Origin: an uncultured Rhodospirillaceae bacterium
Lineage (GTDB): Bacteria; Pseudomonadota; Alphaproteobacteria; Rhodospirillales; UBA2165
NCBI GenBank assembly: GCA_913020445.1
Contig: CAJWAR010000004.1
Location: 21,608-85,607, forward strand
Direction of reading: 5' to 3'
DNA: 64,000 nt
Shown: one piece after another, positions 1-64,000 of the stretch
Position numbering within the stretch: the stretch's first letter is position 1
Layout of the letters: each line of letters begins with the position of its first letter
Notes under the pieces: generated by a model
Database searches by the model: none
What the model saw: the letters and a program-made list of their open reading frames with translations, nothing else
What the model was told of the DNA's origin: nothing
Translations under genes and position numbers: made by a program

Positions 1-1472
1 GGCAAAGCAACCGCTGAACTCAAGCCAAGATTTTCCCCTTCAATTCTGCGTTGTGATTTATTGCCGGCGTCAATTTCGCCAATCCACAAGGGTTCTTTTT
101 TCTTAAAAACACGCCCAGGCAGACCCTTCCCTGTTTCGTATGTGGTCTGCATCGTGATCTCTTTAAAACTCTGATATTTATTCTCGTTATCGAAATACCA
201 GATATCAGTAGGTACCATGCGGGGATTTGCCTCATTCGCCGCCATATAGGCGTGTCCAACCTGCCATCCTGAACGTTGGCAGATTAAATCTACGCAGGTT
301 TGTGTGGCTGCTTCCGTCGAATTGGCCTCATTCGCGATAACAGTGACGTTATGCATAAGCTCAATTTGTTCGGTTTTAGTCAAAAGCTCCGCCGTCCGTT
401 CAACGACCAACGCCTCGACAATTTGATTTTTGTCGATGCTAAATTTAAAAAGCGTGGCAATAGTACCCGTCAATATAAGCCCCAGAAAAAGCATTCCCCA
501 GGCCGACAATGGAACCCCAGCACCAAATTTTGGTTCGATCGGACGTGCTACAATCTGCCAATTGCGGTCACCGATTTTTATTATATGGGAGAAGTGCAAA
601 CCGCGTTTTGCTGATTCTTTGTCTAATACCGGAGCCTTTGAATTGCTTCGTTTGCGCGATTGATGGGTATAAATAAGCGGATCGCCAATAGCTTTTTCGT
701 CTTCATAGATGTAAAAATCTATATCACTCGGTACCAGGAGGCTCTGGTGGACAGAAAAAGCCGAGCCAATCATTTTTTGAATTTCAACAACACCTAAGGC
801 AAAACCGGTAACATTTCGCCGCCGCAGCTCAATTGTATGTCGGGGCCAACCGGCTTTATATATTGGTGCAAAAAGCAAGACACCAACCTGCCCATTTTGC
901 ACCAATGTAATGGTCTCGCTGGTTACAACTCTCCCGCTGTCCCGAGCAGCTTCCAATGCAATCCGGCGATTTTCAGACGAGCCTAAATCAAACCCAAAGG
1001 CACCTTCATTCCCTTTCATTGGTTCAAGGTAAAAAACCGGGAAAAAATCTTCGCGAGTTCCGGCATTTATCAATTCGCCTTTTTTGGATCGCTCGGTGAA
1101 CCTGAAGTTTTTGAAACCCTCCGACTTCGCAACCGCTTCAAATTGAACTCGTTCTTCCGCCGGAACATTGGGAATCCACTCGAGTGCCTGAAGAGCGCTA
1201 TTGCGCTCCAAAAGCGGTGATACGAATGATCGGAACTGCTCGCGCTGAACAATTAAATTTGATTCAAAAAAAGCTTTAATCGATAGCACCGAATCCAAAT
1301 TCGATTGGATTGCACGTTCAATTGCCACCATGCGATCAGATGCCGCGATAACAAAATTTTTCTGTTTCTCGGCTTCCTCAAGGAGGACAAATTGGCGAAA
1401 ACCAATAACCGACGCACCAACGCCAACGATTAGCACCAATAAAACCGACAGATATTTTCCCAAATTGACCAC
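1..1472 (-). CDS. Membrane sensor protein with a periplasmic CHASE domain, a TM helix and a cytoplasmic GAF-like domain. The 3' end runs off the window.
   Basis: My own minus-strand translation; the ORF track omits it because it is open at the window edge. GTG at 1472 follows GAGGA. An N-terminal TM (LSVLLVLIVGVGASVIGF) is followed by CHASE-type motifs (FFPVFYLEP, GFDLGS, ALEAARDSG). A second TM (LSAWGMLFLGLILTGTIATLF) is followed by a GAF-like GKGLPGRVFKKKEPLWIGEI. The frame was spot-checked at several positions and no stop was noticed down to position 1. Confidence 0.6.
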   Translation of the reverse strand, partial: MVNLGKYLSVLLVLIVGVGASVIGFRQFVLLEEAEKQKNFVIAASDRMVAIERAIQSNLDSVLSIKAFFESNLIVQREQFRSFVSPLLERNSALQALEWIPNVPAEERVQFEAVAKSEGFKNFRFTERSKKGELINAGTREDFFPVFYLEPMKGNEGAFGFDLGSSENRRIALEAARDSGRVVTSETITLVQNGQVGVLLFAPIYKAGWPRHTIELRRRNVTGFALGVVEIQKMIGSAFSVHQSLLVPSDIDFYIYEDEKAIGDPLIYTHQSRKRSNSKAPVLDKESAKRGLHFSHIIKIGDRNWQIVARPIEPKFGAGVPLSAWGMLFLGLILTGTIATLFKFSIDKNQIVEALVVERTAELLTKTEQIELMHNVTVIANEANSTEAATQTCVDLICQRSGWQVGHAYMAANEANPRMVPTDIWYFDNENKYQSFKEITMQTTYETGKGLPGRVFKKKEPLWIGEIDAGNKSQRRIEGENLGLSSAVAL

Positions 1473-1737
1473 AAATATCCTCGCACCCGATTACATCAGG
1501 AAATTAGACTTATGGTATAAGTTCTAATTTATTCGCTAAATTCAAGGGATGCGTTATTATTATTGTGTTTTTTACTTGATATCGGATTGGAAAAAGTATG
1601 ATGGCGACTAAAAATAGTTACTGCGTACTGGGAAACGCGATGAATGCGGGCGCGATGCGGCACGGCGAAGATATTTCGCCTTTCAATTCCGCGATAGCAG
1701 TCGTTGCGTTTTTAAGCTTCGCAACATTTATTTTCTT

Positions 1738-2802
1738 TTAAAGCGCGACCCGCCCGGCAATTTCCGGTGAATCCGGCGTATAGCGAAACGCCCGGAATAC
1801 CCAATTGACGCTTTCTTCGAAAAACGTTTGGCCAAAACTAGGGTTAATATATTCCCAAACAATTTCTTTTTCCGGTGTTACCTCGAACAACCGGCCAAAC
1901 GACCCTTCACAAATGAGCGTATTACCGGAAGCCAGACGCTCCGCCCCGCTGATATGATGGGAATAGAAAAAGGTACATGGGTCATCGCGATACTCCCACA
2001 CAGTCTCATTGGTTTCCGGATTGAACTCGGTAATAAACGAATGAGGGTGCGGAAAATCTGTATTCATGCCATTGGCAAAGAGCATTATATTGCCATTGGG
2101 CAACATCTGGCAGTCGTGTTGGTGGCCCCAATTGTCATCCCGCCTTTCCCACTTAAACTTTTTCGTTTCCCGGTCAATGATCGCCACCAAATTGATCTGG
2201 CGCAGGCTGATCATCACGTCGCCATTTTCAAGCGGAAAAGTCGTATTACACCAGGCAAAAACGCGGCGGGGACATAAGGGATGCAGCTCATATTTTTCAA
2301 CATCCATATCTGAATGCGCGTGCCATTCCCAAACAACTTCGCCGGCCGGTGTCACTTCTTTGACAAAATCATTAACAATCCCTTCCGGTAATTCGGTGCC
2401 GGGAATGCCACCTTTAACTTTTTTTGCCGTGTCCTCGGGCATAATTTCCCAACCGGCATAGAGAATATTGCCGTTGGGCAGCCGCCGGAGATCATGATGC
2501 TGCCAGTCATCACGATATTCCATGACGACATTGTTATCCCAATCGACCTCGCGAATGAGCCCGCCGCCGGCACCACCTTTGAACGGCGGCCCCTCTTCGG
2601 TTGTCGCGGCATAAAAAAGATTTCCGTTGGGCAATAGGCGGGCATAGCCCCCTGGGGTTCCGGGTAATTCCCATTCGTGAACCACATCGCCAGACATATT
2701 TATCAGCGAGGTTTTTTGATCCCACAATGGAGAGAACAGCGTAAATCCCTGAGTTGCTTTATCTTGATTATGAACCCGGACACCGAAATTTCTTGGCCGC
2801 AT
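1738..2802 (-). CDS. Arylsulfotransferase (ASST)-like beta-propeller protein
   Basis: 354-aa ORF with repeated LPNGN(L/I) blades and an overall ASST-family look. Assigned from memory of the family. Confidence 0.55.
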   Translation of the reverse strand: MRPRNFGVRVHNQDKATQGFTLFSPLWDQKTSLINMSGDVVHEWELPGTPGGYARLLPNGNLFYAATTEEGPPFKGGAGGGLIREVDWDNNVVMEYRDDWQHHDLRRLPNGNILYAGWEIMPEDTAKKVKGGIPGTELPEGIVNDFVKEVTPAGEVVWEWHAHSDMDVEKYELHPLCPRRVFAWCNTTFPLENGDVMISLRQINLVAIIDRETKKFKWERRDDNWGHQHDCQMLPNGNIMLFANGMNTDFPHPHSFITEFNPETNETVWEYRDDPCTFFYSHHISGAERLASGNTLICEGSFGRLFEVTPEKEIVWEYINPSFGQTFFEESVNWVFRAFRYTPDSPEIAGRVAL

Positions 2803-2823
2803 AATTTAACTCCCTGATCTAAA

Positions 2824-3780
2824 TTAACTGGAACTTTGCCGTTTGGTCAGTTTCTCAGCCAATCGTGGGGCGGTGCCCTTTTTATTCCACGGGCATTTGG
2901 CAAGACACACAGCGCAGCCATTATTTTCATTGAAATACAAAATGCATTTGTCGAAATTAATAAACCATTTTTCGACCCCGCGCACCATTTCCTTGGTTGT
3001 GGAAACCGCATCAACCGGGCAGCCTCGACTACACAGCTGACAGCTCGTGCAAAAGCCATCGGCGCCAATATCATCGGGGGTATCGGGAATAAGTGGCGCA
3101 TCGGTCAGCACATAGGCGAGCCGAAGTGACGAGCCATATTGCCGGTTAATAATTGAGCCATGTTTGCCTAATTCGCCAAAACCGGCTTCCAGCGCAGCCG
3201 GTACAATCAGCATCGGCCCCGCCCGCGGCCCGCCATGAAATTTTGCTTCCCAACCCTGCTCTTGAACCCAGGACGCCAATTTATGAGAGGCCCGGGCCCC
3301 CCGGCCATATTGAGTTTGCACCTCAACTTGGGTGCGCGGTCCCGGCGCATCACAGATCTCGTCAAAATCCATCGCCAATCCAAGCACCACAATCCATTTT
3401 TCTTTGACATCGAACCCTTCAAATACCCATTCGGGCTTGATGCGAGCGATACCAACCAGGTCAGCCTCGCGGTCTAAAGCTGCCGCTTTGATGTTTTCGC
3501 TCCATTGCTCAGGCGTCCAATCCGGTTTTGCCGGGGCAATTTCGGATAACGGGGCTGCCATCACCTTCATAGTTTCTTCGCGGATCGGCCTTACTTCCGG
3601 TGCCGGCCCAAATTTATAAAACCAAGCCTGCAGATCGCCATGGGCAATGCGTTCGGGATCGTGCCAATAGATCGGCGTCGGCCGGCGAATATCCGTTTCG
3701 CCGAGGCCATTAATGTCACAGCCCGTCAGTTTGGGCAGCAGCGCCAGTTGCTCTGGATTGGGGGTAAAATTATCAGTCAT
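2824..3780 (-). CDS. Double 4Fe-4S cluster protein of the reductive-dehalogenase/QueG superfamily
   Basis: Two ferredoxin-type motifs, CTSCQLCSRGCP and CAVCLAKCPW, lie near the C-terminus. I place the start at the internal ATG 3780 (MTDNFTP). The upstream extension to 3966 is AT-rich and looks non-coding. Confidence 0.6.
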   Translation of the reverse strand: MTDNFTPNPEQLALLPKLTGCDINGLGETDIRRPTPIYWHDPERIAHGDLQAWFYKFGPAPEVRPIREETMKVMAAPLSEIAPAKPDWTPEQWSENIKAAALDREADLVGIARIKPEWVFEGFDVKEKWIVVLGLAMDFDEICDAPGPRTQVEVQTQYGRGARASHKLASWVQEQGWEAKFHGGPRAGPMLIVPAALEAGFGELGKHGSIINRQYGSSLRLAYVLTDAPLIPDTPDDIGADGFCTSCQLCSRGCPVDAVSTTKEMVRGVEKWFINFDKCILYFNENNGCAVCLAKCPWNKKGTAPRLAEKLTKRQSSS

Positions 3781-3983
3781 ACCAACTCTTTCAAAAAAAT
3801 TATATCGCCCAATTGAATAGTAAAAGCGCCGAACGTTGAGAACAAATACAAAATTAGGGCCAATTAATAGGTTTCGCTGATTAAAACCGAATCTCGAAAA
3901 TGTTATTTTAATTATCTCGGAAACGTCCCTATCTTGGCACCCAATTATTAAAACCAATTCAAACATATGGGGAGAATTAAATC

Positions 3984-4445
3984 ATGCCTGACGATCATAC
4001 TGTAGAAGTAGCCAAAATGAAGTTCCAAGCATCCTGTCCGAACCATGCTCGGACCGATGTCATTGCCGGCGATGATGAATTAATAATGGATCATCCTGAA
4101 CCACGGGGCACTGGCCTCGGTATGTCGCCGATCCAGGCTTATCTTGCAGGATTTATGGGGTGCACCAGTTCAACCATTCACAAACTTGCCGGCAAAGCCG
4201 GCACCGAAGTCGTTGCCCTCGATTTAGCAATGGAAGTTGAGATGGACCGGCGCGGCTTAATGATGCAGGAAACTATCGATCTGCCATTTGTTTCGGCAAC
4301 GACGACTGTCAACATCACCACACCGGCCACCGATGAGCAACTGGCTGAAATGAAAGAAGGCCTGTCTCAATGGTGTCCCGTCGCCGTGACTTTTAAGGCT
4401 GCCGGCACAGATGTTCGCGAAATTTGGAACGTCACCAAGCCATAA
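3984..4445 (+). CDS. OsmC/Ohr family peroxiredoxin-like protein
   Basis: 153 aa with the two family cysteines in context (FMGCTSS and QWCPVAVTF). Confidence 0.7.
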   Translation: MPDDHTVEVAKMKFQASCPNHARTDVIAGDDELIMDHPEPRGTGLGMSPIQAYLAGFMGCTSSTIHKLAGKAGTEVVALDLAMEVEMDRRGLMMQETIDLPFVSATTTVNITTPATDEQLAEMKEGLSQWCPVAVTFKAAGTDVREIWNVTKP

Positions 4446-4540
4446 TTTAACCATCACAACTACGTGACAACACGGGTTAGTTAATGGCAATCGGAACAGC
4501 TTTCCCGCATTTTACGCGGGCAAATACACCTACTTTTTAA

Positions 4541-5578
4541 ATGGGGAATATGAACATGAAAATAAATTATAAACTATTGATATCTATGACACTTTCAGGC
4601 GCATATGTGGCTGCAAGTTTAGTCAGCACTCAACCGGCTCTATCGGCCGAGCTCTTAATCAACAACTATTTACCGCCGAAACATCCATTCCAAGTCGGCG
4701 TTACTCTGCCATGGATCAAAGACGTGATCAAAGCAACCAACGGTGCGGTGACGCCCAAGCTATCCGCCACTAAAGTCGGGCCACCGCCTAAAAACTGGCA
4801 AACCGTGACCAAAGGTTTGGCCGACGTTGTATTAATGGCAAATATTTTCCAACCCAAACGCATTCATTTACCAACAATTTCACAATTGCCGCTCGGTTCT
4901 CCAGGGGCGTTGAAAACATCGATTGCGCTCTGGAACACGCATGAAAAATTCTTCAAACCAGCCAATGAATATAAAGGCACCAAGTTAGTCGGTTCTTTTG
5001 TGCTGTCGCCAAACATTATCCATAGCGGCAAGGGGCCCATCAAAAGCGTCGCCGATCTCAAAGGATTTAAACTTCGTGCAGCGCCTGGAATTACGACCAA
5101 AATACTAAAAGAATTTGGTGCTGTTCCGGTTGCCTCAGGACCTTCTAAGATTTTCAGTCTCGTCTCCAAAGGCGTCGTTGATGGCGCTGCTGTCCCAGCC
5201 CATGGTTTAGGCGCCTTTCGTATTATGCCCTACATTAAATACACAACTATCATTCCGGGCGGCCTGACAAATACGTCTTTCTCCCTGCTGATTAATGGCA
5301 AAAAATGGGATGGTCTAACCAAGCAACAGCAGCAACAGGTCGAAAGCGTTTCAGGTATGCATGTCTCTAAGTACCTTGGCCTAGGTGATAAAATTGCCGC
5401 CAGGAATTTGGCAGCCTTGAAGAAGGCCGGTGGCAAAATTATTCAGGCCGGACCTGCGCTTATGGGTCCAATTAAAAAGTTTGCCGCCAAGGCAGAGGGT
5501 GAATGGCTCAAAAAAGCCCGCGCCAAGGGCATCGATGCAAAAGCGGCAATGACTTATTTCAAATCTCAACTGAAATAG
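4541..5578 (+). CDS. dctP: TRAP transporter substrate-binding protein (DctP type)
   Basis: Signal peptide ending ALSA. Size and sequence fit the DctP family, and small and large TRAP permease genes follow directly. Confidence 0.8.
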   Translation: MGNMNMKINYKLLISMTLSGAYVAASLVSTQPALSAELLINNYLPPKHPFQVGVTLPWIKDVIKATNGAVTPKLSATKVGPPPKNWQTVTKGLADVVLMANIFQPKRIHLPTISQLPLGSPGALKTSIALWNTHEKFFKPANEYKGTKLVGSFVLSPNIIHSGKGPIKSVADLKGFKLRAAPGITTKILKEFGAVPVASGPSKIFSLVSKGVVDGAAVPAHGLGAFRIMPYIKYTTIIPGGLTNTSFSLLINGKKWDGLTKQQQQQVESVSGMHVSKYLGLGDKIAARNLAALKKAGGKIIQAGPALMGPIKKFAAKAEGEWLKKARAKGIDAKAAMTYFKSQLK

Positions 5579-5599
5579 GGTACCTGTTCTCTTTGCATT

Positions 5600-6259
5600 A
5601 TGAGTGACACTGAAACCGCAGGCTCTGCTGCTCCAGAATATTCTGGCAGCGGCGGTGCCGATTATCATGACGACAGCATAGCCAACAATCCGCTCGACCG
5701 GGCTTTGGCCGAAGATTATCTGGCGCCGGAAACCGTCGCCGGTCTTTTTCGCCAGCCCGTGCGAATTTTAACGGCCATTGCGGCGGCTTTTATGTTTGGC
5801 ATTGCTTCGGTAACCATCATTGATGTTACCGGTCGCTATGCCTTTAACAATCCAATCCCGGGCGGCGTTGAAATCATTGAATTTTTATTAGGCCTGACAA
5901 TTTTTTCTGCGTTACCTCTGGTGACGGTAAAACGCGCCCACATCACCGTTGAACTGTTCGATGGCTTCATGAGTGACGGGTTCAAAAGAGTTAGGGAGGT
6001 AATCGTGCTGATTGCCAGCGCTGGCATGATTATTTTTATCACCCACCGGATGTGGTCGACCGGCCTCGATATGCTCGAAAACGATGATATTTCCATTCAT
6101 TTGGAATTACCCACGGCACCGCTGCTATTTGTTCTCTGCGGACTAAGTGCGATAAGTGCAATCACTCAAATATACATGGTTTGGAAATATGCAACGGTAG
6201 ATATAAGGCAAAGCGTTGAACCCTTCCGCGATCACCATCAAGAAGAAGACATCGTATGA
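5600..6259 (+). CDS. dctQ: TRAP transporter small permease (DctQ type)
   Basis: Four predicted TM helices. It sits between the SBP and large permease genes and overlaps the next gene by 4 nt. Confidence 0.8.
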   Translation: MSDTETAGSAAPEYSGSGGADYHDDSIANNPLDRALAEDYLAPETVAGLFRQPVRILTAIAAAFMFGIASVTIIDVTGRYAFNNPIPGGVEIIEFLLGLTIFSALPLVTVKRAHITVELFDGFMSDGFKRVREVIVLIASAGMIIFITHRMWSTGLDMLENDDISIHLELPTAPLLFVLCGLSAISAITQIYMVWKYATVDIRQSVEPFRDHHQEEDIV

Positions 6260-7548
6260 TACTTTCATTAATTGGTTTCGCTGCCCTCTTGGTCATCGCT
6301 TTTTTGGGCTTCCCCTTGGGTTTTTCCATGATGCTGGTTGGTTTCGTTGGCTTTGCCTATGTACGTGGAATGGGGCCGGCTTTGGAAACGGTCAGCCAAC
6401 AAATTCTCGATCTGGCGCTTAACGCTAACTTCGTCACCCTCCCTTTATTTGTCTTAATGGGCGTGTTTGTCTTTCGGGCAGCGCTCGCCGAAGACATTTA
6501 TGAAGCCGCCCAGGCCTGGCTCGGTAATAAACGCGGTGGATTGGCAATGGCAACGGTTGCCGCCTGCGGTGGTTTTGCTTCAATCTCCGGCTCCTCCGTG
6601 GCGACCGCGGCGACCATGGCCAAGGTCTCGATTCCACCAATGCGCAAATACAGCTTCAATGAAGGTTTTGCTGCTGGAACGGTGGCTGCCGGCGGCACCA
6701 TGGGTATATTGATCCCACCTTCGGCGGCGCTCATTGTTTACGGCATTTTGACCGAACAAAGTATTGGTGACCTGTTTATCGCCGGGATTATTCCGGGCAT
6801 CATCACGATCGTGCTTTATATCGCAGTCATATGGCTGGTTGCATGGTTTATGCCAGAGCTCGCGCCCCGCGCACCTAAAACGGCCTGGAACATTCGCTGG
6901 AAGACATTGTCCAAAATCTGGGCGGTGCTGGTTTTATTTCTGGTCATTATCGGCGGTATCTCATTTGGTGTTTTCACGCCGACCGAAGGTGGCGGCATCG
7001 GCGCAGTCGGCGCCTTACTGTTCGCCATTGCACGTAAAAAAATGAACCTCAAAATTTTCTTTTATGGCTTGGCGGAAGCAGCGGAAACCTCGGCAATGAT
7101 TTTCACCATCGCTTTTGGCGCCCTCATTTTAAATAATTTTGTCAATATTGCCGAGATGCCCAATGACATTGTCGATTTTATTAAAGCGCTAAATATCGCA
7201 CCGATGTATGTGATCCTGGTCGTTCTGCTGATCTATATTCTCTTGGGCACCATCATCGAAGGCTTGGCGATGATTTTCCTGACCGTGCCGATTTTTGTGC
7301 CGCTAGTTGACGCCATGGGTTTTGATTTGATCTGGTTTGGTATTGTTATGGTGATGGTCGTCGAGATCAGTCTCATCACGCCACCCATCGGCCTAAACGT
7401 GTTCGTCATAAAATCGATGATGCCACACGTGCCACTATCCGCCATGTTCAAAGGCATTGCGCCGTTCTTCGCTGCCGATATTGTCCGGCTGATGCTGGTG
7501 GTCTTTATACCCGGTCTGGCGATCTGGCTGCCGAGTTTATTGCGCTAG
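6256..7548 (+). CDS. dctM: TRAP transporter large permease (DctM type)
   Basis: 430-aa polytopic membrane protein, typical of the DctM family. Confidence 0.9.
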   Translation: MILSLIGFAALLVIAFLGFPLGFSMMLVGFVGFAYVRGMGPALETVSQQILDLALNANFVTLPLFVLMGVFVFRAALAEDIYEAAQAWLGNKRGGLAMATVAACGGFASISGSSVATAATMAKVSIPPMRKYSFNEGFAAGTVAAGGTMGILIPPSAALIVYGILTEQSIGDLFIAGIIPGIITIVLYIAVIWLVAWFMPELAPRAPKTAWNIRWKTLSKIWAVLVLFLVIIGGISFGVFTPTEGGGIGAVGALLFAIARKKMNLKIFFYGLAEAAETSAMIFTIAFGALILNNFVNIAEMPNDIVDFIKALNIAPMYVILVVLLIYILLGTIIEGLAMIFLTVPIFVPLVDAMGFDLIWFGIVMVMVVEISLITPPIGLNVFVIKSMMPHVPLSAMFKGIAPFFAADIVRLMLVVFIPGLAIWLPSLLR

Positions 7549-7595
7549 ATTATTTCAAATGGCGCAAATCGCCAGGTGAAAAGATGGCCACATCG

Positions 7596-8987
7596 TCATT
7601 CAACAATTTCATATTTTGTATCCTGGCCCAAGCGTTCAAGCAGGTTGTTTATTTCAGATTTCAGCTCGATCATGCGTAACTCGCGGCCGACAGCAATATT
7701 ATTAAAAGTTTCAATCTCATCCATTTGCGCGCGAAGCTCTTTTTCGGCTTCAATATATCGAGTTACATCGGTACGAATACCAACCACGCCGCCGGTTGAA
7801 ATTCGGTGATCCCGCGATTCTATCCAGCGCCCGTCAACGCCCTGCCTTAAAATGGGCTCACCGTCGGCACTGCTGTACTGCTCCAATATTGCATCTTTTT
7901 GGCTATTTGTTTTATCGCGTTCATTTTCACTTCGATTGAAATCCTCTTCTAGGAGTTCGGCCAACGTGACACCCGGTTCCAACAGATGGGCGACACGAGC
8001 ATAAAATTCCTTCATTTTTTGATTAATGAGCATGAGCCGGTCATCGGCATCGTAAACCACAAATCCTTCCGGCATGGCTTCAATCGCTTCTCTCAATAGG
8101 GCGGCTGCTTCGGCGGCTTCTTCTTCCGCTTTGCTGCGTTCGGTAATTTCGGATTTCAGATGCTGGGTGCGTTCATCGGCAATGCCTTTCAGCCGCCCGA
8201 CATTATGCACCAACCCGCCAAGCGCCGCCGCCGTGACGCCGCCAAATACCAAAACAAAATATTGGGCTATGCCAACCGCTTGGACGGCATTAAGCGCCTG
8301 CCACAAGCTTACTGTTATGGTCAAAACAACAATACTTACGACAAATGAAAACCACGACGGCACGGTGCTGCGCTGGTGACGATCTTTACTCCAGGCATAG
8401 GAAATAAGACCGACACCGATAAATAGGAACCCAACCGCGGTGTGGATGGCCATACGGGTCAGATTTCCCCACCCGTAGGCGGTTTCCAAATTTGTCGCGT
8501 AGCCGGCTGCCGCAATGGTACCGAGTCCAAAGGCCAGCGCGCCCATTATACTGATCACCGTCGGCATCGCCTTGCCGGATTTAGACCCGGTGACAAACAA
8601 CAGCGCAATACCGGTGACTGAGAACGATAGCGCCGTATTTGGCGCCATCCGGCCGGGGTTCGAGGTTGCGGTGGTGACGTAGTGCTCCATAAACAGCTGG
8701 TCAATTCCGAGATCAACCACAAAGCCGTATTCTACCAACGTTAAACCGCCCGTAAGAAAAACAATGACGCCGCATATCTGCGCGATGCGAAGCCGAAGAA
8801 AGAGGGCAAACAGCAGTCCGGCACCGGACATTAAGAAACCTAGAGCGGTGTTGTATTGCATCGGCACAAAGGCCGGCGACACTTGAATTAAGACGGTATT
8901 ATGCGTGTACCAGCCGACTAATACGACCGTACCCAACAGCGTCGGCAATACACCAAATAACAGCGTTGGCAGAGATATTTTAGACAT
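7596..8987 (-). CDS. Polytopic membrane sensor with a coiled coil and one PAS domain, and no recognisable output domain
   Basis: About 8 N-terminal TM helices, a charged helix (KSEITERSKAEEEAAEAAALLREAIEAMPEGFVVYD), a PAS-like core, and a C-terminal GRELRMIELKSEINNLL helix. The protein then ends. Confidence 0.6.
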   Translation of the reverse strand: MSKISLPTLLFGVLPTLLGTVVLVGWYTHNTVLIQVSPAFVPMQYNTALGFLMSGAGLLFALFLRLRIAQICGVIVFLTGGLTLVEYGFVVDLGIDQLFMEHYVTTATSNPGRMAPNTALSFSVTGIALLFVTGSKSGKAMPTVISIMGALAFGLGTIAAAGYATNLETAYGWGNLTRMAIHTAVGFLFIGVGLISYAWSKDRHQRSTVPSWFSFVVSIVVLTITVSLWQALNAVQAVGIAQYFVLVFGGVTAAALGGLVHNVGRLKGIADERTQHLKSEITERSKAEEEAAEAAALLREAIEAMPEGFVVYDADDRLMLINQKMKEFYARVAHLLEPGVTLAELLEEDFNRSENERDKTNSQKDAILEQYSSADGEPILRQGVDGRWIESRDHRISTGGVVGIRTDVTRYIEAEKELRAQMDEIETFNNIAVGRELRMIELKSEINNLLERLGQDTKYEIVE

Positions 8988-9143
8988 TGTTCTACTTCCC
9001 CGAGACTATGTCACAATTCTTGCAGCACCTAGTATTTAGAAATAAGGGCTTTTGCTAAAATTCCAAACAATCAGACAGATTAGCCCCTGTCAAAATAAAG
9101 CGAAATATCTCGAATTCCGGAAATACATCGCTATGCTGGGCGC

Positions 9144-9602
9144 ATGATACACAAAACAATCTCAGAACTTGCAGAAAATATTACGCCAGATTTACGATTG
9201 CTCGGGCTTGATGTCGGCTCCAAGACTATAGGGCTGGCGATATCAGATAGTGATCTAAAAGTCGCCACGGCGATCGACACCATTCGCCGCACCAAGTTCA
9301 CCAAAGATTTTGAACAACTCACCGCCATTATCGAAGATCGAAGAATTGGCGGTCTGGTGATCGGTCTGCCAATTAGTATGGATGGCACGGAAGGCCCCGC
9401 CTGTCAGTCGATCCGTCAGTTTGGCACCAATATTCTGGCGCGGCTGGAAATTTGTATCGCCTTTTGGGATGAGCGCTTGTCGACCTCGGCGGTTCAGCGT
9501 TTCTTGACCGATGAAGCCGATATGACCCGCAAACGCCGCAGCGAGGTGGTCGATAAGTTGGCCGCAACTTACATTTTGCAAGGAGCCCTTGATTCGCTTT
9601 AG
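9144..9602 (+). CDS. ruvX: Holliday junction resolvase-like protein RuvX (YqgF)
   Basis: LLGLDVGSKTIGLAISD N-terminal motif; 152 aa. Confidence 0.85.
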   Translation: MIHKTISELAENITPDLRLLGLDVGSKTIGLAISDSDLKVATAIDTIRRTKFTKDFEQLTAIIEDRRIGGLVIGLPISMDGTEGPACQSIRQFGTNILARLEICIAFWDERLSTSAVQRFLTDEADMTRKRRSEVVDKLAATYILQGALDSL

Positions 9603-9692
9603 CCGGTCAAGATGTAGGCCTCTGAAATAAAACGTAAATTTCGTAATCACGAGACTTGCTCTATTCAGAAGTCGACCCTATAGTGCGCCTTT

Positions 9693-10664
9693 ATGGCAAA
9701 GAGCCCTAAAAAATCCCCCTATTCGCATCGCCATCTCCTAGGTATTGAAGGGCTTTCCGTCCAGGAAATCTCCTATCTTCTTGAAAAATCCGACGAATAT
9801 GTCGGCCAGAATCGCCTTTCAGATAAGAAGGTGGAGACCCTTCACGGACGCACGGTTATTAACCTGTTCTTTGAAGATTCAACCCGCACCCGAACCTCCT
9901 TCGAGCTTGCCGGCAAGCGTTTGAGCGCTGACGTCATTAATATGTCGGTTGGCTCCTCGTCGGTGAACAAGGGTGAAACCCTGATCGATACAGCTTCAAC
10001 TCTCAATGCCATGCACCCGGATGTCCTGGTTGTGCGGGCCGGACTATCGGGCGCGGTGAAGCTACTGGCGGAGAAAGTAAATTGTGCCGTTATCAATGCC
10101 GGCGATGGCAGCCACGAGCATCCCACCCAAGCGTTGCTGGATGCGCTTACCATTCAACGCCGCCGGGGCAAGCTCCAGGGACTTAAAATTGCGATCTGCG
10201 GCGATATCCTGCACTCCCGCGTTGCCCGCTCCAATATCTATCTACTGGTGACAATGGGGGCGCAAGTGAGATTGGTGGCGCCAATGACCCTGCTGCCTTC
10301 GGGAGCCGAAAACTTAGGCGTCGAAGTGTTCCACGATATGAAAGAAGGGCTCAAAGATTGCGACATTGTCATGATGCTGCGATTGCAAAACGAGCGCATG
10401 CAGGGCAATTACTTCCCCTCGATCCGCGAATATTTTCACTTCTTTGGGCTTGATTATGAAAAGCTTTCAGTGGCGAAGCCGGATGCGCTGATTATGCATC
10501 CCGGACCGGCCAATCGTGGCGTCGAAATTGATTCCGAAGTCGCCGATGATTACAGCCGCAGTGTAATTCGCGAACAGGTCGAAATGGGTGTCGCCGTGCG
10601 CATGGCTTGCCTCGATATCCTGTCCAACAATCTCCAACAGGAACTACAGGAGGGCGCCGAATGA
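9693..10664 (+). CDS. pyrB: Aspartate carbamoyltransferase catalytic subunit
   Basis: STRTR carbamoyl-phosphate motif ([12 protein letters not shown]) and [10 protein letters not shown]. Confidence 0.95.
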
Positions 10665-12007
10665 CCGGCATTTGGACAGCGGCTCAATCCGACGAAAACC
10701 TTGGCCGGAAAGCCTATATAAATGTGCGCTTGCTTGATCCGGCGACGGGTCTGGATGTGGTTTGCGATGCCACCGGTGGGATGCTGACCGATGGAGAGGA
10801 GATCGTCGAATTTGGCGCTGGCATTTTTAAAAGTGGTATGCCCGACAGCGCCGAAATCATCGATTGCGGCAGTCATTGCCTGAGCCCCGGCCTCGTTGAT
10901 ATCCGGGTCCAGGTGAGAGAGCCGGGTTATGAGCACAAAGGCACCATCGAAAGCGCCGGCCGATCAGCCACTGCCGGCGGCGTGACGACGATGGTTTGCC
11001 TGCCCAACACCAATCCGGTGATCGCCGACATGTCGCAAGTCGAATTTGTCGCCCGCCGGGCACGTAAAATAGGCCTTGCTAAAATATACCCTTATGCGGC
11101 TCTCACTGAAGAGTTGGCGGGTGAAAAGCTAACCGAGATTGGTATCCTAGCCGAGGCCGGCGCAGTCGCCTTTACCGACGGTGATAAGGCAATTGCCAAC
11201 GCCCAGGTACTGAGGCGCGCGCTCAGCTACGCCCGCACATTTGATCTGCTGATTGTCCAACACCCCGAAGAACCTAGCCTGGTTTCGCCGGGCGGTATGA
11301 ATTCGGGTGAGACCGCAACCCGGCTGGGCTTGCCAGGCATCCCCCGGGAAGCAGAGATCATCATGGTCGAGCGCGATTTGCGGCTGGTGGAAATGACCGG
11401 CGGCAAACTTCATTTTGGCCATATCTCGACCGGCGAAGCGGTCAATGTTATCCGCCAAGCCAAAGCCCGCGGTCTCAATGTCACCTGCGATACGGCGCCA
11501 CCTTACTTTGCGTTAAACGATCAATCGGTTGGCGACTACCGGACGTTTGCCAAATTATCGCCGCCGCTGCGTTCCGAAGATGATCGGCTGGCGATTGTCG
11601 AAGGCCTAAAAGATGGCACCATCGACGCCATTGCCAGTGATCATGCGCCACAGGATGCCGACAGCAAGCGCCTGCCCTTTACGCAAGCCGAATCGGGTGG
11701 TGTTGGGTTAGAGACGCTGCTCGCGGTCAGTCTTGAGCTTTATCACAATAAAGCAATGTCATTGCTCGAGGTATTGGCAAAAATCACTTATGTGCCGGCC
11801 GAGCTACTGCAACTTCCGGCTGGGAAAATAGCAAAAGGAGCGGCCGCCGATCTGATGCTGTTTGATCCTGAGCGCGGCTGGCAAGTTAAAGACACCGATC
11901 TCACCAGTAAGGCCAAAAACACGCCGTTTGATCTGCGCCCCGTGCAGGGTGTCGTGCTCCGCACGATCATCGATGGCCGCACCGTCTATCGCCTGGAAGA
12001 TGAATAA
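10661..12007 (+). CDS. pyrC: Dihydroorotase-like protein, probably the non-catalytic PyrC' type
   Basis: Amidohydrolase fold (PNTNPV, ASDHAPQ). ATG 10661 overlaps the pyrB stop as ATGA. The position of the HxH metal ligands reads [10 protein letters not shown]. Confidence 0.8.
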
Positions 12008-12024
12008 GGAAAAAGATAAAGTAA

Positions 12025-12657
12025 ATGCCTGAAAATGTAGGTGATCTCATCTCAATGGCACATCTAATCGTCGCGCTTTTCGGCTATCTGCTGGGTTCCA
12101 TTCCTTTCGGTTTGGTGCTGACCCGTTTAGCGGGCCTCGGTGATATAAGAGAGATCGGTTCCGGCAATGTCGGCGCCACCAATGTGCTCAGGACCGGCAA
12201 TAAGGCACTGGCACTTTTGACCTTATTATTAGATGCCGGCAAAGGCGGTATCGCCGCATTGATCGCTTATCATTTATATCCTGGTGGCCCAAACGGGCTT
12301 GATTTTGCCATTATTGCCGGATTAGCCGCCGTCATCGGGCACAATTTCCCAGTTTGGCTTAAATTTCGCGGCGGCAAAGGCGTTGCCACCACGCTCGGCA
12401 CTTTATTGGCGATTTCGTGGCAAGTTGGCCTCGCCGCCTGCGTTACTTGGGCAGCGATTGCGGCCCTTTTTCGCTATTCCTCGTTGGCCGCACTTGTGGC
12501 CTTGGCTGCCGCCCCGATTTATGCGGGGTTGATGGACTTAGAAAAAGTCGCAGTTTTAGCGGCTCTCCTCGCCGTCCTCGCTATTATCCGCCATCACGAG
12601 AACATCCGCCGCTTGCTTAAAGGCGAAGAAAGCAAGATTGGCAGAAAAAAAGAATAA
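12025..12657 (+). CDS. plsY: Glycerol-3-phosphate acyltransferase PlsY
   Basis: GYLLGSIPFG and GSGNVGATNVLRTG motifs. Confidence 0.9.
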   Translation: MPENVGDLISMAHLIVALFGYLLGSIPFGLVLTRLAGLGDIREIGSGNVGATNVLRTGNKALALLTLLLDAGKGGIAALIAYHLYPGGPNGLDFAIIAGLAAVIGHNFPVWLKFRGGKGVATTLGTLLAISWQVGLAACVTWAAIAALFRYSSLAALVALAAAPIYAGLMDLEKVAVLAALLAVLAIIRHHENIRRLLKGEESKIGRKKE

Positions 12658-12742
12658 AATTCAGGTTTTCCGTTAAAACCGCCTCTGTCCCCGCCATATC
12701 CCCTAAACAGCAATATGGGTATGCAAAGGGACACTTATTTAT

Positions 12743-13885
12743 ATGAGCGACGAAAACTTAAATAGTCGGGCACAAAATTTGTCTGGTACTGAAAGGCGGG
12801 ATTGGCTGCGCTTGATCAGAAGTGAACGGGTCGGACCGATCACATTTTACCAGCTGCTGGAACAGTTCGGCACCGCTGAGGCGGCGCTAAAAGCACTCCC
12901 TGAACTGGCAAAAAGCGGTGGCGCCAAGCGCATTCGGCTTTGTTCGCTAAGCGATGCAGAGGCCGAGATCGAGCAAACAACTGCAGCAGGTGCAGCGCTG
13001 GTTGCGCGCGGCGAAAGTGATTATCCGCCTCTACTCGCCCGCATCGAAGACGCACCGCCATTATTATTTGTCATCGGGCATTCACATTTATTACGCAAAA
13101 AAGCCATCGGTATCGTCGGCACCCGCAATGCCTCCCTTAACGGTCACCGGATTGCTACGTCTTTCGCTGGTACCTTTGGCGACGCTGGCTATCTCGTTTC
13201 ATCGGGCATGGCGCGTGGTATTGATAGCTCTGCTCATGAGGGCGCGCTTAACACCGGTACCGTCGCAGTACTCGCCGGCGGTGTCGACGTGGTCTACCCC
13301 AAGGAAAACCAAAAACTTTATGAGCGCATCGTTGAAACGGGCGTAGCCGTTTCCGAAATGCCGGTTGGCACGGTGCCGCAAGCCCGTCATTTCCCCCGCC
13401 GCAACCGTATTATTTCGGGCGCCGCCCGTGCCATCGTCGTCATTGAAGCAGCCAAAAGATCGGGCTCATTAATCACCGCCCGCATGGCGGTTGAACAGAA
13501 CCGCGAAGTCTTCGCGGTCCCGGGTTCGCCCCTGGACCCACGCGCTAAGGGAACAAATGAATTAATTCGCCAAGGAGCGCATTTAGCAGATTCTGCCGAA
13601 GAAATTATTCAAATTTTAAATGAGCAATTTATGAGCCCGCTGTCTGAGCCAAAACCCTTTGAAACTAAACAACAAAATAAACCCCAGCCGGACCCCGTTG
13701 AAATCAATTCCGCCCGCCGCGAAGTAAAAAATATTTTAAATACTTCACCAGTTAGTGTTGACGAAATCATTCGGCAGTGCCACATGTCCCCTGCAGTGGT
13801 GTCGACAATCCTGTTAGAAATCGAATTGGCAGGCCGATTAGAGCGACATCCCGGCAACCAGGTTTCAATTATAGGCGATCTATAA
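12743..13885 (+). CDS. dprA: DNA-processing protein DprA
   Basis: GIVGTRNAS and SGMARGIDSSAHEGAL motifs. Confidence 0.9.
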   Translation: MSDENLNSRAQNLSGTERRDWLRLIRSERVGPITFYQLLEQFGTAEAALKALPELAKSGGAKRIRLCSLSDAEAEIEQTTAAGAALVARGESDYPPLLARIEDAPPLLFVIGHSHLLRKKAIGIVGTRNASLNGHRIATSFAGTFGDAGYLVSSGMARGIDSSAHEGALNTGTVAVLAGGVDVVYPKENQKLYERIVETGVAVSEMPVGTVPQARHFPRRNRIISGAARAIVVIEAAKRSGSLITARMAVEQNREVFAVPGSPLDPRAKGTNELIRQGAHLADSAEEIIQILNEQFMSPLSEPKPFETKQQNKPQPDPVEINSARREVKNILNTSPVSVDEIIRQCHMSPAVVSTILLEIELAGRLERHPGNQVSIIGDL

Positions 13886-13893
13886 AAAGTAAA

Positions 13894-16590
13894 ATGTCGA
13901 ACGTTGTAATTGTCGAATCGCCCGCTAAGGCGAAAACAATCAACAAGTATCTAGGCTCGGACTATACGGTTCTGGCAAGCTACGGCCATATCCGAGATTT
14001 ACCGTCCAAGAACGGCTCAGTGCGCCCGGAAGCCAATTTCGAGATGGATTGGGAAGTCGACAGTAAATCCCAAAAACAGATTAGAGAAATTACCACCGCC
14101 ATGAAGGGCGCGGATCACTTGTATCTCGCGACTGACCCGGACCGGGAAGGTGAGGCTATTTCCTGGCACGTGCAGGAAGTCCTCAACGAGAAAAAATTGC
14201 TGGACGGTGTCGAAGTTCAACGGGTTGTTTTCAACGAAATTACCAAATCGGCCATCTTGGAGGCGTTTACTCATCCGCGCGAATTAGACAAAGAACTGGT
14301 CGACGCCTATTTGGCGCGACGCGCCTTGGATTATCTTGTTGGCTTTACGCTGTCGCCGGTATTGTGGCGCAAATTGCCCGGCAGCCGCTCAGCCGGGCGC
14401 GTGCAGTCGGTGGCACTTCGTCTGATCACCGAACGCGAAACTGAGATCGAGAAATTTGAACCGGTTGAGTATTGGAGCGTCAAAGCTCGATTTGCCAAAT
14501 CGGCTGGCCAGACATTTACGGCTAATTTGACCCATTTAAATGGTGAAAAACTGGATAAGCTGGCGCTCAAAAATGAACAGGACGCCCAAAATGCGGTGGC
14601 CCAAATCGAAGCGGCAAATTTCACCGTCTCCAAGGTTGAGAAAAAGCAATCACGCCGCAATCCGCCGCCACCGTTCACCACATCAACATTACAACAAGAG
14701 GCTGCCCGCAAGCTTCATTTTGGTGCGAAAAAAACCATGCAGACCGCGCAGCGCCTTTATGAAGGGGTCACGCTCAACGGTGAAACTGTCGGTCTTATTA
14801 CCTATATGCGAACCGACGGCGTGACGATGGCCAATGAAGCCATCTATGCGATTAGAAATCACGTTGGCACGGCTTATGGCAGCAATTATGTGCCCTCAAG
14901 CCCCCGCGTCTATAAAACCAAAGCGAAAAATGCCCAGGAAGCGCATGAGGCCATTCGCCCCACCGATATCACCCGTCTGCCTAAAGACCTGCCGATGCTC
15001 GATCAGGATCAACGCCGACTTTATGAACTAATTTGGAATCGGACCGCCGCCAGTCAGATGGAATCAGCTGTACTGGACCAAGTCGCGGCCGATCTCAGAC
15101 CTCAAGGCACGTCACCAGCCGACAATGACGTCGTTTTGCGCGCCACCGGCTCGGTCATCGCTTTTGACGGTTTCCTCCGCCTTTATCATGAAGACAAAGA
15201 CGACAAGCGTGATGGCACCCGTGATGATACGGATGATAAAGAACGCATCCTGCCGCCGCTCAATGAAGGGGAGGGCCTTGATCGCCAAACAACCTCGCCC
15301 GAGCAGCACTTTACTCAACCGCCACCACGATTCTCTGAAGCGAGCCTGGTTAAAAAACTGGAAGAGCTCGGCATTGGCCGTCCCTCTACCTATGCGTCGA
15401 TTATCTCGGTGCTTCAGGATCGCAATTATGTGCGGGTTGAAAACCGCCGGTTCTTCTCGGAAGATCGCGGCCGCTTGGTGACGGCTTTTCTGTCGAGCTT
15501 TTTCGGCCAATATGTTGAATACAGCTTCACTGCCGATCTCGAAGAAAAGCTTGATGAAATTTCTGATGGCAAACTCGATTGGAAAACTGTCCTGCAGGAT
15601 TTCTGGACCCATTTCAAAACCGCCGTTGACGGCACCGCTGATCTGCGCGTCCGTGAAGTGCTTGATAATCTGAATGAAATTTTGGGCCCGCATTTTTTCC
15701 ACGACAATGGTGACGGCAATCCCCGCCAGTGCCCGTCTTGCGCCGATGGTGAGTTAAGCCTCAAGCTCGGTCGCCACGGTGCTTTCATTGGCTGTTCAAA
15801 GTATCCTGACTGCCGCTATACCCGCCCACTTTCTAACGGTGACGGTGAAAATGGCTCAGACATTACCGATAGCGGACCTAAAGTACTTGGCATGCATCCT
15901 GAGGTGGGCTTTGAAATCACGCTCCGGCGCGGTCCCTACGGTTATTACGTTCAATTGGGCGAAGGCGAAGGCAAGAAAAAGCCGAAACGTTCTTCACTGA
16001 CCAAAGCAATGGACCCGGCGGAAGTCGATCTCGCGATGGCTTTGAAATTGCTGGAACTACCCCGTGAGGTTGGCATTTATCCTGAAACCGGCCAAATGAT
16101 CACCGCTGGTATTGGCCCGTTCGGACCGTTTATTAAATTGGCCGGCACCTATGTGTCGCTCAAAGAAGATGATGTGCTGACAATTGGCCTCAACCGGGCC
16201 TGTGACTTATTGGCCAATGCGCCAAAAAAACCGGAACCGCGGGAAGTCGGCATTCATCCCCGCACCAAAAAGCCGGTGATGATGCGCTGGGGCCGCTGGG
16301 GACCCTTTGTTCAGCATGGTAAGATTAAAGCCAACATGCCAAAAGACATGAAAGCACCGAAGGGCGAAGAAGACAGCCAAAAAACACCAAGCCTCGAAGA
16401 AGCGCTGACCTGGCTGGCCGCCAAAGGCGATAAGACCAAAGCTAAGAAAAAAGCGCCCGCCAAGAAGAAAAAAGCGGCGACTAAGAAAAAGGCTGCGGCA
16501 AAAAAGACAGCCCCGGCAAAAGAGACCGAGACTGAAACGCCTCAAGAAACAGACCCGCAAATAGATACCGAAGTAGACTCTGGCTCGTGA
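13894..16590 (+). CDS. topA: DNA topoisomerase I
   Basis: Toprim start MSNVVIVESPAKAKTI, zinc-ribbon cysteines (CPSCADGE, GCSKYPDC) and a Lys/Ala-rich C-terminal tail. I prefer ATG 13894; the track ORF start at 13777 overlaps dprA. Confidence 0.95.
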   Translation: MSNVVIVESPAKAKTINKYLGSDYTVLASYGHIRDLPSKNGSVRPEANFEMDWEVDSKSQKQIREITTAMKGADHLYLATDPDREGEAISWHVQEVLNEKKLLDGVEVQRVVFNEITKSAILEAFTHPRELDKELVDAYLARRALDYLVGFTLSPVLWRKLPGSRSAGRVQSVALRLITERETEIEKFEPVEYWSVKARFAKSAGQTFTANLTHLNGEKLDKLALKNEQDAQNAVAQIEAANFTVSKVEKKQSRRNPPPPFTTSTLQQEAARKLHFGAKKTMQTAQRLYEGVTLNGETVGLITYMRTDGVTMANEAIYAIRNHVGTAYGSNYVPSSPRVYKTKAKNAQEAHEAIRPTDITRLPKDLPMLDQDQRRLYELIWNRTAASQMESAVLDQVAADLRPQGTSPADNDVVLRATGSVIAFDGFLRLYHEDKDDKRDGTRDDTDDKERILPPLNEGEGLDRQTTSPEQHFTQPPPRFSEASLVKKLEELGIGRPSTYASIISVLQDRNYVRVENRRFFSEDRGRLVTAFLSSFFGQYVEYSFTADLEEKLDEISDGKLDWKTVLQDFWTHFKTAVDGTADLRVREVLDNLNEILGPHFFHDNGDGNPRQCPSCADGELSLKLGRHGAFIGCSKYPDCRYTRPLSNGDGENGSDITDSGPKVLGMHPEVGFEITLRRGPYGYYVQLGEGEGKKKPKRSSLTKAMDPAEVDLAMALKLLELPREVGIYPETGQMITAGIGPFGPFIKLAGTYVSLKEDDVLTIGLNRACDLLANAPKKPEPREVGIHPRTKKPVMMRWGRWGPFVQHGKIKANMPKDMKAPKGEEDSQKTPSLEEALTWLAAKGDKTKAKKKAPAKKKKAATKKKAAAKKTAPAKETETETPQETDPQIDTEVDSGS

Positions 16591-18842
16591 CGACCTCCGG
16601 AAAAAAACCGGCCCCTTTCCACAAAAATCAAATAGTCGATTTCATCGGCGGCCACCGCGAGGGCGTCGGTATCCGCAATATTATGATCGGTGTTGGCACC
16701 AAGGACCGGGCTGGCGTCAAACAGGCGGTTAAAGAGCTTGAACAGGCGGGCGAGATTGAACGCACGCGCGGCAAACAATATGTGCTATCCGGCCGCCTCC
16801 CCCGCGTCACCGTTATCGAAGTAACGGGCACGGACGAGTATGGCGACGTTGTTGCCACACCGCTCAATTGGGATCGCGACGATGAGCCGCCGACCATTTA
16901 CATAAATCCCGATAAGCGCGGCAAAAGCCGGCAAGCAGCTCTCGGCAAAGGTGACCGCGCACTCGCCCGGCTGACACCACTTGAAGACAATTCTTACAAT
17001 GCCTCAATTATCAAAAGGATCGGCTACGCTCCCAAATCAGTCCTCGGAATTTTCCGCGAAAGTCCCGAAGGTGGCGTATTGGAGCCGACCGACCGCAAAC
17101 ATCGCTTTGATTTCATCGTGCCGCCGGAAAACGTCAAAGGCGCAAAGCCGGGTGATCTGGTGGTCGCTGAAATTGAATCCGGCCGTAAGCTTGGCCAGGC
17201 AACGGCAAATATCACTGAAGTGCTCAATTTCGATCGTGCAACAACTGGCAAAGGAAATCAGCCCTATACCAAAATCGCCCTGCACGATCATGACATCCCC
17301 TATACTTTTACCGATCTCGCCATTGAACAAGCCGAGCAAGCCAAGGCGGCGCCAAAAGGAAAGCGCTCTGATCTGCGTCAAATCCCCCTCATTACCATCG
17401 ATGATGAAGACGCCCGGGATTTTGATGACGCCGTCTTTGCCGAGCCTGATACTGATAAAACCAACCCGGACGGCTGGCATCTTATTGTCGCCATTGCCGA
17501 TGTCGCCTGGTATGTACGGCCCGGTGACGAGTTGGATAAAACCGCACATGAGCGCGGCAATTCGGTTTATTTTCCGGATCAGGTCGTGCCCATGCTGCCG
17601 GAAGCTTTGTCGAACGGCTGGTGCTCTTTAAAACCCGAGGAAGACCGGCCCTGTCTCGCCGTCCATATGTGGCTCAATAAGAGCGGTCAGGCGCTACGGC
17701 ATCAATTTGTCCGAGGTTTGATGCACTCCCATGCCAGATTGACCTACAATCAGGTTCAAGCGGCGATAGATGGTAATCCTGACAAGATGACGGCGCCGCT
17801 GCTCGAAAACGTCCTGAAGCCGCTCTACGGTGCCTATGAGGCGCTCTGCCGGGAACGTCTCGACCGCGAACCGCTTGATCTGGATCTGCCGGAGAAGAAA
17901 ATCATGCTTGATGATCAAGGCAACGTCCAGGAAGTCCGCGCCCGGCTGCGTCATGACAGCCACAAATTGATCGAAGAGTTCATGATCGCTGCCAATGTTG
18001 CCGCAGCCACGACGCTTGAGGAGACCAAACAGCCGTGCCTCTACCGCATTCATGATGAGCCGCCGGCGAAAAACCTTGAGAGCTACCGGAACTTCCTAAA
18101 GTCTGTCGGTTTCAAGCTCGCCAAGGGTCAGGTTTTAATGCCGCGTCACTTCAATCAGATCCTCAAAAAAGCCAATGACGGCGACTTTTTTGACGCCATC
18201 AGCCAAATGACACTCAGATCACAATCGCAAGCCACCTACACCGGTAAGAATGTCGGCCATTTCGGCCTGGCGCTACGGCGTTATTGCCATTTCACTTCGC
18301 CGATCCGCCGCTACGCCGATTTGATCGTGCACCGGGCGCTGATTGCTGGCTTGGGGCTGGGTGACGGTGGCCTTGGCAAAGAGCCAATTGACACCGAAGA
18401 ATTGGGCGAACATCTGAGTGTTACCGAGCGCCGGGCAGCAGTTGCAGAGCGCGATGTTGTTGACCGGTTCTCGGCTGCTTATTTGGCCGGTAAAATCGGC
18501 GAAACATTTAGCGGCACGGTAAATGGCGTCACCAAATTTGGCCTTTTTGTTACTTTGGACGATACCGCCGCTGACGGCTTGGTGCCCATCCGATCGCTGT
18601 CAGATGACTACTATGAATTTGATGAAAAACGCATGGCGCTCAAAGCCTCACGCTCAAAACAGGTGTTTCACCTCGGTATGAAGGTTGAAGTTGTTTTGAA
18701 AGAAGCTAATCCTGTTTCCGGCTCTTTGGTCTTGGAAATAGCTGGCCTGGGCCAATCTAATGGCAAATCCCGCCCTAAAAAGGGCAAAAAGCACCGCCAA
18801 AATTCGCCCAAGAAACGAAAGAGCCGCACAAGAAAGAGATGA
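16587..18842 (+). CDS. rnr: Ribonuclease R (RNB family 3'-5' exoribonuclease)
   Basis: RNB domain, C-terminal S1 domain (GTVNGVTKFGLFVTL) and a basic tail. The GTG start overlaps the topA stop as GTGA. Confidence 0.85.
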   Translation: MTTSGKKPAPFHKNQIVDFIGGHREGVGIRNIMIGVGTKDRAGVKQAVKELEQAGEIERTRGKQYVLSGRLPRVTVIEVTGTDEYGDVVATPLNWDRDDEPPTIYINPDKRGKSRQAALGKGDRALARLTPLEDNSYNASIIKRIGYAPKSVLGIFRESPEGGVLEPTDRKHRFDFIVPPENVKGAKPGDLVVAEIESGRKLGQATANITEVLNFDRATTGKGNQPYTKIALHDHDIPYTFTDLAIEQAEQAKAAPKGKRSDLRQIPLITIDDEDARDFDDAVFAEPDTDKTNPDGWHLIVAIADVAWYVRPGDELDKTAHERGNSVYFPDQVVPMLPEALSNGWCSLKPEEDRPCLAVHMWLNKSGQALRHQFVRGLMHSHARLTYNQVQAAIDGNPDKMTAPLLENVLKPLYGAYEALCRERLDREPLDLDLPEKKIMLDDQGNVQEVRARLRHDSHKLIEEFMIAANVAAATTLEETKQPCLYRIHDEPPAKNLESYRNFLKSVGFKLAKGQVLMPRHFNQILKKANDGDFFDAISQMTLRSQSQATYTGKNVGHFGLALRRYCHFTSPIRRYADLIVHRALIAGLGLGDGGLGKEPIDTEELGEHLSVTERRAAVAERDVVDRFSAAYLAGKIGETFSGTVNGVTKFGLFVTLDDTAADGLVPIRSLSDDYYEFDEKRMALKASRSKQVFHLGMKVEVVLKEANPVSGSLVLEIAGLGQSNGKSRPKKGKKHRQNSPKKRKSRTRKR

Positions 18843-20488
18843 CGGCGTGGCAAAAATTGATGACAATGGCGCCAATGAAAAGATATGTGAGAAACGTATT
18901 TTCTAATTACCGAACCACCCAATGGGGTAATTTTTTGCCCACAATGTTGGTGGCCGCGTTTTTAGCTGCCTGCACGGCACCGATTTCAGAGCAAAGCCGC
19001 CGCTCCGACACGTTTAATGTGGCAGCTGCCACCCAGACTTTTGCCTCTGGCTTTCGCCATATTTCAGAACGCTACATTGAAGCAATTTCAGCATCTGAGC
19101 TGGCCCTTGGAGGATTGGAGGGATTAACGACGATTGATCCGTCACTTCGGATTCAAAACACCAACAACCAAATTTTAATCAGCTCGGAAATTTTGTCACC
19201 ACGCAGTTATGCAGCGCCGGCAAGAAATAATTTCGAAGCTTGGGCCAATCTGACAGTGCAAATCCTGCTCGATGCTCAAGATCAGGCGGCGCTCTATCAA
19301 AAGACGAATTTGGGGAAACTATACGAAGCCGTTTTTGATGGCTCCCTATCGCAGTTGGATGCTTTTTCACGTTATGCCAGCGTTGAGCAGGCAAAGCGAA
19401 ATCGGGAGAAGCGGTCTGGATTTGGCGGTATCGGCATTCGTTTTAGTAAGCTCGAAAATGGCGCCCTTGTCACTCAAGTTTTCCCAGGCTCACCTGCCAA
19501 CAAAGCCGGACTCAGAGCCCAAGACATCATTACCCATGCCGATGGTCGTTCGTTGGCTGAGCTGGAAAGGCAGGCTGCCGGGTCACTGTTACGTGGAAAA
19601 ATTGGCTCCATTGTCGAAGTTAAAGTTATTCGCCCACCGGCTCGCGTGCCATTTAATCTTTCGATTAAGCGTGATCGTATCGTTGAAATAACCGCTTCAC
19701 ATTCAGTAAAAGATGGCGTGGTAAATATTCGTGTAACCCGTTTTAACAATCGCACGGCACGGCATGTCGCGCAAAATCTCACTCAAGGACTTCAGGAAGT
19801 GCGGCGCCAAACGAAAAAAAAAGCCAAAGGCGTGATTCTCGATTTGCGCAGTAACCCGGGCGGCTTGCTTAAACAGGCCGTCAATGTTTCCGATCTTTTC
19901 CTGGTTGATGGGCGCATCATTTCGACCCGTGGCCGCCATCCCGCAAGTGATCACGATTATGATGCCAAGGGCACCGACATTGCACGCGGCTTGCCACTCG
20001 TGGTTCTTATTAACGGCCGCTCGGCAAGCGCCTCCGAAATTGTCGCGGCCGCCTTGCAAGACCATGATCGCGCAGTTGTTATTGGCTCAACTTCTTTTGG
20101 CAAGGGATCGGTTCAAACTGTTATTACCCTGCCCAATAAAGCCGAAATCACCTTAACCTGGTCGCGGTTTCAAGCACCGTCAGGTTATTTCCTGCACGGT
20201 CTTGGTGTGCCGCCTTCGATTTGCGCGTCACAGGGTGAAAATTCTGACGCTGCCCAGCTTATCGAGGCAGCTCTGGGGAACGCGGTCCGCCATTCTGAGA
20301 TCATCCAAGCATGGCATTCCGTTTCAACCAAACAGAAACAGGAACGCCGACGCCTGAAAGAAATTTGTCCGGCAACAAATCGGCTAAATCCCATAGACGT
20401 CCAAATTGCCGAGAAATTGCTCAAAGATGCGGCGCTATATCAGCGCGTTAAAGCGCTAAGCCCAGCCATGGCTTCGGCCGGCAAATAA
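18839..20488 (+). CDS. S41 family C-terminal processing peptidase, probable lipoprotein
   Basis: PDZ segment (VFPGSPANKAGLRAQDIIT). S41 motifs GVILDLRSNPGG and INGRSASASEIVAAALQD...GKGSVQ. Lipobox LAAC. The exact start is uncertain. Confidence 0.8.
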   Translation: MTAWQKLMTMAPMKRYVRNVFSNYRTTQWGNFLPTMLVAAFLAACTAPISEQSRRSDTFNVAAATQTFASGFRHISERYIEAISASELALGGLEGLTTIDPSLRIQNTNNQILISSEILSPRSYAAPARNNFEAWANLTVQILLDAQDQAALYQKTNLGKLYEAVFDGSLSQLDAFSRYASVEQAKRNREKRSGFGGIGIRFSKLENGALVTQVFPGSPANKAGLRAQDIITHADGRSLAELERQAAGSLLRGKIGSIVEVKVIRPPARVPFNLSIKRDRIVEITASHSVKDGVVNIRVTRFNNRTARHVAQNLTQGLQEVRRQTKKKAKGVILDLRSNPGGLLKQAVNVSDLFLVDGRIISTRGRHPASDHDYDAKGTDIARGLPLVVLINGRSASASEIVAAALQDHDRAVVIGSTSFGKGSVQTVITLPNKAEITLTWSRFQAPSGYFLHGLGVPPSICASQGENSDAAQLIEAALGNAVRHSEIIQAWHSVSTKQKQERRRLKEICPATNRLNPIDVQIAEKLLKDAALYQRVKALSPAMASAGK

Positions 20489-20526
20489 TCAGCATAATAA
20501 TCTTCGCCAACATCTTGACCAATAAC

Positions 20527-20554
20527 TTGACAGGGGCGTTGTGATCGCTATGGT
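20527..20554 (+). promoter_or_regulatory. Sigma-70-like promoter candidate for rpmG (TTGACA-N16-TATGGT)
   Basis: TTGACA at 20527-20532 and TATGGT at 20549-20554, about 45 nt upstream of the rpmG ATG. Confidence 0.35.
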
Positions 20555-20597
20555 GCGCCGCACTTCGATAATTTGAATAATAAACGGACGTTGAGAT

Positions 20598-20765
20598 ATG
20601 GCGAAGCCAGCGACAGTTTTAGTGAAACTTGTCAGCACTGCTGATACCGGTTTTTATTATGTGACCAAAAAGAACCCGCGCAACCAAACGGAAAAAATGG
20701 AATTCCGTAAATACGATCCGGTTGCCCGTAAGCATGTGCTATTCAAAGAGGGTAAGATTAAGTAA
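20598..20765 (+). CDS. rpmG: 50S ribosomal protein L33
   Basis: Below the ORF-track size cutoff; translated by hand as [55 protein letters not shown], a typical L33. Confidence 0.9.
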
Positions 20766-20816
20766 ATCTATCCTTTCAAATACATCGCGCCGTGGCGAAT
20801 TTAGGCGCCAATAAAT

Positions 20817-20848
20817 AAGGACCGTTTTAGACGGTCCTTTTGTTTTTT
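20817..20848. terminator. Rho-independent terminator between convergent rpmG and divK
   Basis: 9-bp stem AAGGACCGT/ACGGTCCTT with a 5-nt loop, followed by TTTGTTTTTT. An A-rich flank on the other side allows bidirectional use. Confidence 0.75.
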
Positions 20849-20870
20849 GGGATGGGATTAATTTAGGCGG

Positions 20871-21245
20871 CTAGCCGAGAAAACCGGATACGGTTTCGAG
20901 GAAATTTGGCACTGAAATCGGCTTGGCGATATAGCCATCGCAGCCCCCTTCCATAATTTTCTCTTCATCGCCCTTCATCGCAAAAGCAGTAACGGCAATA
21001 ACCGGTATATCCTTAAGATCATCTTTCTCTTTGATCAGTTTGGTAATTTCCAAGCCGGATATTTTGGGCAATTGAATATCCATTAAAATTAAATCTGGAT
21101 GATGTTCTTCGGTCATCGAAACTGCTTCATTACCGTCTTTGGTTTGCAGCGTGTCATAGCCATGCGCCTGCAAAAGGTCATTAAACAGTTTCATGTTCAG
21201 TTCATTATCTTCAACGATTAAGATGGTCTTGGCCATGTTTGCCAT
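20871..21245 (-). CDS. divK: Single-domain response regulator DivK
   Basis: Near-colinear with Caulobacter DivK as I recall it ([43 protein letters not shown]). Confidence 0.85.
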
Positions 21246-21382
21246 TACTCCAAATAAACAAAATTATTGCCACCAATTATAACCGATAAAACCGGTATGT
21301 TTATCATTTTGTGTTTATTTTCAAATATTCAAGCAAAGAAAGGGGAAATCGCGATATTGTTACATTTCTTTTCATTGGCTGA

Positions 21383-22092
21383 TTAGCCACGAACCTCATC
21401 TACCATATCTTCCAGCGCCATGACATCGCAAATAACCAGAGAATCCTTCTCTCGTTTAACAATGCCTTTTTTCGCTAAATCACTCAACACCCGCGCTACT
21501 GTCTCACGCGTTGTGCTGGCCCGGCTTGCCATATCACTATGCACCGGTATTGGCCTAATAGTGGCGGTATTGTCATCCGTTTCAGAGCTTGCCGCTTGTC
21601 TGAGAAGTTCACCATGCACCCGATTATTGGCTCCTAATGTGGTGAGGTCAATAATACGATCCGTTGACGTTCGGATAACGGCGGCTAAATTGGCCATCAC
21701 CTTCAAGGCAACGTCCGGGTACATTTTCATGACTGTTAAAAACCGCTCTGCGCCATTTTAGCAATATCTGAATCTTCCAGTGCAATAACAGTAGATGACC
21801 TTGGACGGCCATCAATTGCCGCCAATTCGCCAAAATATTGGCCCTCGTATAAATCTTCGAGGGCAACTTCTTTCCCAGAAAGCGTAAAATTCACCACGCG
21901 AACACGCCCGCGGGTGATAAAGTAGACATCCCGGGAATCGCTCTGCTGGTCAATGATTTGTTCATCGGTCGCAAACCGCCGCCAGCGGCAGGATTTCTCG
22001 AAATCGCGCAGCTGATTTTCGTCCAAATCCACAAGCAATTCGATGCCTGCAAGATCGTGTTTCTCAGGGGCGCTCAATATTTGCTCCACCAA
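21383..22092 (-). pseudogene. Crp/Fnr-family transcription regulator split by a 1-nt frameshift
   Basis: ORF 21736-22092 encodes a cNMP-binding domain. ORF 21383-21730 encodes the C-terminal HTH (TRETVARVLSDLAKKGIV). The two are in different frames and meet at an A5 run at 21738-21742 (T5 on the coding strand). One extra T would read ...AQSGFLTVMKMYPDVA... Confidence 0.75.
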
Positions 22093-22236
22093 ATGATCAA
22101 ATCAGTAATACCGTATTGCGAGAAAGCCTCGCACAAGAATGTATAACGATGCAACACCTTGTTATATAGCACTTTTCCGATACAACACCGAGTACATAAG
22201 CTTGCACCAAATTACCGACATGACTATGATTCTATT

Positions 22237-23238
22237 ATGCCAGATTTAAATGCCGATACAGGTTCCACAATGAGCACGACCACTGCCGCATCTTGCATTG
22301 CTGTCGTAATCCCGTGCTATCGTGAAAAACATCAAATCATGACAGTGCTCAGCAAATTCGATGCAATGATCGATCACATTATTGTTATTGATGACGCCTG
22401 TCCCGACAAGACCGGTGACTATGTTCTCGAAAACACCAAAGATCCCCGCATTCAGGTTGTCATTCATGAAAAAAACCAAGGCGTCGGGGGCGCCACCATC
22501 TCAGGCTATCAGAAAGCTTTTGAACTTGGTGCGGATGTCATCGTGAAAGTCGATGGCGACGGTCAAATGGATCCGGCGATGATCCATACATTGGTCCGGC
22601 CGATTTTGCGCGGCGAAGCTGATTATGCCAAAGGTAACCGCTTCTATCGGCTAAATGGCCTGGCCAAAATGCCCGGCGTCAGGTTGTTTGGTAATCTGGT
22701 GCTCTCATTTGCATCAAAAATGTCGAGCGGCTATTGGAAAATATTCGACCCCACCAACGGATTTACCGCCATTCACCGAAAGGTCGCTCAAGAGCTGGCG
22801 CTGGACAAAATCAGCAATGATTATTTCTTTGAATCAGATATGCTGTTTCAACTAAATATCGCGAGAGCGGTCGTCGCTGATGTACCGATCCAGGCAATCT
22901 ACGGCGAAGAAACCAGCTCGCTAAAAATTTCCCATATTTTATTTCCATTCGTTGGTAAACATTTGGCGAATTTCTTTCGGCGGATTGCGTATAATTATTT
23001 CTTACGGGATTTCAGCGTTGCTTCAGTTGAGCTGATTGTCGGTCTGATCTTAATTACCTTTGGCGCCATTTTTGGCGGCCTCGAATGGTATATAAGTCTG
23101 GCATCGGGAGTTACCGCGACGGCCGGGACGGTAATCATCGCCGCGTTGCCGTTACTGGTTGGCAGCCAGCTGCTGATCAGTTTCTTAAATTTTGATGTCA
23201 ACAACCAGCCTGATCGGCCCCTTCATCCGAATTTGTAA
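22237..23238 (+). CDS. Family 2 glycosyltransferase with C-terminal TM helices
   Basis: GT-A signature (VVIPCYRE, VIDDACPD, VKVDGDGQ) plus a hydrophobic C-terminus. The start is ambiguous among 22159, 22237 and 22270. Confidence 0.75.
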   Translation: MPDLNADTGSTMSTTTAASCIAVVIPCYREKHQIMTVLSKFDAMIDHIIVIDDACPDKTGDYVLENTKDPRIQVVIHEKNQGVGGATISGYQKAFELGADVIVKVDGDGQMDPAMIHTLVRPILRGEADYAKGNRFYRLNGLAKMPGVRLFGNLVLSFASKMSSGYWKIFDPTNGFTAIHRKVAQELALDKISNDYFFESDMLFQLNIARAVVADVPIQAIYGEETSSLKISHILFPFVGKHLANFFRRIAYNYFLRDFSVASVELIVGLILITFGAIFGGLEWYISLASGVTATAGTVIIAALPLLVGSQLLISFLNFDVNNQPDRPLHPNL

Positions 23239-23337
23239 AAAAACGATAAATTCCTGTCCGAGCAAGAATTGACTCGCCGATCAGGTCGCTTCATGATCAT
23301 CTCAGTTATATTCCAGATACTTGTGACGAGTATTGAC

Positions 23338-23934
23338 ATGCAAAAAATTATTTATCGTATAATACTGATTTTATTGTATTTTATAGCGACTCCGTCGCCG
23401 TCTCAGGCGGGCGAAAGCATCATCAATGCGGTTTCTTTTCGTCCCATACCAGCAGCTACAGCGATTGTTGTTCAGCCCTGGGATAATTCTGATGAGAATA
23501 TCAACACCGCCCGCCTGATCGAGGCCCAATTACGCGATCTCGGCTATAAAATTTCGCCTCAAGCAAATCTTATTTTATCTTTTGAGACCAAAAGCTCTCT
23601 CGGCAAATGGTCATCAAGTTCCAGAAATACCTCGGTGGAGCTCAAAGCCGAAGGCAGCACAAGCAGTGGTAAAGATGCCGAAGTCCGGTTAAACCTATTT
23701 TCCAGCTCCAAAGGCGGCGTTTTAAACCCCAGCAAAACACCGGGCGAAAATATTCTCTCCAAGGTTAGTTTAGAAATTACCCTTGATCAGCAAAATGGCC
23801 CGCGACTTTGGCAGGGCGAGGCGATTGCCGGGGTCCATCAAACAGATACCGCCTCCGTCGCACGCCGCTTAACTCCCGCTCTCTTGGACCATCTCGGTAA
23901 AACAATCAGTGGAAAAACCGTCAATATTCCCTAA
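23338..23934 (+). CDS. Exported hypothetical protein
   Basis: Signal peptide MQKIIYRIILILLYFIATPSPSQA. No recognisable domain. Confidence 0.55.
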   Translation: MQKIIYRIILILLYFIATPSPSQAGESIINAVSFRPIPAATAIVVQPWDNSDENINTARLIEAQLRDLGYKISPQANLILSFETKSSLGKWSSSSRNTSVELKAEGSTSSGKDAEVRLNLFSSSKGGVLNPSKTPGENILSKVSLEITLDQQNGPRLWQGEAIAGVHQTDTASVARRLTPALLDHLGKTISGKTVNIP

Positions 23935-24014
23935 TTTGTGGTGCAACAGCCCGAAATAAACTTTATAAACACCTGCAAATTCTAGCTCAAGTTCTGAAAA
24001 CGGATTCTGCACCC

Positions 24015-25211
24015 ATGAACGAGAATACACATCGTGGACTTTTACCTGCCGGTCTCGCTGATATTCTGCCGCCGGAGGCAGAGCATGAGGCGCGCGTAAC
24101 AGAAAGACTTATGGCTTCATTCTCTAAATACGGCTATGAGCGGGTCAAACCACCGTTGGTCGAATTTGAAGATATTTTGCTCAGCGGCAGTGGCGCAGCA
24201 ACCAGCACACAGACCTTTCGAATGATGGATCCCATTTCTCAACGAATGCTGGGCGTACGTGCGGATATGACCCTGCAAATTGCCCGTATTGCGTCAACCC
24301 GCCTAAGCGATGTAGCGCGGCCCATCCGGTTGAGCTATGCCGGTCAGGTTTTGCGGGTCAAAGGCTCCGACCTCAGACCGAAACGCCAGTTTGGACAAAT
24401 TGGCGCCGAGTTAATCGGCTCGAACTCCCCCCAGGCAGATGCCGAGGTTGTGCTCATGGCGGCGGAGGCACTCACCGAATTAGGGGTGCCGAATTTGTCG
24501 GTTGATCTTGGTCTGCCGACCCTGGTGCCGGCGATTTGTGAGGCCCTTAATATTGACCAATCAACCGATGGCGCGAGCCTCAAAACTGCGCTTAATCAAA
24601 AAGATGCGCCGGCCATTGCGAGCCTTGGCGAAAACCTTGGTGGTCGGGCCAATGAACTTTTCAGCGGCCTCCTGAATTGTGTCGGGCCTGCAGATAATGC
24701 ATTGAAAGCATTGCATAAAATCGACTTACCCGAGGAAGCCGCCGGCGAATTAGAAAAGCTATCGGCGGTGATTGCCTGTCTCCGTGAACGCTCCCCGGAT
24801 TTGACCATCACTATCGATCCGGTCGAGACGCGCGGCTATGAATATCATACTGGCGTTACCTTCACCTTCTTTGCCCTGGATGTCCGGGGTGAGATTGGCC
24901 GGGGGGGCCGTTATCTGGCTGATGATGCCAATGGTGATTCTCGGGGCGGCAGTTCGGATGAAACGGCGACGGGCGTTTCTTTGTTCATCGACAGTATTTT
25001 GCGCGCGCTCCCAGAACCGGCGCCGCAAAAACGGGTATATGTCGCTACGGCCAGTGCCGAGGTGGCGCAAAATTTACGTCTTGAAGGCTGGGCTGTCGTC
25101 GAGCAATTTGCCGCTGATACGCCTGCTGACGATCCATTAGAATCGGCTAAAAACGCCGCCTGCACGCATCTGTGGGATGGCAGCGAAGTTATACCGGTAA
25201 CAGATACATAA
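24015..25211 (+). CDS. hisZ: ATP phosphoribosyltransferase regulatory subunit HisZ (HisRS paralogue)
   Basis: Class II aaRS-like core (GLLPAGLADILPPEA, YERVKPPLVEF). At 398 aa it lacks an anticodon-binding domain. Confidence 0.75.
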   Translation: MNENTHRGLLPAGLADILPPEAEHEARVTERLMASFSKYGYERVKPPLVEFEDILLSGSGAATSTQTFRMMDPISQRMLGVRADMTLQIARIASTRLSDVARPIRLSYAGQVLRVKGSDLRPKRQFGQIGAELIGSNSPQADAEVVLMAAEALTELGVPNLSVDLGLPTLVPAICEALNIDQSTDGASLKTALNQKDAPAIASLGENLGGRANELFSGLLNCVGPADNALKALHKIDLPEEAAGELEKLSAVIACLRERSPDLTITIDPVETRGYEYHTGVTFTFFALDVRGEIGRGGRYLADDANGDSRGGSSDETATGVSLFIDSILRALPEPAPQKRVYVATASAEVAQNLRLEGWAVVEQFAADTPADDPLESAKNAACTHLWDGSEVIPVTDT

Positions 25212-25226
25212 AGGGAAATAAATGTT

Positions 25227-26519
25227 ATGGCGAATGTAGTCGTCGTTGGCGCCCAATGGGGTGACGAAGGCAAAGGTAAAATTGTCGACTGGCTCTCCGA
25301 GCGAGCTGATGTGGTGGTCAGATTTCAAGGTGGCCACAATGCCGGTCATACTCTGGTCATCAACAACGTAACTTACAAACTGAGTCTGCTACCGTCCGGC
25401 ATTGTCCGGCCCGGCAAGAAATCGGTGATCGGCAACGGCGTCGTTTTGGACCCGTGGGCACTGTTACAAGAAATCGCCACGCTTAAAAAGCAGGGCGTTG
25501 ACGTCTCACCCGACAATCTGTCAATCGCCGAAAATGTGTCGCTGATATTGCCGCTGCATTCAAAGCTCGATAAGGCCCGGGAAGAAGCTTTGGGTGGCGC
25601 CAAGATCGGCACCACAGGCCGTGGAATTGGCCCGGCTTATGAAGATAAAGTCGGCCGCCGCGCCGTTCGGGCCGGTGATTTAGCCGATCCGGAAACGCTC
25701 GAAGAACGTATTGATAATTTACTGTTACACCACAACGCACTGATGCGTGGACTTGGCTCGACGGAAATAACCCGTGAGGAAATTCTCACACCCTTGCTCG
25801 AAGTGGCGCCGAAAATCCTACCTTTCGTCAAAACCGTTTGGCATCAGTTGGATGAAGCACGCCGCGATGGCCAGCGCATTCTTTTTGAGGGTGCCCAAGG
25901 GGCGATGCTGGATATCGATCATGGCACCTATCCCTTTGTGACATCATCCAATACCGTCGCCGGGGCGGCAACAGTAGGCTCCGGTCAGGGCGCGAAGGCC
26001 GCCAACTACAATCTTGGCATTACCAAAGCCTATACGACGCGGGTCGGCTCCGGCCCCTTTCCAACCGAGCAGGAAAACGAGGTTGGTCGGAGACTCGGTG
26101 AACGTGGTCACGAATTCGGCACGGTCACGGGCCGTAAACGGCGTTGTGGCTGGTTCGATGCCGTCATGGTGCGCCAAGCAATAAAAGTCAGTGGTATCAC
26201 CGGCATAGCCCTGACAAAATTGGATGTGCTGGACGGCTTTGACGAATTGAAAGTTTGTACCGATTATACTATCGACGGTAAAAGTATTGATCACTTCCCG
26301 GCTTCAATTATCGGCCAATCAAAAGTCGAGCCCGTCTATGAGACCCTGGAAGGCTGGTCTGAACCTACTTACGGCGCCCGGTCCTGGGCCGATCTGCCGG
26401 CCACAGCGATAAAATATATCCGGCGCATTGAGGAATTAATTGAATCGCCTGTCGCTTTATTGTCAACCAGTCCCGAGCGCGAAGACACAATATTGGTGCG
26501 AGACCCGTTCGAAGATTAA
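25227..26519 (+). CDS. purA: Adenylosuccinate synthetase
   Basis: [13 protein letters not shown]-loop, [25 protein letters not shown]. Confidence 0.95.
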
Positions 26520-26695
26520 TAGTTTTTAAATTTGACCATGCGACAAGCTGTATAGAAGAAGGTCTATTCGTTTGTCGAATTATGCGTTAAGTGGAGCATT
26601 CCGGACTAATTGCGCTATAATGAGCGCCACAATTGAGGTCTTAATGTTACACCTGCATTGATATAGACCTGATGCTAGAAGAGTGATCAGAGAAC

Positions 26696-29176
26696 ATGGC
26701 GGACACGTCAACTGAACTGGAATCAAGCGCTGAAAATAGCGCCGAAGATGGCCCCGATATTGGCCCGGAATCGACCCCGGAGCCCAATTCCGAGCAATCT
26801 CCGGCCGCGCCAAGCGTGACCGAAACTGAGGCCGCTCAAATTGAGGACGCAGTCGATGAAGCACCGATAATTCCTGAAGATATTGAGAACTCAGAAAGTG
26901 TTGAAACAACCGATTCGCCGGAAGAACCTGATATTTCGGTTGATGAAGATGATTCACCTGACGATGCCGCGGAAAGTGGACCGGCGGAAGATGGTCTTGA
27001 AGAGCCTGCCGACACAGTAGAGCCAGTTGAAGAGGCCTCTCCTCCAGATGATGATGAAATTGAAACGGAAGATGAAGCAGAAGATGAAGCAAAAGAGGAA
27101 GTAGAAGAGGAAGTAGAAATAGAGGAAATCGCCGGTGCAACCGAGGCCCAAAAATGGGAAGATGATTCGGAAACCGCGCCAGACTCAACACCGCCATCAA
27201 CGCTTGAAGATCGCTATGACATCTATCCCGGACGCCCCTTGGCCGGGCTTGATTCTCCGTCCGCACGAGCCTTCGAGGCCGAAGACCGCATGCAACCCCA
27301 ACTTAAATTGTTTGCTTTGATCTGCATCCCAGGTCTGCCCGTTAGATGGGATGAAATCGAAGCTATAGAGGGCCGGGACCTGCCAGGTAATATGGCCTTG
27401 GCTGCCTTTGGCAATATCGACTGGCCGATCCAAAATCAGAAATGCCTGGCGTTGATTTTTGAACGACCAATGGGTGGGCAAGTTGATAATCTTCTTAAAG
27501 ACCCACATGCTCCGGAATAAAAAAAAATCGATGCGCTTCGGCTTGTTGCCGATACCTGTATTGAGGCCCTAACAAGCCTCAATGAACGCTCCTTAACTCA
27601 TCGCAGTATCCGCCCTGACAATATATTCTTTCTCGACGACGATCACGAAGAAGTCGTTTTGGGCGAGTTTGTCAGTTCACCGCCAGGGTTTGATCAACCG
27701 GTTGTTTTTGAAACTATTGAGCGCGGCATGGCTAGCGAAGGCGGTCGAGGAATTGGCTCAATTTCCGATGATATTTATGCCTTGGGCGTAACTTTGGCAC
27801 ATTTACTGCAGCGCCAAAACCCCGCTCGTGGAAAATCAAAAGAACAGCTTCTGTTGGCGAAAATGTCCCTAAGCAGTTACCCGGTACTGGTCGGAAAAGC
27901 GATCCTCACGGCCACTATGCTGGAACCAATCCGCGGCATGTTGAACGATGATGAGGAAGAACGTTGGGGCTTTGATGAGCTGGATATGTGGTCAAGCGGC
28001 CGACGGGTTGCGCCCGCTCAAACTACACCTGTTCAAAAATCGCAACGCCCCGTCCGATTTGGTGACTTTGATCACACCCAGCCGCGCACGCTGGCTTATT
28101 CGATGTCGGAGCGACGTGAAAGTGCGCTAAAAATGATCCAAGATGGATCAATTGAGCAATGGTATTCACGGGGACTTGAAAATAGTGAAATGGCAACTGC
28201 CGTGGCCGCCGCCGTAGAAGCCGCCGATGCCTTAAAAGAAACCGTGCCCGAAGCCGGCGAGCTTCTGCTTTCCCGTGTTCTGATGTTGATGGACCCAAAG
28301 GCGCCCGTCACCTACAAAAACGTCAAATATATGACCGATGGTTTTGGCTATGCCTTAGGCGTGGAAATATTGCGTGATGGCGACATTAAGACTTATGCTG
28401 AATCCATCGTCAATGAAGTACCGGGCATTTGGTTTGAAATTTCGGACGAATCTGCCTCTGCCCAATTCACCGAGTTAGAATATTTTGCTCGATTGCGCAG
28501 CCATTTGCAAAAGGCCGGCCCGGGCTTCGGCATCGAGCGTTGTCTTTACGAAACCATACCGGGACATGCCTGCCGCAGTCCCCTGATTATCAAGGAAAAT
28601 GTTTCTGAAATTGAAGATATTCTACCAACTTTGGACGCTGTTGAGAAATTCGCCGACACTAAAAAAAGCCCTGTCGACAGACATCTTGCCGCCTTTATTG
28701 CGGCGCGCAGTGAGGGGAGTGTCGAATCCCAATTAAACGAGCTCGGCGATCTCGATGGAACAATTCAAATTCTTGGTATGTTGCGCCTATTGGTCATCCT
28801 CCAGGATCGTATGAACGCTGGAACGTTACTAGGCCTGACAAAATGGGTGGGAGGCCTCATGGGGCCGGTAATAAAATTGTATCACAGCCGGTCGACTCGG
28901 CGGGATATAGAAGCAGAAGTCCCACGAATTGTTCGTAGCGGTGATCTTTCCGAACTCTTAGACTTATTGGATGACCCGGTATCGAAAAAAGAAGATCAAA
29001 CCAAATATCTGGCGGCGTTGGAGGAGTTTACAGAAGCCGAGGAAGAAGTATTGCAGATAGAAGAAAACACCGGTCCCGGTTCTGAAGCTGCAAATCGGAC
29101 CAGTAATCAAGTCGCTGCGGTGACTTCAATACTGATCATGATTTTCATTATTTCGATGATTATTATGGCTGGATAA
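26696..29176 (+). pseudogene. Protein-kinase-like protein, predicted inactive, with an acidic N-terminus and a C-terminal TM. It is interrupted by one in-frame TAA at 27518-27520.
   Basis: ORFs 26696-27520 and 27659-29176 share one frame. The stretch between them (27521-27658) is open and encodes KKIDALRLVADTCIEALTSLNERSLTHRSIRPDNIFFLDDD, a kinase catalytic-loop region. No ATG, GTG or TTG start covers that stretch. Confidence 0.6.
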
Positions 29177-29212
29177 CCTGTTGATTAATGGCGAGTTAAA
29201 TCGAGAAAATTA

Positions 29213-29803
29213 ATGGCAAGAGAACCGAACCTAGAGCAAGCGCCCAGACAAGCTGCCCCAGTTAAAAAAGCGTCAATGAAGTCATTGCTCTGGGTGTTTA
29301 TGCTCGCAATTGTCATATTTGCTTTTCCTGAATCTGTTATTTTACTGTTTTTGGGATTGTTGCCGACGGTGGTTGCCTTAATCATCGATAAATCGCCAAA
29401 AAAATATTCAACTTTCTGTGTCGGATCAATGAATATCACTGGCGTTTTCCCGGCTATGCTTGAGCTATGGGCAGGGCAAAATAATATTTCTCATGCCATC
29501 GAAATTATTACCAATGTATTTGATCTGATTGTCATGTATGCGGCGGCGACTTTTGGTTGGCTTTTATTCATGGCGATACCACCAGTCGTAAATGGGCTGT
29601 TAGCAGTGGTTGCTCAGCACCGAATTGCGCAATTACGGTCTCGTCAACGGGAACTCATAAAAGAATGGGGCGACGACATTATCGCCAGACCACTCGACCA
29701 AGCCGATGGAGTAAAAAGCGCGTCAGGCCAGGCACAAAGTCAGACGCCGGCACCCCCGTCCGATATTGAAGATTTGGACGAAGTTCCCCCAGCACCGTCC
29801 TAG
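29213..29803 (+). CDS. Hypothetical integral membrane protein
   Basis: 196 aa with about 4 hydrophobic helices. It lies immediately downstream of the kinase-like gene. Confidence 0.6.
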   Translation: MAREPNLEQAPRQAAPVKKASMKSLLWVFMLAIVIFAFPESVILLFLGLLPTVVALIIDKSPKKYSTFCVGSMNITGVFPAMLELWAGQNNISHAIEIITNVFDLIVMYAAATFGWLLFMAIPPVVNGLLAVVAQHRIAQLRSRQRELIKEWGDDIIARPLDQADGVKSASGQAQSQTPAPPSDIEDLDEVPPAPS

Positions 29804-29828
29804 TGGCATCATCGTAGATTTTATGACG

Positions 29829-29864
29829 AAAAAAGGCGCCTCGATGAGCGAGCCGCCTTTTTTT
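29829..29864. terminator. Bidirectional terminator candidate between the membrane protein gene and rpoH
   Basis: AAAAAAGGCG ... CGCCTTTTTTT inverted repeat with a 15-nt loop. Confidence 0.45.
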
Positions 29865-29890
29865 GCTTTAGGGAGATTTATGCGCCCGGA

Positions 29891-30775
29891 TTATGCACTC
29901 AGGCGTTGCTCAATAACTGCATTGCGCATTGATTTTTGTAATTTTTCGAAAGCCCGCACTTCAATTTGGCGAACCCGTTCACGAGATATACCATATTCCT
30001 GACTAAGCACTTCCAAAGTAGCCGGTCGGTCTTTCAGACGGCGTTCGAAAAGAATATGACGTTCGCGTTCTTTAAGACCGCCCATAGCTGAATCTAACAG
30101 GGCGCGGCGGTCATCCAACTCTTGGCTTTCGGCCAGCAACTGTTCTTGATCTTGCGTTTCATCGACCAGCCAGTCCTGCCATTCTCCATCACCTTCTTCG
30201 CGCAATGGAGCATTAAGAGAGTTATCAGGTTTAGCCAAACGGCGGTTCATCGAGACAACATCATTTTCGGGAACGTTTAGTCGATCAGCGATTTCAGTTA
30301 CATGTTCCGGCGTCAAATCGCCTTCTTCCATCGCCTTCATCTGAGCTTTGAGTTTGCGCAGGTTAAAGAACAATTTCTTTTGCGACGCTGTTGTTCCCAT
30401 TTTGACCAATGACCATGAATGCAGAATATATTCCTGCATGGCGGCTCTGATCCACCACATGGCATAGGTGGCGAGACGGAAACCACGGTCCGGGTCAAAT
30501 CGCTTAACAGCTTGCATCATACCGATGTTGCCTTCGGAAATAAGTTCACCGACGGGCAATCCGTAGCCACGATATCCCATGGCAATTTTTGCCACTAAAC
30601 GGAGATGAGAGTTAACCAACAAATGAGCTGATTCATGGTCTTCTTTTTCCAACCATGCCTTCGATAGCGAAACCTCTTGTTCCGGTTTCAGCATCGGGAA
30701 TTTTCGAATTTCTTGGAGATAGCGAGATAGGTTCGCTTCTGGTGAGATTGTTAATCCAAGTGTTTGTATTGCCAT
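29891..30775 (-). CDS. rpoH: RNA polymerase sigma-32 factor RpoH
   Basis: RpoH box QKKLFFNLRKLK plus sigma-70 regions 2 and 4. Confidence 0.95.
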   Translation of the reverse strand: MAIQTLGLTISPEANLSRYLQEIRKFPMLKPEQEVSLSKAWLEKEDHESAHLLVNSHLRLVAKIAMGYRGYGLPVGELISEGNIGMMQAVKRFDPDRGFRLATYAMWWIRAAMQEYILHSWSLVKMGTTASQKKLFFNLRKLKAQMKAMEEGDLTPEHVTEIADRLNVPENDVVSMNRRLAKPDNSLNAPLREEGDGEWQDWLVDETQDQEQLLAESQELDDRRALLDSAMGGLKERERHILFERRLKDRPATLEVLSQEYGISRERVRQIEVRAFEKLQKSMRNAVIEQRLSA

Positions 30776-30939
30776 TTTAATTCACTCCACCCATTTAATG
30801 TCTGGTTGATAAAACCGTTTAATCCTCAATAAAAAAAACCGTTAACCAAACGTTAATTAAACATGCCGTGAGTTCGCCTCAGGGTCAATTTACGGAGTGT
30901 GTGAAAGTGTAAGCGAATGTCACAAAGGCAATATCGGTA

Positions 30940-31917
30940 TTACAATAGTGCTAAAATATCGCTGGGGAGCGGGCTTTCGAAGCTTATTTTATTGCCGCTG
31001 ATGGGGTGGTTAAAACCGATTAAAAAGGCATGTAAAGCCTGCCGATTGAGGTTATTAACCGCCTCTTGAAACATTTCTGAAACAAAATTTCCCGTTTTTT
31101 TGGCATTTTTTGCACCATAAATTGGATCACCAATGATCGGATGACCAATGCTGGTTAGATGAACGCGTATCTGATGGGTGCGCCCGGTTGCCAGCCGACA
31201 CTCGATCAAACTGGCCCATTTTTCACTACTGGAGCCAATGCTTTTTTCGACTTTGTAATGCGTAAGCGCGTGTTTGCCGCCCCGCTTTACCACCGCCATT
31301 TTCTTCCGGTTACGTGGATTGCGGCCAATATTGCCTTCGATCATACCCGTCTTAGTCTTAGGCAGGCCCCAAACAACGGCTTTATAGGCGCGGTCAAGAC
31401 TGTGATCGGAAAATTGCGCCGCCAAGCCCCGATGGGCAAGGTCGTTTTTTGCCGCAACCATAAGGCCGCTGGTATCTTTATCCAAGCGATGCACAATGCC
31501 GGGGCGCGCTTCACCACCGATCCCGGAAAGGCTGTCACCACAATGAGCGATCAGCGCATTAACCAAGGTCCGGTCAGGATTACCAGGCGCCGGATGCACG
31601 ACCAGACCAGCCGGTTTATCAATGATAATTAAATCTTGATCTTCATAGACAATATTCAGATCGATATCCTGGCCAATCGGGATGGCCGGTTTTAAGGCCG
31701 GCAAGGAAACCTCAAATATCTCACCGCGTTTGACCCGGCGCGAGGGGTCCGTTACTTTCGCCCCCGCTGTCGTAACATAGCCGTCAACAATCAGCGCTTT
31801 GATGCGAGAGCGCGAATGGTCGGCAAAACTTTCGGCAAGAAACTTATCAAGGCGGCTGCCGGCAAACGCATCCTTCACCGTTGCGTTGAGGATTTGAACA
31901 TTCGTTTGATCATTCAT
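30940..31917 (-). CDS. rluD: 23S rRNA pseudouridine synthase, RluD family
   Basis: S4 domain (RLDKFLA) and catalytic HRLDKDTSG. I prefer ATG 31917 (MNDQTN) over the hydrophobic extension to 31968. Confidence 0.85.
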   Translation of the reverse strand: MNDQTNVQILNATVKDAFAGSRLDKFLAESFADHSRSRIKALIVDGYVTTAGAKVTDPSRRVKRGEIFEVSLPALKPAIPIGQDIDLNIVYEDQDLIIIDKPAGLVVHPAPGNPDRTLVNALIAHCGDSLSGIGGEARPGIVHRLDKDTSGLMVAAKNDLAHRGLAAQFSDHSLDRAYKAVVWGLPKTKTGMIEGNIGRNPRNRKKMAVVKRGGKHALTHYKVEKSIGSSSEKWASLIECRLATGRTHQIRVHLTSIGHPIIGDPIYGAKNAKKTGNFVSEMFQEAVNNLNRQALHAFLIGFNHPISGNKISFESPLPSDILALL

Positions 31918-31940
31918 GCGGAGAAGACTGGACCAAAAAC

Positions 31941-32279
31941 ATGCAAAAAAACAAGGCCTTAGTTTCACTTGTTATGGGTCTCAGCGTCATATTAATCGGT
32001 GGATTTATTTTATTGGTCTACGGATTGGTGCAACAGTCCGCCAATCCCGACTTCAAATTATTCAAAAGCAGCGAGGCGGTGCCGGCGGAACTTAGGGCCA
32101 AACTACCGGCAAATATCTCAATACCTTTGCCCCCGGGCTCGTGGGTGCGTGAAATTGAAGCCTCAGACGGCAAAATAATTGTTCACGTCACCACTGAGGC
32201 GAAGCGTGATCGGATTTTGATCTTGGATGCCGCAACCGGCGTTATCATTCGCCGTATCCGGTTTGATCAACAAAAATGA
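31941..32279 (+). CDS. Small membrane-anchored hypothetical protein
   Basis: One N-terminal TM (LVSLVMGLSVILIGGFILLVYGLV) followed by a short beta-rich domain. Confidence 0.5.
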   Translation: MQKNKALVSLVMGLSVILIGGFILLVYGLVQQSANPDFKLFKSSEAVPAELRAKLPANISIPLPPGSWVREIEASDGKIIVHVTTEAKRDRILILDAATGVIIRRIRFDQQK

Positions 32280-32713
32280 ATGGCGTGATCAGCCTTAGCG
32301 AACAACAATTCAAACAAATTCAAGCCGAGGCTGAAACAGCCTACCCTGCCGAATGCTGTGGATTGCTGGTCGGCAATATTCGCGACGACAGCCACCGCGT
32401 TACCCGCGTTGTCCCGAGTCCCAATATTATTGCTGATCAAGCAAAAGACCGCTTCGAAATTGATCCTCAAATCCATATTGATCTTGAGAGGGAGTTGCGC
32501 GGCTCATCGGATCAGATTATCGGCCATTATCATTCACATCCGGACCATCCACCGATACCGTCTGAAACTGATCTAAAGATGACCTATGGGCCGACACTTA
32601 TATGGCTTATTGCCGCCGTTAAAGATGGTAAATTTGTCGATTTAAAAGCCCACAAAGTAAATCCGAACGCGCATCAATTTGAAGAGATCGCCCTCAGCAT
32701 TACAGCGACTTAG
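32276..32713 (+). CDS. JAB/MPN (Mov34) family metalloprotease
   Basis: JAMM motif HYHSHPDHPPIPSETD with an upstream Glu (AYPAECCG). Confidence 0.8.
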   Translation: MNGVISLSEQQFKQIQAEAETAYPAECCGLLVGNIRDDSHRVTRVVPSPNIIADQAKDRFEIDPQIHIDLERELRGSSDQIIGHYHSHPDHPPIPSETDLKMTYGPTLIWLIAAVKDGKFVDLKAHKVNPNAHQFEEIALSITAT

Positions 32714-33033
32714 CCGTTGGTGCCGTTGGCCTGATTTTTTTCTGTCGGACTCGTTGCTGCAGCTGTTTTTGGCGCCGGTTTGGCGGCTTTCACAATATCT
32801 TCGAGAAATTTGACTTTTTCGCTCAGCGTTTCAATCATATCCCGATCAGTTTGAACCTGTTTGCGAAGATTTTCGTTCTCTTTGCGATCTGCCTCCAAAG
32901 CTTCTTTGAGCGGCTTAATATAGCCCTGAAGCATTTCATTATTTTTGCTGGAAACTTTTCGTTGGCTATCGGCAGAAAGCCATAATGCTGCCAACGAAAC
33001 AAAAAGCGCCAGACCGCCAAGTACAAAAGCCAT
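32710..33033 (-). CDS. Membrane-anchored coiled-coil hypothetical protein
   Basis: N-terminal TM MAFVLGGLALFVSLAALWL followed by a charged helical region. Confidence 0.5.
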   Translation of the reverse strand: MAFVLGGLALFVSLAALWLSADSQRKVSSKNNEMLQGYIKPLKEALEADRKENENLRKQVQTDRDMIETLSEKVKFLEDIVKAAKPAPKTAAATSPTEKNQANGTNG

Positions 33034-33167
33034 TGTTATATCCCCATTCTAGATAAAGTCTGAACCATCGATTAGTGGTTCGAATTGCCTAATCATAATA
33101 GAGCAATAATAATTTGCCTACATTAGAAATGTACGTAATTCAAAAAAAATTTGACGTCACGTGTTTT

Positions 33168-33842
33168 CTAATAGCTGCGCGTATCCGGCAGAGTTACCAA
33201 AATACGGCGAAACACGTCGTCTATCATCGACGGCAACATGTCTTGATCACCATTCAACCGGCCGGCTCGTATTGCAGCCGAGCCCAATGAAAAGGGAGAC
33301 AACGGCAACCCGCCATCACTGCGATCAGTTGAGTGTTCGCCTCGCCATAGCGAATCGCCGCTCAAGCCCGAGATGATCTCCAGGCCTAAATGAACCCGCC
33401 GGCTCGCCCAAATTAAGGCAAAGTTTTGCTCGATGCCGCGAATTGATGGAATGGCTAAGAACCGGCAGACCCGGCCTCTATAACGGTAGCCGGCAAAATA
33501 TCGCCGGTCGGTTGGGTTGGTAAGATCCAGGGCCAGGCGGCGAGTCAATCTGCGCCGCTCCTCAGGCCCGATCACGTGTTCAATCTTACCTCGTAAATGG
33601 CGAGCGGCGGCTCGTTCAATGAGTATTTTGTCTTTTGCCTTTGCTTTTCCGCGAGCCGGCAAAACAATGACACAGTCAGGCGCCGCGCGATAATAGGCTT
33701 TGGAAACTTCATATTTAACCGTCCGTGCATCGGGCGATTTATTTGAATTTGACGAGGTATCATAGCTTCGATAGGTCGTCTGCAGACAGCCACTTAGGCC
33801 GATGCCGAAAATAATAATTATCGCTGGATGCAATTTAATCAC
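33168..33842 (-). CDS. Putative lipoprotein of unknown function; last gene of cluster operon A
   Basis: GTG start. Lipobox GLSGC after a hydrophobic h-region. A resemblance to LpoB/DUF799-type lipoproteins is only an impression. Confidence 0.65.
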   Translation of the reverse strand: MIKLHPAIIIIFGIGLSGCLQTTYRSYDTSSNSNKSPDARTVKYEVSKAYYRAAPDCVIVLPARGKAKAKDKILIERAAARHLRGKIEHVIGPEERRRLTRRLALDLTNPTDRRYFAGYRYRGRVCRFLAIPSIRGIEQNFALIWASRRVHLGLEIISGLSGDSLWRGEHSTDRSDGGLPLSPFSLGSAAIRAGRLNGDQDMLPSMIDDVFRRILVTLPDTRSY

Positions 33843-33844
33843 AC

Positions 33845-34777
33845 CTACAGCCTCCGTCCACGGGGACAGGCGAGCTGAATGCGTCCCTTTTGGCGCACGC
33901 CATCGGCAACAATATCGGTAACGAGAATTTTGCTGCCGTTGAGTTGATAGCGCGCTCGGATGGTTTTTCGGGAGCGATACCCAGCGCCAATAATCTGGCC
34001 CATGCCACCGAGCACAAAAGCATCCATTTGGCGGGTGAAGATGCGCATTGGTATCAATGATGCAACGCCGGTTTGTTGCTGCCTGATCCGGTTAATCTCC
34101 TGCGCTTCTGCAGTCACCGATCGGCCTGAAATTTGCCGCATGAAGGTGGAATAACGATCGAGATTGATCTGCCATTTTTCGCCTAACCGGCTATCGCTGA
34201 CAAACAATCGGTCATGGCGGTCAAGCAACGCAATGCGCATGCCGTGACATTGCACCAAGAGCTGATAAAGCCGTGATTTTTCCTGGCCACTATCAGGCCA
34301 GGCAAACTCGATTGACGGACCTGAGCCATGTTCCAAAAGACGCAATAACGTCCGGCCCTTTTCAACAATTTTTTTCGTTTTGGAAACCGTCCGAATAATC
34401 TCAGCGGCCGATGTGCGTTTTATCGTCACCTTTTTTTGATGTTTTTGCGGCTTGGGCTTTGTTCTTAAAGATTTTGGCTTCAAGGCCTTTACAGTTTTAG
34501 TAATTTCTTGGCGCGGCAGGGTTTTCATAGGCACCGCCTTTATCGCGACGTTAACCTTTGGCGGTGCCGGTAAGACAATAGTCTGTGGCGGCATTGGTTT
34601 TTGCACCGCTGGCTTAACAACCAACTGCGGGATCGGCCTGGGTTCGTTTTTAGTCGATTGTTTTTCCGCTATCGGTACGTCCAGCCAATTCAGCAGCACA
34701 ATAGCCAAAACAATTAGGCTAAGTGCCGCTGATAAAAAGGACCCCATCCACCGTCTACTCAGACAGTTTGTCAGCAA
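33845..34777 (-). CDS. Bitopic membrane protein with an N-terminal TM, a Pro/Lys-rich spacer and a C-terminal globular domain (TonB/TolA-style architecture)
   Basis: TM FLSAALSLIVLAIVLL. Spacer KPAVQKPMPPQTIVLPAPPKVN...KPKPQKHQKK. A domain of about 190 aa follows. The start is TTG 34777 or ATG 34747. Confidence 0.6.
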   Translation of the reverse strand: MLTNCLSRRWMGSFLSAALSLIVLAIVLLNWLDVPIAEKQSTKNEPRPIPQLVVKPAVQKPMPPQTIVLPAPPKVNVAIKAVPMKTLPRQEITKTVKALKPKSLRTKPKPQKHQKKVTIKRTSAAEIIRTVSKTKKIVEKGRTLLRLLEHGSGPSIEFAWPDSGQEKSRLYQLLVQCHGMRIALLDRHDRLFVSDSRLGEKWQINLDRYSTFMRQISGRSVTAEAQEINRIRQQQTGVASLIPMRIFTRQMDAFVLGGMGQIIGAGYRSRKTIRARYQLNGSKILVTDIVADGVRQKGRIQLACPRGRRL

Positions 34778-35249
34778 ACATCATCTCCATATCGTGGGCC
34801 AGACGATTAAGCTCACGCCGCCGTTCAGCGCGGCTCATGAATTTTTGCTCAGGTAGTTCCGGCTTTTTCCGCGCCATCGGGGCGATCAGTTCCGGCGATT
34901 CCGGCTTAGCGGCGACAATTTTTTGTGTCGGTGCCGGCTTGCTCACATGTTCGCTTAATAGCGGCACTTTATTAACCGGCCGCATGGCAACATCAACGGG
35001 TTGAATTTCGGGCTTTTTTTCAGCCTGATTTTTCGGCGCTTCTTCGGCAATTTCGAATTTTTCCCAATTTGCTTTAAAGCTCTCCAGTTTCTGGCGAGCC
35101 CGTTCGGCCAGTTCACGGCCTTTGTCGGTGGCATCACCAGACGCAACAGCAGGCAGAAGATCAGCAATTGGTTTAATCGGTTGGCCGTCAACGGCGACCA
35201 AATAGAGAATGGCAATCACCGCCATGAGATTAAAAAACATAAATTTCAT
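34755..35249 (-). CDS. Bitopic membrane protein with an N-terminal TM and a Pro/Lys/Glu-rich periplasmic region
   Basis: TM FFNLMAVIAILYLVAV. Its ATG overlaps the stop of the upstream gene as ATGA. Confidence 0.6.
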   Translation of the reverse strand: MKFMFFNLMAVIAILYLVAVDGQPIKPIADLLPAVASGDATDKGRELAERARQKLESFKANWEKFEIAEEAPKNQAEKKPEIQPVDVAMRPVNKVPLLSEHVSKPAPTQKIVAAKPESPELIAPMARKKPELPEQKFMSRAERRRELNRLAHDMEMMFADKLSE

Positions 35250-35779
35250 TTGATTTCTCCTTTTATCAGCAGGGTTCCTTGGGCTTCTTGAGAGGCGTGG
35301 GAGATCGACATCAAGGCGCGCAGCAAAGCCGCCAAGGGAAGACCAACAACCGTCGTCATAAAAGCCAGGCTGAAATGTTCGGTCAGGCTTCGAATGATGG
35401 TTTGAACGGTTTCCGGCGTTAGCTCTTGACCGGCCAGCGAGCCAATGCCGAGACTGATGCCAAGCAAGGTAAAAGTCAGCGCTAAAGTCGAGACGCCGTT
35501 AGCCGCGTGTAAGCCGCTTTCCAGCCACAGCTCGGCATCTTGCAGTCGCTTCCGGCGATGGGCCTCACTAAGTCGCACCCAGCAGAAAAAAACCAGAAAC
35601 ACCAAGCTGCTGAGCATCACCAAAAAGGCACTGCCAAATACTTTGAGCGCCCAGCCGGTAATTTCACCGACGCCGAAACTGGTTGTTGCAACCAAGACAG
35701 CGACAGTAATTACCAACAGGCCCAAAATTAGACTAAGACTGCGCGAACCGGCATGGATGAAGCTAAAGATTGCCTGCAT
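35246..35779 (-). CDS. MotA/TolQ/ExbB-like proton-channel family protein (tentative)
   Basis: Four hydrophobic helices. The C-terminal part, LALTFTLLGISLGIG...AFMTTVVGLPLAALL, resembles the MotA_ExbB signature (LGLLGT ... TTxxGLxxA). Confidence 0.5.
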   Translation of the reverse strand: MQAIFSFIHAGSRSLSLILGLLVITVAVLVATTSFGVGEITGWALKVFGSAFLVMLSSLVFLVFFCWVRLSEAHRRKRLQDAELWLESGLHAANGVSTLALTFTLLGISLGIGSLAGQELTPETVQTIIRSLTEHFSLAFMTTVVGLPLAALLRALMSISHASQEAQGTLLIKGEIK

Positions 35780-35787
35780 AATTCCCT

Positions 35788-36177
35788 CTAGCGCCGCCGT
35801 AAGGATGCGGATAAAACGCTTTGCGTCGTCATGCCAAGCTGGTTTAACCAGGCATCGACAATCGAGATATTTTTCTCGGTCGCGCCATGAACCAAAAACG
35901 TCAAATCATAGTTTTCAAAGGCTTGGCGCACCGTCGGCGTGTTGCGTCCGGTTAGTTTTTTGTCGCGCAACACCATGCGCTCGAGATCAATCAGCCGCAC
36001 TTTGGCGCTGGCTATTTTCGCCTGACGATCTTTGATCGCGATCTCGGGGTTCAACATTGTATTGATGGTAAGCGCGCGTTCGCGCTCGAGATTTTCCAGA
36101 GTTCCGGCTTCGGCCAGCGCTGAAAAGCTAACAACAGCTGAAAAAACAAATGCGGTGATGATTGGTTTGGTTTTCAT
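35788..36177 (-). CDS. Exported hypothetical protein
   Basis: Signal peptide MKTKPIITAFVFSAVVSFSALA. Confidence 0.6.
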   Translation of the reverse strand: MKTKPIITAFVFSAVVSFSALAEAGTLENLERERALTINTMLNPEIAIKDRQAKIASAKVRLIDLERMVLRDKKLTGRNTPTVRQAFENYDLTFLVHGATEKNISIVDAWLNQLGMTTQSVLSASLRRR

Positions 36178-36203
36178 TTTGGTTCTCCTAAAATTACCAA
36201 AGA

Positions 36204-37106
36204 TTAGTTGGTTAAAAAGTAATCGACGGCTTTGGCCGGTGATGAGGCCGACGGTCTATCGCTATCCGCCATCTCGGCATCCAAGGCCTGTTCTGAAAGC
36301 GCCAAGGCATCGAAGGCCACCAGCTTGGCCATATAACCAAGGATGGTTTCTTCCTGCTCAAGCACCGCAAGCTCGGCCTGTGCATCGGCCAATAATTGGC
36401 GGATATAATCTTCCTTGCTGAGCGGCTGGCCATCGACTTGCACGGATGTATTCATGCGGTGGCTTTGAATGCGGCTGGCGAGCTTTTCTATCGCCGCCAA
36501 ATTTTCCGCATATTTCACCGTGTATCTACTTTCCGGCACGACCGAGACTTGGAACAGTTTCATATCAACCTTGGCCAGCGATGATTTGAACCGCTGGCGG
36601 GCACCTTCCTGGCGGTTAACCAGCTCTTGGCGCACCGGTGTCATGCCGCGGTTTTTCTCCGCCATGCGCTTAAGCATGCGCTCGAACAATCGATGCTTGG
36701 TCCTAAGGTGCTTTTTGCGGTAGCGGTTTTTTTCGGAAATCAGCTCGAGAAAATTCCGTTTTTCGCCGAGAAACTGATGACGAAGTTCGAGCTTCAATTC
36801 GCCCTCCGCCTCTTCGATGGCATCCCGCAAATCCGCCAAAGTCTGACTTTTAAGACCGGTTTTTTCTTCCGTTTTTTGAATTGCCAGGCCGAGGGTTGAT
36901 TCCTGAAAATCATGGTCCAACGACTTTTTCAAATAGGTCGCCGGCAGTTTGATCAGCTTTTCGCTCGATTTAGGGTTCCAGGCCGGGATGTTGTTAGCAT
37001 CAGCGGCGGCATGAACCGAGGATGAGCTGGCGAGCAACGCGCCTACAGCTATCACAGCCACCGAAGCCAAAAGTTGAAACCGTATAGTTTGTTTATTATA
37101 CGACAT
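36204..37106 (-). CDS. Exported, long alpha-helical (coiled-coil) hypothetical protein
   Basis: ATG 37106 follows AAGGAG. Signal peptide ...LLASSSSVHA. The mature part is rich in heptad-like charged helices. Confidence 0.6.
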   Translation of the reverse strand: MSYNKQTIRFQLLASVAVIAVGALLASSSSVHAAADANNIPAWNPKSSEKLIKLPATYLKKSLDHDFQESTLGLAIQKTEEKTGLKSQTLADLRDAIEEAEGELKLELRHQFLGEKRNFLELISEKNRYRKKHLRTKHRLFERMLKRMAEKNRGMTPVRQELVNRQEGARQRFKSSLAKVDMKLFQVSVVPESRYTVKYAENLAAIEKLASRIQSHRMNTSVQVDGQPLSKEDYIRQLLADAQAELAVLEQEETILGYMAKLVAFDALALSEQALDAEMADSDRPSASSPAKAVDYFLTN

Positions 37107-37120
37107 CTCAGTTTTCTCCT

Positions 37121-37675
37121 TTAATTGTGTTTCCAATAGCGCACCCGACGAAGCTCGGATTTCACCCGGCTGCTGACATTGGCAGCCGACAGCTCGCCGA
37201 TGGCGGAGCGATCCCGAAGGCCTAAGAAAACTTCCATCGTGTCGGTAAAGGACGAACCGTCGGGGAAATAGAGATCTTGTCCGGGAAAGGCTTTTTTCAT
37301 TTTGCTGAGATTGACGCGGGCTTTGGCGATATCACCGCCTTTGAAATAATTTTGCACGCTAAGAGCGACCGCACGAACGCGCTCCTCCTCGCCGACTTTG
37401 GCCGCTTCCGGCCCAAGCTCCGCCTCACATTTATCCAATAACCTGGCGCTGGCGATATAGCGGGCAGCGGAAGATTCCGTTTTGGCTTTACGGTCCATTT
37501 CCAGCGCATCATCCCGGCACGAGCGATATTCCCGCATGGCTGAGATTTCGGCAAAGCGCGCCTCCCGGTAGCCAATACCCTCACGCGCAGTTTCGGTGGT
37601 GTAAAGATTACAGGCGCCCAGCGTAGCCGTGGCAGCCATTACGAAGGGTAGGCGTAAATTACGAAGATTGAACAT
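37121..37675 (-). CDS. Putative helical lipoprotein; first gene of cluster operon A
   Basis: ATG 37675 follows GGAGGA. Lipobox TLGAC. Confidence 0.65.
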   Translation of the reverse strand: MFNLRNLRLPFVMAATATLGACNLYTTETAREGIGYREARFAEISAMREYRSCRDDALEMDRKAKTESSAARYIASARLLDKCEAELGPEAAKVGEEERVRAVALSVQNYFKGGDIAKARVNLSKMKKAFPGQDLYFPDGSSFTDTMEVFLGLRDRSAIGELSAANVSSRVKSELRRVRYWKHN

Positions 37676-37715
37676 CAGCGTTCCTCCAGTTTGCAAAGTT
37701 AATTACTTAGCTTTG

Positions 37716-37742
37716 CTATGGCGGGGCCAGAGGCGGTTTTTT
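37716..37742 (-). promoter_or_regulatory. Cluster motif copy 1, promoter-like, upstream of operon A
   Basis: Coding-strand sequence AAAAAACCGCCTCTGGCCCCGCCATAG ends 40 nt before ATG 37675. It contains TGGCCC-N5-TAGCA, which has sigma-54 -24/-12 spacing. Confidence 0.55.
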
Positions 37743-37761
37743 TGAAAAAACGGGAAAAAAT

Positions 37762-37858
37762 AAAAAAAAAGCAGGCGGCCAACGATTTTTAAGAGGCCAG
37801 CACGCCTGCAAGTTGGGTACAGGTGGTACAAGGGAGGCACCTGGGAGGATTTTTATCA
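37762..37858 (-). ncRNA. Candidate small RNA with two CCUCCC (anti-Shine-Dalgarno-like) motifs
   Basis: It lies between motif copy 2 (37867-37892) and a terminator. The terminator is the hairpin GCAGGCG..GGCC / GGCC.GCCTGC at 37771-37809 followed by U9 at 37762-37770. An upstream hairpin CAGGUG-CCUCCCUUGUAC-CACCUG (37820-37843) shows CCUCCC in its loop. A second CCUCCC lies at its 5' base. No ORF is present. The 5' end is a guess. Confidence 0.45.
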
Positions 37859-37866
37859 CTCCCTGT

Positions 37867-37892
37867 CTATGGCGGGACCAGAGGGGGTTTTT
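37867..37892 (-). promoter_or_regulatory. Cluster motif copy 2, upstream of the sRNA candidate
   Basis: Coding-strand sequence AAAAACCCCCTCTGGTCCCGCCATAG. Confidence 0.5.
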
Positions 37893-38063
37893 ATGACGTA
37901 CTGGAAAAAAATGCCGTCAGGCGCGGGCCCATCCTAATTTTCTGGCCGCGTATCCATCTTCAAGAAGTTTATTCACCACAGAGTTCACAGAAAACACAGA
38001 GGATTTGGGAACGCCCCGACTCGTCACCGTAATTCGATTAAATGATCAGCGAGGCATAACCAT

Positions 38064-38759
38064 TTAGTTAATTTTCGCGTGCAACGGATCGGTAAATGCA
38101 TGTCCCCTGGCTCGGTAGGCTCTGATCGCTTGAGCAATTTCAGCGGAGCGGTGTTTCAAACCTGTCCGGATCCAGGGATATCCGGAAAGATCAACCAATT
38201 TGGTCATCGTCGCCCCTTTAAATTCGTTAGGGAAATTAGAGACGATCGTACTGGACATCAGGATCGCAGCAACTCTCCCGTGTTTAAGCATTCTGACTTG
38301 GCTATCAAATTTGGGAACATTCAAAATATTTTTTCTGCCCCGCACCAATTTCATCTGCCAACGGGCTCCCTCATTTATGGCAATTGACTTGCCGGCAAGG
38401 CTCTGCAGTGAGGTAACTTTCGGGTCAAAAGAAATTAACAATCCAGATCCATTGGTCAGCGGCTCTTCTATCATATGCAAATAATCTCCGGCAAACTTCT
38501 GATAAGCTCTGGCTCGGAGTATCAGGCCATCTAATTTACCACTTTTGATATCACGGGTCGCCCGCTTAAAGGGCGCATTGACTATTTCAATGCAAATACC
38601 CGCCTCTTTCAATGCTTGGACAAAATTACGTTTAATGTTTTGAAATACTGCTGTGGACTGATTTAAATCAGGATATTTGAGACATTGACCAGCTTGAATC
38701 GATGTAGTTGGAATGAGGAAATAACAAAGAAAAAAAATCAAGATGATGGCAAAACGCAT
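38064..38759 (-). CDS. Periplasmic solute-binding-protein-like protein (SBP family 3 type), orphan
   Basis: Signal peptide ...TTSIQA. Pattern FKRATRDIKSGKLDGLILRA fits family-3 SBP lobes. No permease or ATPase gene is adjacent. Confidence 0.5.
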   Translation of the reverse strand: MRFAIILIFFLCYFLIPTTSIQAGQCLKYPDLNQSTAVFQNIKRNFVQALKEAGICIEIVNAPFKRATRDIKSGKLDGLILRARAYQKFAGDYLHMIEEPLTNGSGLLISFDPKVTSLQSLAGKSIAINEGARWQMKLVRGRKNILNVPKFDSQVRMLKHGRVAAILMSSTIVSNFPNEFKGATMTKLVDLSGYPWIRTGLKHRSAEIAQAIRAYRARGHAFTDPLHAKIN

Positions 38760-38972
38760 AATTTTTTACTTACCCAATAGATATTAACCAATCTCCAATA
38801 TGGGGATTAATTGAAGCGATTCAAGAAAATGGTGTGCTCGGATTAATGCCGCGGAAATACAACATGTTGCACTTCGCTCGTGAGTCCACAGAGGCAAGTC
38901 AAGTCCGGGGTGACGAGTTTTCCTGTTGAAGTAGGTTCATTATATATGACGACAGAAGTAAATGTGTCCTAG

Positions 38973-40505
38973 CTACTCAATCACCGTAACCACAAGCGAC
39001 GCTTCCGAGATCGCCGCGTAAGGTAATTTGCGGAATAAAGCCGACAGATTATCAACGCGGGTTCGGCTCATTGGCTTTAACGATCTGCCCCGCAAATCCC
39101 GTGGCAAATCCTCAGTAACATCACGACTGGCGCCGAAACATTTGACTAATTCCCGACCCACTGGCGCGGTTACTTTGAGATCAAACGGAAATAATTTTTT
39201 ACCGGGTATCGAGTGGATTTTGCCACCCGCTAACCGGGGCGATTTAAACTCGCGCCAAAAATGCGGGTTAGGGAATATTTGGATCACCTTGCCATCGGCT
39301 TGATGGTAAAAGCAGTAGGTCCAGGCATCTTCACCAAGGCGCAACAACAGAGTCATTTCATCGCCGATTTGATAGACCGGATTTCTGCCTCTGGTACTGG
39401 TTAAATTAAATTCAAACGGCCCCAAGCCATCATTTTCGCGTAAATGCTCAAAATCGCCAGCCGGTTTGATCCGAATGCCTTTGACTGCACTAATCGGCAT
39501 GCGACCGGACCAGGAAAGTGTATAGCCGGCGGGATTTTTGAGGGTCAGCTTTAACTCGATAACCCGGTTGAGCACCCAATATCGGCCGGTCAGCAAATAC
39601 GAAGATTGAATTTTAGAAAATTTGTTCTCCTTTAGCGGCATGCCATCAAGCTCCCGCATCAAACGAGACTCTTTGATTTTTAAACTACGCCCGGTGAGCA
39701 CGTTCGAATACGCCGCCTGCAGCGCCGTGACAAACCGGTCTTTAAAAAAAGCCGCAAAGGGTGGCTGCAACCCAGTTTCCTGATAATGCAAACCGCCGAC
39801 CCGTACTTCCGAAATATCGCGTAAATTATCGGCAAAAAAGTTGGAGGCCTGCGACACCGCCTGGTCGACGGTCAATAAATCATTGAGGGTGGATTTATCC
39901 TGCGCCTTAAGCGGCAATATCACCCGCGCGGTTTGGGCGAGTATGGTGCCATCCATGCGCGCCACCTTATAGCCCAATGAAAGCCCGCCTTCGACCAAAC
40001 GCATGCGGCCTTGAATAAGAGCGTCAACATTACGCGCTTTGGCCATCAAGGCGGCGATCGGATCATCGTCCTCATCCAACGCACCGGTTGCCGACATATC
40101 GGCGATAATGGCTTTCAAAGCATCGCGGGCGACAATCTCGATATTACCTTCTTGGGTTTTGAGCAATGCCGCCAGCAAGCGGTCATTAAATCCGTCGGCA
40201 ATGCTTTTGGCGATGGGAATTTTGTCTTTATGAAACGGCCAAACGGCAAACCGCAATTTTTTCCCGCCGATATAGGCGTAGTCTTTTTTGAGATAGGCTT
40301 TTTCACTTGAAGAATTCATCACAGGTGACTGGTTTCTTGACGTCGAATGGATGCCGGACATAATTTCCTTGGCGAATTCTTCAAAGACATTTCCGGATGG
40401 CTCGGCGACCGGCGATTGGGCTTGGGCTTGGGTTGGGACCGCGGCATTGGCAACAACCAAACCAGCAACAATTAATGCGGAACATATGCCAGAAACGTGT
40501 TTCAT
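38973..40505 (-). CDS. Exported protein with an LpoB/CsgG/FlgO-like N-terminal region and a DUF4384-like C-terminal domain
   Basis: ATG 40505 overlaps the upstream stop as ATGA. Signal peptide ...VPTQAQA. C-terminal YQIGDEMTLLLRLGEDAWTYCFYHQADGKVIQIFPN recalls DUF4384. Confidence 0.6.
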   Translation of the reverse strand: MKHVSGICSALIVAGLVVANAAVPTQAQAQSPVAEPSGNVFEEFAKEIMSGIHSTSRNQSPVMNSSSEKAYLKKDYAYIGGKKLRFAVWPFHKDKIPIAKSIADGFNDRLLAALLKTQEGNIEIVARDALKAIIADMSATGALDEDDDPIAALMAKARNVDALIQGRMRLVEGGLSLGYKVARMDGTILAQTARVILPLKAQDKSTLNDLLTVDQAVSQASNFFADNLRDISEVRVGGLHYQETGLQPPFAAFFKDRFVTALQAAYSNVLTGRSLKIKESRLMRELDGMPLKENKFSKIQSSYLLTGRYWVLNRVIELKLTLKNPAGYTLSWSGRMPISAVKGIRIKPAGDFEHLRENDGLGPFEFNLTSTRGRNPVYQIGDEMTLLLRLGEDAWTYCFYHQADGKVIQIFPNPHFWREFKSPRLAGGKIHSIPGKKLFPFDLKVTAPVGRELVKCFGASRDVTEDLPRDLRGRSLKPMSRTRVDNLSALFRKLPYAAISEASLVVTVIE

Positions 40506-41788
40506 GGTGTGATCTTGTGTCTCCACGTCAAAACCGAAAATCCTTTCTGAGCTAACGTTTTGACCGCCTGATTCCAGTCGCTTTGCCTTTTGAGCCATTG
40601 CATTTCGGCGGCGACGGGTTCCTTGCCGATAATCGCATTGAGGCGGTATTGCAGCGGTTCCGCCAACCTGCGCGGTACATCAATCGTCCACGACTGCTTG
40701 CCCTTAGTCTTAGTAATGCCGGAAAGCAGCTTTGGTTTAACATTGCCGCGGACAAAGGCCCCGCTTTCAATATCGAGATTGGCGGCAATAAACTTGGATT
40801 TTGCCCCGAGATCAAAGTCAAATTTCAGACCACACAGATTTTTCAAGGTACTGACGGCAATATCACCATTGGAACTTTGGATCGGCTGAGTTTCAGCTTC
40901 AATGCGGCCAAAATGCACTTTCGCGCAGGTGCCCCCTGCCGGTGGCCGGCGTTCCGACACGGTAATTGTCTCGGCTTTACGTGGTTGAACCACTTTTTTT
41001 TCAGCCAATTTCTTAGGCTTTGGCGGTGGCGGTAATTTCTCGGCAGACTTTTGCACCGCTTTTTCCGCAGCAGGCTTAACCGCCTCTTGATTGACCCCGC
41101 TCATATAGGCCCACAGGATGAGAACAGAGATCAGCAAAGTGCCGATTATCGATGCCACCGCGCTGCTGGTACCGGTCTGGCTTTTTGCCGAGCCGGCAAT
41201 TGGCTGAGCATCTGTCGGCCCCAAACCCAACTGAGCAATGAGTTCGGCAGTACTCGAAAGACCTACAAGCTCAACACCTTCAGGCAATTCAGCTTGGTCA
41301 ATTTCAACTAGATTTTCAGCCTGTGGTACAAGGGCTAATACCGGCACGCCGGCGTCATGCCAATTATCAAAAAAAGTCTTCGATGCCGCTACTTTTTCAG
41401 CGATATGGCCAACCGAGACGACGCCTAAATCATAATCAACTTCACCGGTGAGCCAAATTACTTGATCGGGTGAAGCGTCTTTATCGGCAAGCTCGGCACT
41501 TTCGCTCGCGACGACCGCATGGGCGGCAAAGACCCCCAATTGCCAGCTTTTGCCGACGCCGATGCTTTCGGTAACATCCATGCGGAAAGAGGCATAATCG
41601 AAAGGGCCAAATTCCCGCTCAATTACCCCGCTGCCGCGTTTGACGAAATCGTCATAATCACCGCTGATGGGCAAAATATCCGAGCCACGCTTGAGGCAAA
41701 CCATAGAATGCGGCGCATATTCGGGCGTCAGGCGGTCGATTTGAGCCGGACCGCCTGTTGTCGCTACAAATATTGCTAGTCTTTTCAC
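40502..41788 (-). CDS. Membrane protein with a cytoplasmic Lon-protease-like (S16, Ser-Lys dyad) domain, one TM, a Pro/Lys linker and a periplasmic domain
   Basis: GTG start overlapping the upstream stop as GTGA. The N-terminal domain runs parallel to the Lon proteolytic domain: GKSWQLG (cf. GPSAG), LTGEVDYDLGVVSVGHIAEKVAAS (cf. MTGEI..G.V.PIGG.KEK..AA), VLALVPQAEN. TM IIGTLLISVLILWAYM. Confidence 0.5.
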   Translation of the reverse strand: MKRLAIFVATTGGPAQIDRLTPEYAPHSMVCLKRGSDILPISGDYDDFVKRGSGVIEREFGPFDYASFRMDVTESIGVGKSWQLGVFAAHAVVASESAELADKDASPDQVIWLTGEVDYDLGVVSVGHIAEKVAASKTFFDNWHDAGVPVLALVPQAENLVEIDQAELPEGVELVGLSSTAELIAQLGLGPTDAQPIAGSAKSQTGTSSAVASIIGTLLISVLILWAYMSGVNQEAVKPAAEKAVQKSAEKLPPPPKPKKLAEKKVVQPRKAETITVSERRPPAGGTCAKVHFGRIEAETQPIQSSNGDIAVSTLKNLCGLKFDFDLGAKSKFIAANLDIESGAFVRGNVKPKLLSGITKTKGKQSWTIDVPRRLAEPLQYRLNAIIGKEPVAAEMQWLKRQSDWNQAVKTLAQKGFSVLTWRHKITP

Positions 41789-42330
41789 CGAATAAAGGCT
41801 TCCGTTTTTGGATCACTTAACAGACGTACCAAATCTGCATCCCGGTCGGCAATGATTTGCGCCACACCGTCACGGATTTTAGGCAGCGGGAAACGGCTGC
41901 AATTGGCTTCAACATCACACACCACCAACGTCGTTGGCGTGACCTTCTCGTTGCCCGAAAGCTCGACAATCACATATACCTGGTTTGGCTCAGCCCGGGA
42001 TGGCTCCATTCGAATACGGCAGCCTTTGCCTTCGCGGGACAAAATATCGTCGGACTTTTTCGCTGAACTGGCCGCCATCGCTTCCGGTACATAATAGACC
42101 GCATTTTTCTCCAGCATGTCGCGATAGATCCGGCGCAAAGCCAAGTTTTCGCCCAAGGCTTTCTCAACAGTTTCGTTTTCCGCACCATTGGCATAAGCAA
42201 ACAAGGCCGACGGCGAAACAGATGATAGTTTTTCACTTGAGCTCAATAATTCATCGATCTGCGACAATTCAGAAAATTTTTGTTTTGCCGCTTGAAGTTT
42301 TTCATCACCTGGAATTTTATAATCACTCAT
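41785..42330 (-). CDS. Cytoplasmic hypothetical protein (181 aa)
   Basis: ATGA overlap with the upstream gene. No signal peptide and no recognisable motif. Confidence 0.55.
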   Translation of the reverse strand: MSDYKIPGDEKLQAAKQKFSELSQIDELLSSSEKLSSVSPSALFAYANGAENETVEKALGENLALRRIYRDMLEKNAVYYVPEAMAASSAKKSDDILSREGKGCRIRMEPSRAEPNQVYVIVELSGNEKVTPTTLVVCDVEANCSRFPLPKIRDGVAQIIADRDADLVRLLSDPKTEAFIR

Positions 42331-43970
42331 TGGACGTCTCCATAGAGCAGATTAAACTGATTGCTAAAGACCTGTTTGTCTTGATCAAACTTGCTGTTGA
42401 GGTCTTCACCGTCTTTATCCAGCGCCGCCATGCGCGTCAAAAATGTTTCGAGTTGGCCCGATATACTCAGCAGCGCCCCGGCACCCATCCGGAACCCCTC
42501 AATGCCGTCGGGATCTTCAAGCATATCTTCATTAAACCCTTTCCGGGTAAGTTTGCTAAAAGCGTCTACGGCATCTGCCATGAAATCGGAACTCATCTCG
42601 ATGTCGTCCAGATTGTCATTATGGCGGGCTGCTTCAAAAACGCTATCTGGATTTTGCGCGCCAAAGGCGACAATATTATCACCCAAATCAGCCGCATCCT
42701 GTCCGGCGAGAACAAAGTATGTCGCCTTTTGCAATTGACGGACATGGGCCAGGATCGTTTGAAACTGCTCGCGTTTATCATCGTAAGCCATCGCATCACG
42801 GCAATCGAGGCGTTGGCGAACCGAAGTTTCGCCGCGCTTGACCTGCAAATCAGTTGTTATCGCAGTTTGGATCGAGCCAAAGACCTCCAATTGCATGAAG
42901 GAGCGCGGCAAACGGCCGGCATAGGGCCCGTATTGCATCAACGCTTCGATGGGTTTGCGCTCACCTTCTTTTTTAAAGAATTTAATTTGATTAGCGGGCT
43001 CTGCATCGAGAATATTCAACGGTGATTGCCAATCGCCTAAACCATCCAGGCCGTCACTTTGATCGTCGGGCTCAATTTCCTGAGCCTCAAAATCAGTGCC
43101 GATTATGGCGGCATTTTCAATGGTGTCCTGCTGGTCAGCTTCTTCCAGGGCGCGCATGAAGTTAACAAAGCCATCGAACACGGTCTTATAGGCGCGAAAT
43201 TCGCCAACCGTGGAAAACTCCAGCCAGAAATCCAAAACTGCCGGATCATCAATACAAATTTGCCCATCTCTTTCTCCGGCATTTTCCCGAGCTTTGAGAA
43301 AACCGAAAATCCGGTCAAATTTTTCGTCATGCTGAGCCCGGGTTAAATGTTCCCGGCGGTATTTTCTGAGCCGTGCCGATATTCTGTTACTGGCGGTTTT
43401 GATCGCTTCAAGATCAATTGACGCTTGCGACAAGTCATCGAAAATCTCATTAAGTTCGGTATAGAAGTCATAGTTATCCAAACCGGTGAGAAATTCATAA
43501 AGCGCCGCCAAAAACGGCATGCGGCCAAAGCGCACTTCAAAGCCATCATCGTCATAGTAAACGCCAATGCCATTTTCGGTGCGCTCGAAACCCGGTTTCA
43601 GCCAGTCACCAAACTCAAGCTTTTCATCAAGGGCGGCGCGATAGACCGCCGGCAGTGCTTTTTCAACACCGAGAAAAAATAAAGCGCGTTCGTCACTGCC
43701 GCCCTCGCTCAACGCATCAATGGCGCTGACCAGATGGCAAAGCTCAAAAATCGGGGCATCTTTGTGTGGCCCGCCGGCGGAACCGACAATGAACTTGGCC
43801 AGCCACACCATCACCGGGGCGTGGCTGTATTTAGTGCTGCCGTCAGATGCCGTCGCTTCGCCAATTGCCTTAAAATCGGCCAATAAGGGGCCGGAAGCCC
43901 CTGACCGGGTAATTGTCGAAACTGCATCATCCATCTGGTCATTACTCGTAATAATAGTCTGGGTTTCCAT
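42327..43970 (-). CDS. Cytoplasmic acidic hypothetical protein (about 547 aa)
   Basis: Long ORF with no TM, no Walker A and no motif I recognise. ATG 43970 (METQT) follows AGGA; TTG 43997 is an alternative start. Confidence 0.6.
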   Translation of the reverse strand: METQTIITSNDQMDDAVSTITRSGASGPLLADFKAIGEATASDGSTKYSHAPVMVWLAKFIVGSAGGPHKDAPIFELCHLVSAIDALSEGGSDERALFFLGVEKALPAVYRAALDEKLEFGDWLKPGFERTENGIGVYYDDDGFEVRFGRMPFLAALYEFLTGLDNYDFYTELNEIFDDLSQASIDLEAIKTASNRISARLRKYRREHLTRAQHDEKFDRIFGFLKARENAGERDGQICIDDPAVLDFWLEFSTVGEFRAYKTVFDGFVNFMRALEEADQQDTIENAAIIGTDFEAQEIEPDDQSDGLDGLGDWQSPLNILDAEPANQIKFFKKEGERKPIEALMQYGPYAGRLPRSFMQLEVFGSIQTAITTDLQVKRGETSVRQRLDCRDAMAYDDKREQFQTILAHVRQLQKATYFVLAGQDAADLGDNIVAFGAQNPDSVFEAARHNDNLDDIEMSSDFMADAVDAFSKLTRKGFNEDMLEDPDGIEGFRMGAGALLSISGQLETFLTRMAALDKDGEDLNSKFDQDKQVFSNQFNLLYGDVQ

Positions 43971-44018
43971 TTTTCGTTTTATCCTGTTTAAGTTCAACCC
44001 TAAATGTCGTTCTGATGC

Positions 44019-45020
44019 TTAACCGTTGCGCCAATAATTGCGGCGTCGGGGAGAGGATGAAAAGTCGTCAAGCGTGTGAGCGGCTCTAAGACGGCGGTCT
44101 TCCAGCGTTGAATTGCTATTCGCATAACGGTCATATCGCCAAGGGCGATAAGAACGATCCCGCCGATATCTCCGACCTCTGTTATTTCTTCCAGAAATCC
44201 ATGAGGTCCGAATGCGAGTATTAGATCCTGCGTAACGGAGATCGAAACGACCATTAAAGTAAGAACTAAACTGATCATACTCCCGCCAGGCTGCTTTCTG
44301 TCCGGATTTGCGGCAAGGTCTGTCGAAATCATTCCAAGCGTAATCACGGCCTCTATTGCGCCCAAAACGATTCCAGCGCCGGTTCTGATTCAGGGGGACC
44401 CAGCGGTCATTGTCGCGATTATCCTTTTCGTCATCCCAGCGAACTCGTGGCTGATCGTTGCTGCGCTTTTTCCAGCGCTGCTCCCATTTGTCGCCTTTAT
44501 CGTCGTCATTAAAGGCGATGGCCCAAACTTTGTTCTGTTCGGCATAGCGCTGCTGCCAGCGTTGCACCAGGCGCACATAGGATTTGGTAAATTCATGGGG
44601 TTCGGCGTTGCTGCCCTTACCCTTCAAGGTGCCGCCATTGTAATGCGAAAGTGCCAGCTCCCAATTGCCACCATATTGGCGGCGCAGTTTGGCCAGATAG
44701 TCGATGCCAAGCTGAATGTTAAGCCGGGCCTGCCAAAGCTCGTCTTTATCAACACCGAATTCATCCTTGGCGGTTTTCGGCATTAACTGCATGACACCAC
44801 GCGCCCCTGCCGTGCTCAGCGCGGTTGGATTAAAATCCGATTCGACTTTAGCCACAGCCAGCGCCAAAGCCGGCGGCACCGAAGAGTTTTGTGCTTCTTC
44901 GACAACTATTTTTTTTATTTCAGCGCGCGACACAGCGAGCGCCGGATTGATAATGGCAATAATCGCAATTGCGGCGATAAGGCCAGCAAGACTAAGTCTC
45001 AGAAAGTTTTGCAATGTCAT
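44019..45020 (-). CDS. SLT-family lytic transglycosylase with a long Arg/Trp/Asp/Asn-rich C-terminal tail
   Basis: Signal/anchor LSLAGLIAAIAIIAIINPALA. SLT core ALALAVAKVESDFNP...GARGVMQLMP...YNGG. The tail of roughly 180-190 aa is low-complexity (RWKKRSNDQPRVRWDDEKDNRDNDRW...RRYRRDRSYRPWRYDRY). Confidence 0.8.
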   Translation of the reverse strand: MTLQNFLRLSLAGLIAAIAIIAIINPALAVSRAEIKKIVVEEAQNSSVPPALALAVAKVESDFNPTALSTAGARGVMQLMPKTAKDEFGVDKDELWQARLNIQLGIDYLAKLRRQYGGNWELALSHYNGGTLKGKGSNAEPHEFTKSYVRLVQRWQQRYAEQNKVWAIAFNDDDKGDKWEQRWKKRSNDQPRVRWDDEKDNRDNDRWVPLNQNRRWNRFGRNRGRDYAWNDFDRPCRKSGQKAAWREYDQFSSYFNGRFDLRYAGSNTRIRTSWISGRNNRGRRYRRDRSYRPWRYDRYANSNSTLEDRRLRAAHTLDDFSSSPRRRNYWRNG

Positions 45021-45466
45021 TTTATTTTCTCCTTTAATGTCATTAGCCAGGCGTCGTTCAGGGTTGTGACAATCAAATTTGCATTGCCGAACCGGTCCCG
45101 AACCGAGATTGCCTGCCGCAAAGGTAATTCCGGCGCGACGGCCAGAAATTGAATTTTCTCGGATTGAAGTTGATGTGACGCCAAGGGGTTGAGGCCGGCA
45201 TCATAGAGTTGGCCTTTGTAAAAAACTGCCATTTTCTCCGGTTGGATGGCCGTTACACTGCCGCTCTTCCCATCTTGTGATTTCGTCGAACTGGCTCGCT
45301 TGATTGAAACGCCCGAAATATCGAGCAACACGTCTGCAGTCTTTTTGATCTTCCCAACCGTTCCGGTGCTCATCGACACCATGGTCAACACCATCAAGCT
45401 GAAAAACGCCATTGATAGCGCCAGAGCAATTTCAACCAGGGCATTATTTTCTGAACCAGAAGGCAT
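45017..45466 (-). CDS. MotB/ExbD/TolR-like single-TM protein (tentative); first gene of cluster operon B
   Basis: I prefer ATG 45466 (MPSGSENN); the track ORF start at 45610 would bury motif copy 3. The TM NALVEIALALSMAFFSLMVL has an acidic residue near its cytoplasmic end, as in stator/ExbD proteins. A periplasmic domain of about 100 aa follows. Confidence 0.45.
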   Translation of the reverse strand: MPSGSENNALVEIALALSMAFFSLMVLTMVSMSTGTVGKIKKTADVLLDISGVSIKRASSTKSQDGKSGSVTAIQPEKMAVFYKGQLYDAGLNPLASHQLQSEKIQFLAVAPELPLRQAISVRDRFGNANLIVTTLNDAWLMTLKEKIK

Positions 45467-45507
45467 GTCGCTATTTTCCCACTCGCGATGATTAACTGAT
45501 GCCTTAT

Positions 45508-45533
45508 CTATGCGGGGCCCAGAGCAGGTTTTT
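45508..45533 (-). promoter_or_regulatory. Cluster motif copy 3, upstream of operon B
   Basis: Coding-strand sequence AAAAACCTGCTCTGGGCCCCGCATAG ends 41 nt before ATG 45466. Confidence 0.5.
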
Positions 45534-45586
45534 CGCCGGCGGCGAAGAAAAATTGCATTTTTATAAAATTTTTTTTGAGTGCGGAG

Positions 45587-45612
45587 AAAAAACGCCTCTC
45601 GCCACGCCATAG
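45587..45612 (+). promoter_or_regulatory. Cluster motif copy 5, upstream of the S1 protease gene and divergent from copy 3
   Basis: AAAAAACGCCTCTCGCCACGCCATAG ends 54 nt before ATG 45667. Confidence 0.5.
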
Positions 45613-45666
45613 CTCCTCACAAGCGCCTTTCGAGGGGTGCACAACAATCTTATGTGAGGTACAGAA

Positions 45667-46506
45667 ATGACTAATTTTAAAAAGGTGGCTGCGGCCACAC
45701 TAACGGGCGCCGTTGTTTTAATGAGTGGTACTGGGGTAAAGGCAGGAGGGTCTGGAACAGGATTTTTTGTTAACCCCAACGGATACATCGTCACCAACAA
45801 CCACGTCGCCATCGGAACTCTGCGATTTAAAGATGGTACGCAAATTCCATTTCCCTGCCGATCTATCACAGCCAAAATCGGACACACTACTTACCGGGCA
45901 AAACTGTTAGCAAGAGACAAACAAAACGATTTGGCACTTCTGAAAATTGATCTAGGAGAACAAAAACAACGGCACTTTGTTGCTTTGAAGTCAAATCAAT
46001 CGGTCAACGGCTGGACGAACCTTGGTGGCGTTTTAGGTCTACAAACCGGGATTAGCAATGGCCACAATAGAATATCCAATTCATCTTTCAGCTATGTTCG
46101 ATTAGCGAAGAATCAGGTCACCCACGGTGACATTGTTCATGTATTCGGCTACCCACTCGGAAATTTCATTTCTTCCCAAATGAAAATTGCGACGGGAGCG
46201 GTAAATGCAACCATGGGATTTGACGATAACTCCAGTAGATTTCAACATGACGCTGCCGCCTATCCCGGGAACAGCGGCAGCCCCGTAATGGATAAGGCCG
46301 GTAATCTCGTTGGTGTTCATGTCTCGGGAGCTGGAATTAACACCAGGCTTAAATTTGCCATTAAAGGAAATGTCTTGAAGGAATTCCTGAAGCTTAATGA
46401 TGTGCCGTTTGACGAAGTTCAAAATGACACACCGGTTTCCGCTCAGGAATTATACCGACAAGCCAAACACTATATCACCTACATGAATTGTTACGACTAC
46501 CATTAA
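45667..46506 (+). CDS. Secreted trypsin-like (S1) serine protease
   Basis: Signal peptide ...GTGVKA. Triad contexts TNNHV, NDLALLKI and GNSGSPV. Confidence 0.8.
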   Translation: MTNFKKVAAATLTGAVVLMSGTGVKAGGSGTGFFVNPNGYIVTNNHVAIGTLRFKDGTQIPFPCRSITAKIGHTTYRAKLLARDKQNDLALLKIDLGEQKQRHFVALKSNQSVNGWTNLGGVLGLQTGISNGHNRISNSSFSYVRLAKNQVTHGDIVHVFGYPLGNFISSQMKIATGAVNATMGFDDNSSRFQHDAAAYPGNSGSPVMDKAGNLVGVHVSGAGINTRLKFAIKGNVLKEFLKLNDVPFDEVQNDTPVSAQELYRQAKHYITYMNCYDYH

Positions 46507-46531
46507 CGTCTTCAACCCCTCCTTTTCCTAG

Positions 46532-46565
46532 CCCCGCCCACTTCAACGAGTGCGGCGGGGTTTTT
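46532..46565 (+). terminator. Rho-independent terminator after the protease gene
   Basis: CCCCGCCCAC / GTGCGGCGGGG stem followed by TTTTT. Confidence 0.7.
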
Positions 46566-46645
46566 CTGTGCCGTTTTTTCACCACTTTTTTGGGCTAAAT
46601 TTGGCAAAAATGTGCATAACAGGTAATATTTTTCAAGTTCTTCAG

Positions 46646-46671
46646 AAAAACGGCCTCTGGGCCCGGCATAT
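46646..46671 (+). promoter_or_regulatory. Cluster motif copy 4, upstream of 46723-47613
   Basis: AAAAACGGCCTCTGGGCCCGGCATAT ends 51 nt before ATG 46723. Confidence 0.5.
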
Positions 46672-46722
46672 CGAGGTTAGGTAATCGATCTTTATTGTTT
46701 TAAAAGTTAGGGAGTAACCTCG

Positions 46723-47613
46723 ATGAAACGCATTTTTACTATTTTAATCGCTGCCTTGACCATCACGTCCGGCACCATCTTTAACAACCCGGCACTTGCC
46801 GCAGAACAACCTAATATTATGATTATGGGCGAAGATGGCGACCGGGATTCGGTGCCGCGCAACAGCCGCGTTTTTAAACGCGTTTTGAATGCACTCGCTA
46901 ATCAACTGCATGATGAAGGCTTTGACGTCTTTGATGAAACGGCGCTGACATTGGATAATTATGTGCAAGGCCGGATCCGGCGCTCTGATGACGAAATTAT
47001 CGATATTGCCCGCTCTGTTGACCGGCCGCCGATCGATGTCGCTGTCATTTTCGGCATTTATGCCAGTTCCAATCGCACCAGCTACACCACCAAAATCCGC
47101 ACCCGCATCGAAGGCCGTATGTTGAACGTTCGATCCGGCCAGCGGCTCGGCAATTTTGAAGTGGATATCCCCCGCGCCTTCAATGCGCCGCACGATTGCA
47201 ACCGGGAATGTTTGCTTGAAACAGTGGGCCGCAAGGCACGCAGTCTGTCCCAAGACCTTGGCGCCGTGCTGACTGAAAAATTAGCGTATATGGTTGATCG
47301 TGGCCGCCGCTTCGCGTCTGAAAATCGCAACAGTTATCTACCTACAGCCTACCGCCTCGCCTTTAGTGGCTTCAATGAAGACGATATTGACGGCATTGAA
47401 GAGTATATCGTCGCCTTCAAAGGCTATATCCATCATCGCCCAACCAATACATCTAAACGTCATGCCGATTATTGGTATGAAACCGATAGCGGCAGCGCCC
47501 GGCTCAATCGTAATTTGCGCCGCATGCTCGATCATTTAGGCGTGCGCGGCAGAGTGTCCTTTGCCGGCAATACATTCAATGTCGACAAAATCACCTTTAG
47601 AAGCCGCCGGTAA
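46723..47613 (+). CDS. Exported hypothetical protein
   Basis: AGGGAG RBS. Signal peptide ...NNPALA. The two-domain look is reminiscent of LpoB/FlgT-type periplasmic proteins, which is only an impression. Confidence 0.6.
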   Translation: MKRIFTILIAALTITSGTIFNNPALAAEQPNIMIMGEDGDRDSVPRNSRVFKRVLNALANQLHDEGFDVFDETALTLDNYVQGRIRRSDDEIIDIARSVDRPPIDVAVIFGIYASSNRTSYTTKIRTRIEGRMLNVRSGQRLGNFEVDIPRAFNAPHDCNRECLLETVGRKARSLSQDLGAVLTEKLAYMVDRGRRFASENRNSYLPTAYRLAFSGFNEDDIDGIEEYIVAFKGYIHHRPTNTSKRHADYWYETDSGSARLNRNLRRMLDHLGVRGRVSFAGNTFNVDKITFRSRR

Positions 47614-47635
47614 TAAATTAATATTTTCAGAATAA

Positions 47636-47667
47636 AAGGCGGTGCCGTTTTTAGCATCGCCTTTTTT
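47636..47667. terminator. Bidirectional terminator between convergent genes
   Basis: 10-bp stem AAGGCGGTGC/GCATCGCCTT (one G-U pair) with an 8-nt loop and a T-run. An A-run lies on the other side. Confidence 0.7.
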
Positions 47668-48901
47668 ATAGTCGCAAGACGTCGCCTTCTTTAGGCGCGA
47701 AGCAATTAGTTGAAGACTTTCGTTTTTTCAACTCCGCCTGAGCCAGTTTGAATTTTTTATCGATAGCTTTGTCGTCTTGGTCGGGATCATGATGAAAGAG
47801 ATATAAATTTTTTACCTCTGCCCGATCAGCCAGATCAACAACTTGGCTAACACAGGAATGCCCCCACCCCACTTTGGTCTCATATTCATCATTCATGTAG
47901 GTACAATCTGTGATCAATGTTTCAGTACCACGAACAAAATCCGCAAGCTTTTCAACATAGCTTGGATTGTGAGAGGGATCGCTTTCTAGGAAAAGTTCAT
48001 TATCGGTGATATAGCAGATCGAGCGTCCATGATATTCGATCCGGTAGCCGAGACAATATCCCGGATGGCTCAACAGCATGGTTTTAACGACAATGTCGCC
48101 GAATTCGATGGTCTCCTCGCGTAGGTCACGGAAATATACCCGCGAGGCAAATTCTTTAAGGGTGATCGGAAAATAAACGCCATCCATTTGAGCTGAGATC
48201 AATTCCCGCATACTGCGATCGGCATTGGCGGCGCCCAGGATTTCGAACTCGTTGCCCTGTATATAGAGCGGCACAAAAAACGGCAGCGCGTTGATATGAT
48301 CCCAATGCGGATGCGAAATAAAAATCTTGGCTTCAATATTAGCCCGGCTACTGGCAAGCAAGTGGTTGGAAAGTTCTTTGATACCCGACCCGGCATCAAA
48401 AATGAAAAAGTCGCCGCGGACAAATTCCATGGAAACACATGACGTGTTGCCACCGTACCTCAAGGAGCGTTCTCCCGCTACCGGCAGCGTGCCGCGAACA
48501 CCCCAAAAAGCCAGCGTAATATTATCTTCGAGTATCTCCGACAGTGCCAGAATAAAAGATTTAGCATCGATGGGTTTATTGATGAACCCATCCGCACCCA
48601 ATTCAAACGCCCGTTTTCTATCAAATTCATAGGTCTTGGCTGAAACGATTACGATTTTCAGAGCCGGAATATTCTTATTGGTTTTAATCTCATGACACAG
48701 TTCCAGGCCATCTTTGCCAGGCATCATAATATCGATTAAAACACAGTCGGGTTTTTCGTCCTCGATTCGGGACATCGCTGCATCACTCGACGTTTCACTA
48801 ATTACGTCATAGTTAGCTGCCGCTAAAATCGACGAGGCCAGTTTTACAAACCCGGCATCATCATCGACAACAAATATTTTTGCATTTTTTGTCATAGGCA
48901 A
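47666..48901 (-). CDS. Response regulator receiver fused to a metallo-beta-lactamase-fold hydrolase
   Basis: REC (FVVDDD, DCVLIDIMMPGKDG, SAKT...KP) followed by an MBL fold with SHPHWDH. Confidence 0.8.
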   Translation of the reverse strand: MPMTKNAKIFVVDDDAGFVKLASSILAAANYDVISETSSDAAMSRIEDEKPDCVLIDIMMPGKDGLELCHEIKTNKNIPALKIVIVSAKTYEFDRKRAFELGADGFINKPIDAKSFILALSEILEDNITLAFWGVRGTLPVAGERSLRYGGNTSCVSMEFVRGDFFIFDAGSGIKELSNHLLASSRANIEAKIFISHPHWDHINALPFFVPLYIQGNEFEILGAANADRSMRELISAQMDGVYFPITLKEFASRVYFRDLREETIEFGDIVVKTMLLSHPGYCLGYRIEYHGRSICYITDNELFLESDPSHNPSYVEKLADFVRGTETLITDCTYMNDEYETKVGWGHSCVSQVVDLADRAEVKNLYLFHHDPDQDDKAIDKKFKLAQAELKKRKSSTNCFAPKEGDVLRL

Positions 48902-48927
48902 CCCGTTGAGATGTCTTTGATTTTTAT

Positions 48928-49272
48928 CTAGGCTTTAGCCAAGCTTCGACAAGCAGCAATCAATTCTTCCAAATTTTTTTTATCTTCTGCAGAAGGAGCA
49001 GTTTCTGCATTTACCATAGCATCACAATTAACCTCGATTTCCGATCCTTTTTCCCCCATTTCGGTGAACCCAAATGTGCCGGCCGTGCCGGCCAGTTTGT
49101 GAGCATGAAAAGCAAGTTGCTCAAGACCGTCCTTGGAAGTCGCGAAGTCACTGCCCTGATTTATATCTTTAAACGCGCTCTCCAAGCTTTCGAAGCGGTC
49201 ATCCAATTGGGCGATATAGGACTGCTTCAATGCAGCAAGTTTTGCCTCCAGCTCAGCGGCCTTATCCATCAT
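48928..49272 (-). CDS. Hpt (histidine phosphotransfer) domain protein
   Basis: HAHKLAGTAGTFGF phosphorylatable-His motif. Start MMDKAAEL at 49272. Confidence 0.8.
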   Translation of the reverse strand: MMDKAAELEAKLAALKQSYIAQLDDRFESLESAFKDINQGSDFATSKDGLEQLAFHAHKLAGTAGTFGFTEMGEKGSEIEVNCDAMVNAETAPSAEDKKNLEELIAACRSLAKA

Positions 49273-49654
49273 GATGATCGTTCCAAACTTGGCGAATTTG
49301 GTCTGACAGAACCATGGGATCAAAGGGCTGCGCTATTATGCCAGCAGCCCCTAAGGAAATATACTGCTCACGATCACTTTCCATAACTTTGGCTGTCATA
49401 AAAATAATCGGGACATTTTCGTAGCCATCTAATTTGCGCACCTCCTGATAGGTCGTTGGTCCGTCCATCCCCGGCATCATCACATCTAGCAGAATCAGAT
49501 CGGGTGCAAAATCCGGCAAGGTTTCCAATGCTTCCTGTCCGGAACTGCACATCTGCACTTCGAACCGGCCAACCGTCTCCAAGGCCACTTTCGCCACCGC
49601 CTGTATGTCGGCCTCATCCTCAACACATAAAATTTTCTTTAATTCGATCGTCAT
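49262..49654 (-). CDS. CheY-like single-domain response regulator
   Basis: ILCVEDEADI, DLILLDVMMPGMDG and FMTAK motifs. Confidence 0.85.
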   Translation of the reverse strand: MTIELKKILCVEDEADIQAVAKVALETVGRFEVQMCSSGQEALETLPDFAPDLILLDVMMPGMDGPTTYQEVRKLDGYENVPIIFMTAKVMESDREQYISLGAAGIIAQPFDPMVLSDQIRQVWNDHHDG

Positions 49655-49857
49655 AATAATTTTAACCTTAAAGCCTAATTTAGGTTTCTATATCCAAAAT
49701 CCTTCAGCGAAAATTATCATTCCATTTATTGTATCAAAAAATTGTTAATTTGCGGCGCTCAAGGGCGTCGGCACAATCCCAACATATTGTATTATGTCCG
49801 GCAACCATTTTGAATTTCTACATTTTCTTGTATCTCATTTGACGTTATCAAGTCATC

Positions 49858-49888
49858 AAAAAAAATGGGACCGAATGAACGGTCCCAT
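49858..49888 (-). terminator. Rho-independent terminator for the cNMP-binding protein gene
   Basis: On the minus strand, ATGGGACCG/CGGTCCCAT stem with a 6-nt loop, then U8. Confidence 0.75.
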
Positions 49889-50000
49889 TAAGTTTAGCCG
49901 ATGAGGTACTAAAGAAAGGAATGCGAGGTCCTTCGGCCAAAAGGCCATACCTCATCGAGCCCCAAAAAATCAATTCAGTTACGCATTGCCACCATTTTCA

Positions 50001-50519
50001 TTAACAAAGCTTCGCTTCAAATATTTCTAACTTGCGGGAAAGGCATTCACTTATTGAGGTCCCGAACCGACCGGCAAAATAAGAACTAAGGCGTGCCAAC
50101 TTGGCGATAAACGAAAAATCAATCGTAAGCAGAACGGTCTCTTCTTCGGTTACAAAGCTGAACAATTCTCCTTCACCGTTAACAAATGCCGATTCACCAA
50201 AAATATCTCCAACGCCTAGAGACGTGATCTCAGAATCATTGCACGTCATGGCAACCGATCCTTCCACAATAATATAAAGCTGATGAGACAAATATCCGGC
50301 TTCAAGAACGATTTCACCGGCTTCGATTTCCCACGAATCAGCTAATACCAGGAGTGATTCTTTTTCACGTTGATTTAGATTTTTAAAAGATGAACGATAA
50401 TGATGGATAAAATTTTCATTCATCAATGCACCGGAAAGAATGGGATCAACGGCCGCAAAAGAAAAATTATTTCTCGATGCAAAAATAGGAAAATCTGCTT
50501 TGCTCGCCAGATAAATCAT
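50001..50519 (-). CDS. Cyclic-nucleotide-binding domain protein
   Basis: CNB core EAGEIVLEAGYLSHQLYIIVEGSV...GDIFGESAF. The start may be the internal ATG 50423 (MNENF). Confidence 0.7.
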   Translation of the reverse strand: MIYLASKADFPIFASRNNFSFAAVDPILSGALMNENFIHHYRSSFKNLNQREKESLLVLADSWEIEAGEIVLEAGYLSHQLYIIVEGSVAMTCNDSEITSLGVGDIFGESAFVNGEGELFSFVTEEETVLLTIDFSFIAKLARLSSYFAGRFGTSISECLSRKLEIFEAKLC

Positions 50520-50722
50520 CGTCGCATTTATCCTTTTTTAAATTGGGGCATTAATTTTTGCTCTATGATTATTTTATAACTCACCGATATTTCCTGGAGA
50601 TATCTGGGATGTGAAAAATTTGTGAACACCTGTTACAAATATATCTGTTGCTGGTTCATTTCATCATGTACAGTTTTAGAACTGCCGATTTTTGAGTGCC
50701 ATTAAGGTAAGGAGAGAATTGT

Positions 50723-51430
50723 ATGGCCGAGCACCTGCTCGTTGTCGAAGACGATGAATTGGTCCAGGCTCTATTGGCGGCTTACCTCAAGGCGGAAGGC
50801 TTTAAAGTAAGCTATGCGGGAACCGGTAAGGAAATGCTGGCTATTCTAAACACGGAATCCATTGATTTAATATTGCTCGATCTCGGTCTGCCGGATGAAG
50901 ATGGCTTGACTTTAACCCGTCAAGTCCGCGCCCGCTCATCACTCCCCATTGTCGTCATCACCGCTCGCAAGGGCCGCGAGGATCGGCTGGCCGCACTTGA
51001 ACTGGGGGCCGATGATTATTTGACCAAGCCGTTCGATCCCGAAGAACTGGTATTGCGAGTTCACAATTTATTAGGCCGCATCCGAGGTGATACCAGCAGT
51101 GAAGTCATCGCCAGAGATAACAACGCCATCGAATTTGACGGCTGGAAAATCGATATCAATGGGCGGACGATAACCGATCCGGGCGGCGATGATATTTCGC
51201 TAACCAACGCCGAGTTCAATTTGTTTGCAGCTCTCGCCAAAGCGCCAAACCGTGTATTAAGCAGGGACTTTTTGCTCGATGCGGTCAGCCGGGATGATGA
51301 CGCGCCTTCCGACCGCCTGATTGATGTATTGGTCAGCCGGGTGCGCAAGAAAATCGAAGCCGAGCCGAAGAAGCCCAAACTCATCGTCACCGTGCCGGGC
51401 TGCGGCTATAAATTCAGCAGCGCACCCTGA
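50723..51430 (+). CDS. OmpR-family response regulator (REC plus winged helix)
   Basis: LLVVEDDE, DLILLDLGLPDEDG, and C-terminal VLVSRVRKKIE...TVPGCGYKF. Confidence 0.9.
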   Translation: MAEHLLVVEDDELVQALLAAYLKAEGFKVSYAGTGKEMLAILNTESIDLILLDLGLPDEDGLTLTRQVRARSSLPIVVITARKGREDRLAALELGADDYLTKPFDPEELVLRVHNLLGRIRGDTSSEVIARDNNAIEFDGWKIDINGRTITDPGGDDISLTNAEFNLFAALAKAPNRVLSRDFLLDAVSRDDDAPSDRLIDVLVSRVRKKIEAEPKKPKLIVTVPGCGYKFSSAP

Positions 51431-51505
51431 CAACTGTTGCAAAAACCACACATATTTTAAATTAAGTGCCAGGCACCTAATTAACCAGGCACCTAATTAA
51501 CTATT

Positions 51506-52435
51506 TTAAAAAGCGACTTGATCACCACCTTTGAGGGCCAGGCGTTCGCGGGCTTCAGTCGGTGTCGCCACCTCAAGCGATAAATCTTCAACAATCCGCC
51601 TAATTTTAGTTACCTGTTCGGCGTTAGATTTGGCCAATTTGCCTTTGCCGATGTAAAGCGAGTCTTCGAGCCCGACCCGCACATTGCCGCCCAAGATAGC
51701 GCCGGTGGTGACAAAGCTCATCTGGTGGCGTCCGGCGGCCAATATCGACCATTCGTAGTTTTCCTCGCCAAAGAGTTTATTGGCCATCCGGCGCATGTGC
51801 ATAAGGTTTTCGATATCAGCGCCAATTCCGCCGAGAATACCGAAAATAGTTTGCACGAAAAACGGCGGTTTAACCAAGCCGCGATCGACAAAATGGGCAA
51901 GATTATAAAGATGCCCCATGTCGTAGCATTCGAATTCGAAGCGCACGCCATGACCTTCACCAAGCTCCTTCAACACCCATTCGATATCTTTAAAGGTATT
52001 ACGGAAAATAAAGTCCCGGGTCATTTCGAGATATGCCGGCTCCCATTTGTGTTTCCAGTCAAACGGTTTATCGAGGATCGGAAAGAGGCCAAAATTCATT
52101 GAGCCCATATTAAGCGAGGTCATTTCAGGACTCGCCCGTAACGCTCCCTCGCAGCGTTCCTCCAATGTCATACCGTGACCTCCGCCGGTCGTTATATTTA
52201 CTACCGCGTCGGTCGATTGTTTGATGCGCGGCAGAAACTCCAAGAAAGTATCAGCCGACGGAGTTGGGCTGCCGTCTTCATTGCGCGCATGGAGATGGAG
52301 AATGGAAGCGCCGGCTTCGGCTGCCGCAATAGCGCCTTCAGCAACTTCATTAGGTGAGATCGGTAAATATTCCGACATCGTTGGCGTGTGGATCGAGCCG
52401 GTGACAGCACAAGTGATAATGACGCTTTTAGCCAT
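51506..52435 (-). CDS. BKACE family enzyme (3-keto-5-aminohexanoate cleavage enzyme-like, DUF849)
   Basis: N-terminal VIITCAVTGSIHTP...ASILHLHARNEDG. Confidence 0.75.
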   Translation of the reverse strand: MAKSVIITCAVTGSIHTPTMSEYLPISPNEVAEGAIAAAEAGASILHLHARNEDGSPTPSADTFLEFLPRIKQSTDAVVNITTGGGHGMTLEERCEGALRASPEMTSLNMGSMNFGLFPILDKPFDWKHKWEPAYLEMTRDFIFRNTFKDIEWVLKELGEGHGVRFEFECYDMGHLYNLAHFVDRGLVKPPFFVQTIFGILGGIGADIENLMHMRRMANKLFGEENYEWSILAAGRHQMSFVTTGAILGGNVRVGLEDSLYIGKGKLAKSNAEQVTKIRRIVEDLSLEVATPTEARERLALKGGDQVAF

Positions 52436-52449
52436 GATTTAAGTCTCCC

Positions 52450-53226
52450 CTATTCATCAAAAATGGCGACGGCGCGGGTCCAGCCCGCTGAGGCGCCTCT
52501 GATTTTTACCGGAAAGCACGCGATCTCGAAGCCGCTTGGCGGCAGTGCTTCCAGATTGTGCAGTTTTTCCAAATGACAATAACCAATTTCGCGTCCGGCT
52601 TTATGGCCTTCCCATATCAAATCGGCATTACCGGTTTCTGAAAACTTTCCACTGGTATGGACAAAAGGTGCGTCCCAACTCCAAGCATCAGTTCCGGTGA
52701 CGCGGACGCCCCGTTCTAATAGATAAAGTGTTGCCTCCCGCCCCATGCCGCAACCGGATGAGACATAATGATCAGTTCCATAAGCTTTGCCCGCCGCGGT
52801 GTTGATGACGACAATTTCCAACTCTTGTAAGTCATGGCCGATGCGATCCAATTCTTTTTCAACATCATTAGCAGTTACAACATAACCGTCATCCAAGCTG
52901 CTAAAATCGAGTTTAACGCCGGGATTGAAACACCACTCAAGCGGCACCTCGTCAATCGTGATGGCCCGCTCACCTTTATTCATCGTCGAGTGAAAATGAT
53001 AGGGTGCGTCCAGATGGGTGCCGTTGTGAGTGACCAGATTTATTTTCTCAATGGCCCAGCCTTCCCCCTCGGGCAAATCTTCCACGGTGAGGCCGGGAAA
53101 ATAGCCAACCACATCCGAGGCCGTATCCTGATGGGTGAAATATTCGATCTCGGGCCCAAAACCGGGCGGGTCCGAGACCACATCATTCTCCAAATGCATG
53201 GAAATATCGACCAATCGCCGGGCCAT
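52450..53226 (-). CDS. Cyclase family protein (arylformamidase/kynurenine formamidase-like)
   Basis: [12 protein letters not shown] metal-binding motif. Confidence 0.75.
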
Positions 53227-53237
53227 CGATTTACACT

Positions 53238-54287
53238 TTATTTAATGGCTTGTGGATTAATCGGCGAGCCGGTACCGCGCGTGATCACCAGCGGCGGCGC
53301 ACAGAGGAAAAACTCATACACACCATCCTTGGCGCAGTCTTTGACAAGCTCACGAAGATACCAAATTTCACCGTGGACGATACCGATATAGGGAATGGTC
53401 ACCCAGTGCCAGGGCTGGTTGGTGCCGTCGACGGTCTTGTTAGGCCGCACTTCGATGCCCCAGGTATCCGAGCAAATACCGGCAATTTCCTTTTCATGGA
53501 TCCAATCTACCGTTTCGAAAGCGAGGCCCGGCGCATCACCACCGCCATAACCACCCCAGTCGCCGCGGTCCAGGCAATCAGCCATTTGACCGGTATTAAC
53601 AATGACAAAATCACCGCGCCTGACTTCAACGCCTTGGGCTTTGGCCGTTCGGTTGAGATCATTAACGGTGATGCCATAGCCATCGGCCAGGCGGTCTTTC
53701 TTTTTGTAGCGCGCGACATCAAGCAGCACGCCGCGGCCAACCATTTTGTCGGCAAATTTTTCGATACCGTTTTTATGCGCACCGGTCGAGTCAACCAGCG
53801 CTGCATCATAGCCGTTCCACATCTTATCGCCGGCAAAGACATGGGCCAGCGCATCCCATTGACTGGCGGCCTGGGTTGGCAAATTGATAAAATCATCGGC
53901 ATAGCGGAGACCAACCGTTTTATCCTGACGGCCCGCTTTGGCGTCGGTACCGGTTGCCATCATATGATGCAGCGGATTCCAACGCCCGCCAAACAGGCCG
54001 TTCTGTGGGCCGTTTTCATCCAGGTTCAAACCAAGCCGGAATACTTTGCCTTTTTTGATCAGCTTGGCAGCTTCAACAATATCCTTTGGTTTGATGTAAT
54101 TGAGCACGCCCAATTCATCGTTCCTGCCCCACTTTCCCCAATTTGACAGCTGCTTGCCTTTGCGAACAACATCGGCCTTGGTCAGGCCTTTTTTCTTTTT
54201 GCGAGCGGGTGGTGTTTTTACTGCGGTTTTCTTGGCGGTTTTCTTGGCGGTTTTCTTGGCGGCTTTTTTGGCAGGTTTTTTGGCCAT
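53238..54287 (-). CDS. Divergent cyclase-family protein with a Lys/Ala-rich N-terminal tail
   Basis: ATG 54287 follows GGGAGA. The N-terminus reads [33 protein letters not shown]. The body is paralogous to the neighbouring cyclase, but the motif position reads [11 protein letters not shown]. Confidence 0.65.
54223..54282. repeat. 12-bp tandem repeat: 3 perfect and 2 degenerate units of GCGGTTTTCTTG
   Basis: Perfect units at 54223, 54235 and 54247. Degenerate units at 54259 and 54271. It encodes the (A/T)AKK repeats on the minus strand. Confidence 0.9.
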
Positions 54288-54486
54288 TTCAAAATCTCCC
54301 AGTGGAATAAATTGTTCAATAATTTCATTGAAACTTTTGCCGCAGTTTATGCCAGCGTCATTTAGCTGTCGAGACTTAATGAGCAAATGCTTACTTGTGG
54401 CGCCTAACTGATTGGTGCGTGCCTTGCCGTTGCTTGATAGTTGGTGTTTTATGACGCGCTCGAAACAATAATATGGACCCAACTGT

Positions 54487-55890
54487 ATGACAGACTGGAT
54501 GGACCGGCCGCTTGCCGATATGGCCGAAGCACTACACAAAGGCAATGTGAGCGCCATTGAAATCGCCGAAACAGCGATTGCCCGCCACGACGCCTGGGAC
54601 AATCAGCTCACTGCCTATAAAATCTGGGATGCCGATAACGCGCTTGATCAAGCCAAAGCGGCTGATCACGCCTTGAAATCCGGTAATGACCTTGGGTCGT
54701 TGATAGGCATCCCCATTTCGGTCAAAGATATTTTCGGTGTTGAAGGTTTCCCGATTTTTGCCGGCTCGCCCAAGCAACTGCCAAGTGACTGGGAAAAGGA
54801 AGGCCCAGTCGTTAAAGCCGTGCGCCGCCAGCTCTGCGTGATCCCGGGCAAAACCCATACGGTTGAATTTGCCTTTGGCGGGCTCGGCATTAATCCCCAT
54901 TGGGTGACGCCTCGAAATCCGTGGGATGGCGAAAATCATCGCGCCCCCGGCGGTTCCAGTGCTGGTGCTGGCGTTAGCCTGTATGAAGGCTCGGCCATGG
55001 TTGCGTTCGGCACGGATACCGGCGGCTCGGTTCGCATTCCGGCGTCCCTAACCGGCAATATTGGCATCAAAACCTCAAAAGGCCGCTGGTCGACAGACGG
55101 TATTGTACCGCTGAGCTCAACTTTCGACACGCCGGGTATATTGACCAAATCGGTCGCCGATGCAGTCTTTGCTTTCGAAGCCATCGACGCCAAAAGCCGT
55201 CACAGCACAGCAAATATTGAGGCGGCAGATATAGGCGATATTAAACTCGGCGTCACCAAGGACTTTTTCTGGGACAAGTGCCAGGACGATATCGCCGCGG
55301 TCGTCGAAAACACCATTGCAGAACTATCGGGAGCCGGGATGAAGACTGCTAACGTCAGCCTGCCGGAAGCCCATGAGGCGGTCGAGGTAATGGCGGGCGG
55401 TATTATTGCCGCCTCTGAAGGTTATGAATTTCTCTCCAGTGAACTGCCGGAATGGCTGGCGACGTTGCACCCCTTTGTCGCCGCACGGATGAATACCGGC
55501 CGGGATTCATCGGCTTTCGATTATTTGACGGCGCTTCGCCGTGTGCAGCGTCTGTGGCAGCGCGCCGACGCTCAACTGGCCGATGTCGATGTGTTAGCAA
55601 CTCCGACAATTCCAATTACCCCGCCCATTATTGCTGAAGTCGAGGAAGCCGACGTCTATCGCAATACCAATATGATGACGCTGAGCAATACCATGGCCGG
55701 GAACTCGCTCAATTTGTGCGGCATCACCATTCCGGTGGGGCTGGATAAAGCGGGTATGCCGGTCGGTCTGCAATTGCTGTCGCGAATCCATAACGACGAA
55801 GCCTTACTGGCGGTTGCGTTGGCAGTCGAGGCGGTGATCGGCACGCCGGCGGAACGTTTAGGCTCACCACCCCTCGGCGGCAGTCTTTAA
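54487..55890 (+). CDS. Amidase-signature family amidase
   Basis: GGSSAGAG signature region. At 467 aa it is GatA-like in size. Confidence 0.85.
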   Translation: MTDWMDRPLADMAEALHKGNVSAIEIAETAIARHDAWDNQLTAYKIWDADNALDQAKAADHALKSGNDLGSLIGIPISVKDIFGVEGFPIFAGSPKQLPSDWEKEGPVVKAVRRQLCVIPGKTHTVEFAFGGLGINPHWVTPRNPWDGENHRAPGGSSAGAGVSLYEGSAMVAFGTDTGGSVRIPASLTGNIGIKTSKGRWSTDGIVPLSSTFDTPGILTKSVADAVFAFEAIDAKSRHSTANIEAADIGDIKLGVTKDFFWDKCQDDIAAVVENTIAELSGAGMKTANVSLPEAHEAVEVMAGGIIAASEGYEFLSSELPEWLATLHPFVAARMNTGRDSSAFDYLTALRRVQRLWQRADAQLADVDVLATPTIPITPPIIAEVEEADVYRNTNMMTLSNTMAGNSLNLCGITIPVGLDKAGMPVGLQLLSRIHNDEALLAVALAVEAVIGTPAERLGSPPLGGSL

Positions 55891-55944
55891 AAAGTTAACA
55901 AAACATAAGGTGCCAGGCACCATTCGAATTATTAAGGAATTCAG

Positions 55945-56835
55945 ATGTCGTTAAAAATAGGTATTGTCGGGCTCGGGATTATGGGCGGGTCATTCGCCAA
56001 AAACCTGTGGGAGGCTGGCTTTGAGGTTTGTGGCTTTGATATTGTCGACACAAATGTTGAGGCTTTGGTTGCGCTTGGTGGATCAGCCGCCTCGTCGCCT
56101 AAGGATGTCGCCGAACAATCCGATGTTGTCATCACGTCGCTGCCAAGCGTTGCCGCTTTTCATGCGGTGATGACGGGCGAGAATGGGCTTAAAGACGCTG
56201 CCAAAGACGGCTTGATCGTGATCGAATGCTCAACCCTCCCTATCGAAGACAAACAAGCCGCCCATGATGGCTTGAAAGAAGCCGGCACCATCCTGATGGA
56301 TTGCCCGATCAGCGGCACCGGTGCGCAAGCGGTCACTAAAGACCTCTCGGTTTATGTCAGCGGCGAAGAGTCGGCGCACGAAAAATGCCAGCTGGTCTTC
56401 GACGGCTTCGCCAGTTTAAATTTTTATGTCGGTGAGTTCGGCAACGGCAGCAAAATGAAATTCATCGCCAATCATTTGGTGCATATTCACAACGTCGCCT
56501 CCGCTGAAGCGATGGTGCTCGGCATGAAGGCCGGACTTGATCCTGAAATGATTTACAACGTGATCAAAGCCGGCGCCGGTAACTCGCGCATCTTTGAATT
56601 GCGCGGGCCAATGATGGTCGAGGACAATTACGACAACGCGACGATGAAAATGGATATCTGGCAAAAGGATATGAATGTGATCGGCGAGTTTGCCGCCAAC
56701 CTCGAATGCCCGACGCCGATGTTTACTGCCGGTATTGATATTTACCGTTCCGGCCTCGCCAAAGGCATGGATAAGCTGGATACGGCAGCTGTCTGCCGGG
56801 TGCTCGAACAGATGGCGGGATTAGAAAGAAAATAG
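55945..56835 (+). CDS. NAD(P)-dependent beta-hydroxyacid dehydrogenase (3-hydroxyisobutyrate dehydrogenase family)
   Basis: IGIVGLGIMGGSFAKNL Rossmann motif and family-typical length. Confidence 0.8.
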   Translation: MSLKIGIVGLGIMGGSFAKNLWEAGFEVCGFDIVDTNVEALVALGGSAASSPKDVAEQSDVVITSLPSVAAFHAVMTGENGLKDAAKDGLIVIECSTLPIEDKQAAHDGLKEAGTILMDCPISGTGAQAVTKDLSVYVSGEESAHEKCQLVFDGFASLNFYVGEFGNGSKMKFIANHLVHIHNVASAEAMVLGMKAGLDPEMIYNVIKAGAGNSRIFELRGPMMVEDNYDNATMKMDIWQKDMNVIGEFAANLECPTPMFTAGIDIYRSGLAKGMDKLDTAAVCRVLEQMAGLERK

Positions 56836-56849
56836 GGAGAGAAAATAGC

Positions 56850-57725
56850 ATGATCGAAACGCCGCGCGAACGCCTGCCCTATTCCGCCATTGTTGACCGG
56901 CCAAAATTGACCTTGCCGGATGGCGCCCGCATGGCGGTCTGGACGATCATGAATGCCGAACATTGGGACAGCACCAAAGCCCAACCCCGTACCATACTGC
57001 CGCCACCAATGGGGCAGCCATTGCTGCCGGACGTACCCAATTGGTCATGGCATGAATATGGCAACCGGGTCGGCTTCTGGCGCTTGGTCGATATGTTCAA
57101 AAACTATGGCGTTAAACCAACGCTGGCGATGAACGGCATTATCCTCGAAACCTATCCCCGCATCGCCGAGGTTGCCCTTGAAGGCGGCTGGGAGTTCATG
57201 GGGCATGGTTATATCCAGGGACCGATGCATAAATTGGAAGATCAGCGCGAGCACATTCAAAGCACCGTTGAGGCGATCAAGGATTTTACCGGCAGAGGTC
57301 CGGTTGGCTGGGAAAGCCCGGGCCTGACGGAAACCATGGAAACGCTCGATTTATTGTCCGAGTACGGCATTGAATATGTCGCCGATTGGCCGCTTGATGA
57401 TCAGCCGGTTGAGCTTAAAACCACCACCGGCAAGCAAATGTTCTCGGTGCCCTATCCTGTTGAGACCAACGATATTACGATGATGGCGCTGCAACAACAC
57501 TCGTCCGAAGAGTTTGCCAAGCGCTGTATCGATCACTTCGACCGGCTCTATGAAGACAGCGCCGACATCACCCGCATCATGGGGATCAGCATGCATACTT
57601 ATATTTCCGGCGTGCCCCACCGCTCCAAATATGTTGAACAGGTCTATGAACATATCACCAGCAAGCCGGATGTGCTGATCTGGACCGGCGAACAGGTGAT
57701 GGAGTGGTATAAGACACAAATATGA
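56850..57725 (+). CDS. Polysaccharide deacetylase family protein (PuuE-like)
   Basis: Family look (WHEYGNRVGFWRLVDMF, VKPTLAMNG). Confidence 0.6.
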   Translation: MIETPRERLPYSAIVDRPKLTLPDGARMAVWTIMNAEHWDSTKAQPRTILPPPMGQPLLPDVPNWSWHEYGNRVGFWRLVDMFKNYGVKPTLAMNGIILETYPRIAEVALEGGWEFMGHGYIQGPMHKLEDQREHIQSTVEAIKDFTGRGPVGWESPGLTETMETLDLLSEYGIEYVADWPLDDQPVELKTTTGKQMFSVPYPVETNDITMMALQQHSSEEFAKRCIDHFDRLYEDSADITRIMGISMHTYISGVPHRSKYVEQVYEHITSKPDVLIWTGEQVMEWYKTQI

Positions 57726-58408
57726 AAAAACTAGCTCTTTTCGTCGGCGTAATTCTCTGGCTGCCTTATGTGGTTCTTGCTCAAACGGCACCCTCGCCGG
57801 ATGAACTCACCAATTACAAAGGTCTTCATGCTGCCGCAGCCAAAGGCGATGTCGGCAAGATTAACTCCTTGGCAAAATCAGGTGCTGATCTAAATGCCCG
57901 AGATGGCTTTGGCCGAACCGCCCTCATGGTGGCAACCTATCAAAATCATCGCGATGCCGCGAAAGTCCTGATCCGAGCTGGCGCTGACGTTAACGCCCTC
58001 GATAGCGAGCGCTACGATATGATCACAATTGCTGCGGTCGCCAATAATCTGCCGATGATGAAGCTCGCAATTGCGTCTGGCGGCAATCCCAAATTAATGA
58101 CCAGCCCCTATGACGGCACGGCGCTGATCGCTGCCGCCCATCTCGGTCATGTCGAGGTGGTCCGGGAGTTGATCAGGACCGGTGCGCCGCTCAATCACAT
58201 TAACAATCTCAAATGGACCGCGCTGATCGAAGCGATTGTGTTAGGCGACGGCGGTAAAAACCATCAATTAATAGTCCAGGCTTTGATTGAAGCCGGTGCC
58301 GACGTCAATTTAACTGACGGCAATGGCACGACACCGCTCACCCTGGCCCGCACTCGAAATTTCACGGCAATGGTGAAAATGCTGGAAGCCGCTGGCGCAA
58401 AACCTTAA
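57722..58408 (+). CDS. Exported ankyrin-repeat protein
   Basis: Signal peptide ...YVVLAQ followed by 4-5 ANK repeats (G.TALM.A, LI.AGADVN). ATGA overlap with the upstream gene. Confidence 0.8.
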   Translation: MKKLALFVGVILWLPYVVLAQTAPSPDELTNYKGLHAAAAKGDVGKINSLAKSGADLNARDGFGRTALMVATYQNHRDAAKVLIRAGADVNALDSERYDMITIAAVANNLPMMKLAIASGGNPKLMTSPYDGTALIAAAHLGHVEVVRELIRTGAPLNHINNLKWTALIEAIVLGDGGKNHQLIVQALIEAGADVNLTDGNGTTPLTLARTRNFTAMVKMLEAAGAKP

Positions 58409-58443
58409 AAGCAACTCACAAAATTTACTCAGGAGAAAAATAA

Positions 58444-58743
58444 ATGGCTAATCTCGTTAACTTGGTGCACGTGGCTTGCGATGCGGATGTCCGGCAAGAA
58501 TTACTCGATAAATTATGGATCAATGTTCACAACGCCCGCGAAGAAGAACATTGCTACCAATTTGAAGTATCCGTATCTAACGACGACCCCAACGCCTTCA
58601 TCTTTTACGAAGTCTACAAAGACGAGGCGGCTCTCGCCTGGCACAAGGAACAGCAATATTTTCTCGACTATTTTGCAATCGTCGAAAAATTCGGCGACAA
58701 AGTTAACCGCAGCTTTAAAACCTATTGGGTCGAAGACAAATAG
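58444..58743 (+). CDS. Antibiotic-biosynthesis-monooxygenase (ABM) domain protein
   Basis: 99 aa with a YgiN-like pattern (FYEVYKDEAALAWHKEQQYF). Confidence 0.7.
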   Translation: MANLVNLVHVACDADVRQELLDKLWINVHNAREEEHCYQFEVSVSNDDPNAFIFYEVYKDEAALAWHKEQQYFLDYFAIVEKFGDKVNRSFKTYWVEDK

Positions 58744-58793
58744 TTAACCCAAAAGTTAACATTGTAATAAAGGTTCCAGGAACCTTTATTACA

Positions 58794-59687
58794 TTACTCG
58801 ACCAATTTGCGGTCGATGCCGGCGGCGGTTTCGATCGCTTTGCAAACAGCGGAAGTATCCAAGTGGCCGAGACCTTGCGCGATTGCGGAGTTAAACTTCT
58901 GCCACGCCGATACATAAAGATCTATCGGCGCCTTCACTTCCGCCGCATAAGACGTAATGATACTGGCATCTTTTTGATAGACAGCAAACATGGTGCCGCC
59001 GCCTTCCCGGTAATCGCTCTCTGACATCATTTTGCCGCGAATATCGAACATCTTTGAGCCACCGGCGCTTTCCTTGATCACCGAATAGATGAGAGCCGGA
59101 TCGAAGCCGGCTTTTTGGCCTAGGGTAAAGCATTCGGCTGCGGCAGCATTGTGAACATGGACGAGGTAGTTGGCTAAAATTTTCATGCGGCTGCCGTCGC
59201 CGACACCGCCGACATAGAAATTGCTCGCGGCAAAGCCTTCAAAAATAGAGACACATTCCTGGTAAGCCGCTTCATCGCCGCCAATATGAACAGACGCCAT
59301 GTCTTTGGCGAGCATCGGCGGCGTCGCGCTGATCGGCGCATCCAGCATATTTTTGTCGCTGACTTTTAGTTTTTCCGCCATGTCAATTTTTTGCTGCACC
59401 GTGAGGGTCGAGCATTCAACAACGATCTGTCCAGGTTTATCGGTTTGGTTTAGTTGCTCGACGACATTGTCGACCGCCGCAATAACTGGCAGGGACAAAA
59501 TAACGACATCTGCCTTTTCAGAAACTTCGGCAACGCTCTCAGCCGCCTCCAGACCAAATTCATCAAGGGCTGCGACACAATCCGGATTGAGATCATAGCC
59601 AACAACTTTAAACTGCTTTTTCAGTAAGTTCCCCGCGACATTGCCGCCCATTGGCCCCAAACCAATTACACCAACAGTAATGCTCAT
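58794..59687 (-). CDS. NAD(P)-dependent beta-hydroxyacid dehydrogenase (second paralogue)
   Basis: VGVIGLGPMGGNVAGNL. Start at ATG 59687. Confidence 0.8.
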   Translation of the reverse strand: MSITVGVIGLGPMGGNVAGNLLKKQFKVVGYDLNPDCVAALDEFGLEAAESVAEVSEKADVVILSLPVIAAVDNVVEQLNQTDKPGQIVVECSTLTVQQKIDMAEKLKVSDKNMLDAPISATPPMLAKDMASVHIGGDEAAYQECVSIFEGFAASNFYVGGVGDGSRMKILANYLVHVHNAAAAECFTLGQKAGFDPALIYSVIKESAGGSKMFDIRGKMMSESDYREGGGTMFAVYQKDASIITSYAAEVKAPIDLYVSAWQKFNSAIAQGLGHLDTSAVCKAIETAAGIDRKLVE

Positions 59688-60051
59688 AATTTTTCCCCTT
59701 ATCATTATTGATTAACTGCCTCTTCATAGCATTTGCGGTGCAGCACGCAAGACCTGATAAGCATCACTTTTTTGAAGGACTATTGCGGTTATTTCAACAG
59801 ATATGCGTTACGTGCATAGCTGAATTGGGATAAAAACAGCAGTAAATGAAGATTATCAGGCGTATATACTCCGTTATGAAACACGGAACAGTAATACAGA
59901 GATTTTTGGCGCGGCGGCGTTTTTTGACCCGCTCTTTTTGGCGTCACACCACTCATTACCGCGGTCACTGATAACCCCGATAGCGAGCGCGTTCGATAAT
60001 TAGGTGGGACTCCTCAATCGAACGATCTCTTTTAAAATTAAAATTTAAGAA

Positions 60052-60984
60052 TTATTCGACCAGCTCGAACAAGCGGTCCCCCAAAAGGGCCCGGTGCTTG
60101 GCAACCAATGGCGCCACTGCTGCTTGGAAAGCGTAGCGCTCGGCTTCGCTCAGCTCGACCACATCGTTTTCTGCTGGATCAAGTGCGGCCATGACCTCAT
60201 CGTCTTCGGCCTGGGCAAAGCCGCGCTGCGCTTTGGTGGCGACATCGACGGAGGCTTGCACCGCCTGTTGAATATCTGCCGGCCAAGCTTCAAATATCGC
60301 CTCATTGATCATCACCAGAACCATGCCGAAAAAATGTCCGGTCAGCGTGATATGGCGGTGATAATGATAGGTGCCAAACCGGTAAGTATTCGTCAGCGGG
60401 TTTTCCTGAGCATCAATCTCGCCGGATTTTACTTTGGCCACCAGATCAGCAACATCGACATAAGTCGGCTCAAAACCAAGCAGCTTAAAAAATTCCTGAT
60501 GGACTTCGGAATTCATTGAACGCATTTTAAGGCCATCACAATCGGCCGGCGTCCTAATTTCCCGCACCCCATTGGTGAAGTGGCGGAAACCATTGTCCCA
60601 AAAGCCTAATATTCGAACGCCCATTGCCGTCAAAAACTTTTCTTTGAGCAAATTGCCCAATTCACCATCGAGTGCTGCGTAAGCTTTTTCCCGGCTTTTA
60701 ACCACGAAAGGCAGATCGAATATGGCCACTTCCGGCACCCGCTCCGCCATATAGCTTGAGGCGAAATAACACATGGTGAGATCACCAGCCTCGACCATGC
60801 CTGGCAAATCAAACGCTTTGATACCTTTGGTTTCGACCATATTGCCGTCCAGATGATAGTCGACAGCATCACCAACGCGCTTGATCAGTTCATCACCGAT
60901 CACTTCGGCGGCGCGGTTATGCACGGAGGTCGGCGGCTGATAACCACCTAATTCAATTTTTATAGAGCTCATCGAGCACCCCAT
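60052..60984 (-). CDS. DctP-family TRAP substrate-binding-protein homologue lacking a signal peptide
   Basis: DctP-like throughout (DLPFVVKSREKAYAALDGELG, ENPLTNTY). It begins MGCSMSSIKIELGG, and in-frame stops lie immediately upstream. Confidence 0.7.
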   Translation of the reverse strand: MGCSMSSIKIELGGYQPPTSVHNRAAEVIGDELIKRVGDAVDYHLDGNMVETKGIKAFDLPGMVEAGDLTMCYFASSYMAERVPEVAIFDLPFVVKSREKAYAALDGELGNLLKEKFLTAMGVRILGFWDNGFRHFTNGVREIRTPADCDGLKMRSMNSEVHQEFFKLLGFEPTYVDVADLVAKVKSGEIDAQENPLTNTYRFGTYHYHRHITLTGHFFGMVLVMINEAIFEAWPADIQQAVQASVDVATKAQRGFAQAEDDEVMAALDPAENDVVELSEAERYAFQAAVAPLVAKHRALLGDRLFELVE

Positions 60985-61056
60985 TTTATGCTTATTTAAT
61001 TGCAGCCTGTTTAGTCAGCCGGGCCTATCATATCAACCCTTGATTCCGTGCGGGAG

Positions 61057-61557
61057 TTATTCCGGCTCGACGATTTTGAGCGCCCCCTTAAAGCGGGCGA
61101 TAAAATAATGCTTATCGGGTGTCCACCAGCAAAGCTCACCCACGGGCGCAATATCCATATAGTTAGGGTGCTTGGTGATGCCGTATTTTTGAGTGCAACC
61201 CAGCCAAGTCAGGGCAGCCTCTGTTTCCGATAAGGAAAGCGGTCCGATCTCCGAACGCTCGGCTTCAAGTCCAGGGTGATTTTTCAAAAAACAATTGCCA
61301 ACCCGGTTATGACGACAATTGGTCTCGTTGCTGTTGGTAATTTTAACATGATGAACGACGCCCTTAATCACTTGAAAGCCGTCATCATCAAGCATGCGGC
61401 AATTGTCATCCGGCGGAATCTGGCTATGGGCAAACTCACAGCGAAACCAGGTACCGTCGAACGTTTTGGTATCATCAGCTTGCAGCAAATTCGGTGCTAC
61501 CAGAACCACGGCAATTATTAGAGCTATAAATTTCAACATGACGCCTGCTTGTTTCAT
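61057..61557 (-). CDS. Exported Cys-rich hypothetical protein
   Basis: Signal peptide ...LVAPNLLQA. Six Cys in the mature part. The start is 61557 or 61539. Confidence 0.55.
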   Translation of the reverse strand: MKQAGVMLKFIALIIAVVLVAPNLLQADDTKTFDGTWFRCEFAHSQIPPDDNCRMLDDDGFQVIKGVVHHVKITNSNETNCRHNRVGNCFLKNHPGLEAERSEIGPLSLSETEAALTWLGCTQKYGITKHPNYMDIAPVGELCWWTPDKHYFIARFKGALKIVEPE

Positions 61558-61619
61558 TCTATACATATAGTAGAAATAGATTATGACCAAAATAGGGAGC
61601 CAAAAAAAGGGAGACCGTA

Positions 61620-62018
61620 ATGACCATTGAACGCATCAATCCGAGCGACGTCTATGAACCAAACAAGGGTATTTATACCCAAGTCATCAAAGCAACCGGC
61701 GGCACGAGTGTGCTGCTGGCTGGCATTGTGCCCTTCGACAACGATAAAAACATTGTTGGCATCGGTGACATGAAGGCACAGGTGAAACAAGTTTTGCGCA
61801 ATATCGAACATGCTTTGGCTGCGGCCGGTGCATCGCCTTCGGACGTTGTGCGTATTAACGCGCTGGCGACCGATGTTGATCTCTATATTGAAGAAGGCGC
61901 ACCGCAGGTTATTGCATTCTTCGGCGATACCAAGCCGACTTCGACGACTTATCAGGTTCAGCGTCTGGTGCATCCTGATTGGCTGATTGAGATCGAAGCC
62001 ACCGCGATCATTGATTGA
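61620..62018 (+). CDS. RidA/YjgF/UK114 family protein
   Basis: 132 aa with the family C-terminus LIEIEATAI. Confidence 0.8.
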   Translation: MTIERINPSDVYEPNKGIYTQVIKATGGTSVLLAGIVPFDNDKNIVGIGDMKAQVKQVLRNIEHALAAAGASPSDVVRINALATDVDLYIEEGAPQVIAFFGDTKPTSTTYQVQRLVHPDWLIEIEATAIID

Positions 62019-62175
62019 TCTCCGGGCACCAAATTGTGCGTTGCAAGAGGCATTGCGCTGGCGGATTTCATTTACTAATGTCCGCCCACACTTATAAACA
62101 ATTGAAATTCTGCGTGAGTGATAGGTGGGGTACCTGCAATGCCCGCGCAGTGATCCATAAAGGAAACACAATAAA

Positions 62176-62811
62176 ATGATAGATTTATATACTTGGTTTA
62201 CGCCCAATGGCCGTAAGGTCTCGATCATGCTGGAAGAGATCGGCATGGATTACGAGGTTCATCCGATTGCCATTGGTAAAGGCGAACAGAACGATCCCGA
62301 ATTCCTGAAGATCGGCCCGAATAATAAAATTCCGGTAATTGTTGATCGCGATACGGGGCTCTCGATCATGGAATCCGGCGCCATTCTGCAATACCTCGCG
62401 CAAAAATCCGGCCAGCTTATGCCGACCGAAGGTGACGATTACTGGAAAATGCAAGAATGGCTGATGTTTCAAATGGCCAGTGTCGGTCCTATGTTCGGCC
62501 AGGTTCACACCTTTGTCCGTTATGGCGAAGGCAAGAATGAAGAAGCGTCTGAACGCTACCTCAAAGAAGCCAAGCGCATTTACGGCGTGATGGATAAGCA
62601 TCTGGCGAATCGTCAGTATTTCCTCGATTGGGGTTATTCGATCGTCGATATAGCGATCTTCCCGTGGGTCGGCCGCTGTGACTGGCAGACCATTGACCTC
62701 AACGAGTATCCCAACGTCAAACGCTGGTATCTAGAAATAAAAGAACGCCCGGCGGTTATTGCTGGCTGGAACGTACCGGAGAATGATCAACCGATGCCGA
62801 TGCCGGCTTAA
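62176..62811 (+). CDS. Glutathione S-transferase, YfcG-like (Nu class)
   Basis: N-terminus MIDLYTWFTPNGRKVSIMLEE...NNKIPVIVD...ESGAILQYLA closely parallels E. coli YfcG as I recall it. Confidence 0.8.
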   Translation: MIDLYTWFTPNGRKVSIMLEEIGMDYEVHPIAIGKGEQNDPEFLKIGPNNKIPVIVDRDTGLSIMESGAILQYLAQKSGQLMPTEGDDYWKMQEWLMFQMASVGPMFGQVHTFVRYGEGKNEEASERYLKEAKRIYGVMDKHLANRQYFLDWGYSIVDIAIFPWVGRCDWQTIDLNEYPNVKRWYLEIKERPAVIAGWNVPENDQPMPMPA

Positions 62812-62830
62812 CCTAATTAGGAGAACGAAT

Positions 62831-63139
62831 ATGACTGCTTATTGGATGGCCCGATCAAAGATCAATACGCCGGAAAATTATTCAAAATACACTGCCTTGG
62901 TTGGCGATATTTTGAAGAAATACGGCGGCAAGCCGTTGTCGCGCGGCGGCAAGTTTCAAATGATGGAAGGGCCGGATTATTTTGAGCGCTTTGTCATTGT
63001 AGAATTTCCGACGTTCGAGGATGCCGTCGCCTGCTTTGAATCAGACGAATACCAAGCAGCAGCTGAATATCGCCGCGACGGTTCCGGTGAAGTTGAAACC
63101 GTAATTATGGATGCAACAGACGGCATGGGTGCCAACTAA
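62831..63139 (+). CDS. DUF1330 domain protein
   Basis: ATG 62831 follows AGGAGA. The sequence (YWMARSKI...ERFVIVEFPTFEDAVACFESDEYQ) fits DUF1330. Confidence 0.65.
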   Translation: MTAYWMARSKINTPENYSKYTALVGDILKKYGGKPLSRGGKFQMMEGPDYFERFVIVEFPTFEDAVACFESDEYQAAAEYRRDGSGEVETVIMDATDGMGAN

Positions 63140-63157
63140 AAAACGGTAATTTTAAAG

Positions 63158-63189
63158 AAAAAAGGTGGTCTTAGAGCCGCCTTTTTTTT
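63158..63189 (+). terminator. Terminator candidate
   Basis: AAAAAAGGTGG ... CCGCCTTTTTTTT, a short GC stem with one G-U pair followed by T8. Confidence 0.45.
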
Positions 63190-63336
63190 AACTCAAAAAG
63201 TGATCATTTGCTCACTAGGAATGGTTAGGTTGTAAATTATTGTTGAAAATAAATATCTTGTTAGCATAAGGGTAGATGTCTTATAGAAGACCATAAGAAT
63301 ATAAAATCAAATATATAGAGAGGCCCCAGGGAACTT

Positions 63337-63885
63337 ATGTCGAGTGATTTACCGGCTTGGGAAGATAAGACAGAAAAAATTGTCGAGTCTTTTGCCAAGG
63401 TACTGAACATAATCTCAGCAGTCTGGATATTTTCAGTCGCGGCATTGATTTTATTTGATGTCGTCGGCCGGGAGGTATTTTTAACACCTTTCCATGGCAC
63501 CAACGAAATCGTTTCCAATTCCGTGCTGGCGATTTTGATGCTGCAACTTCCCCTGACCATTCTCAATCGCAGTTCGCTCCGCACGACGATCATTTATGGC
63601 AAAGCCAGCACCATGGGGAAAGGTATCATTGATAGCGTGTCTTATTTACTGGCTGGCCTATTGTTCCTCGCCATCGGCATCGGCAGTTGGCCGAATATGA
63701 TCGAAGCCTGGGCAATCCTCGAACAGGAAGGATCGGGCATTGTCGAAATTCCGGTCTATCCGATCAGGACCTTGGTGGTGTTCGTCGGCTTTGTCGGTGC
63801 TGTCGTCTGCAGCCTCCTTATTTATCACTCATTGACCCGGCCTGAGGATTTCGATCAAGACGGCGACGTGGAAGCAGGCGAATAA
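63337..63885 (+). CDS. dctQ: TRAP transporter small permease (DctQ type)
   Basis: Four TM helices. A DctM-like ORF follows directly. Confidence 0.75.
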   Translation: MSSDLPAWEDKTEKIVESFAKVLNIISAVWIFSVAALILFDVVGREVFLTPFHGTNEIVSNSVLAILMLQLPLTILNRSSLRTTIIYGKASTMGKGIIDSVSYLLAGLLFLAIGIGSWPNMIEAWAILEQEGSGIVEIPVYPIRTLVVFVGFVGAVVCSLLIYHSLTRPEDFDQDGDVEAGE

Positions 63886-63889
63886 AATA

Positions 63890-64000
63890 ATGGAACTTGA
63901 TCAAAACACCATCATGATCGGCATGTTCGTTATCATGCTGATCGGCATTTTGGCCGGCATCCATATCGGCTTTGCCTTCGGCATGACGGCCTTGGTCGGC
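63890..64000 (+). CDS. dctM: TRAP transporter large permease, 5' fragment that runs off the window
   Basis: Hand translation MELDQNTIMIGMFVIMLIGILAGIHIGFAFGMTALVG is a typical DctM N-terminus. Confidence 0.7.
   Translation, partial: MELDQNTIMIGMFVIMLIGILAGIHIGFAFGMTALVG

What the first reader, a model, noticed from the sequence alone, without database searches (positions are those of the whole stretch)
33168..47613. A 14.5-kb cluster of about 17 uncharacterised envelope proteins: candidate undescribed trans-envelope system
Between housekeeping genes (rpoH, rluD) and a signalling locus lie two long minus-strand operons (37675 down to 33168, and 45466 down to 38973 or 38064) and two plus-strand genes. 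Nearly every product has a signal peptide, a lipobox (LSGC, LGAC) or a TM anchor.

The parts I can recognise suggest an energised, peptidoglycan-crossing machine:
- a MotA/ExbB-like channel (35246-35779);
- a MotB/ExbD-like single-TM protein with an acidic TM residue (45017-45466);
- two TM plus Pro/Lys-spacer proteins built like TonB/TolA (33845-35249);
- an SLT lytic transglycosylase (44019-45020);
- a secreted S1 protease (45667-46506);
- a membrane protein with a cytoplasmic Lon-like domain (40502-41788);
- lipoproteins, and a DUF4384-like exported protein.

I saw no ATPase, secretin, pilin, flagellar or known secretion-system core gene. About 10 of the proteins carry no motif I recognise. 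The whole set shares one upstream motif (separate finding). That combination does not match Tol-Pal, Ton, flagellar stator, Zorya or gliding loci as I know them.
Basis: partly seen in the sequence, partly recalled or inferred. Interest (0 to 1): 0.8.

Follow-up and report, generated by a model that had tools for sequence, protein, structure and literature searches.

The report
Undescribed proton-motor envelope gene cluster
This is a real 13-14-gene cluster, conserved in many marine bacteria, that joins a Ton/Tol-type membrane motor, a cell-wall-cutting enzyme, lipoproteins and a membrane-anchored Lon-like protease with two partners of unknown fold; no described system matches it and its role is unknown.

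Summary
There are 16 ORFs at 33168-47613. They form two tightly packed minus-strand operons plus two plus-strand genes. Fourteen products carry a signal peptide, lipobox or TM segment, and none has a Walker A motif.

Thirteen of the genes stay together, mostly in one fixed order, in more than 30 other genomes. These include Rhodospirillales MAGs, five Terasakiella species, Magnetovibrio and Magnetococcales. g09 recurs as a separate gene or fused to g10. g08 (a binding-protein-like gene) and g15 (trypsin) are lineage-specific.

Pfam and NCBIfam recognise only SLT, Trypsin_2 and DUF4384.

The motor reading is supported indirectly. In four related loci the g04 slot holds a bona fide MotA_ExbB protein followed by an ExbD-like one. 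Exactly those loci lack both g04 and g14.

The g10 cytoplasmic domain keeps a Lon-type Ser-Lys pattern. g12 has a confident model with no fold match in the PDB, and its family has 876 clusters at 50% identity.

The g12-g11-g10 triad plus SLT also occurs without the motor module. There it sits among caspase and FGE-sulfatase genes.

A shared promoter-like motif precedes every unit except g08, and it recurs with the system across bacterial classes.

Verdict: a real, undescribed composite envelope system. Its function is not established.

The parts
33168..33842 (-). g01: lipoprotein (lipobox LSGC), 224 aa. Conserved C-terminal motif DGGLPLSP...DDAxRRxxxTLPDxR.
   Evidence: Lipobox and hydropathy scan. 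Orthologs in 18 loci. Alignment A10. No Pfam, NCBIfam or PDB match.
33845..34747 (-). g02: N-terminal TM anchor, Pro/Lys-rich spacer, and a conserved ~170-aa C-terminal domain (LLRLLEHGxGPxIEIAWP...). TonB/TolA-like in architecture only.
   Evidence: No TonB_C or TolA hit. In the PDB profile search TonB appears only at E 8.8, through the Pro-rich region.
34755..35249 (-). g03: TM anchor (MKFLxFN motif), variable Pro-rich linker, and a short conserved C-terminal helix (LMTPxERRRELxxLAxDME). The TM motif is lost in the locus that carries a canonical ExbB/ExbD pair.
   Evidence: Alignment A14. Hydropathy scan.
35246..35779 (-). g04: short (177 aa) polytopic inner-membrane protein, the putative MotA/ExbB/TolQ-like channel subunit.
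   Evidence: - AF2 model, pLDDT 85.8.
- 32 of the top 50 Foldseek PDB hits are TolQ/PomA/MotA/ZorA chains, but with E 0.3-2.
- Three PADLOC ZorA models hit at E 0.002-0.0035.
- T143 aligns to TolQ T178 and ExbB T181 in non-significant hhalign alignments.
- Its slot is taken by a true PF01618 protein in L008 and L010-L012.
- There is no Pfam hit for g04 itself.
35788..36177 (-). g05: secreted 129-aa protein, 41-67% identical across the 13 aligned orthologues (25 invariant residues).
   Evidence: Alignment A12. No PDB, Pfam or NCBIfam hit.
36204..37106 (-). g06: secreted 300-aa protein that reads as helical or coiled-coil (Glu/Lys/Arg/Leu-rich).
   Evidence: Sequence and signal peptide. Orthologs in 28 loci. 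The coiled-coil character is judged by eye and was not computed.
37121..37675 (-). g07: lipoprotein (LGAC), 184 aa, with invariant Cys53 and Cys83.
   Evidence: Alignment A11. No PDB, Pfam or NCBIfam hit.
37716..37742 (-). Promoter-like motif AAAAAACCGCCTCTGGCCCCGCCATAG, about 40 nt upstream of g07.
   Evidence: Conserved upstream of g07 orthologs in 13 loci.
37867..37892 (-). Second copy of the motif, about 190 nt upstream of g07.
38973..40505 (-). g09: secreted 510-aa protein with a C-terminal DUF4384 domain. In Terasakiella and some other genomes this domain is fused to g10 instead.
   Evidence: Pfam E 4.9e-12. Fusions seen.
40502..41788 (-). g10: bitopic protein. It has a cytoplasmic ~190-aa Lon-protease-like domain (invariant S81, H90, T114-G115, K132), a TM helix at 209-227, a Pro/Lys spacer and a periplasmic domain.
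   Evidence: - Alignments A5 and A6.
- PADLOC CARF_LON, E 5.5e-4.
- hhalign against the E. coli Lon P-domain, E 0.014, with K132 on the catalytic K722.
- No Pfam Lon_C hit.
41785..42330 (-). g11: cytoplasmic 181-aa protein with a conserved (A)AAAS motif (A86 and A87 invariant) and invariant R99, S111 and Q117. It always lies between g12 and g10.
   Evidence: Alignment A8. No PDB hit.
42327..43970 (-). g12: cytoplasmic 547-aa, mostly helical protein with no known fold. It is the signature protein of the system.
   Evidence: - AF2 model, pLDDT 82.5.
- Foldseek against the PDB: no hit with E<0.7.
- 876 family clusters in the HMM search.
- No Pfam hit in 68 diverse members, apart from one N-terminal Zn_ribbon_DnaG fusion and one marginal TPR_GEMI5 hit.
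44019..45020 (-). g13: exported SLT-family lytic transglycosylase with the ES, GVMQLMP and YNGG motifs. It has a lineage-specific Arg/Asn/Trp/Asp-rich tail.
   Evidence: Pfam SLT, E 1.6e-24. NCBIfam domain-level hits. Sequence.
45017..45466 (-). g14: single-TM protein with an invariant Glu12 in the TM helix (NAMTEIALALAMAFF) and a small periplasmic domain. It is the putative ExbD/TolR-like subunit. The true start is 45466, not 45610.
   Evidence: - Alignment A3.
- The promoter motif lies inside the longer ORF.
- g14 is absent exactly where g04 is absent, and there an ExbD-like ORF replaces it.
- No Pfam or PDB hit.
45508..45533 (-). Motif copy upstream of g14 (operon 2).
45587..45612 (+). Motif copy upstream of g15.
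45667..46506 (+). g15: secreted trypsin-like serine protease. It is a lineage-specific accessory (found only in L004 and L007) but carries the same upstream motif.
   Evidence: Pfam Trypsin_2, E 2.8e-25. Distribution. Motif.
46646..46671 (+). Motif copy upstream of g16.
46723..47613 (+). g16: secreted 296-aa protein with an invariant CxxxC pair. It is conserved with the system, including in gammaproteobacterial and Magnetococcia loci.
   Evidence: Alignment A7. HMM table. No PDB hit.
38064..38759 (-). g08: a 231-aa gene with weak similarity to solute-binding proteins. It is NOT part of the system: it is a lineage-specific insertion between the two operons and has no motif upstream.
   Evidence: No ortholog in any related locus. 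Weak NCBIfam hits to arginine-binding proteins. Upstream sequence.

Best explanation
The cluster encodes one conserved, co-regulated envelope system built from two modules. No described system matches it.

Module B (g01-g07 plus g14) is a Ton/Tol-type machine driven by proton-motive force.
- g04 (ExbB/TolQ-like) and g14 (ExbD/TolR-like, with Glu instead of Asp in its TM helix) would form the inner-membrane motor.
- g03 and g02 would dock on the motor through their N-terminal TM helices and reach across the periplasm on Pro-rich linkers.
- The secreted proteins g05 and g06 and the lipoproteins g07 and g01 would form the periplasmic and outer-membrane side.

Module A is the triad g12-g11-g10, plus the SLT lytic transglycosylase g13 and the secreted proteins g09 and g16.
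- g10 places a Lon-like Ser-Lys protease domain on the cytoplasmic face and a variable sensor-like domain (its own domain, DUF4384 or DUF4189) in the periplasm.
- I infer that g10 acts as a transmembrane proteolytic switch on the two cytoplasmic partners g11 and g12.
- The SLT would open peptidoglycan locally so the assembly can form.

All units carry one promoter-like motif, so they would be switched on together.

Shown: gene content, predicted topology, co-conservation, motif and operon structure.

Inferred: motor stoichiometry, physical contacts, protease activity and its substrates, and the biological role. My best guess for the role is stress-induced envelope surveillance or maintenance.
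For: **Co-conservation.** The order g16-g14-g13-g12-g11-g10-(g09)-g07-g06-g05-g04-g03-g02-g01 recurs in Terasakiella, Rhodospirillales MAGs, Magnetovibrio, Magnetococcales and a 'Hyphomicrobiales' MAG.

**Motor.**
- In L008 and L010-L012 the g04 slot holds a PF01618 MotA_ExbB protein (32.7 bits against a cut-off of 22.9, E 7e-8).
- It is followed by a 138-aa ORF whose TM helix, PFFDLLMVLLV, matches E. coli ExbD around D25.
- These four loci are exactly the ones that lack both g04 and g14.
- The g04 model gives 32 TolQ/PomA/MotA/ZorA chains among the top 50 Foldseek hits.
- Three ZorA HMMs hit g04 at E about 2e-3.
- g14 has an invariant TM Glu.
- The conserved TM motif of g03 is lost where the motor is replaced.

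**The two modules are linked.**
- g14 is encoded inside the module A operon while g04 is in module B.
- The same motif precedes every unit.

**Lon-like domain.**
- S81, K132 and TG114-115 are invariant across 32 diverse homologs.
- K132 aligns with the Lon catalytic K722.
- The PADLOC CARF_LON model hits at E 5.5e-4.

**SLT.** Pfam E 1.6e-24 with catalytic motifs present.

**No ATPase.** No protein has a Walker A motif. Proton-motive force is therefore the only energy source that the recognisable parts point to.
Against: - Curated models for MotA_ExbB, ExbD, TonB_C, TolA and Lon_C do not hit the window's proteins.
- hhalign against E. coli TolQ, ExbB, TolR and ExbD is not significant.
- The Foldseek E-values for g04 are 0.3-2.
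- g02 and g03 lack the conserved TM His of TonB/TolA.
- No outer-membrane beta-barrel or peptidoglycan-binding domain was recognised in the window, so envelope spanning is not demonstrated.
- Module A occurs without module B in gammaproteobacterial and Magnetaquiglobus loci, and the triad occurs alone in L053. The two modules can therefore work apart.
- There are no experimental data for any member.
Confidence: 0.6

Rival explanations
1. It is an anti-phage or conflict system. Periplasmic sensors and proteases (DUF4384, trypsin, and caspase/FGE-sulfatase proteins in other lineages) and a Zorya-like motor would detect envelope attack. They would signal through the Lon-like protease to an unknown effector (g12).
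For: - Weak PADLOC hits to ZorA and CARF_LON.
- In the gammaproteobacterial loci L042 and L046, the unassigned metagenome contig L055 and the Magnetococcia locus L045, the triad (with SLT, except L045 where none was found) sits among genes for Peptidase_C14, FGE-sulfatase, PEGA, PG_binding_1, Pkinase-FGE-sulfatase and AAA_16.
- L042 also has AAA_21/AAA_15 plus DUF4276 pairs.
- L055 also has a transposase and group II introns.
- The taxonomic spread is patchy: 43 of about 185,000 species genomes.
- The closest PDB sequence to the g10 domain is a SAVED-fused protein, but at E 0.88, which is not significant.
Against: - No PADLOC system model fits, and no nuclease, TIR, Sir2 or similar effector is present.
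- g12 is absent from plasmid and viral collections.
- Gene order is kept across five Terasakiella species and many Rhodospirillales, next to housekeeping genes. That looks like vertical inheritance.
- The window's flanks are rpoH, rluD and signalling genes.
Confidence: 0.2
2. These are two unrelated systems that only happen to be neighbours: a stand-alone triad plus SLT module, and a separate Ton/Tol paralogue.
For: Module A occurs without module B within 10 kb in L041, L042, L045, L046 and L055. The triad occurs alone, twice, in L053.
Against: - In every sufficiently long alphaproteobacterial and Magnetococcales-MAG locus the two are contiguous and co-directional.
- The motor's B subunit g14 sits in the module A operon, far from g04.
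- One motif heads all units.
Confidence: 0.12
3. It is a diverged copy of an already described machine: Tol-Pal, the TonB system, a flagellar stator with H/T-ring accessories, Agl-Glt gliding, or a secretion or DNA-uptake system.
For: - The design echoes Tol-Pal: a motor, a TM plus Pro-rich transducer, a coiled-coil periplasmic protein and lipoproteins.
- SLT enzymes accompany T3SS, T4SS and flagella (from my own knowledge of those systems).
- The motif also precedes dprA-topA.
- One g12 homolog is fused to a DnaG-type zinc ribbon.
Against: - There is no TolB, Pal/OmpA, TonB_C, TolA, TPR, flagellar, secretin, pilin, ComEC or ATPase hit in the window.
- Eleven of the 14 conserved proteins match no Pfam or NCBIfam family and eight (g01, g02, g04, g05, g07, g11, g14, g16), plus the g10 N-domain, were tested as profiles and match no PDB sequence.
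- No flagellar genes appear in the 20-kb neighbourhoods I inspected.
Confidence: 0.05

Closest known systems
Tol-Pal system (TolQ-TolR-TolA-TolB-Pal-CpoB)
   Same: - An inner-membrane ExbB/TolQ-like plus ExbD/TolR-like pair.
- Bitopic proteins with an N-terminal TM helix and a Pro-rich periplasmic linker.
- A secreted protein that looks coiled-coil.
- Outer-membrane-type lipoproteins.
- No ATPase.
   Different: - No TolB beta-propeller, no OmpA-like Pal domain, no TolA_C or TPR domain, and no TM His in the transducers.
- The motor subunits fail the Pfam models, and the B subunit carries Glu rather than Asp.
- It has in addition an SLT, a Lon-like bitopic protein and two cytoplasmic proteins of unknown fold.
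Ton system (ExbB-ExbD-TonB)
   Same: In four related loci the motor slot is filled by a PF01618 ExbB-like protein and an ExbD-like protein. The transducers have a TM plus Pro-rich architecture.
   Different: There is no TonB_C domain, no TonB-dependent receptor in the cluster, and many extra conserved components.
Zorya (ZorAB plus ZorC/D or ZorE)
   Same: A MotAB-family motor is coupled to cytoplasmic proteins that are not part of a transport or motility machine. g04 gives weak hits to ZorA HMMs.
   Different: g04 has no long ZorA tail, g14 has no recognisable peptidoglycan-binding domain, and there are no ZorC, ZorD or ZorE homologs. The cluster is much larger and is mainly periplasmic proteins and lipoproteins.
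Agl-Glt gliding machinery of Myxococcus
   Same: A TolQR-type motor is joined to several TonB-like bitopic proteins, periplasmic proteins or lipoproteins, and cytoplasmic components in one large locus.
   Different: No sequence or domain relationship was found: no TPR, TonB_C or outer-membrane barrels. The hosts are flagellated spirilla or cocci, and the Lon-like triad has no Glt counterpart.
CalpL-CalpT-CalpS (Lon-SAVED protease releasing a sigma factor)
   Same: A Lon-type Ser-Lys protease domain without an AAA+ module is fused to a sensor domain. It is encoded with two small or medium cytoplasmic partners. A dedicated promoter motif travels with the system.
   Different: - The sensor is periplasmic (DUF4384, DUF4189 or its own domain), not SAVED.
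- The partners show no sigma or anti-sigma domains.
- The similarity is only weak.
- Cleavage is purely inferred.
Specialised lytic transglycosylases of envelope machines (VirB1, IagB/EtgA, SltF)
   Same: g13 is a small exported SLT enzyme encoded inside the cluster of a multi-protein envelope assembly. NCBIfam gives domain-level hits to IagB and to the flagellar lytic transglycosylase BB0259.
   Different: The associated machine is not a T3SS, a T4SS or a flagellum.

Membership tests
MotA/TolQ/ExbB (PF01618), for g04 | Match to the curated family model above its gathering score | tested here: not met
   No Pfam or NCBIfam hit at E<=0.01. The A2 profile finds no PDB stator sequence. hhalign against TolQ and ExbB gives E 0.46 and 0.21.
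MotA/TolQ/ExbB (PF01618), for g04 | Fold of the A subunit (TM helical hairpins lining the pore) | tested here: inconclusive
   AF2 monomer, pLDDT 85.8. Of the top 50 Foldseek PDB hits, 32 are TolQ/PomA/MotA/ZorA chains, but E is 0.3-2 and TM-scores are 0.25-0.44.
MotA/TolQ/ExbB (PF01618), for g04 | Conserved Thr in the last TM helix (TolQ T178, ExbB T181) | tested here: inconclusive
   The nearly invariant T143 in AFMTTVVGLP aligns to TolQ T178 and ExbB T181, but only in non-significant hhalign alignments. The functional role of those Thr residues comes from my own knowledge.
MotA/TolQ/ExbB (PF01618), for g04 | Works with a single-TM B subunit that carries an acidic TM residue; the two genes co-occur | tested here: met
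   g14 has an invariant Glu12. g04 and g14 are present or absent together. In L008 and L010-L012 both are replaced by a PF01618 protein plus an ExbD-like ORF in the g04 slot.
ExbD/TolR (PF02472), for g14 | Match to the family model; Asp in the TM helix | tested here: not met
   No Pfam, NCBIfam or PDB hit. hhalign against TolR and ExbD gives E 0.17 and 0.28. The TM acidic residue is Glu, not Asp. The architecture (N-terminal TM plus a small periplasmic domain) fits.
TonB/TolA force transducers, for g02 and g03 | TonB_C or TolA_C C-terminal domain | tested here: not met
   No Pfam or NCBIfam hit. In the PDB profile search TonB appears only at E 8.8, through the Pro-rich stretch.
TonB/TolA force transducers, for g02 and g03 | Conserved His in the N-terminal TM helix that binds the motor (as described in PMC12204202) | tested here: not met
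   No conserved His in the TM helices. g03 instead has a conserved F6-N7.
TonB/TolA force transducers, for g02 and g03 | N-terminal TM anchor followed by a Pro-rich periplasmic spacer | tested here: met
   Hydropathy and Pro content. Alignments.
Tol-Pal system | TolB beta-propeller and an OmpA-like Pal lipoprotein in the operon | tested here: not met
   No such Pfam or NCBIfam domains in any of the 16 products.
Lon protease S16 proteolytic domain, for the g10 N-terminus | Ser-Lys catalytic dyad in the GxSxx(L/I) ... TGE ... (E)K context | tested here: inconclusive
   S81, T114-G115 and K132 are invariant in 32 homologs. hhalign against the E. coli Lon P-domain gives E 0.014 with K132 on K722. 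PADLOC CARF_LON hits at E 5.5e-4. But there is no Pfam Lon_C hit and no significant PDB hit.
Lon protease S16 proteolytic domain, for the g10 N-terminus | AAA+ ATPase module, as in LonA and LonB | tested here: not met
   No Walker A motif and no AAA hit. If g10 is Lon-like, it is a protease domain only.
SLT lytic transglycosylase (PF01464), for g13 | Family model above its cut-off, with catalytic Glu-Ser and the GLMQ and YNGG motifs | tested here: met
   86.2 bits against a cut-off of 21.3. The sequence contains VESDF, GVMQLMP and HYNGG.
Zorya defence system | ZorA with a long cytoplasmic tail, ZorB with a peptidoglycan-binding domain, and ZorC/D or ZorE effectors | tested here: not met
   Only weak ZorA hits to the TM region of g04. 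g04 is 177 aa with no tail. No other Zorya model hit among the ten proteins scanned (g01, g02, g04, g06, g09-g12, g14, g16).
Flagellar H/T-ring or stator accessory set | FlgO, FlgP, FlgT, MotX or MotY families, or flagellar gene context | tested here: not met
   No such Pfam or NCBIfam hits. No flagellar genes in the neighbourhoods listed.

The most novel reading that the evidence does not exclude
The g12-g11-g10 triad is a new kind of transmembrane proteolytic signalling or effector module. Its parts are a periplasmic sensor domain, a membrane-anchored AAA-less Lon-like protease, a small partner with an invariant AAAS motif, and a 550-aa protein of novel fold. It brings its own promoter motif wherever it goes. 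In Rhodospirillales and Magnetococcales it has been wired to a dedicated Ton/Tol-type motor with a Glu-bearing B subunit, so that mechanical or proton-motive-force-dependent probing of the envelope controls a cytoplasmic output. g12 could even be the factor that reads the shared motif.
Probability: 0.25. Interest if true: 0.9.

Novelty: new variant of a known kind. Interest (0 to 1): 0.72.

Why it matters
Only a handful of jobs are known for ion-driven 5:2 motors: flagellar rotation, TonB-dependent import, Tol-Pal, gliding/T9SS and Zorya.

This cluster would add another. Its motor is minimal and has diverged so far that curated models miss it. It is coupled to about ten conserved envelope proteins with no family assignment and to a cytoplasmic triad.

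The triad's signature protein forms a large family: 876 clusters at 50% identity, with no Pfam domain and no fold match in the PDB.

The system is present in cultured strains (Terasakiella pusilla DSM 6293 and T. brassicae CGMCC 1.15254). The question of what it does can therefore be tested directly by genetics, cryo-ET and biochemistry.

The natural swap between the divergent pair (g04/g14) and a canonical ExbB/ExbD pair gives a ready-made comparison for how such motors couple to their partners.

Tried and rejected
**Family scans**
- Pfam and NCBIfam scans of all 16 proteins, and a PADLOC scan of ten of them (g01, g02, g04, g06, g09-g12, g14, g16). Only SLT, Trypsin_2 and DUF4384 passed their cut-offs.
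- Pfam on 68 diverse g12 relatives found only one Zn_ribbon_DnaG fusion and one marginal TPR_GEMI5 hit (E 5e-4).

**Profile and fold searches**
- Profile searches of PDB sequences for g04, g14, the g10 N-domain, g16, g11, g02, g01, g07 and g05 gave no significant hit.
- hhalign of the g04 and g14 profiles against E. coli TolQ, ExbB, TolR and ExbD was not significant.
- hhalign of g04 and g14 against the canonical pair of L010 was not significant for g04 and gave E 0.017 for g14. This is displacement, not detectable orthology.
- g16 against g09: not paralogs.
- Foldseek of the g12 model against the PDB found nothing.

g10, g11, g14 and the periplasmic proteins therefore have no models.

**Mobile-element searches**
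- g12 is absent from plasmids and viral contigs.

**Literature**
- Searches on DUF4384, on ExbB/ExbD with lytic transglycosylase, on motor phylogeny and on caspase with FGE-sulfatase found no description of this gene set.
- I could not confirm from papers which sigma factor reads the motif.

**Ideas considered and set aside**
- A sigma-54 reading of the motif was considered and dropped. The GG-N10-GC spacing fits only the copy next to g07; the copies before g14 and g16 read GA and TC there.
- A magnetosome link, suggested by weak MamO/MamE hits of the trypsin domain, was dropped. It is generic HtrA-type similarity.

Full report
**1. What is in the sequence**

Between 33168 and 47613 there are 16 plausible genes. 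Identical contigs exist in TARA Oceans and JGI marine metagenomes and in the MAG GCA_002327565.1. Their gene calls, the ortholog alignments and the operon spacing fix the starts given in 'parts'.

- Seven genes (g07 to g01, 37675 down to 33168) are separated by -4 to 26 nt.
- Six genes (g14 to g09, 45466 down to 38973) are separated by -4 to 48 nt.
- g15 and g16 lie on the plus strand.
- g08 sits alone between the two operons.

A hydropathy and lipobox scan shows that 14 of the 16 products have a signal peptide, a lipobox (LSGC in g01, LGAC in g07) or TM helices. Only g11 and g12 are fully cytoplasmic. None of the 16 has a Walker A motif.

Pfam and NCBIfam recognise only three domains above their cut-offs:
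- SLT in g13, E 1.6e-24
- Trypsin_2 in g15, E 2.8e-25
- DUF4384 in g09, E 4.9e-12

The count is 16 rather than 17.

**2. The genes are kept together in other genomes**

The 547-aa cytoplasmic protein g12 has only 'hypothetical' relatives without Pfam domains. A scan of one genome per species found 43 loci:
- mostly Rhodospirillales MAGs
- the cultured Terasakiella brassicae and T. pusilla
- Magnetovibrio
- three gammaproteobacterial MAGs
- Candidatus Magnetaquiglobus

tblastn and then HMMs built from the orthologs gave a clear picture. In loci long enough to tell, the order g16-g14-g13-g12-g11-g10-(g09)-g07-g06-g05-g04-g03-g02-g01 recurs, all on one strand in Terasakiella. The same order appears in a Magnetococcales MAG, a 'Hyphomicrobiales' MAG and another metagenome contig.

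g08 has no ortholog anywhere. g15 recurs only in two close relatives. The flanking housekeeping genes of the window (rpoH, rluD, a JAB-domain gene) do not travel with the cluster.

**3. The motor pair**

g04 (177 aa) and g14 (149 aa from the ATG at 45466) fail every curated model:
- Pfam and NCBIfam give nothing.
- PDB sequence profiles give nothing.
- hhalign against E. coli TolQ, ExbB, TolR and ExbD is not significant.

Even so, the top hhalign alignments put AFMTTVVGLP of g04 on the last TM helix of TolQ and ExbB. T143 lands on TolQ T178 and ExbB T181.

Three further lines point the same way.

- (a) Three independent PADLOC ZorA (MotA/ExbB/TolQ) models hit g04 at E 0.002-0.0035.
- (b) The AF2 model of g04 (pLDDT 85.8) gives 32 TolQ/PomA/MotA/ZorA chains among its top 50 Foldseek PDB hits. 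No single hit is significant, with E 0.3-2.
- (c) The strongest line is a natural swap.
  - In L008, L010, L011 and L012 the slot between g05 and g03 holds a 174-aa ORF that passes the Pfam MotA_ExbB gathering score (32.7 against 22.9 bits).
  - It is followed by a 138-aa ORF whose TM helix, PFFDLLMVLLV, matches E. coli ExbD around D25.
  - These four loci are exactly the ones that lack both g04 and g14. No other locus has the canonical pair.

g14 itself has an invariant Glu in its TM helix (NAMTEIALALAMAFF) and a small periplasmic domain. I conclude that g04 and g14 work like an ExbB/ExbD pair, although membership of the families is not demonstrated.

The conserved TM motif of g03 (MKFLxFN) is absent in the L010 version. 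That is what one expects if this helix docks on the motor. It rests on one aligned sequence.

**4. The other module B proteins**

g02 and g03 have the TonB/TolA architecture: a TM anchor and a Pro-rich spacer. They lack TonB_C and TolA_C domains, and they lack the conserved TM His described for TonB/TolA in PMC12204202.

g05, g06, g07 and g01 are well conserved, at about 40-70% identity for g05-g07 and 29-52% for g01:
- g07 has two invariant cysteines.
- g01 has a DGGLPLSP...TLPD motif.
- g05, g07 and g01 match nothing in Pfam, NCBIfam or PDB sequences; g06 matches nothing in Pfam or NCBIfam and was not searched against PDB sequences.

**5. Module A**

g10 is bitopic: a cytoplasmic ~190-aa domain, one TM helix, a Pro/Lys spacer and a periplasmic domain. 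Across 32 diverse homologs the cytoplasmic domain keeps Y45, G61, R69, G79, S81, W82, H90, T114, G115 and K132 invariant.

This pattern, GxSWQL...A...TGEV...H..EK...VPxxN, is that of the Lon proteolytic domain:
- hhalign against the E. coli Lon P-domain gives E 0.014 and puts K132 on the catalytic K722.
- The PADLOC CARF_LON model hits at E 5.5e-4.
- The best PDB sequence, not significant at E 0.88, is a SAVED-fused protein sharing GNSWQLAV.

There is no AAA+ module.

The periplasmic part varies between homologs: its own domain, DUF4384, DUF4189, and once an MFS transporter. In Terasakiella the DUF4384 of g09 is fused to g10.

g11 (181 aa) has a conserved (A)AAAS stretch, with A86 and A87 invariant.

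g12 gave a confident, mostly helical AF2 model (pLDDT 82.5) with no Foldseek match in the PDB (best E 0.74). An exhaustive HMM search found 876 clusters at 50% identity (452 at E<=1e-30), nearly all 480-600 aa. Pfam found nothing in 68 diverse members, apart from one N-terminal DnaG-type zinc ribbon and one marginal TPR_GEMI5 hit (E 5e-4).

g13 is an exported SLT with intact catalytic motifs.

**6. The system is composite**

In two gammaproteobacterial loci (L042, L046), an unassigned metagenome contig (L055) and Magnetaquiglobus (L045) the triad g12-g11-g10 (with SLT, except L045 where none was found, and with g16 or g09 in all but L055) occurs without module B. There it is surrounded by genes for Peptidase_C14 caspases, FGE-sulfatase domains, PEGA, PG_binding_1, a kinase-FGE-sulfatase fusion, AAA_16, and in one case AAA_21 plus DUF4276 pairs and mobile elements.

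One contig carries two bare triads.

There are thus two flavours:
- triad plus SLT plus the Ton-like module, in Alphaproteobacteria and Magnetococcales;
- triad plus SLT plus periplasmic caspase/FGE-sulfatase proteins.

The window's trypsin g15 may be the local counterpart of those proteases.

In the first flavour the modules are clearly linked. They are always contiguous, and the motor's B subunit lies in the module A operon.

**7. Co-regulation**

CTCTGGNCCCNNCATA occurs four times exactly in the cluster, against 0.04 expected. With its A-rich 5' part (AAAAAC), it precedes:
- g07, in two copies
- g14
- g16
- g15, in a slightly different form

g08 has none.

The same GAAAAnC-N(~10)-CC(T)TCCATAG element precedes the first genes of the units in nearly all related loci. 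That includes the SLT, g16 and caspase genes of most gammaproteobacterial and Magnetococcia loci.

A further copy lies upstream of dprA-topA at 12675-12699. The element is therefore not exclusive to the cluster.

From memory, its -10-like part resembles the sigma-32 CCCCATNT element. I could not verify this from the papers I read.

**8. What it most likely is, and what it is not**

The best-supported reading is a conserved, co-regulated envelope system. A Ton/Tol-type motor driven by proton-motive force, with its periplasm-spanning partners and lipoproteins, is coupled to a transmembrane Lon-like protease module and a peptidoglycan-opening SLT.

It is not Tol-Pal, Ton, a flagellar accessory set, Zorya or Agl-Glt by any defining feature I could test (see the membership table).

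A defence or conflict role is a serious rival for the biological function. This is mainly because of the company the triad keeps in Gammaproteobacteria. Arguing against a typical mobile defence island:
- there is no recognisable effector;
- g12 is absent from plasmid and viral collections;
- the gene order is inherited stably in Terasakiella.

Literature searches found no description of the set. Recent surveys of MotAB homologs (PMC12505986) and of force transducers (PMC12204202) do not mention it.

**9. Limits**

- The Lon-like fold of g10, the folds of the periplasmic proteins and any complex remain untested.
- Every functional statement beyond domain content, topology, synteny and motif is inference.

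Noticed in passing
window 12675-12699 (+), upstream of dprA (12743-13885) and topA (13777-16590): There is a near-identical copy of the cluster's promoter-like motif here (AAAACCGCCTCTGTCCCCGCCATAT). The motif is therefore not exclusive to the cluster. Its -10-like CCCCGCCATA part resembles sigma-32 promoters (from memory). An rpoH-like gene lies 2.4 kb from the cluster at 29891-30775.
   Followed up: partly
related loci L042, L045, L046, L050, L051, L053, L054, L055 (upstream of SLT, g16, g07-like and caspase genes): The GAAAAnC...CC(T)TCCATAG element travels with the system across Alpha- and Gammaproteobacteria and Magnetococcia. It also heads the neighbouring caspase genes. This suggests a conserved dedicated or stress sigma factor, or a regulator encoded by the system itself.
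   Followed up: partly
window 38064-38759 (-): g08 is a 231-aa exported protein with weak similarity to arginine/lysine ABC substrate-binding proteins (E about 1e-3). It is inserted between the two operons only in this lineage and has no motif upstream.
   Followed up: yes
L010:15335-16272 (also L008, L011, L012): In four related genomes the divergent g04/g14 pair is replaced, in the g04 slot, by a short (174-aa) Pfam-positive MotA_ExbB protein and an adjacent ExbD-like protein. This is a natural motor swap within one conserved system.
   Followed up: yes
L054:8344-10443 (protein P0382): One g12 homolog carries an N-terminal CHC2 DnaG-type zinc ribbon (Pfam E 1.5e-35). It is the only domain fusion seen in the family. 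It hints at nucleic-acid binding, but it could be a gene-call fusion.
   Followed up: no
L053:5119-12353: This metagenome contig has two copies of the bare triad (g12-like, g11-like, g10-like), on opposite strands. No SLT or motor module is nearby.
   Followed up: no
L042:15715-17515 and 18870-20775: One AAA_21/AAA_15 ATPase gene followed by a DUF4276 gene, plus a second such ATPase (its 239-aa neighbour was not scanned), sit next to the gammaproteobacterial triad. This gives that locus a defence-island look.
   Followed up: no
window 44019-44530 (C-terminal ~170 residues of g13): The SLT carries a long Arg/Asn/Trp/Asp-rich low-complexity tail (RWNRFGRNRGRDYAWNDFDR...). The orthologs are mostly 170-300 aa, so much of this tail varies between lineages.
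   Followed up: no
window about 26696-29176 (-), from the gene tables of L002 and L003: A protein with a weak Pkinase hit lies just beyond rpoH. It is called as one 826-aa gene in the MAG but as 482-aa plus 274-aa genes in the JGI contig. This is a possible frameshift or assembly difference. In Magnetaquiglobus a kinase-FGE-sulfatase fusion accompanies the triad.
   Followed up: no
window 32710-33033 (-): A 107-aa ORF with an N-terminal TM helix lies directly downstream of g01. It recurs (40% identity) in the same position in the closest relative, L004, and may be a further small component.
   Followed up: no

Follow-up and report, generated by a model that had tools for sequence, protein, structure and literature searches.

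A directional sequence motif of 26-27 bp stands upstream of the two operons of a conserved cell-envelope gene cluster and, in marine Rhodospirillaceae, upstream of recombination genes as well. The motif is probably a special promoter, read only with a dedicated specificity factor and presumably in response to a physiological signal, that defines a regulon centred on the cluster and expanded to recombination/competence-type genes. We found no earlier description of the motif or of the regulon.

Motif copies and the units downstream of them

The preliminary description of this DNA had placed five copies of the motif in the window (the whole 64-kb stretch analysed), and all five were recovered at the same coordinates and on the same strands, with the same distances to four start codons and with 7 of the 13 positions after the shared CTCT invariant among them. 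Copies 3 and 4 (45508-45533 minus, 45587-45612 plus) are the two that stand back to back at 53 bp from each other; copies 3 and 5 had been named in error. The statement that the motif is found nowhere else in the 64 kb was wrong, as a sixth good copy lies before dprA. Each copy is intergenic and aimed at a downstream unit:

37715..37742, minus strand: copy 1, AAAAACCGCCTCTGGCCCCGCCATAGC, 45.7 bits, the best in the window; predicted promoter of cluster operon 2; ends 40 nt 5' of the ATG at 37675, which has the ribosome-binding site GGAGGA
37866..37892, minus strand: copy 2, AAAAACCCCCTCTGGTCCCGCCATAGA, 42.5 bits; predicted small-RNA promoter, with no ORF downstream
45507..45533, minus strand: copy 3, AAAAACCTGCTCTGGGCCCCGCATAGA, 30.7 bits; predicted promoter of cluster operon 1; ends 41 nt 5' of the ATG at 45466
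45587..45613, plus strand: copy 4, AAAAAACGCCTCTCGCCACGCCATAGC, 33.6 bits; predicted promoter of the divergent trypsin-like protease gene; ends 54 nt 5' of the ATG at 45667
46646..46672, plus strand: copy 5, AAAAACGGCCTCTGGGCCCGGCATATC, 35.8 bits; predicted promoter of the gene for a 296-aa secreted protein; ends 51 nt 5' of the ATG at 46723
12674..12700, plus strand: copy 6, TAAAACCGCCTCTGTCCCCGCCATATC, 37.6 bits; predicted dprA promoter; 43 nt 5' of the dprA ATG at 12743

The degenerate form AAAAMNNNCTCTNGNCNCNNCATAK with at most two mismatches has 7 matches in the window, against 0.05 expected, which puts the motif well beyond chance; the seventh (20595-20621, two mismatches), within the rpmG (L33) coding sequence, was set aside as chance. 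The units and other genes concerned are:

33168..37675, minus strand: operon 2, seven ORFs, encoding in order a 184-aa lipoprotein, a 310-aa secreted coiled-coil protein, a 129-aa secreted protein, a 177-aa TolQ/ExbB/MotA-like membrane protein, a 164-aa bitopic protein, a 310-aa proline-rich bitopic protein and a 224-aa lipoprotein
37762..37859, minus strand: candidate small RNA of ~98 nt with the core CCUCCCUUGUACC, ending in a GC-rich hairpin and U9
38064..45466, minus strand: operon 1, seven ORFs, encoding in order a 149-aa bitopic protein, an SLT lytic transglycosylase (Pfam SLT), a 556-aa cytoplasmic all-helical protein, a 181-aa protein, a 428-aa bitopic protein, a 541-aa DUF4384 protein (Pfam DUF4384) and a 231-aa secreted protein
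45667..46506, plus strand: secreted trypsin-like serine protease gene (Pfam Trypsin_2, 2.8e-25)
46723..47613, plus strand: gene (ORF) for the 296-aa secreted protein
12743..13885, plus strand: dprA (DNA-processing protein A; Pfam DNA_processg_A 6e-71, DprA_N, DprA_WH)
13777-16590: topA, directly after dprA
29891-30775, minus strand: rpoH (sigma-32; rpoH equivalog), 2.4 kb past the cluster end

The order of the operon 1 genes is kept in relatives. Pfam recognized only SLT and DUF4384 in this operon, and the model predicted for the 556-aa protein, confident as it is (pLDDT 82.7), found no fold match in the PDB. In operon 2, the Pfam MotA_ExbB match is weak (E = 0.047); the top PDB folds for the 177-aa protein model (pLDDT 82) are nearly all TolQ, MotA, PomA, ExbB or ZorA, at weak scores (E about 0.3, TM about 0.4), and the envelope apparatus probably contains a TolQ/ExbB-type motor. 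The ~14 genes form a conserved, uncharacterised cell-envelope cluster.

A terminator-like hairpin, CCCCGCC...GGCGGGG followed by a T-run (~46522-46555), can be read in the sequence 3' of the protease gene. Locus L081 has a protease orthologue with the motif, and also the motif at the equivalent position before its own 296-aa gene. The 296-aa protein appears to match the first operon 1 gene of Magnetospira, Terasakiella and Magnetovibrio, a correspondence judged by eye, without an alignment statistic, from its position and its N-terminal signature (AAEQPNIMIMGEDG in the window versus SRILVLGQD, SRVLYMGVDEG and KPRVLLIGEDG in those genomes). Between the operons, copy 2 would drive the terminator-ended candidate small RNA, whose 5' end is a putative one, whose fold has -33.7 kcal/mol (z = -4.6) and which matches no Rfam family; L081 has a counterpart in the same place, which shares the core, is preceded by a motif promoter of its own and has a terminator.

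Conservation and reach of the regulon

Cluster orthologues were collected by protein homology alone, independently of the motif. In every lineage examined, the motif or a lineage variant of it lies 5' of the same two operons and of the divergent neighbour: marine MAGs as well as Magnetospira QH-2, Terasakiella SH-1 and Magnetovibrio have the motif before both operons, and in the three named genomes and two marine lineages conserved sites stand ahead of the gene that opens operon 1, of the ~190-aa gene that opens operon 2 and of the divergent gene. The position of copy 1, before the ~190-aa gene, is kept in all cluster orthologues, and that of copy 3 holds the motif in L075, L076, L078, L079, L081, L085 and L086; the A-run and CCATA/CCATG persist in the variants of two further MAGs, one from Magnetococcales and one labelled Hyphomicrobiales. 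The close tie between motif and cluster proposed earlier is thus borne out by orthologues found by homology alone.

The position matrix carries ~29 bits, and across the 776 kb of loci retrieved no site scoring 17 bits or more falls outside the expected upstream positions. Of the 33 matches in a scan of the whole collection, 28 fall in 10 marine Rhodospirillaceae/Rhodospirillales/Alphaproteobacteria MAGs and the remaining five are scattered chance matches, and a metagenome scan turned up the same classes of gene; the motif is clade-restricted. Short, GC-rich and present in several copies within a few kilobases, it might be taken for a repeat of the REP/MITE or uptake-signal type that plays no part in transcription initiation. 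However, it has no hairpin potential, strict matches number only 2-5 per MAG, and the true copies across the scanned genomes all lie between genes and point the same way as the gene that follows. Copies also stand at orthologous positions across orders although their flanks have diverged, and from one species to another the motif is found before genes of the same families (recA, dprA, comM and others). Orientation and orthologous positions identify it, as first suggested, as a directional upstream regulatory or promoter element, and leave the repeat reading with a negligible probability.

Contrary to the earlier suggestion, the regulon extends beyond the cluster: in this genome dprA, 25 kb away, has the motif, as do its orthologues in L002, L003, L037, L055, L062 and L065. 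The dprA genes of Magnetovibrio, Magnetospirillum and another Rhodospirillales genome are without it, so the recombination part of the regulon is lineage-specific. Within the window this part is seen only at dprA, and in the marine Rhodospirillaceae clade that includes the window the motif also lies 5' of recA, ssb, dprA, comM and radC; further targets in sister genomes are an IS200/RAYT-like gene, a nucleoside deoxyribosyltransferase gene and several lipoprotein genes. At recA, in at least seven related genomes, the motif lies ~220 nt upstream and two canonical alphaproteobacterial LexA boxes lie closer to the gene, which makes the motif a distinct control input, one that would act independently of LexA.

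Proposed promoter anatomy and competing readings

The ATG of comM (L027, L033), whose N-terminus is full-length by Pfam, lies exactly 6 nt past CATARC, as does that of the IS200/RAYT-like gene (L026). This spacing, seen in two independent gene families and one doubtful 17-codon ORF, fits leaderless mRNAs with +1 at the A of the ATG, a register that would put CATARC at -12..-7, CTCTGG at -24..-19 and AAAAAC at -33..-28. The motif would then be a complete, directional promoter of ~27 bp (~-33 to -7), made up of the A-run AAAAAC, a C/T-rich block of CTCTGG and then CCC (-24..-15), and a -10 block, GCCATARC (-14..-7), with no recognisable -35 hexamer. Read in this register, the -10 block can be matched one position at a time to that of Caulobacter sigma-73, G-14 C-13 T-12 A-11 N A-9 W-8 C-7 (PMC12340889). 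It shares G-14, C-13, A-11, A-9 and C-7 with the alphaproteobacterial housekeeping -10 GCTANAWC, but has an invariant C in place of T-12, and the A-run and CTCTGG stand in place of the housekeeping -35 TTGACG. The conserved central block at -24..-19 is unexpected for a plain two-block sigma promoter.

The preliminary description had also pointed to a partial dyad, CTNTGGC-N3-GCCANAG, and this can be seen in the consensus CTCTGGC-CCC-GCCATAG, where 6 of 7 dyad positions pair, but the symmetry is lost in diverged sites. The dyad lies across the inferred -10, where repressors typically bind, and directly upstream of copy 5 is a sigma-70-like match (TTGGCA-17-TAATAT, 46601-46629). These features would fit an operator for a dimeric repressor, or for some other dimeric regulator, that covers the -10 of an ordinary promoter, with a regulon that is derepressed rather than activated. 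We consider this unlikely: no such promoter was found near copies 1, 2, 3, 4 and 6, C-22/T-21 and C-12/A-11/T-10 are invariant whereas their dyad partners are not, and diverged sites such as CTCTCACCCCTCCATAGC and CCCCACCCCCTTCCATAGC keep the right half-site and lose the left. The invariant A-run lies outside the dyad, and a symmetric site would have no need to face the gene strictly or to keep a set spacing from leaderless ATGs.

The 12-bp step from GG to GC in copy 1 (TGGCCC-N5-TAGCA) had suggested a sigma-54 (-24/-12) promoter requiring an enhancer-binding protein. This reading fails and is extremely improbable: the GC-equivalent positions hold G in 18 and C in 23 of 34 sites, with GC itself in only about half, and GG is replaced at several sites in functional positions (CTCTCA, CTCTAG and CCCCAC among them) and missing from the Magnetococcales variant. 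The invariant AAA, CT and CAT are not the bases that define the sigma-54 consensus, and a start ~12 nt past GC would fall within the comM and RAYT-like coding sequences.

No ECF sigma gene is seen in the window, in keeping with the preliminary description, but the window does hold a sigma gene, rpoH. The -10 block, CGCCATAG, is similar to that of E. coli sigma-32 promoters, CCCCATNT, down to the C at -12, and a promoter type of this heat-shock sigma, encoded so near the cluster, has to be considered. Alphaproteobacterial RpoH1/RpoH2 promoters have CTTGAA or CTTGCC, N15-16, and CCTATAT or CCTATCT (PMC4843759), but CTTG is absent upstream of every site, and the ~15 gene families seen include no heat-shock chaperone or protease genes. 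Only the set of rluD, rpoH and a JAB-domain gene recurs beside dprA in Magnetospirillum, and other cluster loci have different neighbours. RpoH control is thus very unlikely, and rpoH is probably unrelated to the motif.

On the preferred reading, a special promoter, RNA polymerase would need a dedicated specificity factor: either an alternative sigma factor, recognising CCATA and the A-run, or an activator seated on the -35/spacer region, through which the housekeeping sigma would be adapted in the manner of PafBC or DriD. The presence of the motif, its departure from chance, its orientation, its conserved positions across lineages and the genes that belong to the regulon are observed; the start site, the promoter role, the kind of factor and the physiological signal are deduced.

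Relation to known regulons

Mycobacterial RecA-NDp promoters read approximately TGTCGGTG-N8-TANNNT, with a canonical TANNNT -10. They depend on PafBC, a case of sigma adaptation by a WYL activator, and they resemble the present promoter in serving a LexA-independent regulon that includes recA, in a conserved motif that abuts the -10 and replaces a recognisable -35, and in strict orientation and fixed spacing (PMC11804915, PMC6789036). Their sequence, however, is unrelated, C-12 is invariant in our motif, and the PafBC regulon centres on repair genes, this one on an envelope cluster; no WYL protein was identified for it. The WYL activators DriD (Caulobacter) and DdaA (Moraxellaceae), from Alpha- and Gammaproteobacteria, control SOS-independent DNA-damage regulons, driving DNA-metabolism genes alongside or instead of LexA from a site that overlaps the -35 and keeps a constant spacing to a weak -10, a similar arrangement (PMC12340889, PMC12392091). 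Readings of the motif as a LexA, DriD or DdaA site were rejected, the LexA boxes being separate at recA and the DriD and DdaA palindromes (ATACGAC-N7-GTCGTAT and CGWCA-N5-TGWCG) being unmatched by a motif that has no clean palindrome.

ECF sigma promoters combine a -35 ending in AAC, about 16-17 bp, and a -10 with CGT. The motif is likewise short and highly specific, its A-run ends in AAC, and its regulon is rich in envelope/lipoprotein genes, but the -10 is CCATA rather than CGTC/CGTT, AAC and CATA are 15 bp apart, and the spacer has invariant bases. None of the S. meliloti motifs quoted for ECF15, ECF26 and ECF29 (PMC6180224) fits it, and no ECF gene was seen adjoining any motif site.

The gene content under the motif (dprA, comM, radC, ssb, recA) matches that of competence regulons, of which these are classic DNA-processing members, with a dedicated promoter element placing them under common control with envelope machinery. 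Known examples are CRP-S/Sxy in Gammaproteobacteria and the ComX cin-box in streptococci. The motif differs from theirs in sequence and architecture, the envelope cluster has no relation to known uptake machines, and no comEA, comEC, comF or type IV pilus gene was seen under the motif.

In the window, the promoter would fire six units, namely operon 1, operon 2, the small RNA between them, the protease gene, the 296-aa gene and dprA, and in sister genomes it would also drive recA, ssb, comM and radC. Through this shared promoter, the regulon would couple the envelope apparatus to single-stranded-DNA processing and recombination functions.

Motif copies in the window and in other genomes

All five copies of the 26-27 bp upstream motif that the preliminary description had placed around the cluster of about 14 genes (37716-46671) were found at their coordinates, and both the distances from four of them to a start codon (40, 41, 54 and 51 nt, with ATGs at 37675, 45466, 45667 and 46723, respectively) and the count of invariant positions (7 of 13) are correct. 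The back-to-back pair, 53 bp apart, consists of copies 3 and 4, not 3 and 5, and the motif, said to occur nowhere else in the 64 kb, has a sixth copy (TAAAACCGCCTCTGTCCCCGCCATATC) located 43 nt upstream of the dprA ATG.

Motif copies and the units that they precede
12674-12700, plus strand: copy 6, before dprA
33168-37675, minus strand: operon 2 of the cluster, preceded by copy 1
37762-37859, minus strand: candidate small RNA, preceded by copy 2
38064-45466, minus strand: operon 1 of the cluster, preceded by copy 3
42327-43997, minus strand: gene of operon 1 encoding a 556-aa protein
45667 (ATG), plus strand: trypsin-like protease gene, preceded by copy 4
46723 (ATG), plus strand: gene for a 296-aa secreted protein, preceded by copy 5

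When up to two mismatches to the degenerate pattern are allowed, the window holds seven matches, compared with 0.05 expected from shuffles. The seventh and weaker one (20595-20621; two mismatches, 21 bits) arose by chance: it falls within the first codons of rpmG, which encodes ribosomal protein L33 on the opposite strand, and can usefully serve as a negative control in scans. Near copies 1, 2, 3, 4 and 6 there is no sigma-70-like promoter, and copy 5 has one weak candidate just upstream (TTGGCA-17-TAATAT at 46601-46629, plus strand, 17 nt 5' of the copy). If this candidate is real, either the 296-aa gene has two promoters or copy 5 sits downstream of a start site.

The window, with pyrC, plsY, dprA, topA, rnr, prc, purA and rpoH, is alphaproteobacterial chromosomal DNA; in the genome collection it is closest to an uncultured marine Rhodospirillaceae MAG sampled by Tara Oceans, whose TopA is 92.6% identical. 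Scanning 185,579 species genomes with the pattern AAAACNNNCTCTGGNCCCNNCATA gave 33 matches, 28 of which lie in 10 marine MAGs assigned to Rhodospirillaceae, Rhodospirillales or Alphaproteobacteria; the other five are isolated and in unrelated phyla, at least one of them (L020) within a ruvB-type coding sequence. A metagenome scan returned the same classes of loci, and the consensus reads aAAAAC-CGC-CTCTGG-Y-CCC-GC-CATA-R-C. All true sites are intergenic and oriented toward the next gene, each marine MAG has just 2-5 strict copies, the sites form no hairpin, and their positions are orthologous across orders, all of which excludes the REP- or MITE-like repeat that the preliminary description had named as an outcome refuting its proposal. 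An intrinsic terminator on the opposite strand (CTATGGCGGGGCCAGAGGCGGTTTTTT) was also rejected, as its arms are not complementary.

Proposed promoter architecture and the factor that may read it

Among the related loci that were fetched (L-numbers), the ATG of comM (L027, L033) and of an IS200/RAYT-like gene (L026, L063) lies exactly 6 nt after CATARC, the -10-like end of the motif, without a Shine-Dalgarno sequence, and Pfam confirmed a full-length N-terminus for both comM proteins and for the RAYT-like protein of L026. As the simplest reading of these sequences, this suggests leaderless mRNAs with +1 at the A of the ATG, which would place CATARC at -12 to -7. A putative 17-codon open reading frame (MSNCNGANPCPSIKITP) starts at the same 6-nt distance in L013, L045, L061 and L071. 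With the register set by the leaderless reading, the conserved bases fall into three blocks that share one face of the helix.

Conserved blocks of the motif in the inferred register
Block 1: A-33 to -29; A-32, A-31 and A-30 invariant
Block 2: C-24 to G-19, followed by CCC at -17 to -15; C-22 and T-21 invariant
Block 3: C-13 to A-9; C-12, A-11 and T-10 invariant

The housekeeping -10 element of Caulobacter is G-14 C-13 T-12 A-11 N A-9 W-8 C-7 (PMC12340889), and in the inferred register the -14 to -7 block of the motif, GCCATARC, matches this element (GCTANAWC) at five to six of the seven specified positions, with C replacing T at -12 in 22 of 22 cluster sites. The -35 hexamer (TTGACG) is absent from the motif sites. 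On these sequence features, the motif is best read as a self-contained promoter dependent on a dedicated factor. The constant 6 nt to the leaderless-type ATGs and the terminator-bounded candidate RNA behind copy 2 lend indirect support to promoter function. Such a factor could be an alternative sigma that would read the A-run and CCATA, in keeping with the survival of just these two elements in distant variants and with the invariance of C-12. Alternatively, an activator bound at -34 to -15 could adapt the housekeeping sigma in the manner of PafBC and DriD, an option favored by the invariance of the central block and by the likeness of the -10 to the housekeeping element. The DriD/DdaA palindrome itself (CGAC-N7-GTCG or CGWCA-N5-TGWCG) is present in no site.

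Sigma-54 promoters are marked by two conserved dinucleotides, GG at -24 and, at a distance of exactly 12 bp, GC at -12. The sigma-54 lead of the preliminary description fails on three counts: the GC position is variable (G in 18/34 sites, C in 23/34), GG has been lost in several orthologous sites, and a start ~12 nt past the GC would fall within the comM and RAYT-like coding sequences. A gene for RpoH lies within the window, but CTTG, with which the alphaproteobacterial RpoH consensus begins (CTTGAA or CTTGCC, N15-16, CCTATAT or CCTATCT; PMC4843759), occurs at no site, and the -10 of the motif is CCATARC. An ECF sigma promoter would have a -35 ending in AAC, a -10 with CGT and a non-conserved spacer of ~16-17 bp; most motif sites carry AAC but they lack CGT, and their 15-bp spacer contains the invariant C-22 and T-21; the motif matches none of the S. 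meliloti ECF motifs quoted in PMC6180224. The likeness of AAAA-N15-GCCATA to a sigma-28 promoter (TAAA-N15-GCCGATAA) is superficial, given that the register is ~3 nt off in the Magnetococcales variant and that the CGA core is absent. A long contiguous motif with ATA and a purine at its end could also be a promoter for a single-subunit phage-type RNA polymerase; no such polymerase was seen, and the constant 6 nt to the leaderless ATGs better suits a hexamer at -12 to -7.

We kept as the main rival a repressor operator centered on the dyad that the preliminary description had pointed out. The dyad is indeed present in the consensus, but it is not symmetrically conserved, and we consider an operator quite improbable. 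We retain, as the likely reading, a promoter for a dedicated factor. Among the loci examined, the genes preceded by the motif include none for a sigma factor or a helix-turn-helix protein, nor does a regulator gene keep its place beside the cluster, where the neighbors vary by lineage (Crp-like in L079, a response regulator-metallo-beta-lactamase fusion in the window, caspase-like in several loci). A literature search gave no earlier description of the sequence itself or of a matching alphaproteobacterial regulon; the promoter and regulon belong to a general kind already known, but so far as we found the sequence is new, as the factor would be, and the membership is unusual.

Regulatory and adjoining genes in the window
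29891-30775, minus strand: rpoH (sigma-32; TIGR02392 score 354.8, cutoff 323.1)
30940-31968: rluD-type pseudouridine synthase gene, adjoining rpoH
32276-32713: JAB-domain gene, near rpoH
47666-49654, minus strand: 411-aa response regulator-metallo-beta-lactamase-fold fusion, then an ORF judged Hpt-like by eye and from its synteny with L081, and a CheY-like receiver
50001-50519: cNMP-binding protein gene, beyond the CheY-like receiver
50723-51430: OmpR-type regulator gene, beyond the CheY-like receiver

The 47666-51430 neighborhood is also found in L081, and the rpoH, rluD-type and JAB-domain genes adjoin dprA-topA in Magnetospirillum WYHS-4 (L083).

The cluster in other lineages and its candidate small RNA

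Cluster loci of relatives were fetched by protein identity, with the motif playing no part in their selection; a set of 13-14 genes, organized as two operons, is conserved among them. The 556-aa protein of operon 1, which is acidic and cytoplasmic, has 106 homologues, all annotated as "hypothetical" and all of Rhodospirillales type, including those of the cultured strains Magnetospira sp. QH-2 and Terasakiella sp. SH-1; the TolQ-like family is wider, extending with unchanged gene order to a Magnetococcales MAG and a MAG labelled Hyphomicrobiales. In nearly all cluster loci, motif sites are found upstream of the first gene of operon 1, of the ~190-aa first gene of operon 2, and of the divergent neighbor (a glycine-zipper protein or a trypsin-like protease). 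In the most distant lineages, the A-run is retained together with CCATAGC or CCATGAC, and the central block is altered (CTCTGG in the main set, CCCTGG in L086, CCCCAC in L085, CATCC in L080). This recurrence supports the central intuition of the preliminary description, a regulon centered on the cluster, and because the motif holds the same places across lineages, we take the cluster to be the ancestral core of that regulon. In the flanks of L075, L078, L079, L080 and L086, caspase-like Peptidase_C14 genes recur, some with an SH3 domain, as do genes for glycine-zipper/Rick_17kDa-type outer-membrane lipoproteins; the window has, as corresponding neighbors, the trypsin-like protease gene and that for the 296-aa secreted protein.

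There is no ORF downstream of copy 2. The ~98 nt that follow it have a stable predicted fold (z = -4.6), with a GC-rich hairpin and U9 at the end, and L081 has the same arrangement in the same place, with two tandem motifs, the first before a short candidate RNA (15031-15105, plus strand) that also ends in a terminator. The RNAs of the window and L081 share the core CCUCCCUGUACC. We regard the ~98-nt element, from its sequence and predicted fold, as a candidate small RNA of the regulon, whose CCUCCC stretch could pair with ribosome-binding sites as an anti-Shine-Dalgarno seed. Rfam gave no match, either in the whole window at gathering thresholds or in 37700-37900 at permissive thresholds, and the window contains no tRNAs.

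Recombination genes and a possible role for the cluster

In relatives, the motif lies upstream of recA (in at least seven species), dprA, ssb, comM, radC, the IS200/RAYT-like gene, a nucleoside deoxyribosyltransferase gene, and genes for Sel1-type and other lipoproteins and a glycine-zipper outer-membrane protein. The competence-type DNA-processing members are thus dprA, recA, ssb, comM and radC; no uptake genes (comEA, comEC, comF, pilus or pseudopilus) were found among the motif-driven genes sampled. Upstream of recA (L011, L018, L019, L028, L008, L017, L024), the motif is located ~220 nt 5' of the gene and is followed by GAAC-N7-GAAC and then GAAC-N7-GTAC; these canonical alphaproteobacterial LexA boxes (GAACGTATTTAGAAC and AGAACAAAATGAGTAC), between motif and gene, flank a CTTGC(G/C)-type promoter, and transcripts begun at the motif promoter would have to cross them. 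The LexA direct repeat (GTTC-N7-GTTC / GAAC-N7-GAAC) is absent from the motif, and since recA keeps separate LexA boxes nearer the gene, the motif is not an SOS box. Judging from this layout, it would be a second input on recA, independent of LexA.

The motif is missing upstream of dprA in L082, L083 and L084 (Magnetovibrio, Magnetospirillum and another Rhodospirillales genome); evidently, the recombination genes were recruited to the regulon in the marine clade that includes the window. The topA ORF is listed from a GTG at 13777, overlapping the end of dprA, and family alignments begin only at about residue 42 (window 13777-13900), so that translation of topA probably begins just past the dprA stop codon and the two genes may be co-transcribed from the motif promoter. 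In the closest MAG (L002, 2400-3520), the tblastn match to the window DprA splits in two pieces, perhaps through a frameshift or an error in the assembly of that MAG.

Searches of the cluster proteins with Pfam, NCBIfam and PADLOC gave only SLT, DUF4384, Trypsin_2 and a weak MotA_ExbB match, with no defence-system assignment by PADLOC, and profiles of four cluster protein families had no hits among PDB sequences. The AlphaFold model of the 556-aa protein is confident (pLDDT 82.7) and all-helical, without a Foldseek match in the PDB. For a 177-aa membrane protein (pLDDT 82), the best PDB fold matches are nearly all to TolQ, MotA, PomA, ExbB and ZorA, with weak scores; its gene is followed by those for a small bitopic protein, a proline-rich bitopic protein and lipoproteins, and in some loci an OmpA-like protein. 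Together, these features suggest, as a lead and not a result, a Tol/Ton-like apparatus powered by proton-motive force.

Taken together, the data may point to a new regulon under a new dedicated sigma or sigma-adapting activator, with its own small RNA, whose core would be a new kind of apparatus that spans the envelope and is powered by proton-motive force. Its parts would include a motor like TolQ/ExbB, a proline-rich TonB/TolA-like protein, an SLT transglycosylase, lipoproteins and the 556-aa novel fold. The wiring of the regulon to dprA, recA, ssb, comM and radC in marine Rhodospirillaceae means that the system could serve DNA uptake or exchange in a new way, or could be a response to DNA stress, independent of LexA, in which the envelope is remodeled. 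We offer this combined reading tentatively, as a possibility that is on balance unlikely to hold in full.

To our knowledge, neither natural competence nor LexA-independent regulons for DNA stress have been well mapped in Alphaproteobacteria. The motif provides a sharp handle (~29 bits) on a regulon of abundant, mostly uncultured marine Rhodospirillales, a handle that also works in two cultured, fully sequenced strains, Terasakiella sp. SH-1 (CP038255.1) and Magnetospira sp. QH-2 (FO538765.1), and it poses the question of which factor reads a promoter made of an A-run, CTCTGG and CCATA. In these bacteria recA would have a second control besides LexA, and the tie between some 14 conserved genes and recombination/competence-type genes opens the function of the cluster to experiment.

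Follow-up and report, generated by a model that had tools for sequence, protein, structure and literature searches.

The window analyzed here is a 64-kb (64,000-nucleotide) stretch of DNA from an uncultured Rhodospirillaceae bacterium. On its minus strand, a short stretch between a near-orphan gene and a lipoprotein operon holds two copies of a promoter motif with a terminator between them. The features are listed below in the order in which they would be transcribed.

38064-38759, minus strand: gene for a 231-amino-acid (aa) near-orphan protein, upstream of the RNA, a lineage-specific insertion between a DUF4384 gene and the RNA.
37864-37897, minus strand: promoter motif copy 2 (PWM, 31.2 bits), with the core CCCCCTCTGGTCCCGCCATAG at 37867-37887.
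37867-37912 and 37716-37761, minus strand: arms of a 46-nt direct repeat from a repeat search, 80% identical and spaced by 151 nt.
37762-37862, minus strand: predicted small RNA (sRNA) of about 95 to 101 nt, from fold and covariance model, 5' end inferred.
37843-37848, minus strand: first CCUCCC, read from the sequence, its 3' end forming CUCCCA.
37820-37843, minus strand: 6-bp hairpin CAGGUG/CACCUG (CAGGUG at 37843-37838, CACCUG at 37825-37820).
37837-37826, minus strand: 12-nt hairpin loop, CCUCCCUUGUAC, holding the second CCUCCC (37832-37837).
37812-37837, minus strand: seed region from alignment, CCUCCCUUGUACC then CCUGUACCCAAC, corresponding to the homologues' CCUCCCUGUA(A)CC(A)AAC.
37762-37809, minus strand: intrinsic terminator, a two-part G+C-rich stem (37771-37809) followed by U9 (37762-37770).
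37713-37746, minus strand: promoter motif copy 1 (PWM, 31.4 bits), downstream of the terminator.
37121-37675, minus strand: gene for a 184-aa lipoprotein (lipobox LGAC), the first operon gene downstream of the RNA.

The positions that a first-pass annotation had given for the motif copies, the CCUCCC pair, the 6-bp hairpin, the terminator and its nine U residues were all confirmed on the minus strand. Copy 1 is the promoter of the operon that begins with the 184-aa lipoprotein gene, which has a GGAGG ribosome-binding site in the window. The lipoprotein matched no Pfam or NCBIfam family, and its 156 homologues come mostly from marine Rhodospirillales MAGs, where 80 genome loci were available for comparison. 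The operon belongs to an envelope cluster described as a 16-gene, Ton/Tol/Mot-like cluster without annotated families, and Pfam, NCBIfam and PDB sequence searches with the cluster proteins returned almost nothing. The 231-aa protein had just three matches among 5.8 billion proteins and no Pfam family, and its gene is missing from relatives at 83 to 84% identity. The 174 nt that separate its stop codon from motif copy 2 contain no significant structure (z = -0.34).

The motif pattern matched six times in the window against 0.03 matches expected, and the positions scoring at least 12 bits by PWM were exactly these six true sites. The same motif stands upstream of neighboring envelope-gene operons and of dprA-topA, and it was found upstream of the orthologous lipoprotein gene in 74 of the 80 genome loci, 4 to 60 nt from the start. 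When the window and the 80 loci were scanned for strong matches (at least 20 bits), 77 of the 78 lay 4 to 60 nt 5' of an ORF start. The sole orphan was copy 2, with no ORF start within 60 nt, which bears out the earlier observation that this copy has no ORF behind it. Copy 2 has an A-run at -35, CTCT in the spacer and CCATAG at -10, and the A-run with the C-rich CCATAG is best explained, from the sequence, as an alternative-sigma-type promoter. The -10 half resembles the sigma-32 -10 element CCCCATNT (PMC6687850). The -35 part lacks TTG, which speaks against a sigma-32-type promoter, and the sigma-32 reading was kept as a lead only; the window's one sigma gene is rpoH. A sigma-54 reading was rejected: a GG-N10-GC arrangement occurs in window copy 1, but its GG and GC are not conserved across species.

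Transcription from copy 2 would yield an RNA whose 5' end lies at 37858-37863, 5 to 9 nt past the -10 element, and whose 3' end falls within the U-tract. A 112-nt stretch folded at -35.8 kcal/mol, compared with -23.7 +/- 3.1 kcal/mol for shuffled sequences (z = -3.9), and none of 200 shuffles folded as well. The exposure of the first CCUCCC hinges on the start site because of pairing with a GGGAG just upstream (37863-37859): if the transcript includes GGGAG, the two are paired in the minimum-free-energy fold and the probability of the CCUCCC being unpaired is 0.01, whereas with a start at 37858 it rises to 0.75. The CCUCCC in the hairpin loop is unpaired with a probability of 0.85. A consensus terminator scan missed the window hairpin solely because its loop is longer than 8 nt. 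A weak ACAG/CUGU helix around the seed at the 5' side could form in the window and in two homologous elements (L087 and L093), with a wobble pair in a third (L091); it was dropped, being absent from a fourth (L027) and too weak to matter.

Two mechanically called GTG-start ORFs overlap the stretch on the minus strand, of 45 and 47 aa, at 37703-37840 and 37716-37859, and they raise the question of a very small protein. Neither has a ribosome-binding site and both run across the terminator, the U-tract and copy 1. The homologous elements described below have no start codon upstream of the seed, share no start codon or reading frame, and differ by indels whose lengths are not divisible by three. 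A protein product is thus hardly credible, and the description of about 95 nt without an ORF has held up, since the two overlapping ORFs have neither a ribosome-binding site nor a counterpart in the homologues.

Homologous elements were found on four other contigs, by different routes: L087 through a flanking protein, L091 and L093 with a DNA pattern that contained neither CCTCCC nor the promoter, and L027 with a covariance model. Among the carrier contigs are Tara scaffold_107106, with L087, and Tara scaffold_88, with locus L082; L027 belongs to the MAG SI072_bin164. A covariance model built from L087, L091 and L093 only gave a single match in the 64 kb, at 37763-37847 (27.5 bits, E = 2e-4). 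The order in each homologue is the same: a promoter copy, an unpaired CCUCCCUGUA(A)CC(A)AAC, a terminator, a second promoter copy and the operon. Every one of the five lineages has a significant motif copy ahead of the element, 10 to 21 nt 5' of the seed, and a hairpin followed by U5 to U9 after the seed. At the position equivalent to copy 2, the motif scored 24.1 bits in L087, 16.7 in L027, 12.7 in L093 and 8.4 in L091, and the copies in the window and, at least, in L087 follow the consensus variant of their own lineage. Transcription from an own promoter is less certain in L091 and L093 because the -35 part is weak there (8.4 and 12.7 bits, respectively).

In the homologues the seed, CCUCCCUGUACC, is single and linear, and there is no seed hairpin. 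The seed is common to L087, L091 and L093, save for one base missing in L091 and L093, and that of L027 differs from L087 by one inserted base. It is unpaired in every homologue, with probabilities of 0.83 to 0.93. The terminator lies at the equivalent site in all of them, and its sequence is different in L027: L027 and L087 share CCUCCCUGUA(A)CCAAACUCGC, but their terminators align over 41 positions with 30 differences, and the flanking protein of each has just 58 to 76% identity to that of the window. Between L091 and L093, which are close variants, there are no changes in the 55 positions of seed plus terminator, against 12 in 104 flanking positions (Fisher p = 0.005). As judged from these alignments, the seed has been retained through replacement of the terminators. 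The earlier emphasis on exposed CCUCCC motifs was strengthened in that the motif is conserved and unpaired in the five contigs; for the first copy in the window, exposure depends on the start. Conservation in related genomes extended to CCUCCC, to the position of the terminator and to the promoter copy. It did not extend to the 6-bp hairpin or to the duplicated CCUCCC that the first-pass annotation had singled out, which are specific to the window lineage and absent from L087, L091, L093 and L027. The window hairpin arose from extra sequence relative to the homologues, 10 nt by the alignment and about 21 nt by eye. A tandem-repeat origin of the doubled seed was considered and received no support, Tandem Repeats Finder reporting no repeat at this position.

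The computed support comprises the promoter copy, the lack of a conserved ORF, the terminator, the conservation and accessibility of the seed, and homology across five contigs. An own promoter, a terminator with a U-tail, the absence of a conserved ORF and an accessible conserved seed are generic features of trans-acting sRNAs, and all of them were found in silico. We lean, with somewhat better than even confidence, toward reading positions 37762 to about 37862 on the minus strand as an sRNA gene with its own promoter copy, its product being non-coding and about 100 nt long. The earlier proposal of an sRNA gene driven by a copy of the cluster motif thus stands as the best reading in silico, now with homology across five contigs behind it. 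The transcription start, a discrete transcript, action in trans, the targets and any dependence on a chaperone are inferences.

Part of the similarity among the elements could reflect an origin by promoter duplication, and not RNA function, because the 5' part of the element resembles the motif in the window and in L087. When this part was matched to the motif's 5' half, the window sequence (TAAAAATCCTCCCAGGTGCC) reached 9.9 bits, within the top 0.0125% of window positions, and L087 reached 6.4 bits. The element might accordingly act as DNA, as a site for a cluster regulator some 75 to 95 bp before copy 1 or as a degenerate third promoter copy, and the seed does lie at a similar distance from the copy 1 A-run in L087, L091 and L027 (about 73 to 77 nt, estimated from coordinates). 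The resemblance to the motif is, however, absent from L091, L093 and L027, the seed is more conserved across lineages than the promoter spacers, and it always lies on the transcribed strand between promoter and terminator. Most species, moreover, use the same promoter without the seed. We regard a role at the DNA level as quite improbable.

A more serious alternative, though still an unlikely one, is that the element is mainly the 3' untranslated region (UTR) and terminator of upstream genes, insulating the upstream operon from the lipoprotein operon, with any short RNA a by-product or 3'-UTR fragment. The upstream gene would be the 231-aa gene in the window and a DUF4384-OmpA gene in L087 and L093, and the second motif would be a by-product of promoter duplication. 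There is no other terminator between the stop codon of the 231-aa gene and the hairpin at 37762-37809, which is equally explicable as the terminator of the upstream genes; it is probably also the first strong one that the 231-aa gene has. In L087 and L093, only about 15 to 20 nt separate the stop codon of the upstream gene from the motif copy. A terminator occupies this place in the L001/L088 lineage, without a second motif or CCUCCC. The 46-nt direct repeat at 80% identity, which comprises both promoter copies and about 20 nt of T-rich upstream sequence, fits a duplicated promoter, and L091 and L093 have a weak -35 part in copy 2. What a pure terminator leaves unexplained is a conserved, unpaired sequence of 16 to 20 nt that persists while the stems are replaced, together with a significant motif copy kept a fixed short distance upstream in five of five lineages. 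Nor is insulation required, since in relatives at 83 to 84% identity no terminator separates the two operons.

The first-pass annotation had offered a second possibility, a terminator-controlled leader of the operon. Transcripts from copy 2 would then either stop at the terminator or read through it into the lipoprotein operon, and the C-rich sequence would take part in a choice between terminator and antiterminator or mask the downstream ribosome-binding site. The lipoprotein operon does follow directly after the element in each of the five lineages, the downstream gene in the window has a GGAGG ribosome-binding site, and in L087 and L091 the seed's CCUGU can form a weak alternative helix with GCAGG in the 5' arm of the terminator (-8 to -10 kcal/mol). 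A full-strength promoter copy nevertheless stands between terminator and operon in five of five lineages, and it is the sole promoter in about 75 other species; with this copy downstream of the terminator, the operon is independent of read-through. The alternative helix is weak and is absent from L027, where the terminator arm is unrelated, and the ribosome-binding sites of the neighboring genes in L087 and L091 (GGAGAG and GAGUGAG) keep no complementarity to the seed. As an attenuator, copy 2 would have been expected to be the only promoter and the folds to be conserved and mutually exclusive, and neither was found. A cis-acting leader is therefore improbable, and the full promoter copy past the terminator in all five lineages makes the earlier suggestion unlikely.

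The small RNA gene, if it is one, has a patchy distribution. The element is absent from the lipoprotein-operon position in 79 of the 80 species genomes, and among the closer metagenomic relatives examined it is absent from all but the L087 species. Carriers form three branches of one clade and have sisters without the element. The closest relatives of the carriers that do not have it are L085 and the P0003 contig (an 83% relative, judged from its gene map only); L044, L034 and L048; and L001. Being missing from most relatives, including those closest to the carriers, the element is dispensable, and it appears from this distribution to be an accessory to the cluster and not an integral part of it. 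It showed no similarity to plasmid or phage records and is thus not a mobile element. The flanking 46-nt direct repeat could provide for deletion of the RNA gene.

No Rfam 15 family matched at gathering score anywhere in the window. Permissive searches returned nothing relevant at E values up to 10 in 37650-38070 or up to 5 in L087, L027 and L093; the matches that appeared, to CRISPR-DR43 (E 0.51), snoRNAs and miRNAs, were set aside as chance. [quoted passage not shown] A cuckoo RNA is defined by a row of 2 to 4 neighboring hairpins whose loops all carry CCUCCUCCC, and CcsR is transcribed from an alternative-sigma (RpoHI/RpoHII) promoter together with a small upstream gene, RSP_6037, an uncharacterized hypothetical, and is followed by a terminator-like hairpin (PMC4615179). 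The window version resembles the cuckoo RNAs in multiplying its C-rich module. It differs from them in that CCUCCUCCC is absent and just one of its two CCUCCC motifs lies in a hairpin loop, and in four of the five homologues the motif, CCUCCC(UGUACC), is linear and single. RSP_6037 encodes a DUF1127 protein, while the gene upstream of the element is the 231-aa orphan or the DUF4384-OmpA gene, and the motif lacks the sigma-32-type TTG at -35. The carriers, unlike the hosts of cuckoo, CcsR and alpha-r14 RNAs, are marine Rhodospirillales MAGs. The seed type had earlier been compared with the CcsR/cuckoo families; membership in them is contradicted by the hairpin and CCUCCUCCC features that define those RNAs (PMC4615179), and the Rfam search recommended at the same time produced no family for the window or its homologues.

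The AbcR1/AbcR2 RNAs (alpha-r15) of Brucella, Agrobacterium and Sinorhizobium have two conserved C-rich motifs, both short and single-stranded: M1 (CUCCCA) lies in the loop of the first hairpin and M2 (GUUCCC) in a stretch separating hairpins. Through them the RNAs base-pair with the 5' UTR or the coding region of mRNAs (PMC5461406). The first motif of the window RNA reads CCUCCCA in a similar way. CUCCCA, however, is found only in the window copy (37847-37842), the homologues having CUCCCU, and GUUCCC is absent; the conserved seed CCUCCCUGUACC, the genomic context and the promoter all differ, and there is no Rfam match. The predicted RNA would represent a new sRNA family of a known kind.

The functional reading leans on enterobacterial precedent. 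RybB, MicA and MicL are short, sigma-E-dependent RNAs that have their seed close to the 5' end and finish at an intrinsic terminator, and they are core genes in the enterobacteria. They share an alternative-sigma promoter with envelope-maintenance genes, so that RNA and regulon rise together, and MicL shares its terminator with an upstream gene. The element has no sequence or Rfam relationship to these RNAs and is patchy, not core. By analogy with them, the RNA may be the post-transcriptional arm of the cluster's regulon. Copy 2 would initiate transcription and the strong intrinsic terminator would end the RNA just before copy 1, and the shared promoter motif implies that whatever conditions switch on the cluster would also switch on the RNA. 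The likely active part is a C-rich seed, CCUCCCUGUACC(A)AAC, unpaired and close to the 5' end; the window lineage has enlarged it to two CCUCCC copies and presents one of these in a hairpin loop. Most likely, the seed would pair with G-rich, Shine-Dalgarno-like sequences in at least one mRNA and so block translation or lead to decay.

Targets were predicted from ungapped complementary runs and with RNAduplex, in the start regions of the window and of L027, L087, L091 and L093. Within the 64-kb window, seed duplexes at the start regions of cluster genes were not significantly better than those at other genes (p = 0.21 and 0.058), and no start region in the window or the homologous short contigs had extended complementarity to the seed. 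No conserved or outstanding target site emerged from the window or the homologous contigs. The suggestion that the RNA acts on the ribosome-binding sites of the cluster genes thus gained no specific support. The best duplex of the consensus seed, considering the window only, was with the gene for a 224-aa lipoprotein at 33168-33842 (-14.8 kcal/mol). Within the coding region of the lipoprotein, a GGGAGG (37561-37578) gave a fuzzy match that was put down to chance.

A broader reading would join these observations into one history, and as a whole we consider it a tentative proposal with a modest chance of being right. The RNA would be the post-transcriptional arm of an unrecognized stress or assembly regulon, born by promoter duplication and repeatedly lost. 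That regulon would consist of the alternative-sigma-type promoter and the 16-gene envelope cluster of marine Rhodospirillales. The birth step would be a tandem promoter duplication in which the middle copy decayed into a transcribed C-rich seed; loss by recombination of the flanking promoter repeats, and duplication of the seed in one lineage, would have followed. If true, this history would make the birth of an sRNA de novo, its modular growth and its loss traceable.

New sRNA families are found routinely. If confirmed, the one proposed here would bring an anti-Shine-Dalgarno-type seed to abundant uncultured marine Rhodospirillales, and the shared promoter motif would tie it to a widely conserved, nearly unannotated envelope gene cluster. 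The motif defines co-regulated genes, among which the RNA would be the negative or fine-tuning branch of the regulon. An element that lies between direct-repeat promoters, with a seed doubled in the window lineage, would also offer a case for studying sRNA evolution. Homologues of the cluster are present in cultured Terasakiella, which has the motif as well but lacks the RNA, and in Curvivirga and other genera.

Direct reading of the minus strand recovered, in full, the set of features that the first-pass annotation had placed in the non-coding stretch before the 184-aa lipoprotein gene.

Features of the stretch, in 5' to 3' order on the minus strand
ending at 37867, minus strand: motif copy 2, AAAAACCCCCTCTGGTCCCGCCATAG
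between motif copy 2 and the first CCUCCC, minus strand: ACAGGGAGUGAUAAAAAU
37848-37843, minus strand: first CCUCCC
37843-37820, minus strand: 6-bp stem CAGGUG/CACCUG with the loop CCUCCCUUGUAC
37809-37771, minus strand: two-part G+C-rich hairpin, after a short linker
37770-37762, minus strand: nine U, directly 3' of the G+C-rich hairpin
37741-37716, minus strand: core of motif copy 1, 3' of the U-tract
37675, minus strand: ATG of the 184-aa lipoprotein gene, 3' of motif copy 1

The folding energy of the 112-nt stretch is -35.8 kcal/mol, compared with -23.7 ± 3.1 kcal/mol for dinucleotide shuffles (z = -3.9). Two mechanical ORFs of 45 and 47 aa with GTG starts overlap it; both cross the terminator and promoter copy 1, and neither has a ribosome-binding site. 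The first-pass annotation needs one correction, at the first CCUCCC: in the minimum-free-energy fold this copy pairs with GGGAG at 37863-37859, and its exposure therefore depends on the exact start site. Relative to the elements of the other carriers, the window element contains extra sequence, 10 nt by alignment and about 21 nt (AGGUGCCUCCCUUGUACCACC) by eye, at which Tandem Repeats Finder called no repeat. This extra sequence is the source of the second CCUCCC and of the 6-bp hairpin, and the hairpin is therefore specific to the window and not a feature of the family.

The motif was described by a 34-nt position-weight matrix (PWM), trained iteratively on regions upstream of orthologs of the lipoprotein, which belongs to no Pfam or NCBIfam family and has 156 homologues, mainly in marine Rhodospirillales MAGs. 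A scan of one genome per species provided 80 loci, including cultured Terasakiella and Curvivirga as well as Magnetovibrio MAGs, and the PWM found the motif in 74 of them. The consensus is approximately GAAAAAAC, five variable positions and then CT..CC.T.CCATA(A/G). The motif pattern occurs six times in the window (0.03 expected), and the PWM at 14 bits or more returned the same six sites and nothing else, with 0 to 1 matches in shuffled windows; even at 12 bits only the six true sites were reached. Apart from copies 1 and 2, they are as follows.

Further motif copies in the window
12669-12702, plus strand: before dprA-topA, 25.3 bits, upstream of 12743-13885
45538, minus strand: before the operon with an SLT lytic transglycosylase
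45582: before a trypsin-like protease
46641: before a 296-aa protein

Since one copy precedes dprA (12743-13885; Pfam DNA_processg_A, E = 6e-71) and the adjoining topA, the regulon is not purely envelope related. Among the 78 PWM matches of at least 20 bits in the window and the 80 loci, 77 have an ORF start 4 to 60 nt downstream, and the sole match without one is the copy at 37864-37897. The short and constant spacing between motif and start codon favors reading the motif as a promoter. A sigma-54 reading was rejected, as the GG-N10-GC spacing seen in the window is not conserved. The C-rich CCATA half, at the putative -10 position, recalls the sigma-32 -10 element of E. coli, CCCCATNT (PMC6687850), but the -35 half has no TTG, which keeps a sigma-32 reading no more than a lead. 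No sigma-70-family gene other than rpoH (29891-30775, minus strand), about 2.4 kb past the end of the lipoprotein operon, was detected in the window.

The full arrangement is present in a Tara scaffold, L087, whose lipoprotein is 76% identical: behind the upstream gene stop come a motif copy (24.1 bits), UUAUACAGCAACCUUUAAAUACCUCCCUGUACCAAACUC and a U7 terminator, and the second motif copy lies between this terminator and the lipoprotein gene. A metagenome scan with a pattern of CTGTACC and the terminator stems only, leaving out CCTCCC and the promoter, gave two more true homologues (L091 and L093) plus two chance matches. Run over the 64 kb, a covariance model built on L087, L091 and L093 alone gave one hit, which is the window element (27.5 bits, E = 2e-4, at 37763-37847), and across 88 loci it pointed to positions 1687-1766 of L027 (14.8 bits). 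On inspection L027 proved to be a divergent homologue: its first motif copy (16.7 bits) is followed by UUUAGUAGAUCCUCCCUGUAACCAAACUC and by a terminator whose sequence is unrelated, and the second motif copy separates this terminator from the gene. Among the 80 genomes, only L027 has a second motif upstream of motif copy 1, and a fuzzy search for the 16-nt seed over 1.47 Mb of sequence found no further instance. In L091, the sRNA homologue and promoter copy 1 are followed by a decayed second copy of the operon (1296-2140), in which the lipoprotein gene is cut short at 56 codons and joined to what remains of the 177-aa gene. L091 also has an intact paralogous operon, beginning at 8052 and preceded by a motif of its own.

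All five elements share one order: a promoter copy, 10 to 21 variable A/U-rich nt, CCUCCCUGUA(A)CC(A)AAC, a short linker, a hairpin and a U-tract. Folding predicts an unpaired seed in all five (P(unpaired) of 0.83 to 0.93), and no start codon or reading frame is common to them. Over seed and linker, a single inserted base separates L087 from L027, whereas 30 of the 41 aligned terminator positions differ, the pattern that would be expected of a seed joined to a terminator conserved in structure only. Between L091 and L093 there are 0/55 differences in seed and terminator against 12/104 in the flanks (Fisher one-sided p = 0.005). A significant motif copy lies upstream of the element in each of the five lineages, with a weak -35 half in L091 and L093, and in the window and L087 it matches the lineage's own flavor of the motif. 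The comparative evidence supports the earlier proposal of a co-regulated sRNA, and we consider it probable that the stretch is a functional RNA gene.

An attenuator of the lipoprotein operon is a weak alternative. An alternative helix of CCUGU with GCAGG (-8 to -10 kcal/mol) would suit it, but this is the only such helix and is missing in L027, and a full promoter lies 3' of the terminator in all five lineages. The position of the element is also compatible with a 3' UTR, terminator and insulator of the upstream genes. Between the DUF4384 gene and the element, the window contains a 231-aa near-orphan gene (38064-38759, minus strand), matched by only two other proteins in 5.8 billion (37 to 40% identity, Kordiimonas-like); relatives with flanking genes of 83 to 84% identity do not have it, and it is thus a lineage-specific insertion. 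Because no significant structure lies between its stop and motif copy 2, the terminator of the element probably terminates this gene too. The 3' UTR reading leaves the conserved seed and the retained promoter copy unexplained. The two readings can coexist, since there are sRNAs whose terminator also serves the gene upstream.

In the best-supported model, the element would be a short RNA co-induced with the cluster from a common promoter; it would end at an intrinsic terminator and carry an unpaired C-rich seed near its 5' end, and the seed would pair with G-rich, Shine-Dalgarno-like sites in mRNAs. We lean slightly toward this full model, including pairing in trans. Searches of all start regions in the window and carrier contigs, a small fraction of any carrier genome, by ungapped complement runs and RNAduplex gave no outstanding target. 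The cluster genes, suggested earlier as targets through their ribosome-binding sites, did not score significantly better than others (p = 0.21 for the seed of the window and 0.058 for the consensus seed).

No Rfam model matches the element. The nearest functional analogy would be with the sigma-E-dependent envelope sRNAs of enterobacteria. The cuckoo/CcsR/alpha-r14 RNAs are defined by two to four hairpins, each with CCUCCUCCC in the loop, and for CcsR an RpoHI/RpoHII promoter drives the RNA together with a small gene upstream of it (PMC4615179). Assignment to cuckoo/CcsR, the likeness drawn in the first-pass annotation, is not supported, as neither such hairpins, nor small-gene co-transcription, nor an RpoHI/RpoHII promoter was found. 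AbcR RNAs use CUCCCA and GUUCCC (PMC5461406); CUCCCA is read in the window copy only among the five elements, by chance. The element would represent a new family within a well-known class of regulators; it is accessory and lineage-restricted, and lies in an envelope gene cluster that otherwise has no annotation.

In the P0003 contig and L085, relatives with lipoproteins 83 to 84% identical, the DUF4384 gene is followed by a single motif and the lipoprotein gene, with no RNA element and no terminator at the syntenic position. The DUF4384 stop lies within about 15 nt of the motif and lipoprotein gene in L085, and the P0003 gene map has an 80-nt intergenic gap. The 71 to 72% relatives L001 and L088-L090 have a terminator at the syntenic position without a second motif, which may be a decayed remnant of the element; this region (L001 3860-3925) was undetected by the covariance model. 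The 5' flank of this terminator, CUCCAAAAUCGGCGG, is similar to ACCAAACUCGCAGG, a sequence of the sRNA family. A neighbor-joining tree of lipoproteins, which omits L093 (no lipoprotein sequence) and L091 (sRNA-adjacent copy truncated), both with an N-terminus resembling that of L087, places the window, L087 and L027 in one clade, interleaved with the non-carriers L085, L001/L088, L044, L034, L048 and L002-L008. The simplest reading is that the element is ancestral and was lost at least four times. Together the promoter copies make up a direct repeat of 46 nt, 80% identical and spaced by 151 nt, and recombination between them would delete the element cleanly. No plasmid or phage similarity was found for it. 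The 5' part of the RNA (37851-37870, minus strand; TAAAAATCCTCCCAGGTGCC) resembles the 5' half of the motif at 9.9 bits, in the top 0.0125% of window positions; the likeness falls to 6.4 bits in L087 and is absent in L091, L093 and L027. It hints that the RNA body may have been born from promoter duplication.

At least the lead lipoprotein gene of the cluster is conserved, promoter motif included, across 80 or more species, cultured Terasakiella and Curvivirga among them. The cluster (33168-47613) comprises about 16 genes, and almost all of the products are without a Pfam or NCBIfam family, with SLT (44019-45020), Trypsin_2 (45667-46506) and DUF4384 (38973-40598) as the exceptions. The 177-aa protein encoded at 35246-35779 matches MotA_ExbB below threshold (E = 0.047), and its gene is followed by those for a single-helix 164-aa protein and a Pro/Lys-rich 310-aa protein, a run that suggests a Ton/Tol/Mot-like motor. 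Elsewhere in the window, a possible terminator or operator is an A/T-flanked repeat, TTAAGTGCCAGGCACCTAATTAACCAGGCACCTAATTAA, at 51466-51500, which separates an OmpR-type regulator gene (50723-51430) from the gene after it.
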